DNA of 38,444 nt from Macrostomum lignano (GCA_002269645.1 NIVC01003897.1:1-38444); one strand, 5' to 3'. Shown: positions 1 through 38,444, counted from the stretch's first letter. Program-made: numbers and translations. The notes: a model not told the origin generated them from the sequence alone.

Positions 1-455
1 CAATAGCAAGCATTCCCCAGATAGCAAACATTCCCCAGATAGCAAGCATTCCCCAGATAGCAAGCATCCCTCAGATAGCAAGCATACCCAAATAGCAAGC
101 ATCCCTCAGATAGCAAGCATCCCTCAGATAGCAAGCATCCCCAGATAGCAAGCATCACTCAGATAGCAAGCATCCCTCAGATAGCAAGCATCCACCAGAT
201 AGCAAGCATCCCTCAGATAGCAAGCATCCCCAAATTGCAAGCATCGCCCAGATAGCAAGCATCCCCCAGAAAGCAAGCATCCTCCAAATAGCAAGCATCC
301 CCAGATAGCAAGCATCACTCAGATAGCAAGCATCCCTCAGATAGCAAGCATCCACCAGATAGCAAGCATCCCTCAGATAGCAAGCATCCCCAAATTGCAA
401 GCATCGCCCAGATAGCAAGCATCCCCAGAAGGCAAGCATCCCCCAAATAGCAACC
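1..455. repeat. Minisatellite, 17-18 bp unit CAGATAGCAAGCATCCC(T)
   Basis: ~26 copies, runs off the window start; ~160-bp higher-order duplication. Confidence 0.95.
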
Positions 456-564
456 ATCCACCAGACAAAAAGTAGCTAGAGCGACAATTTCCTTAGCTTT
501 ATAGTGGCTCCTTTAAATTGGCATGGCGCTTTATACCTTTACATTTGAAATTGTATATCTTGAA

Positions 565-2345
565 TGTTTGACATGGTGGCTCTTTTATGTTTGACATGGT
601 GGCTCTTTATTGTTCGACATGGTGGCTCTTGTATGTTCGACATGGTGGCTCTTTTAATGGTCGACATGGTGGCTCTTTAATGTTCTTCATGTTGGCTCTT
701 TTATGTTTGACATGCTGGCTTTTTTATGTTTGACATGGTGGCTCTTTTATGTTCGACATGGTGGCTCTTTTATGTTCTACATGGCTGCTCTTTTATGTTC
801 GACATGGTGGCTCTTGTATGTTCGACATGGTCGCTCTTTTGGGTTTGAAATGGTGGCTCTTTAATATTTGACAAGGTGGCCCTTTAATGTTTAACATGGT
901 GGCTCTTTAATTTTCGAAATGGTGGCTCCTTAATTTTCGAAATGGTGGCTCTTTTATGTTTGACATGGTGGCTCTTTAATGTTTGACATGGTGGCTCTTT
1001 AATGTTCGACATGGTGGCTCTTTAATGTTCTTAATGGTGTCTGTTTTATGTTCGACATGGTGGCTCTTTTATGTTCGACATGGTGGCTCTTTAATGTTCG
1101 ACATGGTGGCTCATTTAGGTTTGAAATGGTGGCTCTTTAATGTTTGACATTGTGGCTCTTTAATATTTGACAAGGTGGCTCTTTAATGTTCGACATGGTG
1201 GCTTCTTAATTTTCGAAATGGTGGCTCCTTAATTTTCGAAATGGTGGCTGCTTTATGTTTGACATGGTGGCTCTTTAATGTTTGACATGGTAACTCTTTA
1301 TGTTTGATATGGTGGCTCTTTTATGTTCGACATGGTGGCTCTTTAATGTTCGACATGGTGGCTCCTTTAGGTTTGAAATGGTGGCTCTTTAATGTTTGAC
1401 ATTGTGGTTCTTTTATGTTCGACATGGTGGCTCTTTTAGGTTTGACATGGTGACTCTTAAATGTTTGACATGGTGGCTCTTTAATGTTTCACATGGTGGC
1501 TCTTTAATATTTGACATAAAGTCACATATATGTTTGACATGGTGGCTCCTAAATGTTTGACATGGTGGCTCTTTAATGTTCGACATGGTGGCTCCTTAAT
1601 TTTCGAAATGGTGGCTCCTTAATTTTCGAAATGGTGGCTGCTTTATGTTTGACATGGTGGCTCTTTAATGTTTGACATGGTAACTCTTTTATGTTTGATA
1701 TGGTGGCTCTTTTATGTTCGACATGGTGGCTCTTTAATGTTCGACATGGTGGCTCCTTTAGGTTTGAAATGGTGGCTCTTTAATGTTTGACATTGTGGCT
1801 CTTTTATGTTCGACATGGTGGCTCTTTTAGGTTTGACATGGTGACTCTTAAATGTTTGACATGGTGGCTCTTTAATGTTTCACATGGTGGCTCTTTAATA
1901 TTTGACATAAAGTCACATATATGTTTGACATGGTGGCTTCTAAATGTTTGACATGGTGGCTCTTTATGTTTGACATGGTGGCTCTTTTATGTTCGACATG
2001 GTGGATCTTTTTTGTTCTACATGGTAACTCTTTTATGTTTGATACGGTGGCTTTTGAATGTCTGACATGTTGGCTCTTTTATGTTTGACATGGTGGCTCT
2101 TAATTGTTTGACATAGTGGCTCTTTAATGTTCAAAATGGTGGCTCTTTAATGTTCGAAATGGTGGCTCTTTAATGTTCGAAATGGTGGCTGTTTTATGTT
2201 TGACATGGTGGCTCTTTTATGTTTGACATGGTGGCTCTTTAATGTTCGACATGGTAGCTCTTTAATGTTCGACATGGTAGCTCTTTTATGTTTGACATGG
2301 TAACTCTTTTATGTTCGATATGTTGGCTCTTCTATGTTTGACATT
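565..2345. repeat. Minisatellite, 23 bp unit GACATGGTGGCTCTTTWATGTTY
   Basis: ~77 copies; ~390-bp block duplicated (markers at 1291/1681 and 1513/1904). Confidence 0.95.
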
Positions 2346-2394
2346 GCGCTTCTTTGATGTTTAGCAGTTTTGTTGTGTTTTTAAGGTGTTTTAA

Positions 2395-2480
2395 TAAAAA
2401 AATCTTTTTGCACTACTATGATTCGAACCCAGGTCGCTACATTAGCATTCCAGTCTGTTCGCATCAGGGCTATCTCTTTT
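2395..2480 (-). mobile_element. Possible tRNA-derived SINE head
   Basis: B-box GGTTCGAATC, a weak A-box-like TAGCCCTGATGCG ~35 nt upstream, and a T-run downstream; no complete cloverleaf. Confidence 0.3.
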
Positions 2481-2699
2481 CAATTGGAGAACATGAATTG
2501 TGGCCCTTATAATTCAATTCTTACAGCAAGTCAATTGGAGTAAAAAGTTATGACATAATCAATTTCTCAGTCAGCCAGTATCAGTCTCAATTTAAGTTAG
2601 CAATATGGTTACGCAATTTAAATCAAGTCGTGTGTGCATTTCTTCGGTACTGTTTTCAACTTGTTGTGATGCAATCTTTATCACAATCGGAATTCAGTC

Positions 2700-2960
2700 A
2701 GTCAGTTTTTTCTCTAGCATTCTTACAATGCATTTCAGGTCGAAAGAGCTGCTTGACCTTTGCAAAAAAGCATGTTTTTCGAATATTTAATCCCTTTAAA
2801 ATTGAGCAATTTCTTAGCCAAGATGCATGTACCGTCCCAGGAAAATTTCTGATCGAATAATGCAAGTTTGAAGAAAATCGGTTGAGCCATTTTTTCTGAA
2901 ATCTATCGCATACCTACCTACCTACCTACCCACAGACAACTCATTTTTAGTATATAGGAA
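2700..2960 (+). mobile_element. Possible DINE/Helentron-like non-autonomous element end
   Basis: ...AAGTTTGAAGAAAATCGGTTGAGCC...(TACC)n-ACAGAC...TTTTAGTATATAGGA resembles the microsatellite-bearing ends of DINE-1/Lep1-type elements; termini not established. Confidence 0.3.
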
Positions 2961-3449
2961 TTAATGCGACTGCACTAGCAATCGAGCCTGGGCTTGGAAT
3001 CAAACTGCGCCCGCTTGTTGCCATTGCAAGCCAGAGCTCTTAGATTCAAACTACTGAAATGCCAATGCTTAATTTGGCATCCAAGTCGGCCAAAAACAAT
3101 GCATAAAATTATCCCCATAAAGCTTCGCGTGACCTGTCTCCAAGTAAAGAAGACTCCGGTCACGGATTGAGTCTTATAAGCAGGCCATACTAGACAATAC
3201 TTTTATCACGAAGCCCATCAATGGCTGCTCTAGGCTCAGTTTCCATTCGGATGTCGCGTCTCCATCAAATAAGAAAACGCCCTGCGGGTGGGTCCGGATT
3301 GAGAGGATTAAATTACTCTTTTCTTGCTTCTAGCACATTAGAGAACGATATGAACAAGAGAACGCATATAAATGGACAATTCTTCAGTTTTTCTGTCACT
3401 TATTCAATTCAGTTGATGGTAATCATGAATAGTCAGCTCCTCATTTCCT

Positions 3450-4622
3450 GTTGTTGGGCCAGCCTCCCGGATCCTCAGTTGCTGGGCCAGCCTCCCAGAT
3501 CCTCAGTTGCTGGGCCAGCCTCCCAGATCCTCAGTTGCTGGGACAGCCCCCCAGATCCTCAGTTGCTGGGACAGCCCCCCCCCCCCAGATCCTCAGTTGC
3601 TGGGCCAGCCTCCCAGATCCTCAGTTGCTGGGCCAGCCTCCCAGATCCTCAGTTGCTGGGCCAGCCTCCCAGATCATTCAGTTGCTGGGACAGCGCCCCC
3701 CCCCCAGATCCTCAGTTGCTGGGCCAGCCTCCCAGATCCTCAGTTGCTGGACCAGCCTCCAAGCTCCTCAGTTGCTGGGCCAGCCTCCCAGATCCTCAGT
3801 TGCTGGGCAGCCAGCCTCCCAGATCCTCAGTTGCTGGATCAGCCTCCCAGATCCTCAGTTGCTGGGCCAGCCTCCCAGATCCTCAGTTGCTGGGCAGCCA
3901 GCCTCCCGGATCCTCAGTTGCTGGGCCAGCCTCCCAGATCCTCAGTTGCTGGATCAGCCTCCCAGATCCTCAGTTGCTGGATCAGCCTCCCAGATCCTCA
4001 GTTGCTGGGCCAGCCCCCCAGATCCTCAGTTGCTGGGCCAGCCTCCCAGATCCTCAGTTGCTGGGCCAGCCTCCCAGATCCTCAGTTGCTGGGACAGCCC
4101 CCCCAGATCCTCAGTTGCTGGGACAGCCCCCCCAGATCCTCAGTTGCTGGGCCAGCCTCCCAGATCCTCAGTTGCTGGGCCAGCCTCCCAGATCCTCAGT
4201 TGCTGGGCCAGCCTCCCAGATCATTCAGTTGCTGGGACAGCGCCCCCCCCCAGATCCTCAGTTGCTGGGCCAGCCTCCCAGATCCTCAGTTGCTGGGCCA
4301 GCCTCCCAGAGTGTCAGTTGCTGGGCCAGCCTCCTAGAGTGTCAGTTGCTGGGCCAGCCTCCCAGATCCTCAGTTGCTGGGCCAGCCTCCCAGATCCTCA
4401 GTTGCTGGATCAGCCTCCCGGATCCTCAGTTGCTGGGCCAGCCTCCCAGATCCTCAGTTGCTGGGCCAGCCTCCCAGAGTGTCAGTTGCTGGGCCAGCCT
4501 CCCAGAGTGTCAGTTGCTGGGCCAGCCTCCCAGATCCTCAGTTGCTGGGCCAGCCTCCCAGATCCTCAGTTGCTGGATCAGCCTCCCGGATCCTCAGTTG
4601 CTGGGCCAGCCTCCCAGATCCC
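3450..4622. repeat. Minisatellite, 28 bp unit CCTCAGTTGCTGGGCCAGCCTCCCAGAT
   Basis: ~41 copies with GGACAGCCCCC and AGAGTGTCAG variants. Confidence 0.95.
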
Positions 4623-5084
4623 AGTCTGTCTATAAAACACTAAGAGCTTCGCCGCTTTGAAACAGCAATACTCCATCGACTTAACTCATAAGAAGTCTTC
4701 TCAATGAAATGAGTTAAACAAAAGCGTACATAACTGCTTATTTCATTGCAAACGGGTAGATGGGAATTATTCAATTAGCAGAGAAAACAGCTGCTATAGG
4801 TGTAATTAAAAGTACAAGTAATGTAGAAAACAATTATATAAGTACAAAAGACGAAGTGGGGGCAGGTGATAATTAAGAATGAGCACATGCTTGAGTAGGG
4901 CTGAGCAGTGCAGCATACACAAAAAAGACTTGAAGAAAACCGGTTTAAACTGGTTTCAGGTACAGCACGTGGATTACAATAGTAGATGGGCACTGACTTT
5001 TGGGATAAAAAATGCCAACATTCATAACTGTTATTATTTAAATTTACTCTTTTCGTAATATTCAATCTAAAGTTTATCCAACAT

Positions 5085-6272
5085 TTAAATCCCTAAACTA
5101 CCTTACCTTAACTTGAATACCTAAACTACCTTACCTAAACTCGAATCCCTAAACTACCTGAACTCGAATCCCAAAACTATCTGAACTCGAATCCCTAAAC
5201 TCGAATCCCAAAACTACCTGAACACGAATCCCAAAACTACCTAAACTCGAATCCCTAAACTCGAATCCCAAAACTACCTGAACTCGAATCCCAAAACTAC
5301 CTAAACTCGAATCCCAAAACTACCTGAACTCGAATCCCAAAACTACCTGAACTCGAATCCCTAAACTACCTGAACTCGAATCCCTAAACTACCTGAACTC
5401 GAATCCCAAAACTACTTGAACTCGAATCCCAAAACTACCTGAACTCGAATCCCTAAACTACCTAAACTCGAATCCCAAAACTACCTGAACTCGAATCCCA
5501 AAACTACCTGAACTCGAATCCCTAAACTCGAATCCCAAAACTACCTGAACTCGAATCCCTAAACTCGAATCCCAAAACTACCTGAACTCGAATCCCTAAA
5601 CTCGAATCCCAAAACTACCTGAACTCGAATCCCAAAACTACCTAAACTCGAATCCCTAAACTCGAATCCCAAAACTACCTGAACTCGAATCCCAAAACTA
5701 CCTGAACTCGAATCCCAAAACTACCTAAACTCGAATCCCAAAACTACCTAAACTCGAATCCCAAAACTACCTGAACTCGAATCCCTAAACTACCTGAACT
5801 CGAATCCCTAAACTACCTGAACTCGAATCCCTAAACTACCTGAACTCGAATCCCTAAACTACCTGAACTCTAATCCCTAAACTACCTGAACTCGAATCCC
5901 TAAACTACCTGAACTCGAATCCCTAAACTACCTGAACTCTAATCCCTAAACTACCTGAACTCGAATCCCTAAACTACCTGAACTCGAATCCCAAAACTAC
6001 CTGAACTCGAATCCCTAAACTACCTGAACTCGAATCCCAAAACTACTTGAACTCGAATCCCAAAACTACCTGAACTCGAATCCCTAAACTACCTGAACTC
6101 GAATCCCTAAACTACCTGAACTCTAATCCCTAAACTACCTGAACTCGAATCCCTAAACTACCTGAACTCTAATCCCTAAACTACCTGAACTCGAATCCCA
6201 AAACTACCTAAACTCGAATCCCAAAACTACCTGAACTCGAATCCCAAAACTACCTGAACTCGAATCCCGAAA
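5085..6272. repeat. Minisatellite, 23 bp unit AACTCGAATCCCWAAACTACCTG
   Basis: ~50 copies, with interspersed 14-bp truncated units. Confidence 0.95.
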
Positions 6273-6282
6273 CCGCTAGCAT

Positions 6283-6288
6283 TTTATT
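6283..6288 (-). terminator. Putative SMC2 polyadenylation signal AATAAA
   Basis: AATAAA on the minus strand ~300 nt after the stop codon, immediately before the 23-mer array; not verifiable without transcripts. Confidence 0.4.
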
Positions 6289-6590
6289 GGCAGAAACTAG
6301 AAGCAGATTATGCAGCTCATAGTAAGGAAATAGCAGATCCCGAGCTACAGTTTTAGGATTAAGAATTGAAAATCCCAAAAAGGTCTAATTAGATTGGATA
6401 ATACAAGTTGGAAATGCCTTATGCCTAGGCGTAGAAAAATAAAATGCAATGCAATAGAGATGCAACAACAGTACAGGGACAAATGAGATAAATATGCAAG
6501 CCTATAAAAGCATAAAATTGAATAACTAAATGTATAATTATAAAAAATATTCGCGCAAACTTGAGTGATTTTGACAGCTTTAAAACCGCT

Positions 6591-7010
6591 TCACTTGTCC
6601 CTGGTGTGCCTGGTGACCGTGGACACCCCATCCACCAGCTTAGTCTTGAACAGCACGTTGGCATTGTTGAACATGCCGTCCTTGAGCGAGACTACAATAA
6701 ACTGAGACTGGCCGAAGTTCTCCTTAATCAGCTGGCCAATGTTCTGGGTGTGGCTCAGGTCAAGGGCGGCGTCGACTTCGTCAAGGATGTAAATTGGCGC
6801 CGGCTTGAACAGCAGCAGGGCCAGGATGAGCGACAGGGCCACCAGGGAGCGCTGGCCGCCGCTCAGCTCGCTTAGCGACTCCTTCCACTGCTGGCCGAAC
6901 CCGATGCGAAACTCGATGCCCTCCAGCACCGACCGGCCCGCGGAGGGCACCAGCTTGGCGTTGGCGCCTGGCAGCATGGTGGAGAACAGCTTGCCGAAGT
7001 CTGCGTTCAC
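6591..7010 (-). CDS. SMC2: SMC2 exon 12 (C-terminal ATPase half; stop)
   Basis: [15 protein letters not shown]...[36 protein letters not shown]...TRDK, then TGA. Confidence 0.96.
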
Positions 7011-9322
7011 CTGCGGCAGTGCATGAATTGGCTGGCGTTCAACAGCTGGAGAGCTGGGATGGAGTTGGGGATGAATGGGGAGCTGGGATGGATATGAGGA
7101 TAAAATGAGGAGCTGGGGCGGGGATGGGGATAAAATGGGAAGCTGGGACGGGAATGAGGATAAAATGAGGAGCTGGGGCGGGGATGGGGATAAATTGGGA
7201 AGCTGATACGGGAATGAGGATAAAATGGGAAGCTGGGACGGGGATGGGGATAAAATAGGAAGCTGGGCGGGGATGGGGATAAGATGGAGAGCTGGGGCGG
7301 GGATGAGGATAAAATGGGGAGCTGGACGGCGATGGGGATAATGCGGGGCTAAGATGGATATGAGGATAAAATGGGGAGCTGGGGCGGGGATGGGGATAAA
7401 ATGGAGAGCTGGAGCGGGGATGAGGATAAAATGGGAAGCTGGGACGGGAATGAGAATAAAATGGGAAGCTGGGACGGGGATGGGATAAAATGGGAAGCTG
7501 GGACGGGAATGAGGATAAAATGGGAAGCTGGGGCGGGAATGAGGATAAAATGGGAAGCTGGGGCGGGGATGGGGATAAAATGGGAAGCTGGGACGGGGAT
7601 GGGGATAAAATGGGAAGCTGGGACGGGGATGGGGATAAAATGGGAAGCTGGGACGGGAATGGGGATAAAATGGGAAGCTGGGACGGGAATGGGGATAAAA
7701 TGGGAAGCTGGGACGGGAATGGGGATAAAATGGGAAGCTGGGACGGGAATGAGGATAAAATGGGAAGCTGGGACGGGGATGGGGATAAAATGGGGAGCTA
7801 GGATGAATATGAGGATACACTGAGGATATGGGGTGGAGATGGGGATAAAATGGGGAGTTCGGATGGGTATGTAATAAAATAGAAAGCGACTCAAACCTTT
7901 TTGTAAGCAGTCATCAGAGCTTCATTTTTCTTCTTGTCCAGCTCGTCAATAATGCCCTGTATCTTGGCCTTGTCAGTCAGCACAATGTCCCGCTTGCCAA
8001 CCAGATCAGCGTATTGCTGCTCGGCAGTGGTCAGCATGTTCATGGCTCGCATGTTCACAGACTTGCCCAATCGCTCCTTGCGTTCCTCCAGCTTGGTTAG
8101 CCGGGCTCGCTGCTCCTTGGGATTGTTGCCCTGCGATGGGTGCGGTTGGGGAAATAGCGGGGCTTTAGTAGCAGAATCTGCCATCTGACCCTGAAGTAGC
8201 CGAATCTGCCATCTGACCCTGAAGTAGCCGAATCTGCCATCTGACCTGAAGTAGCCGAATCTGCCATCTGATCCTGAAGTAGCAAAATCTGCCATCTGAT
8301 CCTGAAGTAGCCGAATCTGCCATCTGATCCTGAAGTAGTTTAACTTGTCACCTGAGGCTACCATCTGAACCGGCAATCCGGCACTTACCCTGGTAACTAT
8401 CTGAATCTGCCAATTATGAAGAATCAGGGATTAAAGATTGGGAAGATTCATGGTTAAGAAGATTGGGAAGAATTCGGGATTAAAGATTGGGAAGAATCTG
8501 GGATTAAAGATCGGGAAGAATCTGGGATTTGAAGATCGGGAAGAATCTGGGATTTGAAGATTGGGAAGAATCTGGGATTTAAAGATTGGGAAGATTCATG
8601 GTTAAGAAGATTGGGAAGAATTCGGGATTAAAGATTGGGAAGAATCTGGGATTAAAGATCGGGAAGAATCTGGGATTTGAAGATCGGGAAGAATCTGGGA
8701 TTTGAAGATCGGGAAGAATCTGGGATTTGAAGATCGGGAAGAATCTGGGATTTGAAGATAGGAAAGAATCTGGGATTAAAGATTGGGAAGAATTCGGGAT
8801 TTAAAGATTGGGAAGAATCTGGGATATGGAGATATGCGGAGACTAGGATTTGAAGGCCCGTGAATCCATGCACTTGTCGATCGGTCTCACCTGGAAGTCG
8901 AAATGACCGCCGGGCTGATTAAAGTGCCGCTTCTCCGACTCGATCCACGGGTGAGAGGCGAGCAGCTCGTTGACTTTGTGCTGCGCATCCGCTGCCTCCT
9001 TGGCCTGGTCGGCCAGCTGGTGCTGCAGGTTGGCCAGCCGCAGCTCTCGCTGGCTGACCTCCGACTGCAGCGCCTTCGCCTGCTCCTCCAGATCCCGGAT
9101 AGCCTGATTGCGGGCCTTGATCTCGGCCCGTTTCTCTTCCAGCTGCCGCTTTGCCTCATCCAGGGCCTGCTTGAGCGCCTCCGCCTCGGCCTGGGGATCC
9201 AGGGGTTGTTATAGAGTTAATTAGAGAGATTAGAGAGCTTCCGGAGTACTCAAAGCGCTTAAGCTTCGATAGATCAGACGAGTATGGCAGGACAATACAC
9301 TGCACAAAATAAATAGATAGCG

Positions 9323-9354
<32 letters not shown>

Positions 9355-9451
9355 GGCAGACAGACAGACAGACACAGGCAGGCAGGCAGGCAGGCAGACA
9401 GACAGACAGACAGACAGACGGAAAGACAGACAGACAGACAGACAGACGGAA

Positions 9452-9508
<57 letters not shown>

Positions 9509-12500
9509 CACTAGCAAGCGACTCACCCGCTTCTCCTGAACCTCTCCAGAGCGGGCCTCGACGGACTCCTTGGCGGCGGCGATTTGCTCTTCGAGGCTGG
9601 CGGCCTCCTTGCGCAACTCCTCGATCTCCAGCTGCAGGGTGTCGTGCTGCGGCTGCCAGTTTTCCACATCGGCTCGTCGCGCCTCCCGTTCGTGTTGGGC
9701 CTTGGCTATGCGAGCCTGGAGGGGGGCGATTGGGGTTCAAATTGAACCACTTTGAATTCAAGTCCCGATGCAAATAATGGGAGTAGAGCCCACGTAGAGC
9801 TTGATTGTTAGATTAACAATCCATTGTATTCCTTCATCATTGATGTAGGCTAGATTAGCAACCCATTCTATTCCTTCATCATTGATGTAGGCTAGATAGC
9901 AATCCATTCTATTCTTTCATCATTGATTTAGGATAGATTAGCAATCCATTCCATTCTTTCATCATTGATTTAGGATAGATTAGCAATCCATTCTATTCTT
10001 TCATCATTGATGTAGGCTAGATTAGCAATCCATTCTATTCTTTCATCATTGATGTAGGCTAGATTAGCAATCCATTCTATTCCCTCATTTATTGATGTAG
10101 GCTAGATTAGCAATCCATTCTATTCCTTCATCATTAATGTAGGCTAGATTAGCAATCCATTCTATTCTATCACTGATGTGGGCTAGATTAGCAGCCCATT
10201 CTCTTTCTTCATCATCATCTTTGAGATTCCTTTTTTCATCTCCTATTGGCTAGACTAGCATTCTCACCTGCGCCGCCTTCATCTCTCGCTCCTGCACAGC
10301 GGCGGCATCCTTGACCTGCTCGGCCAGACTGGCCTCCCGTTCGCGCAGCCGCTTCAAGGCGGCGTTGGCCTCGGCTGCTGCAGTCTGCTCGCTGTCCAGC
10401 TCAGCCTGCAGCTCCTCCAGGTGCTTGGCCAGCTGCTGGTGATCCGTGTTGCCAATTCGCTGCTCCAGCAGAGCCAGCTCGTGCCGCTTCTGGTCCAAGT
10501 CCTGCCGCAGCTGCTGGTAGCGGCCGGCCGAGGCCTCCGCCTGCCTGACCGATTCGGCCACTTCGGCCAGCTGTCGCCGCGTCGCCTCGGCGCGCTCCCG
10601 CAGCTGGCGCAGCTTGGCGGCTTTCAGCAGCGTCGGCTCGCGGCTGCCGCGAAAACCGCCGGAGAGAGTGCCCTCGGGGCTGTACACCTCGCCCTCCAGG
10701 GTCACCGCCCGGCGGCGGATGTCCCGATGGAAGGCCACCTGCGGGTGAGGATGGCCATGATCCCTTCAGGCTTTAGATCATTTAGATGGCGCAGTATGAG
10801 GATCTGGGAGGGTCAAAGAGATGCCCTGTATGAGAGTCTCATAGAGATGACCCTAATGACGATCTGGGAGGTCATAGAGATGACCCTAATGACGATCTGG
10901 TAGGTCATAGAGATGACCCTAATGACGATCTGGGAGGTCATAGAGATGACCCTAATGACGATCTGGGAGGTCATAGAGATGACCCTAATGACGATCTGGG
11001 AGGTCATAGAGATGACCCTAATGACGATCTGGGAGGTCATAGAGATGACCCTAATGACGATCTGGGAGGTCATAGAGATGACCCTAATGACGATCTGGGA
11101 GGTCATAGAGATGACCCTAATGACGATCTGGGAGGTCATAGAGATGACCCTAATGACGATCTGGGAGGTCATAGAGATGACCCTAATGACGATCTGGGAG
11201 GTCATATGACCCTAATGACGATCTGGGAGGTCATAGAGATGACCTTAATGACGATCTGGGAGGTCATAGAGATGACCTTAACGACCTTCTGGGAGGTCAT
11301 AGAGATGACCTTAACGACTTTCTGGGAGGTCATAGAGATGACCTTAAAGACTTTCTGGGAGGTCGTAAAGATGACCTTAATGACGATCTGGGAGGTCATA
11401 GAGGTGACCTAAATGGCGATCTAAGAGGATCAGAGATAACCTCAACAGTATGAGAAAAGACCATAGACATAAACCCAGGAAACGCACCTTCCTGCCGGCC
11501 TCATCATCCTGCACCACAAAGCTGGCGCCGAACACAAACTGAGCGGCGGCCTCAACGGATTTGTCCCGCCTAACCAGATCCAGGGCCGGATAAGCTCGGC
11601 CTTGTCCGGCCACCTGGACAGCCAAATCGGCCTGGTGTTTAGGCAGGCACCTGGCCGAGATCTTATTCAACGGTATAAACGTTGTCTTCTGCCTGAGCTG
11701 GCCCCGCTGCAGCAGCAGCTTGGCCGTGGCCTCGGTGTCGACCACAACGTTGAACAGCTTGGCGCCGGCGGTGACCTCAAGGGCCACGGCGAATTTCTCG
11801 TCAACAGCTTCGAGCAGCTGGCATACGGGTCCGAGCACGCGGCGGCGATCGAACCGCGGCTCTGGGTCCGTGTAGTCGAATCCCAGCCGGGGATTAGCGG
11901 ATTGGAATTCCTCCAGATGGCGGCCCGTCTCATGCAGCTCGCGTTGCAGGGCCGACTGGCGCTCGAGCAGTCGCTGCTCGGCGGCCTCGTCGAAGCCGGT
12001 CTCGGCCAGCTGCTTCTGCGGGGGGGGGAGGGCGAGTCACCGCGGTGACGGCTAGCCGCCTGCCTGACTGTCACTCTTCTATCGAATATCTGCCACTCTT
12101 CTATGCACTGCCTGTCACTCTTCTATACACTGCCTGTCACTCTTCTATCGAATATCCGTCACTCTTATATTAACTGCCTGTCAGTCTACTATGTACTGCC
12201 TGTCACTCTTCTATTAACTGCCTGTCACTCTTCTATTAACTGCCTGTCAGTCTACTATGTACTGCCTGTCACTCTTCTATTAACTGCCTGTCAGTCTACT
12301 ATGTACTGCCTGTCACTCTTCTATGCACTGCCTGTCACTTTTCTATTAACTGCCTGTCAGTCTACTATGTACTGCCTGTCACTCTTCTATGCACTGCCTG
12401 TCACTCTTCTATTAACTGCCTGTCAGTCTACTATGTACTGCCTGTCACTCTTCTATGCACTGCCTGTCAATCTATAAATTTTGTCACTTTTCTACTGAAT

Positions 12501-15500
12501 GCCTGTCACTCTTCTATTGACTGCCTGTCACTCTTTTTATGCACAGCTGCCTGTTACTCTTCTGCCGAATGCCTGTCACTCTTCTATCGAGTATCTGTCA
12601 GTCTTCTATCAATTTTTGTCACACTTTTATTGGCTGTCTGTAACTCTTCTATTGAATGTCTGTCACTCTTCTATTGACTGTCTGTCACTCTTTTATTGAC
12701 TGTCTGTCACTCTTCTATTGACTGTCTGTCACTCTTCTATTGACTGTCTGTCACTCGCCTGTTGATTTTCTGTTGCTCTGTTATTGCATCTACGGTATAT
12801 CACTACTACTAATAACTGTCTATCCCCCTTTTTGAATATCTGTCACTCTCGCACTGAAAGGCTGCCACTCGTTAAGGATTCAAATTGGAGATTGTAGCCT
12901 AGAGCGTCGGACTCACGACTCAGAATCGGAACAGTTTGTGTCCTTTAGCAAGACACTCAGCTCTGCATTGCTTCAGTTCACCCAGCCAGCTGTAAAATGG
13001 GTGCCAGCATTAACTAGGGTAATTGAGGCTGTGTGGAGACCCCCCAGTCCTCGGACTAAAAGTTCAACCGACTCTCTATTATATCCGTTGATATTTCACT
13101 TGATGTACTTTTACCCACACGTCTTCACGCTTCATCTCTGCACATCTTATCACCACATTTCTGCATCAGCAAACAAACCCGAAGTAATCCCGGCCTTTAG
13201 ACGGAGGCGAATGCAGAGATTAAAAACAATAAACTAGAATAATATTTTTGAGCACTTCTAGCAAAAATACGACCGAATCCTGTTTGTTTTGCCTCACTTG
13301 TTGTTGAGGCTGAAGAGGAACTGCGACTAAATAAGGTCTGAAAAAGATGCAGCTTCTAGCCAACTCACGCGAGCAAGATCCGGTCAAGGGCGTCAGTGCC
13401 CTCTGTCACCCATTGGACAGAAGCATGAATCGAAACACCCCTCTCCTCCTCCACGGGGAAAATAAACAGGGCATCAAGGCTTGCACTAACTAAGATCGAA
13501 GCTTACTAGAATCAGCCACTGTACTTTATTCTACTAAACGAAGTGAAGCAAGTAGCAAGTGAAGCGAATGCATACAGGGCTCATGCTTGCTACCAACACG
13601 CGGGCCGCTTACCTCAAGGTGAGCCACGCTACGCTTATAATTATCCAGCTGCTTCTGCTCCGTGCTGGCAGAGCTCTGCATTCGGCCTAGCTGAGATCTT
13701 TTCTCTTTGATCTCCGATTGCAGATGGCGCGACTTCAATTCGCTGCGCTTGATTCGGCTCTCCGCCTCGCTAATCTCGTTGCGAGTGGCTGAAAGGAAAT
13801 TCAATTCACCGTGTCGTGGCTTTGCAATCCTTGGCTTTCGCTTATCTGTGCACCCCTTTACCCCTTGTCAGTGCACCCCTCTACCCCTTATCAGTGCACC
13901 CCTCTACCCTTGTCAGTGCAGTGCACCCCTCTACCCTTGTCAGTGCAGTGCACCCCTCTACCCTTGTCAGTGCCCCCCCTCTACCTTTGTCAGTGCACCC
14001 CTCTACCCTTGTCAGTGCCCCCCCTCTACCTTGTCAGTGCACCCTCTACCCTTGTCAGTGCACCCCTCTACCCTTGTCAGTGCACCCTCTACCCTCATCA
14101 GTGCACCCTCTACCCTTGTCAGTGCACCCCTCTACCCTTGTCAGTGCACCCCTAAACTACCCCACATCAGTGCACCCCTAAACTACCCCACATCAGTGCA
14201 CCCCTAAACTACCCCACATCAGTGCACCCAACTACCTATCTAAACAGACCACACTAGCTGGTAAGTGAACTCACTGCACAGCTGCATCTCAAGCGAGGCG
14301 GCTTCACCGCCCTCCTCATTAGCGGCCAGGCCGGAGCTGACAGCCTGCAGGTGCTTCTCAGCCGCAGCCATCTCGGCCTCGGCCGCGGCCATTCGCTGCT
14401 CCAATTCTTGGAAACTGTCGCGAACCCGTTCGAAGTCTTTCTCCTTGCCGGCAAGGGCTTTCTGTCTGGCCAGCAAAGCTTTGTCCAGTTCGCGCATTCG
14501 TTTCTCTTCGGCTTTCACGGCGTCAGCGGCGGCCACCAGAGCCGACTGGGCCAGGGCCTCCTCCTGCAGGGCGGCCTTGTGCAGCTCCTCGCGCTCTTCC
14601 AGGCCTCGGCCGCTCTGCTCGTCGCGCTCCCGGCAAAGACGGTCGGCTTCCTCTGACAGGGCCGACAGCTGCTTCTGGGCCTGCTGCTGCTCCTCCTTCG
14701 GGTGGCGCCGGCGAAATGGGAGCTCGGAATACCATCAGATTGTTCCCTACTACCTTTACCTTTTCCCCCCTCTACCTTCAGTGTCCCCCCATTACCTTTA
14801 GATTGCCCTTCCCCACTACCTTCAGATTGTCCCCCCACCACCTTCAGATTGCCCCCCTCTACCTTCAGATTGTCCCCCCACCACCTTCAGATTGCCCCCC
14901 TCTACCTTCAGATTGTCCCCCCACCACCTTCAGATTGCCCCCCACCACCTTCAGATTGTCCCCCACCACCTTCAGATTGCCCCCCACCACCTTCAGATTG
15001 CCCCCACCACCTTCAGATTGTCCCCACCACCTTCAGATTGTCCCCCCACCACCTTCAGATTGTCCCCCTCACCACATTCAGAGTGTCCCCCTACTACCTT
15101 CAGATTGTCCCCTCCACCAGCTTCAGATTGTCCCCCTCACCACCTTCAGAGTGTCCCCCTACCACCTTCAGATTGTCCCCCCCACCACCTTCAGATTGCC
15201 CCCACCACCTTCAGATTGTCCCACCACCTTCAGATTGTCCCCCCACCACCTTCAGATTGTCCCCCTACCACCTTCAGATTGTTCCCCCCCCACCACCTTC
15301 AGATTGCCCCGTAACAGAAATGAAGAATTCTATTCTCACAGTGAAGATAATTAAAAAAGACTTCGGATTTCAGGTATGAAAAATTTAAGACAGTAGAGCA
15401 AATAAAAACCTCACCTGCAGCAGGGCAGTCTTCTCCCGAGCCTCAACCACTTCAATATCGGCTTTCTCCTTAGTCTGCTCGTAGCAGTAGTACCTGTAGG

Positions 15501-18500
15501 CCACGGTGAAGTGCTGCAGGAACTCCACCTCGCGGCAAACCTGCTGATACTCCTGATACACGTGTCGCTCCTTGCGCAGCTTAGTCAGAGTTGGGAGAAT
15601 CTCCGATGCTAGGAGCTGAGGAGGGATCATATGATGGGCAGAAGAGGCAAGGCTATTGGCATCTGATAGACTACTGCGAGAGGCATATAGCGATTATATA
15701 AACAGAAATTCAATGCAATATAGGCGATTGAACTTATTAAGCACAAATTTAAGTGTCCGGTGGCACAATGGTGCACCGCCTTCGGTGACATGGTCCCACA
15801 GCCAGCGCTGACTGCAATTCTGCACATTCCGTTGACTCCTGGGCACATGCCAGCGCGCCAATACTGTACTCAGGCACGGCACTCATGCACACGCTCACAC
15901 AGAGTGTACATCGGCCCTGGCTTTCTAATCATCAGGCCTGTACACTCTCAAAAAATACTCAAAAAAGATCAGATACTCAATATTTAATTAACAGCTAGCT
16001 GGTAGCTTCTCAAAGCTAGAAAAATGTGAGCAATATTATAACTTACAGATTCAATTTCCCGCAGTTTAAAGTCCTTCTTCTCAATAGTCTTCTGCGCCTG
16101 CTCCTTTTTGGTCTCGTAGAGTTTCGTGCCGGCCGCCTCCTCTAGTAGAGAGAGAATCTGCAGGAAAATAAAACATTTTTTTCAATTGAGAGAAATGCGT
16201 TAGTAAAGCGACATATTTGGTATTGTGATTTCTCAGGATTTGGGATCAAAGACTATGATTTAAGGATTAAGGAATAATGACGATGAGGTCAAATACTTTT
16301 CAGACTTTGGATTGTGGGTTTTAGGGTTGTAATGATTGATTGTAGGGTTTGAACAGTTAGAGATGACAAACCTATAACCTTATAGCCCATAATACTTAGA
16401 TCTTGATCTAGGGATTCGGGATCTTGATCTAGGGATTGGAGATCTTGATCTATTGATTCGGGATCTTGATTTATTGATTCGGGATCTTGACCTATTGATT
16501 CGGAATCTTGATCTATTGATTCGGGATCTTGATCTAGGTGTTAAGATCTTAATCTAGGTGTTAAGATCTTGATCTAAGGATTTGAGATCTTGATCTAGGG
16601 GTTGGGATCTTGATCTAGGGATTGGAGATCTTGATCTATTGATTCGAGATCTTGATCTATTGATTCGGGATCTTGATCTAGGTCCTAGGAGTTAGAGATC
16701 TTGATCTACGGATTTGGGATCTTTGATCTAGGGGTTAGAGATCTTGATCTAGGGATTAGGATCTTGATCTAGGGATTCGGGATCTTGATCTAGGGATTGG
16801 GATCTTGATCTAGGGATTGGAGATCTTGATCTATTGATTCGGGATCTTGATTTATTGATTCGGGATCTTGATCTATTGATTCGGAATCTTGATCTATTGA
16901 TTCGGGATCTTGATCTAGGTGTTAAGATCTTAATCTAGGTGTTAAGATCTTGATCTAAGGATTTGAGATCTTGATCTAGGGGTTAGACATCTTGATCTAG
17001 GGATTGGGATCTTGATCTAGGGATTGGAGATCTTGATCTATTGATTCGAGATCTTGATCTATTGATTCGGAATCTTGATCTATTGATTCGAGATCTTGAT
17101 CTATTGATTCGGGATCTTGATCTAGGTCCTAGGAGTTAGAGATCTTGATCTACGGATTTGGGATCTTTGATCTAGGGGTTAGAGATCTTGATCTAGGGAT
17201 TAGGATCTTGATCTAGGGATTCGGGATCTTGATCTAGGGATTGGGATCTTGATCTAGGGATTGGAGATCTTGATCTAGGGGTTATACATCTTGATCTAGG
17301 GATTGGGATCTTGATCTAGGGATTGGAGATCTTGATCTATTGATTCGGGATCTTGATTTATTGATTCGGGATCTTGATCTATTGATTCGGAATCTTGATC
17401 TATTGATTCGGAATCTTGATCTATTGATTCGGGATCTTGATCTAGGTGTTAAGATCTTAATCTAGGTGTTAAGATCTTGATCTAAGGATTTGAGATCTTG
17501 ATCTATTGATTCGGGATCTTGATTTATTGATTCGGGATCTTGATCTATTGATTCGGAATCTTGATCTATTGATTCGGGATCTTGATCTAGGTGTTAAGAT
17601 CTTAATCTAGGTGTTAAGATCTTGATCTAAGGATTTGAGATCTTGATCTAGGGGTTGGGATCTTGATCTAGGGATTGGAGATCTTGATCTATTGATTCGA
17701 GATCTTGATCTATTGATTCGGGATCTTGATCTAGGTCCTAGGAGTTAGAGATCTTGATCTACGGATTTGGGATCTTTGATCTAGGGGTTAGAGATCTTGA
17801 TCTAGGGATTAGGATCTTGATCTAGGGATTCGGGATCTTGATCTAGGGATTGGGATCTTGATCTAGGGATTGGAGATCTTGATCTAGGGGTTATACATCT
17901 TGATCTAGGGATTGGGATCTTGATCTAGGGATTGGAGATCTTGATCTATTGATTCGGGATCTTGATTTATTGATTCGGGATCTTGATCTATTGATTCGGA
18001 ATCTTGATCTATTGATTCGGAATCTTGATCTATTGATTCGGGATCTTGATCTAGGTGTTAAGATCTTAATCTAGGTGTTAAGATCTTGATCTAAGGATTT
18101 GAGATCTTGATCTATTGATTCGGGATCTTGATTTATTGATTCGGGATCTTGACCTATTGATTCGGAATCTTGATCTATTGATTCGGGATCTTGATCTAGG
18201 TGTTAAGATCTTAATCTAGGTGTTAAGATCTTGATCTAAGGATTTGAGATCTTGATCTAGGGGTTGGGATCTTGATCTAGGGATTGGAGATCTTGATCTA
18301 TTGATTCGAGATCTTGATCTATTGATTCGGGATCTTGATCTAGGTCCTAGGAGTTAGAGATCTTGATCTACGGATTTGGGATCTTTGATCTAGGGGTTAG
18401 AGATCTTGATCTAGGGATTAGGATCTTGATCTAGGGATTCGGGATCTTGATCTAGGGATTGGGATCTTGATCTAGGGATTGGAGATCTTGATCTAGGGGT

Positions 18501-21500
18501 TATACATCTTGATCTAGGGATTGGGATCTTGATCTAGGGATTGGAGATCTTGATCTAGGGATTGGAGATCTTGATCTATTGATTCGGGATCTTGATTTAT
18601 TGATTCGGGATCTTGATCTATTGATTCGGGATCTTGATCTATTGATTCGGGATCTTGATCTAGGTCCTAGGAGTTAGGGATCTTGATCTATGGATTTGGG
18701 ATCTTGATCTATGGATTTGAGATCTTGATCTAGGGATTAGAAATCTTGATCTAGGGATTAGAAATCTTGATCTAGGGATTCGGGATCTTGATCTATGGAT
18801 TGGGGATCTTGATCTATGGATTTAGGATCCCGATCTATGGATTTGGGATTTTGGGATTTAGATCTCAAGGAGTTAGAGATCTTGATCTAGGAATTTGGGA
18901 TCTTGACCTATGGATTGGGGATCTTGATCTATGGATTTGGGATCTTGATCTATGGATTTAGGATCTTGATATAGGGATTGGGAATCTTGATCTAGAGTTT
19001 GAGAATATTGATCTGGGGATTGGGGATCCTGATCTGGAGACTGGGAGAACAGATCTATGGACAGGTAACCTAGATCTATAGATTCCCTATGATCCTGAGC
19101 TTGGGATTTTAGTCACGTCAGGAGGATTATAGGTTGTAGAATTACAATAAATTTGTAATGCACAGGCAAAGACAGGCAATTTACCTCAGGCGGCTTCATA
19201 TTAAGCACCTTGGTGATGCGACCCTGCATGATAAGAAAATGCGGATTGTTAATATTTAGCTGTACCGAGTGAAACAGATCGTGCACCCGGTTGTTAGGCG
19301 CGCAGTTGCCATTGATGAGGTATTTGTTGCGGCCGCCAATCACAATCTGCCTAGTGATTGTGATCTCTTCGTAATCTTCGTAGCCTAGCGGCTTCTGGTT
19401 CTTGTCAGTGTTGTCAAACACGATGGAGACGGTTGCCTTGGTGACTCCAGCTTGGCCACTTTTGTACACAAGGTCCTGCAGGTTGTTGGCTCGGACCTTG
19501 AGAGGAAACCAGGCAGAGTTTATGTTTATTTAGTGAACATTTAGTGAATACTAGTCATACTCATGTATATGAATTTAAGCAGCATATAAGTGAAGTATTA
19601 TTATGATCTTTAGCAACCAGAAGATGCTAAATTTTAACTAAATGCATTACCAATAAAGCAGAAATAAAAATGAACCTTGAAATTGGCATGAGTGGCATAT
19701 ACTTCAATATTAAAAGTGAAATTTTCAACAACCTTTAATTGATTAGAAAACTAGGGATTTTCAAAATGTAGTTAATAAGATTAATGTACCATTGAAATTA
19801 GTACGAGCTATATCATAAAAGCCTGTGTACATAAATTTTTTGTAGATTTAATAAGCCACAGAATCTTATCTTACTATTGCTTAAATAATAAGCTATTTAT
19901 TAAATATAGCCTTTGACTATAGTCAAGGACTGTTATACAATAAAGTTCCACAATTTACCCTGCCTCCATTTCAAAAAATAATTGTCATTTAACTATGTCA
20001 AATACATGCTTGGGTACAACCTAGGGATTCATGTGGCCATTTCTATTGGCAACACACATATGCAGTGTTGGGCACCAGTCCATTAATAAGCCTTAAGATT
20101 TTTTATTAATGTAAACAGACTGCCTTTAAGATTTTTTGAACTAAAAGATTAACAAATTTTTGTTAATAATTTTGTGAGTTAACAACAAATTTATCATTAA
20201 TGTTAATGGCAAGGTCAATGACCAAAGATGCAAAGAAAAAAACAAAAATATGTCTGAAGAGAAGTTACAACATTACGAATGTATTTAAATTTACCTAAAT
20301 GCCTAATTAATCTCTGTTTATGACAATGATCATGCAAATGTAACAACTTCTTGTTATGTTATGATAGACTCATAGACTCATTCTCTGTGTGTTTGATTTA
20401 TGTCTATGGACACGACTAATAAACGAGTGTTAAAGAGCACTTATAACTATACAGCTGCTCTATATCCATACAAGCATCTGGAAACATAAGACTTCTGTGT
20501 CGCAACACAACATGGTGTCAGAGGTGCACTTGTGAAGAGCTCTGGATTTGAATTGTCAAATGCAGTACTGTGCTCAACTGGATCTGGATTCAAATGGATG
20601 GCAGGCTTAAACCCCCAAAGCCATTCTGCTTTGATGAGCACAAGGCGGAAAACTGGAGTAAATGGATTTCTGCATTCGAGCTCTATATGACTGCAACCAA
20701 GCGTGACGAATCACTGGCTAAAGTGCAAATAGCGACACTGCTAACAGCCATCGGAGAAGAAGGTCGTGAGATTTATTCAACTTTCGAGAAATCGGAAGGA
20801 GACGAAGAGCTGTCGAAAGTGACGAAACTGTTCAAAGAATATTGCAAGCCGAGTGTGAACAAAACTTTCGAGCGCTACAAATTTCGGCAACGCAGGCAGA
20901 ACGAGCATGAGAGCATTGACTCATTCGTCAGCGGCCTGAAACAACTTATCAAGACATGCTCATTTGAGAAGCCAGCCTACGAATTGACTGTGAACGAATC
21001 AATAATCAGAGATCAGATTGTCCTCGGAATCAGAGACACAGAGTTGCGAGAATGGCTTCTACGTGAGCAGGAGTTGACGCTAGATAAGGCTATATCTATC
21101 TGCCGTGCAAGTGAATCATCAAAGACCCAAGTGCGGATCATGATGGGAAACACCTCTGGAGAGATTTCGAAGTACATCCAGAGAGAAGTCAATTCTATTG
21201 TGAAGCCTCGCTCAACAGGCAGACCAGATCTCAAATACAAGGAGAGACGACCAAACAAAAGGTTTGGGTCCAATGGAAAGCCGATGGTAGGAAAGTCGGA
21301 GGGTTGCTCATTCTGTGGTAAGAAACACAAGAAAGGTTCATGCCCTGCATATGGCAAGACGTGCAAATCTTGCAGAAAGCAAAACCACTTCAGCAACGTT
21401 TGTCGGAATAAGACCGTAAGAGCCTTGGATTGAAATACAAATGAAAGCTCAGAATCTGATCGTCAAGATTCGTGGGTCATGTCAGCATCTCTGCGACTGG

Positions 21501-24500
21501 GTGGCAACGACAGAGACAGTAGAACAACTGTTGGTATCAAAATCGAAGGTCAGCTGGTGAATTGCAAATGCGACACAGGAGTGGACGCAAATGTACTCCC
21601 TGAACATCTGCTTAGGCGGATTGCACCAAACACTTCGATACAAGCAACGTCTTGCAGACTCTTTTGCTATAAAAGGTCGCGCCTAACAGTCGCAGGGAAG
21701 GTACAATTGAAACTGGAATATGAAGGAGTCAAGCATGAAAATGAATTTATTGTGATTAAAGAGAGGCTCATTCCACTCATCGGATGGAAAACTGCAGAAG
21801 AGATAGGCCTGGTGAAATTCAACTTCGGAGTTTCTGTTCAACTTGAAGGGTTTAAGTCCACGTGGACAGATGAAAGATTTCTTCGAGAGTATCCTGATGT
21901 TTTTGAAGGAACAGGTTGCTTACCTGGGAGTTATCACATCAGCCTGCACGATGACAAAGAATCTTGGACAGATCGCCCTCAAAGAATCCTGTTTGCAGCA
22001 ATGCAACCTTTGAAGGCTGAATTAGATCGCCTAGTTTCGGATGGACTCATCACCAAGTGTGATGAGCCCACAAAGTACATTTCAAATGTGGTCGTCGTCT
22101 GGAAGGCAGACAAGACTATACGTCTTTGCCTAGACCCTCAGCATCTGAATGCCAACATAATGAGAGAGCAGTATCAGATACCGTCTTATGACGAAATTAT
22201 TGCAGAAATCAGAAACGCTGCTCTGTTCTCAACTTTTGATGCGACTGCGAGTTTTCACCAGATTGCATTGGATTATGAAAGTTCGTTGATGATGTGCTTT
22301 CACACACCTTTTGGACAATATCGTTGGCTGAGAATGCCCTATGGAATTTGTTCCGCATCGGAAGTCTACCAGAAGCGAGTTTGGGAGGAGATCTCGGACA
22401 AGATCAGAAACTGCAACAATTTTATTGACGACTTCATTGTTTGGGGCAAGACTGTTGAAGAACACGATGAAGCTGTGAAGCAGCTTATGGAAATGTGCCG
22501 TGCGAAGAATTTGCGCCTGAATTATAAAAAGCGGAAAGTCGGATTGAAGGAGTTGAAATTCCTCGGCAACATACTTTCACACACTGGAATTAAAGTCAAC
22601 CCAGACAAAGTAAAAGCAATGCGCGATATGCCCCGACCAGATACTCAATCCGGCAATGAGAGAAAGCAGCAACTTATGCGATTTCTAGGATGTGCAAATT
22701 TTTTGTCCAAATTCATTTCGGATCTGTCATCTAAGGCAGCACCGCTACGCACATTGCTGATGAAGAATGCTCAGTGGAACTGGACAAATGAACACGAAAA
22801 AGCGTACAAATCAATTTTGCAGAGTCTTTGCGACGCACCAGTCTTAGCTCGCTATAACCCGAATGCACCACTTACTCTGTCAGTCGATGCTAGTCAACAC
22901 GGTCTCGGAGCAACTATCCTGCAAGATGGACACCCGCTGGAATACGCTTCGTCATCACTGACGCCATCCCAATGGAAGTATGCTCAGATTGAAAAGGAAC
23001 TTTTGGCTATTGTGTTTGGCTGCAAGCGATTCCACCAGTACGTCTGGGGACACAAGGTAACGGTCGAGAGCGACCACAAGCCGCTAGAGAACATCTTCCA
23101 GAAGCCAATTTCAACTCTTACAGCAAGATTGCAGAGACTGATGCTACTAGTTCAGAAGTACGACCTGCACATTATATACGTTCCCGGTAAAGACTTGCAA
23201 ATTCCAGACACTCTAAGCCACACTTTCTTAAAGAACGTACATGCCTCTAAACAACTCGAAGATGACATCGAAGGTCACGTGCTTGGTGTTAGAATGTTGG
23301 TTGGATTCCCAGAACTGATGCAGAAACTGGAAAATGAAATGGCAAAGGACTCAACACTGCAACAACTCGCTGAGATCATCGGTGTTGGTTGGCCTCACCA
23401 CAGAAGCCAGCTCGTGACTGAGCTTTGTTGTTTCTGGAACGTCAGACATGATCTGACTACGCATGGCAATCTGATCTGGATGAAGAACCGAATAGTCGTT
23501 CCAAACTCAATGAGAATGGAAGTGCTACAGAAGCTGCATACTGGACACCCTGGAATTGTGAAGGCAAGCTTAAAGGCGTCAGAGAGCGTCTACTGGCCTG
23601 GAATTAGATGTGATATTCAAGAAATGACTTCAGCGTGCATTGCCTGCCAGGAAAGCCAAGAAAGCCACAGAAGGAACCAATGGTGGCTCAGTGCCTACCG
23701 GACTACCCATTTCAGGAATGTGGCACGGATATTTTCCATATTGACGGGAAGAATTTCCTGATATATGTTGATAAATACAGTCGGATGATCGAATACGCTA
23801 GGATCAACAATACTTCAGCTGCCTCTGTGATTCCCCAACTAAAGAAGTATTACCAGACCTATGGAGTTTGCGAGATTTTAAGATCTGACAATGGACCTCC
23901 ATTCTCGGGAAGAGAATTTGGTCGTTTCGCGAAAGAGTACAGCTTCAAGCATGCTACATCATCGCCGAAGTACAGCCAGTCCAACAGATTAGCGGAAAGA
24001 GGTGTTCAAACAATCAAGAATATTTTAAAGAAGGTTCTGAAGAGCAATGAAGGTGAGCACATGGCACTGCTACATTACAAGAACACTCCTATCGAGCATG
24101 GAATGCCATCACCCACTGAGCTAGTCTTTGGACACAAACTACGCTATGATTTGCCGATCCCAAAAGCAGATCTAATTCCTAGACAGGTCATGTCCAGGAA
24201 AGTACTGCAGAAGCTAAAGGACCAGCAGAACAAGGCTGAAGAATATTACAACCATGGATCTAAGGAGAGGAGAGAATTTGGTTGTGGAGAAAAGGCTTGG
24301 ATGCAAGAATCAACACGACAATGGCAGCCAGCAGAAGTGCACATGAGAGTGAATGACCATTCTTATATAGTTCGCGATGAACAAGGAAAGCTACTACGTC
24401 GGAACAAAACGTTTTTGACTCAACAGACTGGAGCAGCAGAAGAAATCGCTGTTCCACAAAGAGAAACCCTTGAAGACGCATTCAGAAAGGAAACTACCGC

Positions 24501-27500
24501 ACCACTGAAAGCTTTTCAAAGTCAACCGGATAAGCACAAAGCAGTGGAGGAAAATATAGGCAGCAAACCATCAGCACAAGCACCTAATGCACAACAATGT
24601 CAGTCACCTAAGATGACAAATGGCTATACAACACGGAGTGGACGTGTGATGAAGCTAGTCGTGCGATTTCAGGCACATTGACTAATGAAAAGGTGTTAGT
24701 GTAGAACAGAACTTCCGGAAAGAGGATTTATTTTACTTACACATAGGAATCCCTCTGAAGAAGGGAGATGTTATGTTATGATAGACTCATTATCTGTGTG
24801 TTTGATTTATTTCTATGGACACGACTAATAAACGAGTGTTAAAGAGCACTTATAACTACACAGCTGCTCTATATCCATACAAGCATCTGGAAACATAAGA
24901 CTTCTGTGTCGCAACACAACACTTCTTACTAATGATCAAACTTTAATAATGAATTAAAATTTTGAAATTTATTGCTCTCACATAAGCATTGATTGCTCTG
25001 ATTCACTTCTTTAACAATCTTTCGTAACTTTCTACTGCACCTGCTAATGCTATTGGATTTTATTATTAACTAATTAGCTTTAAAGTTTCAAATAAATAAG
25101 TTACTCTTTTTACCATATGCTTAATTTTAGTATTATTAGTAGTATTATACATACAAGTTTTTTTAATTGTAATACAATTACAATAATACAATAATACAAT
25201 AATAATACAATCCTTTAAATGACTTCTATGTTTTGCTTAAAAGATGGAAAAGCAAAGACAGTGTATTATGAAGTTGGTTTTGGAAAAAAAGTGCAAGATT
25301 TGTGTATTTTCTGTGTTAACTTTAATGGATTAATGCTTATTAATGATTATCAGTTAACTAATATTTTTTTCTTTAATGCTAACACTTTTACAGAAGTTAA
25401 GATTTTTATTAACAGTGCCCAACACTGCATACATGTAAGTCACAATTGGACAGAATATTAGTCCTATGATTACTCTTAGCCAATAATGACTTACATGTGT
25501 ATCTTTCCAATAGAAATGGCCAAGTGATTCCCAAGGTTTCAAATATATAGTCAAATTGCACAAAAATAGATGGGCATAAGAAAGAAAAATGGGATTCATA
25601 GGAAAATAATAGTTGATTAATAATAATTACTATAATAATGCTATAACAATGCAAACAATGCTAAAAAAGACAATTAAAGACAATTAAAATGTGTCAAAAG
25701 TTAGTGCTAGCAAAAATGTTGGTAGATAATTTTGATACTAAATTATGATTTATAATAAAAAAGAAATTATTTTTAGCTTTTTTGACTTAATAGGTTTTTT
25801 AAAGGATGTACTTTCTCTTTTCTTTAAACATTAAAACACTAGCAAATCTTTGAATAATTAATAATACAGATATAAATATTACATTACAAGTTTCCTAAAA
25901 TGGATATATAATATTATTATTGCTTTACCATATATTATCAATACTATTGAAATAAATTCAAATATATATTAGGCACATCTTTTACTATTTCTATAAAATA
26001 TCTAGTATAGAATTTTTCTTATTTTATTACAGACTCTACAGTTGCAAACCAATATTACAAGTCATAACTATCTTTTTGTATATATCATTAAATGCATTTT
26101 AAATTTTGAAAAAATTAATAAATGTTCCATATTTTAGGAACGAAAAATTTCTCTATGCTACATATGCCATTAGCTAAGCAAAATACCATGACCATCTCTG
26201 ACGTAATAAAGTGCTGCAATAAGGGTCTTTGGCCAAACATCCATGACCTACTGACAATCTTTCTTACCATCCCAGTGACAAGTGAGGGTTTCACGACAGA
26301 TATTCAGACAGATATTCAAAATGATCGTCTGTAACTTTTAAACAAAAGTGACCCACTTCAACCATGTTTTTGGAATATATTTACGCAAGTGTTGGGCATC
26401 AAATAAGCTTTAATTTATTTACTGAAGTAAAAATCTTTCTGACATACATTGATTTAAAAATTGCTTAGCAACACTCTGATTAGACATCGCTTTACCATTG
26501 ACTGAAATTGTTTTGATTGTAGCAGCCTAAAAGCAGATACTGGATTAAAAAATGCAGTACTTTTGTTTTGGTCACTTTTGTTTAAAGTTACAGACAATCA
26601 TTTTGAATGTCTGTCTGAATATCTGTTGTGAAACCCTCACTTGTCACTGGGATGGTAAGAAAGCTTCAATTTACTCTTTACGCATATCTCAGCTTTAAAA
26701 TGACACCTTAGGCATTGCAAAAGACAGCTTTGATGCTGAGATATTTGACACTAAACATTGCTTTGTGCAAACTGACATTCGGATATTTCACTGATTTTTA
26801 TCGATATTTGTGCAGCTACCATTCCTTGTTTTTCATCAGAATCTCGTCAAATTCTAGTCATGTCTATACACATGTCTCAGCTTTAAAATGATACCTTAGG
26901 CATTGCAAAAGACAGCTTTGATGCTGATATATTTGACACTAAACATTGCTTTGCTCAAACTCACATTAGGAAACTTCACTCAATATTTGTTCAGACTATT
27001 GTTCTCCATTTATTAACCATCACATAAAGCCTTGCTAACATACAATACAAGTGTATTGTGGAATGCTTAAGAAAATTATTTTTTGATTTTTGTAAATTGT
27101 GTAGTATTGTGATCCAAACATTATTCGGTATTATTATTATGATTATTATTAATATTAATACGAATTTTAAGCAATTTTGCAATTAAGCAAATTAGCAGTG
27201 TTGGGCAAGTTACTCAAAAAAAGTAACTTGCGTTACTGTAACTTAAGTTACCACTTTTTAAAAAGTAACTTACGTTAGCCTAGTAACTTTGAACAAAAAC
27301 CCGGTAACTTTTAAGTTACTTCCGTTACTTACTTCCGTTACCTATGTTATAAACAAAATTTTCTGCTTTTTTAACATTGCAAATGTGCTGGAACAGCACA
27401 AATGATCGCGAAAGCCAGAAGGAAAAATACAACAAAATTAATTTCAGTAACTGTATTAAATTTTAATCACTTTAGGCCCTTTCCGTAAAAAGAAGAGAAG

Positions 27501-30500
27501 CTGAAGGTCAGAAACGTTAAAGGCAAAACGCAATTTAATTTTTAATAACATTATAAGTTATAATACACAAGGACAACTTAACGTAACTTCAGTTGTCCTT
27601 GATAATACATCGCTCGTAATAAGTACCTGGCTTTACTCCACTCTACAGTCTGCTTTACTAGTCTTTTTATTTTCAATTATTTGAAATTTTTTTCAATTTT
27701 TTCAATTATTTTTCAATTCATTAATATTAAATTATTGTGCAGTGCAGTGCAGTGCCAGTGGACTTTAGTGGTGTAGCCAGGGAGGCCGCCTTAACAATCG
27801 TTGGGGCGGCAACTTCACCCCACCTGCAAGACACCCCACCAGGGGGGGGTGGGGTTGGGCGTGGCGGGTGCATGAGGCATGGCCAGCCAGGTCAACCCGC
27901 CCCCCCCAATTAAAATTCCTGGCTACGTCGATCACTGAGTGGATTTGTGGAGACTACAGATGAATTTCTTTCTTTGGTTGTTTGTTTCTAAGAACTAAAC
28001 AAAATATTTTTATTAACTTAAAAACGAAAAGCAAAAATATTTTACCGAAAATAACAAAGTAAAAACATGTTTCAAGTATTTCTTTATTAATTACAGCGTA
28101 ATACCGTATGATATTATTCACTTAGTTTTGAATTTAAGAATGAAAAATGCTAAAAATGTGACAACTGGCGTAATAGCTAAGCATATCAGTTTTAAATTTA
28201 AATATTGCGATTGTTGCAAAGTAACTGTAACGGACTTCCGAAATTTGAGTAACTTACCGTTACTCCGTTACCAAAATAGGAAAGTAACTTGCGTAAGGAA
28301 CGCTTTACGAAAAAGTAACTTGCGTTACCATTTACAAGTTACTCGGTAACGGAAGTGCCCAACACTGCAAATTAGGCACATTGTTAGGGCATTAGGAAAA
28401 AGATTATTATAAGTACAAGCACAGTGGCTTCTATGATCTGCATTTCCAAGTTTACTTGTCAATGGCACAGCACGTTGCACACACGTTGACATTCTTGCCT
28501 CTGTTCTAACAGATTTTGTAGTGCCAAAAGAGGCATGATGGACACTTGATCTGTAGGATGCAGAAAAGTTAATGCTGCATAATGAACAAGTTTCTTGTAT
28601 TCTCCTATATTTTGTTGAACCGCAAAGTGCTGAAAAGTCATGATTGGTTGCCATATATACAAATGTACACTCACTGACTCACTGACTGAGGTACGATCTA
28701 TGCAAGATAAAGGCAGGAATCTTTAAAAATTAAATACTAAAGACAGTTTAAGAGAAGTCCAGGTTTAAAAATAGAAGCGATCAATAAAATCGATAAAATA
28801 ATTGCCTTAAGCATTCTACAATACACTTGTACATTAACAAGGCTCCATGTGATGGTTAATAAATGGAGAAGTAGGCAAATGTCTAAACAAATATTGAATA
28901 AAAATCAGTGAAGTTTCCAAATGTGAGTTTGAGCAAAGCAATGTTTAGTGCCAAATATCTCAGCATCAAAGCTGTCTTTTGCAACACCTAGGGTGTCATT
29001 TTAAAGCTGAGACATGCGTATAGACATGACTAGAATTTGATAAGATTCTGATGAAAAACAAGGACATGGCAGCTGCATAAATATCGATAAAAAATCTGTG
29101 AAATTTCTAAATGTCAGTTTGCACAAACCAATGTTTAATGTTGAACATCTCAGCATCAAAGCTGTCTTTTGCAATGCCTAAGGTGTCATTTTAAAGCTAA
29201 GACATGCATAAAAAGTAAATTGAAGCATTTTTAATCCAGTATCTGCTTTTAGGCTGCTATGATTGAAACAATTTCAGTCAATGGTAAAGCAATGTCTAAT
29301 CAGAGTGATGCTAAGCAATTTTTAAATCAATGTATCTCGGAAAGATTTTTACTTCAATAAATAAATTAAAGCTTATTTGACGCGCAACACTTGCATAAAT
29401 ATATTCCAAAAACATGGTTGAAGTGGGTCAATTTTGAGAATTGTTTTGAATGTCTGTCTAAATATCTGTCGTAAAACCCTCACATCCCAGTAACAACCTA
29501 CACAGTTGAAAGATCATTTAGTGTGCTTTGTCTTTTGAAGACGCATACTAGGTCAAAAATAGATGAGAGCCAGCTAAATAGACTTGCAATGCTGTCAGTG
29601 CACAAAGACATTCAACTACCATACAAGCATGTGGTTGAAGAATATTCATAGCATTTCAACATGTGCCTGCAGCTGTTATAATTGTGAGCCATTTACTTTT
29701 ACTATATCAGACTGCTATGAGTCTTCTATTGTAATTCCTTTAAGTGTAGTCACTCATTGTTATTTTATTTTGCATATATTGCACAAAAAATAGAATGGTT
29801 CTGACTATGGAAAGCATAGTGCATGCTAGTGCAGGACAAAAAGATTTTCATTTACTTAAGCATTTAGTAAAAATTTTTTTTTTCTAATTTTTTATTAAAT
29901 TGTGAATTTGAATAGGTATTTTCATAGAATTTGAAACTTGACTGGCCGTTCAATGCTACCAAGCAACTACATATTTGATTTATGGCGCTTAATTTTCCTG
30001 TGACCTGCCTAGGCCCTATTGGGCCAGCAAATATAAGTAGCAGCAGCTACTCATATCCCTGCATCCCCCTGTGAGAAATTCAAATTCCTGGCTACACCCC
30101 TGGCCACATTCACATTTTTGTGCTTGAATTCTGTTCCTATATGTAATATATATAATCCTTTAGAAGTAATTCACAGATTTATTCATTAGACCAAATCTTC
30201 ACTAGGCCTAACTAACATTGTATAATTTGTATTGAGGGTTAGATAGAATAAAAAGCTAAAATGTGCAGAAAAAAAAAACACTTTTGTGGACTCAGGATCA
30301 ATATATAGTATGCTATATTATGGTACTATGCAATTTTATTCCTACCTGACTTAGATTTGTGATTCCCAGAAGAAAGCATATCGAATCAAGTATGTTAGAC
30401 TTTCCACTGCCATTCAAGCCAGTAATGGCGTTAAATTGTGGATCAAACACACCAACTTCAGTGCGCGTTGCATAGGATTTGAAACCCTCAATAACGATTT

Positions 30501-30513
30501 TCTTAATATGCAT
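6591..30513 (-). CDS. SMC2: Structural maintenance of chromosomes protein 2 (condensin subunit), complete 12-exon CDS, ~1176 aa
   Basis: Join (minus): 30513-30346, 19496-19185, 16157-16047, 15615-15415, 14695-14275, 13788-13613, 12015-11488, 10738-10268, 9715-9527, 9190-8891, 8130-7897, 7010-6591 = 3531 nt, open frame, GT-AG introns. Walker [10 protein letters not shown], hinge domain, signature LSGGQRS, Walker B/D-loop [11 protein letters not shown], and SMC2-typical C-terminus [29 protein letters not shown]. Confidence 0.97.
7045..7865. repeat. SMC2 intron 11 minisatellite, 30 bp unit GGGAAGCTGGGACGGGRATGRGGATAAAAT
   Basis: ~27 copies; homogeneous centre, degenerate edges. Confidence 0.95.
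7897..8130 (-). CDS. SMC2: SMC2 exon 11
   Basis: [11 protein letters not shown]...[11 protein letters not shown]...[15 protein letters not shown]; catcgCAG acceptor, weak donor AAG|GTTTGA. Confidence 0.92.
8172..8340. repeat. SMC2 intron 10 array A, 28 bp unit GAAGTAGCCGAATCTGCCATCTGAYCCT
   Basis: ~6 copies. Confidence 0.93.
8420..8826. repeat. SMC2 intron 10 array B, 24-25 bp unit GAAGATYGGGAAGAATCTGGGATTT
   Basis: ~16 copies. Confidence 0.93.
8891..9190 (-). CDS. SMC2: SMC2 exon 10
   Basis: [12 protein letters not shown]...[21 protein letters not shown]; tcccCAG acceptor, CAG|GTGAGA donor. Confidence 0.92.
9322..9508. repeat. SMC2 intron 9 (GACA)n microsatellite with GGCA interruptions
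   Basis: Directly visible, starting ~18 nt from the donor. Confidence 0.96.
9527..9715 (-). CDS. SMC2: SMC2 exon 9
   Basis: [11 protein letters not shown]...[19 protein letters not shown]...EVQEKR; ccctcCAG acceptor, CGG|GTGAGT donor. Confidence 0.9.
9815..10200. repeat. SMC2 intron 8 minisatellite, 42 bp unit TAGATTAGCAATCCATTCTATTCTTTCATCATTGATGTAGGC
   Basis: ~9 copies. Confidence 0.93.
10268..10738 (-). CDS. SMC2: SMC2 exon 8 (hinge end, coiled coil)
   Basis: [28 protein letters not shown]...; cacccgCAG acceptor, CAG|GTGAGA donor. Confidence 0.94.
10797..11425. repeat. SMC2 intron 7 minisatellite, 33 bp unit GAGGTCATAGAGATGACCCTAATGACGATCTGG
   Basis: ~19 copies, near-perfect core. Confidence 0.96.
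11488..12015 (-). CDS. SMC2: SMC2 exon 7 (hinge)
   Basis: [10 protein letters not shown]...[23 protein letters not shown]...[16 protein letters not shown]...TFIPLNKI...FVFGASFVV; cccccgCAG acceptor, AAG|GTGCGT donor. Confidence 0.94.
12060..12756. repeat. SMC2 intron 6 minisatellite, ~22 bp unit ACTGCCTGTCACTCTTCTAT(GC/TA)
   Basis: ~31 copies with alternating variants. Confidence 0.93.
12885..13060 (+). mobile_element. tRNA-derived SINE with a CORE(MIR)-like domain
   Basis: tRNA-like fragment AGAGCGTCGGACTCACGA, then TGTGTCCTTTAGCAAGACACTCA...CTTCAGTT...CTGTAAAATGGG (12937-13001), closely resembling the CORE consensus from memory; ends fuzzy. Confidence 0.6.
13613..13788 (-). CDS. SMC2: SMC2 exon 6
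   Basis: [29 protein letters not shown]...VAHLE; ttcctttCAG acceptor (phase 1), GAG|GTAAGC donor. Confidence 0.92.
13846..14230. repeat. SMC2 intron 5 minisatellite, 22 bp unit CAGTGCACCCCTCTACCCTTGT
   Basis: ~17 copies. Confidence 0.94.
14275..14695 (-). CDS. SMC2: SMC2 exon 5 (coiled coil)
   Basis: [13 protein letters not shown]...[18 protein letters not shown]; donor A|GTGAGT, phase 1; exact 5' boundary uncertain among tandem in-frame AGs. Confidence 0.85.
14735..15308. repeat. SMC2 intron 4 minisatellite, 20-23 bp unit ACCTTCAGATTGTCCCCCCACC
   Basis: ~26 copies, variable C-run. Confidence 0.94.
15415..15615 (-). CDS. SMC2: SMC2 exon 4
   Basis: [24 protein letters not shown]...TALLQ; cctcctCAG acceptor, CAG|GTGAGG donor. 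Confidence 0.92.
16047..16157 (-). CDS. SMC2: SMC2 exon 3
   Basis: [37 protein letters not shown]; ttcctgCAG acceptor, TCT|GTAAGT donor; too short for the ORF track. Confidence 0.93.
16398..19060. repeat. SMC2 intron 2 satellite, 20-21 bp units GATCTTGATCTA+variable tail, with a 609-bp higher-order repeat
   Basis: ~130 units; GTTATACATC marker at 17281, 17890 and 18499. Confidence 0.95.
19185..19496 (-). CDS. SMC2: SMC2 exon 2 (Q-loop)
   Basis: [21 protein letters not shown]...[19 protein letters not shown]; acceptor ttcctctcAAG, donor GAG|GTAAAT. Confidence 0.95.
20352..20512 (+). repeat. 5' LTR
   Basis: TGTTATG...CAACA; carries an 8-bp tandem duplication (ATAGACTC) absent from the 3' LTR. 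Confidence 0.95.
20513..20526 (+). other. Primer-binding site, probably tRNA-Leu
   Basis: TGGTGTCAGAGGTG directly after the 5' LTR; resembles the complement of tRNA-Leu 3' ends (...TCTGACACCA). Confidence 0.7.
20594..21433 (+). CDS. gag: Retrotransposon Gag
   Basis: [13 protein letters not shown] capsid-like N-terminus, IRDQIVLG motif, two Zn knuckles [13 protein letters not shown] and [14 protein letters not shown]. Confidence 0.9.
   Translation: MDGRLKPPKPFCFDEHKAENWSKWISAFELYMTATKRDESLAKVQIATLLTAIGEEGREIYSTFEKSEGDEELSKVTKLFKEYCKPSVNKTFERYKFRQRRQNEHESIDSFVSGLKQLIKTCSFEKPAYELTVNESIIRDQIVLGIRDTELREWLLREQELTLDKAISICRASESSKTQVRIMMGNTSGEISKYIQREVNSIVKPRSTGRPDLKYKERRPNKRFGSNGKPMVGKSEGCSFCGKKHKKGSCPAYGKTCKSCRKQNHFSNVCRNKTVRALD
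21434..24681 (+). pseudogene. pol: Retrotransposon Pol (PR-RT-RNase H-IN) with one frameshift
   Basis: Protease CDTG; [11 protein letters not shown] and FIDD; RNase [21 protein letters not shown]; IN HTGH...CIAC, GTDIF, SDNGPPF, LAERG. In frame with gag across one TGA; -1 shift at ~23651-23660. Confidence 0.92.
24757..24768 (+). other. Polypurine tract
   Basis: GAAGAAGGGAGA abutting the 3' LTR. Confidence 0.85.
24769..24921 (+). repeat. 3' LTR
   Basis: Differs from the 5' LTR by 3 substitutions plus the 8-bp indel (hand comparison). Confidence 0.95.
27196..28367. mobile_element. Non-autonomous hAT-type element (MITE)
   Basis: 12-bp TIR CAGTGTTGGGCA; perfect 8-bp TSD CAAATTAG (27188-27195 and 28368-28375); many subterminal GTAAC/GTTAC motifs. 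Confidence 0.9.
27766..27937. mobile_element. Small GC-rich hAT-like MITE nested in the previous element
   Basis: Imperfect TIRs TAGTGGTGTAGCCAGG...CCTGGCTACGTCGATCACTG; near-match 8-bp flanks AGTGGACT / AGTGGATT. Confidence 0.55.
30087..30102. repeat. Probable right TIR of the hAT relic
   Basis: CCTGGCTACACCCCTG (rc CAGGGGTGTAGCCAGG), a typical hAT-like terminus downstream of the transposase relic; partner left TIR not found. Confidence 0.45.
30346..30513 (-). CDS. SMC2: SMC2 exon 1 (ATG; Walker A)
   Basis: [15 protein letters not shown]...[25 protein letters not shown]; donor CAG|GTAGGA, phase 0. Confidence 0.95.
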
Positions 30514-31933
30514 TAGGATAAGAGTTGAAATTGCAAAATCGGTTCCAAAAAATTCTACATAAATCTTTTTGAATCCTTAATGCTTAATCGAATTTCCAAT
30601 GTGCATTTCATTTAAACGTGTGCGTTTTTTCGTAGAACACCTTTATAAGCTTTAACAAGACGTTATTTTTTATTTTCTACTAAATAACAACTTTTAAAAA
30701 TGAATTGCAAAAACTGCTATTTTAATCTTAAAAATTAGACTTGGTTTGCATGCCAGACAATCGATATTAATTTAAATAAATGAATAAAATAATTTCAGGT
30801 TGATTTTAAAAACCGTATTATTAGAATTAGAATATTACCCGGCCGTCGTCCACAATACCGTTGACGCCTGACGGACGGAATGATGACGAAATTATCCAAA
30901 TGTATTTTAAATGTGATGACTTAGAATGCCAAAAAGGGCATGCATTTAGGCTTGAGTTGGCTTACTAAGCCGTTTTTTGTGCATTTTCGGCTTTCTAAGC
31001 CGTATAGAATTGCGAAACCGTTTCACAAAAGGCAAATTTTTATGCCGAAATTTCCTGGAATTGTTGAGTCGGGTCATTATTATATGGGACTTCACTTATG
31101 TCATGGTCACATATACAACATAAAATAGCCTTCATAAAATTTAGGTCTATATATGATCACATCCACGTGTAATATTGTAATATAAGCCACCTGGGGACAT
31201 TTTCCATGGGATTTTGGCTTTTGGTTTGTGTTAGACCTTATCATATGGCATCTAACTTAAGATTTTTCAATCAGAGACGAGAGTAGTAGATAGAATTCAT
31301 TACAAAATTGTAGGCTCAGCTCCTAGTCATATGGTCTTTTTGGAGAATAATAGAATTGCCATTTTATTAAATTTTCTTGATTTTGTCCAAAGCAAATTCT
31401 AGGCTAGGCTAGGCCTAGCATATTTTGCTCTTTGATTATATATTTTTTTTCTGAGTTCTGAGTTATATAGGGCCTAGCTCATTTAGCTCATTCTATCAAT
31501 AAATCTTTGCATATTTTTACAAAATTTATCTAAGTCCTTATCATTTTAGCCTTTCTAAGCCAATAAGATTTTGGCAGTTGTTATTGTTACACTGACCATA
31601 TAAATAGCAAGACGGTTATTTTTATGGTCATCACTTAAAACAAATACCATCTAAGTGAAGTGACCAACTTGCTATGCAAATACTAAGATGGTTAAGTTTA
31701 AAAAATAGGCAATGACCGGACAAATAGCCTTTTTACTATTTGTCTAGTTAAATTACTAACTGTTTAAATTGCTATTTGTTTCATGATGAATATTCTAGAT
31801 TTTTAAGACCTTTTCATATATACTGATTAATATTTTGTTGTATAGTAGTGTACATATAAGAAAGCAGTGTATTCAATTCAGCATAATTTGGTGTATAAGA
31901 CATTACTAGTATAACAACATAATAATCAAGATA

Positions 31934-33127
31934 CGTCAAGAGGGGCGTCCGGAAAGTAGTGTTACTTTTGCTTGGTGTGGACGTATGGACAGTCACACTT
32001 GCATGTGCTTGGTGTCATTTGAAAGCGGCAAGTCTCTTCTTTAAAATGACACCAATTGCAAGAGATTTGAATCTGTGCTTCAAGAGATATGGACGATTAA
32101 GTAGAGAAAGGTCAGTCATAGACTTACAGAACCTCAAAAGTGTCAACAGAAAACTTTCATCACGAGCGTAATTATTCCAGAAAAAAACAAAAAACACAAC
32201 AGTACAGTACAGAAGCCCTCAGATCCCCTGACGGTCCAAACCATTGACTCCTGCACCCATGTCTCGTTGCCAGTTACGATCAGCTCTCGAAAGGCTTCCC
32301 ATCCTCCATGTTGATTGACCAGCTCCAGGTTATTCACACATTTCTGCTTGCAATCCAGCTTCATGACCTCAGTGAGCAATCGTGGTACCCAACAGGCACT
32401 CAGCTTGACGTGATTCATCTTCGGCAGGCACTCGTGAACTGTCGACTTCGGGCAATCCAATCGATCGGCCATTTCACGAATGCTCTGGTGGCAGTCTTCA
32501 TCAATCAAGTCGAGAATGCGATCCGTCAGGCTGCTGCTGTCGCGAATTGCAGGGCGTCCGGACCTTGGCATGTTGCTCGCGTCAGTTCTTCCAGCCTGAA
32601 ACTCGCCCACCCACCTGCTTACTGTCATCTTGCTGACAGCATGATCGCCATGAGCTGTGCAAAGTTGCCTGTGGATGTCAGCCAATTTGGTTCTGGAGCT
32701 CCAAAGTGTAAAGATGGCATGTCACTGCCCAGTCTTTGAATGCACATCCATTTGCAGTTCACAATTGAAAATTGAATGTCAATAAACTTTTCAGGCCTAG
32801 CAGAATCAGTTTTACAAGTCTCGTAGTTTTCTGAGACAGCCCCTCTTGTTCACTGCATCACATTTGGCCATAGACAGCCCATGATTACGAAAAAATCGAT
32901 AAACCCGTAAAAGTTTCTGTTGACATTTTTGAGGTTCTGTAAGTCCATGACTGACCTTTCTCTACTTAATCGTCCATATCTCTTGAAGCACAGATTTAAA
33001 TCTCTTGCAATTGGTGTCATTTTAAAAAAGAGACTTGCCGCTTTCAAATGACACCAAGCACATGCAAGTGTGACTGTCCATACGTCCACACCAAGCAAAA
33101 GTAACACTACTTTCTGGACGCCCCTCG
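31934..33127 (-). mobile_element. Internally deleted mariner-like transposon with ~215-bp TIRs
   Basis: TA flanks; TIRs 31934-~32157 and ~32910-33127 (C-GAGGGGCGTCC..., left end has a 5-bp insertion); truncated transposase inside. Confidence 0.9.
32143..32720 (-). pseudogene. Mariner transposase fragment (HTH domains to first catalytic motif)
   Basis: VSRWVGEFQAG, PRSGRP, SIREMADRL, WVPRLL, IVTGNETWV (catalytic D to N); rest of the DD34D domain deleted; 5' end frameshifted. Confidence 0.9.
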
Positions 33128-34378
33128 TACAAATAAGAAGTCTTTGAAGTCTAAGAATATTCATCTTTGTAGTTTCTATAAAATAGATATTTTAGCATTA
33201 TCAATTTAACCGGTCAAATAATAAAAAGCCTATTTGTCTGGTATTAACCAGATGAATAGGAAAGCATGGCCATTATCCAGTAACGAGACAAATTAACACA
33301 TCACTATTTGTCTGGTCACCAGACAAATAACAACTGCCTAAAAATAAAGAAACATGTTATTGATAAATACAATAATATATTCTAATGGTTCTTGTCATAG
33401 TAGCTTACTTTAGGTAATTGTTAACTATTACATTGTAATTTAACTGAAATTTCTTCCACATGACTATAAAAATAGCCATTTTGCTTCTTATCTATGGGAC
33501 TATAAAAACAACAGTTTTGCTATTGTATTGATATGATTAGGCCTACATTTAGTAAAGACCAAAGGCCCAGGCAATATCTTATGTATTAACCATAAAAATA
33601 ACCATTTTGTTGTTTATATTGTTACTATAACAATAACAATTGCCTAAGATTTTGTTGTCAATTGTCATTATGCTAAATATTATCTTTATTTACAAATATT
33701 AGAAATATAGATTCCTAGAATTAATTTATTATTTTTGTTTATTCTTAATTTTTCTTATTTTTTATTTTATAGTTATTGCCAATAAAAGCATTTAAAGCTA
33801 AGCCTTAAAATGGCCTTTTTTAAACTTTATTGAAGTCCAACTTTGTATTTGTAATTTTTCATCAAAATAACTTATATTTATTAGGTCAAAAATAGAAAGT
33901 GTTTGTATATTTATGCATTATATTTATATATACTACTAGTATCAATCAGTATAGATTATTCAATGGATTATATTTTAAAATAAAATACTATATCTTATAA
34001 TAAGCCTTTTTAGGTATTGATATAGTTTTTATTAAATGTCAAAGTATTATTAGAATTTTTAAGAAAATATTATGGCATAAGATATATTTTCTAAACTAAT
34101 CTTCTATTCTTTCATGATAAAATATATAATCTATAGATCATATAAATTCCAAAATGTCAATTAATTAACAATAACAATTGTGGATATATAGATTTTAACC
34201 TCAAATACAAAGTCTAAGGTGCTAATTAAGTGCTTAAAACTATATAGACTTTTATAGTGACATTATGCCTTTAAATAAAAGACATTGTCATAGACTATAG
34301 TCCCATACACCATGTATACACTATTTATATCGATCTTTAATAAGTCATGAATGCACAAAATTTATGCTTTTATCAAGC

Positions 34379-34455
34379 ATGAAACTGGGTCTGTATTCTA
34401 GACTGCATCCTGAGGCCGAGTCTAGCATATTTGAAGTGTTTTATGAACTGCATAG
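34379..34455 (+). CDS. DENND1: DENND1-like exon 1
   Basis: ATG; MKLGLYSRLHPEAESSIFEVFYELH; donor AG|GTAAGT (phase 2); not in the ORF track. Confidence 0.78.
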
Positions 34456-36846
34456 GTAAGTATTTTATATCACAGAATAATGTATTGTATATTCTATGAT
34501 TTTACATAATGTTAGAGTTTTTTATAATCAAATACAAGGACTTAATTACAAATAATAAATATTATAATACTCAAACCCAAAATTTTAGGAGTATTTATAT
34601 TTAAATCTTGTATCTTGTGATGAATCCTAAGAATCCTTAAATCCCAAAATCCAAATCATTGGAATACATGGATTCAAATCCCAAATCATAAAATTCCATG
34701 GGCTCAAATCCCAAAGCATCAAAATCCATGAACTCAAATCTGAAATCACCAAATTACATGGACTCAAATCCGAAATCACCAAAATCCCTGGTCTCAAATC
34801 CCAAATCACCAAAATCCCTGGACTCAAATCCCAAATCACCAAAATCCCTGGTCTCAAATCCCAAATCACCAAAATCCCTGGACTCAAATCCCAAATCACC
34901 GAAATCCCTCTAGACTCAAATCTTCAAATCATTAAAATCCCTAGACTCGAATCCCAAATCACCAAAATCCCTAGCCTCGACTCAAATCCCAAGACTGAAA
35001 TTTCAATCAAATGAAAAGCCAGCATTATAGATAACACTCACACCTGTTTGATTCAGGTATGCAGACCTAGACGAGACCATCCCCGTGTTCAGCTACTGGA
35101 CCGTCGCCAACCGCGATAACTCCAACCTCGTGGCGGAATGGGAGAAAAAGATTGGGGAATACGCCATGCCTCCATCGCTGCGCTGCCGGGATCGCTGCGA
35201 CAGCGCCTGCGCCGCTTTCACCGATTTGGACTCGCGGCTGACCTTCCTGTTCGCCAGCTATTATCGAACTAACGGCGGCCTTCGCTGCCTGTTGTTCGTT
35301 TCTAAGAATCCTTGGTTCGAAGTGTTCGCCGAGCTGCTTAATAGCCTGGCACAGTTACTGCTGGGTGAGTATTAAAGTATATTGGTATGCATTTCTTTGA
35401 TCCAGGATTTCAGGGATTGTGATCTCGAATCATGGGAGTTCAGGGACTCTGATCCCGAGTCATGGGATTTCAGGGACTCTGATCCCGAATCATGGGATTT
35501 CAGGGACTGATCCCGAATCATGGGATTTATGGGGTTCTGATCCCGAATCATGGGATTTATGGGGTTCTGATCCCAAATCATGGGATTTATGGGGTTCTGA
35601 TCCCTAATCATGGGATTTATGGGGTTCTGATCCCAAATCATGGGATTTATGGGGTTCTGATCCCAAATCATGGGATTTATGGGGTTCTGATCCCAAATCA
35701 TGGGGTTCTGATCCCGAATCATGGGATTCATGGGGTTCTGATCCCAAATCATAAGATTTATGGGGTTCTGATCCCGAATCATGGGATTTATGGGGTTCTG
35801 ATCCCAAATCATGGGGTTCTGATCCCGAATCATGGGATTCATGGGGTTCTGATCCCAAATCATGGGATTTATGGGGTTCTGATCCCAAATCATGGGATTT
35901 ATAGGGTTCTGATCCCAAATCATGGGGTTTTTGGGGTTCTGATCCCAAATCATGGGATTTATGGGGTTCTGATCCCAAATCATGGGATTTATGGGGTTCT
36001 GATCCCAAATCATGGGATTTATGGGGTTCTGATCCCAAATCATGGGATTTATGGGGTTCTGATCCCAAATCATGGGATTTATGGGTTCTGATCCCAAATC
36101 ATGGGATTTTTGGGGTTCTGATCCCAAATCATGGGATTTTTGGGGTTCTGATCCCTAATCATGGGATTTATGGGGTTCTGATCCCAAATCATGGGATTTA
36201 TGGGGTTCTGATCCCAAATCATGGGGTTCTGATCCCGAATCATGGGATTCATGGGTTCTGATCCCAAATCATGGGATTCATGGGGTTCTGATCCCAAATC
36301 ATGGGATTTATGGGGTTCTGATCCCGAATCATGGGATTCATGGGGTTCTGATCCCAAATCATGGGATTTATGGGGTTCTGATCCCGAATCTGATACGCAG
36401 GCGACCGCCGCAACGAAACCCTGGCCAACGTGATCCTGTGCCAGCTGGAGAACTGTCCGCGGGTGACGCCCGGTTCAACCCTGTCCGGCGCCGCCTGCCT
36501 CACGCCCGACCAGGTCCGCCTCAGTCGGACAGTCGCTCCGGACGATCAGCTGCCTGCGCTGGCCGCTTGCGCGCCGCTACGCGAGCTGTACAGCCGGCTG
36601 TCCGAGTCCGACTCGCTTCTGTTTGTGCTGTGCGCTCTGCTGTGCGAGAAGAAACTGCTGCTGATTGGCAGGCGGCCGGGCCAGCTCAGCCTGGCCGTGT
36701 TCGGCTGCTTAGCGCTGCTCTATCCGTTCAGCTGGGAGCACGTGCTCGCCCCGCTACTGTCAGACAGCAATGTGGATCATCTCAGCTGTCTGGTGCCGTT
36801 CGTATTCGGCATGTCTGAGGCTCTTTTCGAGGCTAATAAGGCTCAG
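34379..36846 (+). CDS. DENND1: DENN domain-containing protein 1-like (connecdenn / Rab35 GEF family), 5' partial, exons 1-3
   Basis: Join 34379-34455, 35057-35364, 36401-36846; phases 2 and 1 match. N-terminus YSRLHPEAESSIFEVFYE, uDENN FTDLDSRLTF...PWFEVFAELLNSLA and cDENN EKKLLL...LLYPFSWEHVLAPLL...PFVFG resemble DENND1A/B. Gene continues beyond the window; paralogue not assignable. Confidence 0.85.
34630..34995. repeat. DENND1-like intron 1 minisatellite, 30 bp unit AAATCCCAAATCACCAAAATCCCTGGWCTC
   Basis: ~12 copies, degenerate edges. Confidence 0.9.
35057..35364 (+). CDS. DENND1: DENND1-like exon 2 (uDENN)
   Basis: ctgtttgattCAG acceptor; YADLDETIPVFSYW...PWFEVFAELLNSLAQLLL; G|GTGAGT donor (phase 1). 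Confidence 0.85.
35405..36390. repeat. DENND1-like intron 2 minisatellite, 30 bp unit GATCCCRAATCATGGGATTTATGGGGTTCT
   Basis: ~34 copies with 21-bp deletion variants; ends ~10 nt before the acceptor. Confidence 0.95.
36401..36846 (+). CDS. DENND1: DENND1-like exon 3 (cDENN)
   Basis: tgatacgCAG acceptor; GDRRNETLANVILCQL...LLYPFSWEHVLAPLL...EANKAQ; CAG|GTTAGT donor. Confidence 0.85.
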
Positions 36847-36884
36847 GTTAGTTTCAATGGTAGTTTCGGGGACACTAATTCAAG

Positions 36885-37612
36885 GGTAGGTTTTGGATGC
36901 AGATGGAAGGGTAGTTTTGGATGCAGATGGAAGGGTAGTTTTGGATGCAGATGGAAGGGTAGTTTTGGATGCAGATGGAAGGGTAGTTTTGGATGCAGAT
37001 GGAAGGGTAGTTTTGGATGCAGATGGAAGGGTAGTTTTGGATGCAGATGGAAGGGTAGTTTTGGATGCAGATGGAAGGGTAGTTTTGGATGCAGATGGAA
37101 GGGTAGTTTTGGATGCAGATGGAAGGGTAGTTTTGGATGCAGATGGAAGGGTAGTTTTGGATGCAGATGGAAGGGTAGTTTTGGATGCAGATGGAAGGGT
37201 AGTTTTGGATGCAGATGGAAGGGTAGTTTTGGATGCAGCTAAAGAGGTAGTTTTGGATGCAGCTAAAGAGGTAGTTTTGAATGCAGCTAAGGAGGTAGTT
37301 TTGGATGCAGCTAAAGAGGTAGTTTTGGATGCAGCTAAAGAGGTAGTTTTGGATGCAGCTAAGGAGGTAGTTTTGGATGCAGCTAAAGAAGTAGTTTTGG
37401 ATGCAGCTAAGGAGGTAGTTTTGGATGCAGCTAAAGAAGTAGTTTTGAATGCAGCTAAGGAGGTAGTTTTGGATGCAGCTAAAGAGGTAGTTTTGGATGC
37501 AGCTAAAGAGGTAGTTTTGGATGCAGCTAAAGAGGTAGTTTTGAATGCAGCTAAGGAGGTAGTTTTGGATGCAGCTAAAGAGGTAGTTTGGGATGCAGCT
37601 GAAGCAGTTATT
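36885..37612. repeat. DENND1-like intron 3 array A, 24 bp units GTAGTTTTGGATGCAG+ATGGAAGG or +CTAARGAG
   Basis: ~14 identical copies of type 1, then ~16 of type 2. Confidence 0.95.
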
Positions 37613-37717
37613 ATGCAACTAGGATGAAGATGAAAGTTTTAGGGATAGTTTCAGGGTGAGTTTCCGAGATTTTCAAGGAATTGCAGAAGCAGTCTTGAGG
37701 GCAGGTTCAAAGTTAGT

Positions 37718-38444
37718 CTCAGTGCTGGTGTCAGTGTGAAATGCTAATCTCAGTGCTAGTGTCAGTGTGAAATGCTAATCTCAGTGCTGGTGTCAGTGTG
37801 AAATGCTAATCTCAGTGCTGGTGTCAGTGTGAAATGCTAATCTCAGTGCTAGTGTCAGTGTGAAATGCTAATCTCAGTGCTGTGTCAGTGTGAAATGCTA
37901 ATCTCAGTGCTGGTGTCAGTGTGAAATGCTAATCTCAGTGCTAGTGTCAGTGTGAAATGCTAATCTCAGTGCTAGTGTCAGTCAGTGTGAAATGCTAATC
38001 TCAGTGCTGTGTCAGTGTGAAATGCTAATCTCAGTGCTGGTGTCAGTGTGAAATGCTAATCTCAGTGCTGGTGTCAGTGTGAAATGCTAATCTCAGTGCT
38101 AGTGTCAGTCAGTGTGAAATGCTAATCTCAGTGCTGTGTCAGTGTGAAATGCTATGTGCTGGTCAGTCAGTGTGAAATGCTAATCTCAGTGCTGGTGTCA
38201 GTGTGAAATGCTAATCTCAGTGCTAGTGTCAGTGTGAAATGCTAATCTCAGTGCTAGTGTCAGTCGTGAAATGCTAATCTCAGTGCTAGTGTCAGTCAGT
38301 GTGAAATGCTAATCTCAGTGCTGTGTCAGTGTGAAATGCTAATCTCAGTGCTGGTGTCAGTGTGAAATGCTAATCTCAGTGCTAGTGTCAGTCAGTGTGA
38401 AATGCTAATCTCAGTGCTAGTGTCAGTGTGAAATGCTAATCTCA
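37718..38444. repeat. DENND1-like intron 3 array B, 31 bp unit GTGTCAGTGTGAAATGCTAATCTCAGTGCTR
   Basis: ~23 copies, runs off the window end. Confidence 0.95.

What the first reader, a model, noticed from the sequence alone, without database searches (positions are those of the whole stretch)
3450..36390. Different monomers share a hidden core TCCCRRAT, always on the pre-mRNA strand when intronic
Seen: exact TCCCRRAT in 6 of 17 minisatellite monomers. These are the 28-mer at 3450 (TCCCAGAT), SMC2 introns 10B and 7 (TCCCAGAT), intron 2 (TCCCGAAT), and DENND1 introns 1 and 2 (TCCCAAAT/TCCCGAAT). Near matches occur in the 1-455 array (CCCCAGAT), the 5085 array (TCCCAAAA) and intron 11 (TCCCAGCT). 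All five intronic exact matches are on the sense strand although the genes point in opposite directions. Longer shared words: CCTCCCAGATC (28-mer vs intron 7), GATCCCGAATCA (SMC2 intron 2 vs DENND1 intron 2), ACTCGAATCCCAAA (5085 array vs DENND1 intron 1 edge). A rough hand estimate is ~0.3% chance per random 25-mer (post hoc, equal base frequencies). Inference: a sequence-specific driver of array birth (like a minisatellite core or recombination hotspot), or an RNA/DNA-binding factor; KH-domain poly(C)-binding proteins bind UCCC words.
Basis: partly seen in the sequence, partly recalled or inferred. Interest (0 to 1): 0.78.

Follow-up and report, generated by a model that had tools for sequence, protein, structure and literature searches.

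The report
Shared word in flatworm minisatellite arrays
Six short tandem-repeat arrays in a 38-kb stretch of the flatworm Macrostomum lignano really do share the word TCCCRRAT far more often than chance allows. The evidence points to related repeat families, partly built from an old 7-base repeat, and not to a demonstrated binding site or repeat-making signal.

Summary
TCCCRRAT occurs 135 times against 7 expected, 132 of them in six arrays. A search-wide simulation (any 8-mer with two R/Y positions) reached six arrays in 0 of 2000 and 1 of 2000 trials.

The window is Macrostomum lignano. SMC2 lies on the - strand and a DENN-domain gene on the + strand. All five intronic core arrays read in sense.

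- The core is not better conserved than the rest of the monomer within arrays.
- It is absent as a dispersed word outside arrays (1 seen, 2.1 expected).
- The strand rule rests on two genes (two-sided p 0.06 at best).

The six arrays split into two sub-families. A is yTCrAA-TCCCrAAT-C (8418, 16399, 34669, 35405, plus 5092). B is CCTCCCAGATC[C/G]TCA (3450, 10839). In A the core reads as one period plus one base of a degenerate heptamer, CCCRAAT, which fits the rest of several monomers.

Other 12-23-nt blocks link 12 of the 18 arrays. The likeliest reading is a reticulate minisatellite family: a new member of a known kind. A cis-acting role is not excluded. The genome-wide test could not be run here.

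The parts
3450..4625 (+). 28-nt minisatellite of about 41 copies, consensus GTTGCTGGGCCAGCCTCCCAGATCCTCA. Sub-family B. It lies downstream of SMC2 with no exon evident nearby.
   Evidence: TRF. 29 exact cores on +. Shares CCTCCCAGATCCTCA 15/15 with the decayed flank copy of array 10839. No GC-rich exon-like segment in 1-6600.
8418..8855 (-). 25-nt minisatellite of about 17 copies in SMC2 intron 10. Sense consensus CCAATCTTCAAATCCCAGATTCTTC. Sub-family A, carrying both the AG and GA forms of the core.
   Evidence: Shares TCAAATCCCA with 34669. Intron placement from the exon map.
10839..11422 (-). 33-nt minisatellite of about 18 copies in SMC2 intron 7. Sense consensus CCTCCCAGATCGTCATTAGGGTCATCTCTATGA. 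Sub-family B. A decayed copy sits in the 3' flank at 10797-10811.
16399..19056 (-). 21-nt minisatellite of about 126 copies that makes up about 88% of SMC2 intron 2. Sense consensus AGATCAAGATCCCGAATCCCT. Sub-family A. The core is present in only about 30% of copies. A 609-bp higher-order unit is repeated at about 100% identity over 17100-18600.
34669..34972 (+). 30-nt minisatellite of about 10 copies in intron 1 of the DENN gene, consensus TGGACTCAAATCCCAAATCACCAAAATCCC. Sub-family A. The whole monomer reads as four decayed heptamers.
   Evidence: Fit to the cyclic heptamer with the core held fixed: p=0.006. Its edge copy at 34936-34958 matches a 5092-array variant 22/23.
35405..36390 (+). 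30-nt minisatellite of about 33 copies that makes up about 95% of DENN intron 2, consensus GGATTTATGGGGTTCTGATCCCAAATCATG. Sub-family A. It also holds an inverted partial copy (GGGATTT).
5092..6273 (+). 23-nt minisatellite of about 50 copies, near-core TCCCTAAA/TCCCAAAA. It starts immediately beyond the SMC2 AATAAA signal and is oriented opposite to SMC2. It links to 34669, 16399, 14141 and 36885.
   Evidence: Heptamer fit p=0.04.
7052..7854 (-). 30-nt minisatellite in the last SMC2 intron, near-core TCCCAGCT on the sense strand, with several (A)TCCC(C) words per monomer.
3..465 (+). 18-nt minisatellite at the window edge, near-core CCCCAGAT.
34623..34652 (+). Short run with an 8-nt period, (AATCCTAA) x 3.6, abutting the 5' edge of array 34669. 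A possible remnant of the primitive short repeat.
   Evidence: TRF; sequence.
6591..30513 (-). SMC2 gene (context). Twelve coding exons were mapped, and 9 of the 10 introns after intron 1 hold a tandem array.
34364..38444 (+). DENN-domain (DENND1-like) gene (context). It runs off the window end.

Best explanation
TCCCRRAT(C) is the best-preserved block of related minisatellite families in the tandem-repeat-rich genome of Macrostomum lignano. No independent functional core has been demonstrated.

Shown:
- The sharing is non-random.
- It is confined to an 8-15-nt block, rising to 23 nt in one pair.
- The six arrays split into sub-family A (8418, 16399, 34669, 35405, plus near-core 5092; consensus yTCrAA-TCCCrAAT-C) and sub-family B (3450, 10839; CCTCCCAGATC[C/G]TCA).
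- In A the core equals one period plus one base of a degenerate heptamer, CCCRAAT, and the rest of several monomers is also made of decayed copies of that heptamer.

Inferred:
- A short (CCCRAAT)n-type repeat, or arrays derived from it, mutated and was re-amplified at longer periods (21, 23, 25 and 30 nt) by slippage and unequal exchange.
- Pieces of existing arrays were copied to new sites and re-amplified together with unrelated local sequence. This produced mosaic monomers that keep only a shared block.
- The link between A and B, and the sense-only orientation, may be coincidence at this sample size.
For: - Non-random sharing.
- Pairwise monomer similarity: 13 pairs at p<=0.01 against 1.5 expected.
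- Flanks anchored at the core are 36% identical against 26% expected, p=0.01.
- Long pair-specific extensions: 22/23 nt between a 5092 variant and an edge copy of 34669; 15/15 between 3450 and the decayed flank copy of 10839; 17/18 between 34669 and 35405; GATCCCGAATCA in 16399 and 35405.
- Decayed edge or flank copies resemble other arrays more than the interior consensus does.
- Heptamer model: CCCRAATCCCRAATCCC with up to 3 mismatches gives 21 hits against 0.35 expected, in 5092, 16399 and 34669.
- With the core held fixed, whole circular monomers fit a cyclic CCCRAAT better than shuffles: 34669 p=0.006, 5092 p=0.04, 16399 p=0.064, 8418 p=0.072. Fisher-combined over all eight core or near-core arrays, this is about 0.002 (my arithmetic).
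- Runs of 8- and 14-nt period sit at the edges of arrays 34669 and 5092, and an 8-nt-period stretch lies just inside the sense-5' end of array 16399.
- Block sharing is general and not special to this word: CCCTAAACTACC (5092/14141), CCAAAACTACCT (5092/36885), TCAGTGCACCCCT (13841/14141), a 19/21 match between 9809 and 14141, and CCCCCCTCTACCTT (13841/14731).
- There is no within-array constraint on the core and no dispersed copies outside arrays.
Against: - With the core removed, the consensus remainders are not detectably similar. Simple descent of whole monomers by point mutation is therefore not enough. It needs mosaic remodelling, or a slower rate of change in the core between arrays, and the latter is what a driver model predicts.
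- The heptamer fit fails for 3450, 10839 and 35405.
- Ungapped autocorrelation of the consensus monomers was not significant.
- All intronic copies are in sense, 5 of 5, or 6 of 6 with the near match. Pure neutral dispersal does not predict this.
- Only one 38-kb window was available.
Confidence: 0.55

Rival explanations
1. The core is a cis-acting DNA element that promotes the initiation or expansion of arrays. It could be a recombination or nicking hot spot, or a slippage-prone site. Monomers that keep it would be preferentially amplified. This is the reader's 'driver of array birth', analogous to the Jeffreys minisatellite core.
For: The core is shared among arrays whose remainders are unrelated. 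It appears in the dominant monomer of each array even though individual copies decay freely, which is what amplification bias would give. The window is 37% tandem arrays and nearly every SMC2 intron holds one, so some efficient array-forming process exists.
Against: The six arrays reduce to two sub-families, joined only through the TCCCAGAT of 8418, and that link is not significant on its own. Twelve of 18 arrays lack the core yet are just as large. The largest array amplifies as a 609-bp unit in which 70% of monomers lack the core. The word is not enriched in non-array DNA. There is no common secondary structure.
Confidence: 0.2
2. The core works at the RNA level. Intronic arrays would present many UCCC-type sites on the pre-mRNA to a poly(C)-binding or KH-domain protein, or to another splicing factor, which would explain the sense orientation.
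For: All 5 intronic exact-core arrays, plus the near-core array 7052, are in sense. The arrays fill 88-95% of SMC2 intron 2 and DENN intron 2 and end 10-50 nt from several of the 3' splice sites. There is a precedent for intronic minisatellites carrying splicing motifs: CeRep25B in C. elegans (PMC4039745).
Against: Only two genes are involved, giving p=0.06 at best. The three non-intronic core or near-core arrays (3, 3450, 5092) carry the same word with no evident transcript. The core is not preferentially conserved within arrays. Nine of 14 intronic arrays are G-rich on the sense strand (my count of G against C in the consensus monomers; not computed), so there is no general C-rich sense bias. 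No binding data exist.
Confidence: 0.08
3. The arrays are internal tandem repeats of one mobile-element family (MITE- or Helitron-like), and the core is part of that element.
For: Related arrays lie at several loci up to 31 kb apart and in both chromosomal orientations. Three other mobile elements are present in the window.
Against: With arrays masked, self-BLAST finds no similarity between array flanks. It finds only the LTR pair, a mariner-like TIR pair and one foldback element, none of them next to core arrays. The core is absent from those elements.
Confidence: 0.07
4. Chance combined with post-hoc choice of a degenerate word.
For: The word was chosen after looking. The link between sub-families A and B through RR could be coincidence.
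Against: The search-wide simulation gives p of about 0.0005 or less. Within sub-family A the shared blocks are 12-23 nt long.
Confidence: 0.04

Closest known systems
Human hypervariable minisatellite 'core' families (Jeffreys-type; from my own knowledge)
   Same: Tandem arrays at many loci, with monomers of different length and sequence that share a short core of about 10 nt. The core was found by comparing monomers.
   Different: The word is different: TCCCRRAT(C) against a G-rich, chi-like core. The animal is a flatworm. Most arrays here are intronic. No hypervariability or recombination data exist. Here the core is partly explained as a heptamer period.
Higher-order repeats derived from short simple repeats (the classical model of satellite evolution; from my own knowledge)
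   Same: Monomers of 21-30 nt can be read as 3-4 decayed copies of a 7-nt unit. Short-period runs survive at array edges. A 609-bp higher-order unit sits on top of the 21-mer.
   Different: The heptamer fit is significant or marginal for only four of eight arrays. Sub-family B shows none.
CeRep25B and other dispersed intronic minisatellites of C. elegans (PMC4039745)
   Same: An invertebrate minisatellite family found mostly in introns (75%), clustered regionally, and carrying short motifs proposed to act in splicing.
   Different: CeRep25B is a single 24-nt palindromic monomer family. Here the monomers differ and only a block is shared. No link to alternative splicing was tested.
Satellite-DNA 'library' and superfamilies with conserved boxes (from my own knowledge)
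   Same: Related repeat variants coexist in one genome, with a conserved box and differential amplification at each locus.
   Different: These are small interspersed intronic arrays (0.3-2.7 kb), not large heterochromatic satellites.

Membership tests
Minisatellite core family (Jeffreys-type) | Tandem arrays of 10-60-nt monomers at several loci | tested here: met
   18 arrays with periods of 18-42 nt.
Minisatellite core family (Jeffreys-type) | A short core shared by otherwise dissimilar monomers, beyond chance | tested here: met
   Six arrays share the core. The search-wide simulation reached six in 0 of 2000 and 1 of 2000 trials. The remainders are dissimilar.
Minisatellite core family (Jeffreys-type) | Hypervariable copy number, or recombination hot-spot activity tied to the core | not testable with these tools
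   A single assembly window; no population or meiotic data.
Higher-order repeat derived from a short simple repeat | The whole monomer aligns to a cyclic short unit better than chance | tested here: inconclusive
   With the core held fixed: 34669 p=0.006, 5092 p=0.04, 16399 p=0.064, 8418 p=0.072; 3450, 10839, 35405 and 7052 not significant. Ungapped autocorrelation was not significant.
Higher-order repeat derived from a short simple repeat | Short-period runs at or near array edges | tested here: met
   TRF periods of 8 nt at 34623-34652, 14 nt at 5092-5159, and 8 nt at 18839-18859.
Mobile-element-borne tandem repeat (MITE- or Helitron-like) | Conserved non-repeat termini or inverted repeats flanking the arrays | tested here: not met
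   Self-BLAST with arrays masked shows no flank similarity between arrays.
Poly(C)-binding / KH-domain protein target | Clustered C-triplet words on the transcribed RNA | tested here: met
   UCCC words recur every 21-33 nt on the sense strand of five introns. This is a weak, non-specific criterion.
Poly(C)-binding / KH-domain protein target | The site is preferentially conserved, or protein binding is shown | tested here: not met
   Mean conservation percentile of the core within arrays is 0.43. Binding is not testable here.
Interstitial telomere-like repeat | Runs of the telomeric unit, (TTAGGG)n, which I expect for flatworms from my own knowledge | tested here: not met
   Only single CCCTAA words per monomer in 5092, 14141 and 10839; no runs.

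The most novel reading that the evidence does not exclude
TCCCRRATC, or its heptamer (CCCRAAT)n, is a cis-acting seed recognised by a flatworm factor or favoured by a transcription-coupled process. It nucleates minisatellites preferentially with the C-rich strand as the pre-mRNA strand. This would help explain why M. lignano introns fill with arrays, in a genome where simple and tandem repeats make up 15%.
Probability: 0.1. Interest if true: 0.7.

Novelty: new member of a known kind. Interest (0 to 1): 0.3.

Why it matters
M. lignano is a regeneration and transgenesis model whose genome is 15% simple and tandem repeats (PMC5730564). In this window 37% of the DNA is tandem arrays, and 9 of the 10 SMC2 introns after intron 1 hold one.

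Knowing that these arrays form related, mosaic families helps repeat annotation, assembly validation and intron modelling. It also gives a concrete system for studying how minisatellites are born and spread.

If the core proved to be a strand-specific seed genome-wide, the long-standing question of what a minisatellite 'core' does would become testable in a tractable animal. On present evidence it is an ordinary family relationship.

Tried and rejected
- Fetching more M. lignano DNA failed. The closest protein, P0131, is not on record in the contig collection. The exon-level protein searches found no 100% hits, so the genome appears to be absent from the collections.
- The one metagenome scan, for two spaced GATCCCRAATC words, returned at least 120 loci. 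The four densest that I read were unrelated repeat runs from unknown organisms, three of them with a 7-nt period of the (GGGATTY)n kind. They only show that this heptamer exists elsewhere as a simple repeat.
- Internal periodicity by ungapped autocorrelation was not significant. I replaced it with a wrap-around alignment test.
- Hairpin-driven slippage: z-scores ran from -1.7 to +2.2, with no common structure.
- A tRNA, SINE or other RNA-family origin: no tRNA and no Rfam hit in the window.
- A mobile-element origin: no conserved flanks.
- A telomere-derived origin: only single CCCTAA words.
- CpG decay as the cause of the RR positions (CG to CA): compatible with the TCCCGAAT/TCCCAAAT and TCCCGGAT/TCCCAGAT variants seen within arrays, but not tested further.
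- Literature searches found no description of M. lignano minisatellite families. The 2015 genome paper is not held.


Full report
**What the window is**

A spliced translation of the - strand exons matches a UniRef Macrostomum lignano SMC protein at 96%, and about 98-100% within most exons. All other animals are at or below 50%. The window is therefore M. lignano, a free-living flatworm.

- SMC2 runs on the - strand from exon 1 (30346-30513) to the last exon (6591-7010). An AATAAA signal lies near 6288.
- Intron 1, about 10.8 kb, holds a Ty3/gypsy-type LTR element, an element with large inverted repeats, and other AT-rich DNA.
- A mariner-like remnant sits between SMC2 and the next gene.
- A divergently transcribed DENN-domain gene lies on the + strand. 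Exon 1 ends at a GTAAGT donor at 34456/34457. Exons 2 and 3 give a DENN Pfam hit at 7.5e-20.
- Tandem arrays cover 37% of the window. Nine of the ten SMC2 introns after intron 1 contain one, and some arrays fill 88-95% of the intron.
- Simple and tandem repeats are reported as 15% of this genome (PMC5730564).

**Checking the observation**

TCCCRRAT occurs 135 times against 7 expected. All but three hits are in six arrays: 3450 (+), 8418 (-), 10839 (-), 16399 (-), 34669 (+) and 35405 (+). The near matches and all three longer shared words are present as stated. With the gene map above, the five intronic exact-core arrays and the near-core array 7052 read on the pre-mRNA strand.

To correct for the post-hoc choice of word, I scored every 8-mer with any two R/Y positions on the 18 circular consensus monomers, both strands. 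The observed maximum is six arrays. Per-monomer shuffles reached six in 0 of 2000 sets, and Markov-1 monomers in 1 of 2000. The sharing is real.

The strand rule is not established. Five of five gives two-sided p = 0.06 even if the arrays are independent, and only two genes contribute. The three non-intronic core or near-core arrays (3, 3450, 5092) are all on +, opposite to the nearest gene.

**Anatomy of the similarity**

- Pairwise local alignment of circular monomers gives 13 pairs at p<=0.01 where 1.5 are expected.
- Anchored at the core, the six flanking bases on each side are 36% identical against 26% expected (p=0.01). The base after the core is C in five of six arrays.
- Once the 8-mer is cut out, the remainders are no more alike than shuffles (1 of 36 pairs at p<=0.05).
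- The similarity is therefore a block, not the whole monomer. The block is 8-9 nt across all six arrays and 12-23 nt in particular pairs:
  - CCTCCCAGATCCTCA, 15/15, between 3450 and a decayed flank copy of 10839
  - GATCCCGAATCA in 16399 and 35405
  - 17/18 between 34669 and 35405
  - 22/23 between a 5092 variant and an edge copy of 34669
- The arrays fall into sub-family A (8418, 16399, 34669, 35405, plus 5092; yTCrAA-TCCCrAAT-C) and sub-family B (3450, 10839).
- A and B are joined only because 8418 carries TCCCAGAT. My rough estimate for two unrelated families sharing one 8-mer is a few per cent to about 20%, depending on how many comparisons are allowed. That link is not significant on its own.

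**The heptamer reading**

TCCCRAAT is what a tandem heptamer (CCCRAAT)n reads like across a unit boundary.

- Two and a half units, allowing up to 3 mismatches, match 21 times against 0.35 expected, in 5092, 16399 and 34669.
- I aligned whole circular monomers to a cyclic CCCRAAT, held the core fixed, and shuffled only the remainder. The results were 34669 p=0.006, 5092 p=0.04, 16399 p=0.064 and 8418 p=0.072. Arrays 3450, 10839, 35405 and 7052 were not significant.
- Fisher-combined over all eight, this is about 0.002 (my arithmetic).
- TRF also finds 8- and 14-nt periods at the edges of arrays 34669 and 5092, and an 8-nt-period stretch just inside the sense-5' end of 16399 (sequence).
- This fits the classical route from a short simple repeat to longer higher-order monomers. 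A further 609-bp higher-order unit, at about 100% identity, sits on top of the 21-mer in 16399.
- The simpler ungapped autocorrelation test was negative, so this part is supported but not proven.

**Tests of a functional core**

- Within arrays, the core window ranks at a mean percentile of 0.43 for conservation among all 8-nt windows. In arrays 3450, 8418 and 16399 it is among the more variable parts.
- In array 16399 only 32 of 110 anchored copies read TCCCGAAT. Many read TCTCCAAT, TCTCTAAC or TTCCGAAT instead.
- Outside arrays, with generous margins, the word occurs once in 22.5 kb against 2.1 expected.
- Trimers of the six monomers show no common or unusually stable DNA fold.
- Array flanks share no mobile-element-like sequence.
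- There is no tRNA or Rfam family in the window.

None of this excludes an amplification bias that favours core-bearing monomers. It gives that idea no positive support either.

**The core is not the only shared block**

These other blocks link arrays:
- CCCTAAACTACC (5092/14141)
- CCAAAACTACCT (5092/36885)
- TCAGTGCACCCCT (13841/14141)
- a 19/21 match between 9809 and 14141, in opposite orientation within the same gene
- CCCCCCTCTACCTT (13841/14731)

Together with the core links they connect 12 of the 18 arrays. The AAACTACC block lies on the antisense strand in both genes, although in array 5092 it is on the same strand as the core-like word. Monomers in this region therefore look like mosaics of shared blocks plus unrelated sequence.

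I infer, but have not shown, that pieces of existing arrays are copied to new sites, for instance by template switching during repair. They would then be re-amplified by slippage or unequal exchange together with local sequence.

**Comparison with known systems**

- Descriptively this is a minisatellite-core situation like the human Jeffreys families. The word, the organism and the intronic setting differ, and the defining functional property, hypervariability or hot-spot activity, cannot be tested here.
- Dispersed intronic minisatellite families are known in invertebrates, for example CeRep25B in C. elegans, which is 75% intronic and carries proposed splicing motifs (PMC4039745).
- I found no paper describing M. 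lignano minisatellite families.
- I file this as a new member of a known kind.

**What could not be done**

No further M. lignano DNA could be fetched. The metagenome scan returned only unrelated repeat runs, mostly of a 7-nt period.

**Verdict**

The best explanation is related, partly heptamer-derived, mosaic minisatellite families (confidence 0.55). Interest is 0.3.

Noticed in passing
6591-19529 (SMC2 introns 2-11): Nine of the ten SMC2 introns after intron 1 contain a tandem array. Some arrays fill most of the intron (88% of intron 2), and several end only 36-50 nt from the 3' splice site (10 nt in DENN intron 2). The window is 37% arrays against 15% reported for the genome.
   Followed up: partly
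17100-18600: The 21-nt array in SMC2 intron 2 carries a 609-bp (29-monomer) higher-order unit repeated at about 100% identity. This is either a very recent amplification or possibly an assembly duplication.
   Followed up: partly
13841-14229; 5092-6273; 36885-37604; 9809-10215; 14731-15310: Arrays without the core also share 12-21-nt blocks: CCCTAAACTACC, CCAAAACTACCT, TCAGTGCACCCCT, CACTGATGTGGGnTAGnTTAG and CCCCCCTCTACCTT. Array 14141 looks like a chimera of a block from its neighbour 13841 and a block from 5092. The 9809/14141 match is inverted within one gene.
   Followed up: partly
20372-24921 (+ strand, inside SMC2 intron 1): A Ty3/gypsy-type LTR retroelement, antisense to SMC2. Its LTRs of about 141 bp are 97.9% identical. 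Pol is split into two overlapping ORFs: RT, RNase H and the integrase zinc domain in 21479-23761, and the integrase core in 23635-24681. This implies a frameshift in the integrase region. The upstream 287-aa ORF has no Pfam hit.
   Followed up: partly
31940-33126: A mariner-like remnant with 218-bp terminal inverted repeats at 97% identity. Its internal ORF keeps only the HTH domains; no catalytic domain was found. It lies between the divergent SMC2 and DENN genes.
   Followed up: partly
26256-29483: Large inverted repeats (26256-27090 against 28786-29483, 86-95% identical) enclose a central segment that includes a GC-rich stretch at 27751-27960. This looks like a foldback or TIR element in SMC2 intron 1.
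   Followed up: no
UniRef protein P0131 against window 7897-35345: The public M. lignano 'SMC' protein model is chimeric. Its first 88 residues come from the antisense strand of DENN exon 2 and residues 82-220 from the mariner HTH ORF. It lacks SMC2 exon 1 and the last exon, and it retains part of an intron next to array 12064.
   Followed up: yes
9323-9508: A (GACA)47 microsatellite fills much of SMC2 intron 9.
   Followed up: no
about 16195-16210 (- strand): A yeast-like branch-point word, TTTACTAAC, sits near the 3' end of SMC2 intron 2, downstream of the array. The array itself therefore need not supply the branch site.
   Followed up: no
36885-37604: The 24-nt array in DENN intron 3 has two blocks of distinct variants, ...GCAGATGGAAG followed by ...GCAGCTAAAGA. 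This shows stepwise replacement of one monomer variant by another.
   Followed up: no
L021, L036, L083 (metagenome contigs): Unknown organisms in JGI metagenomes carry long runs of the heptamers GGGATTC, GGGATCT and GGGATTT, the complement of the CCCRAAT-type unit inferred here.
   Followed up: no
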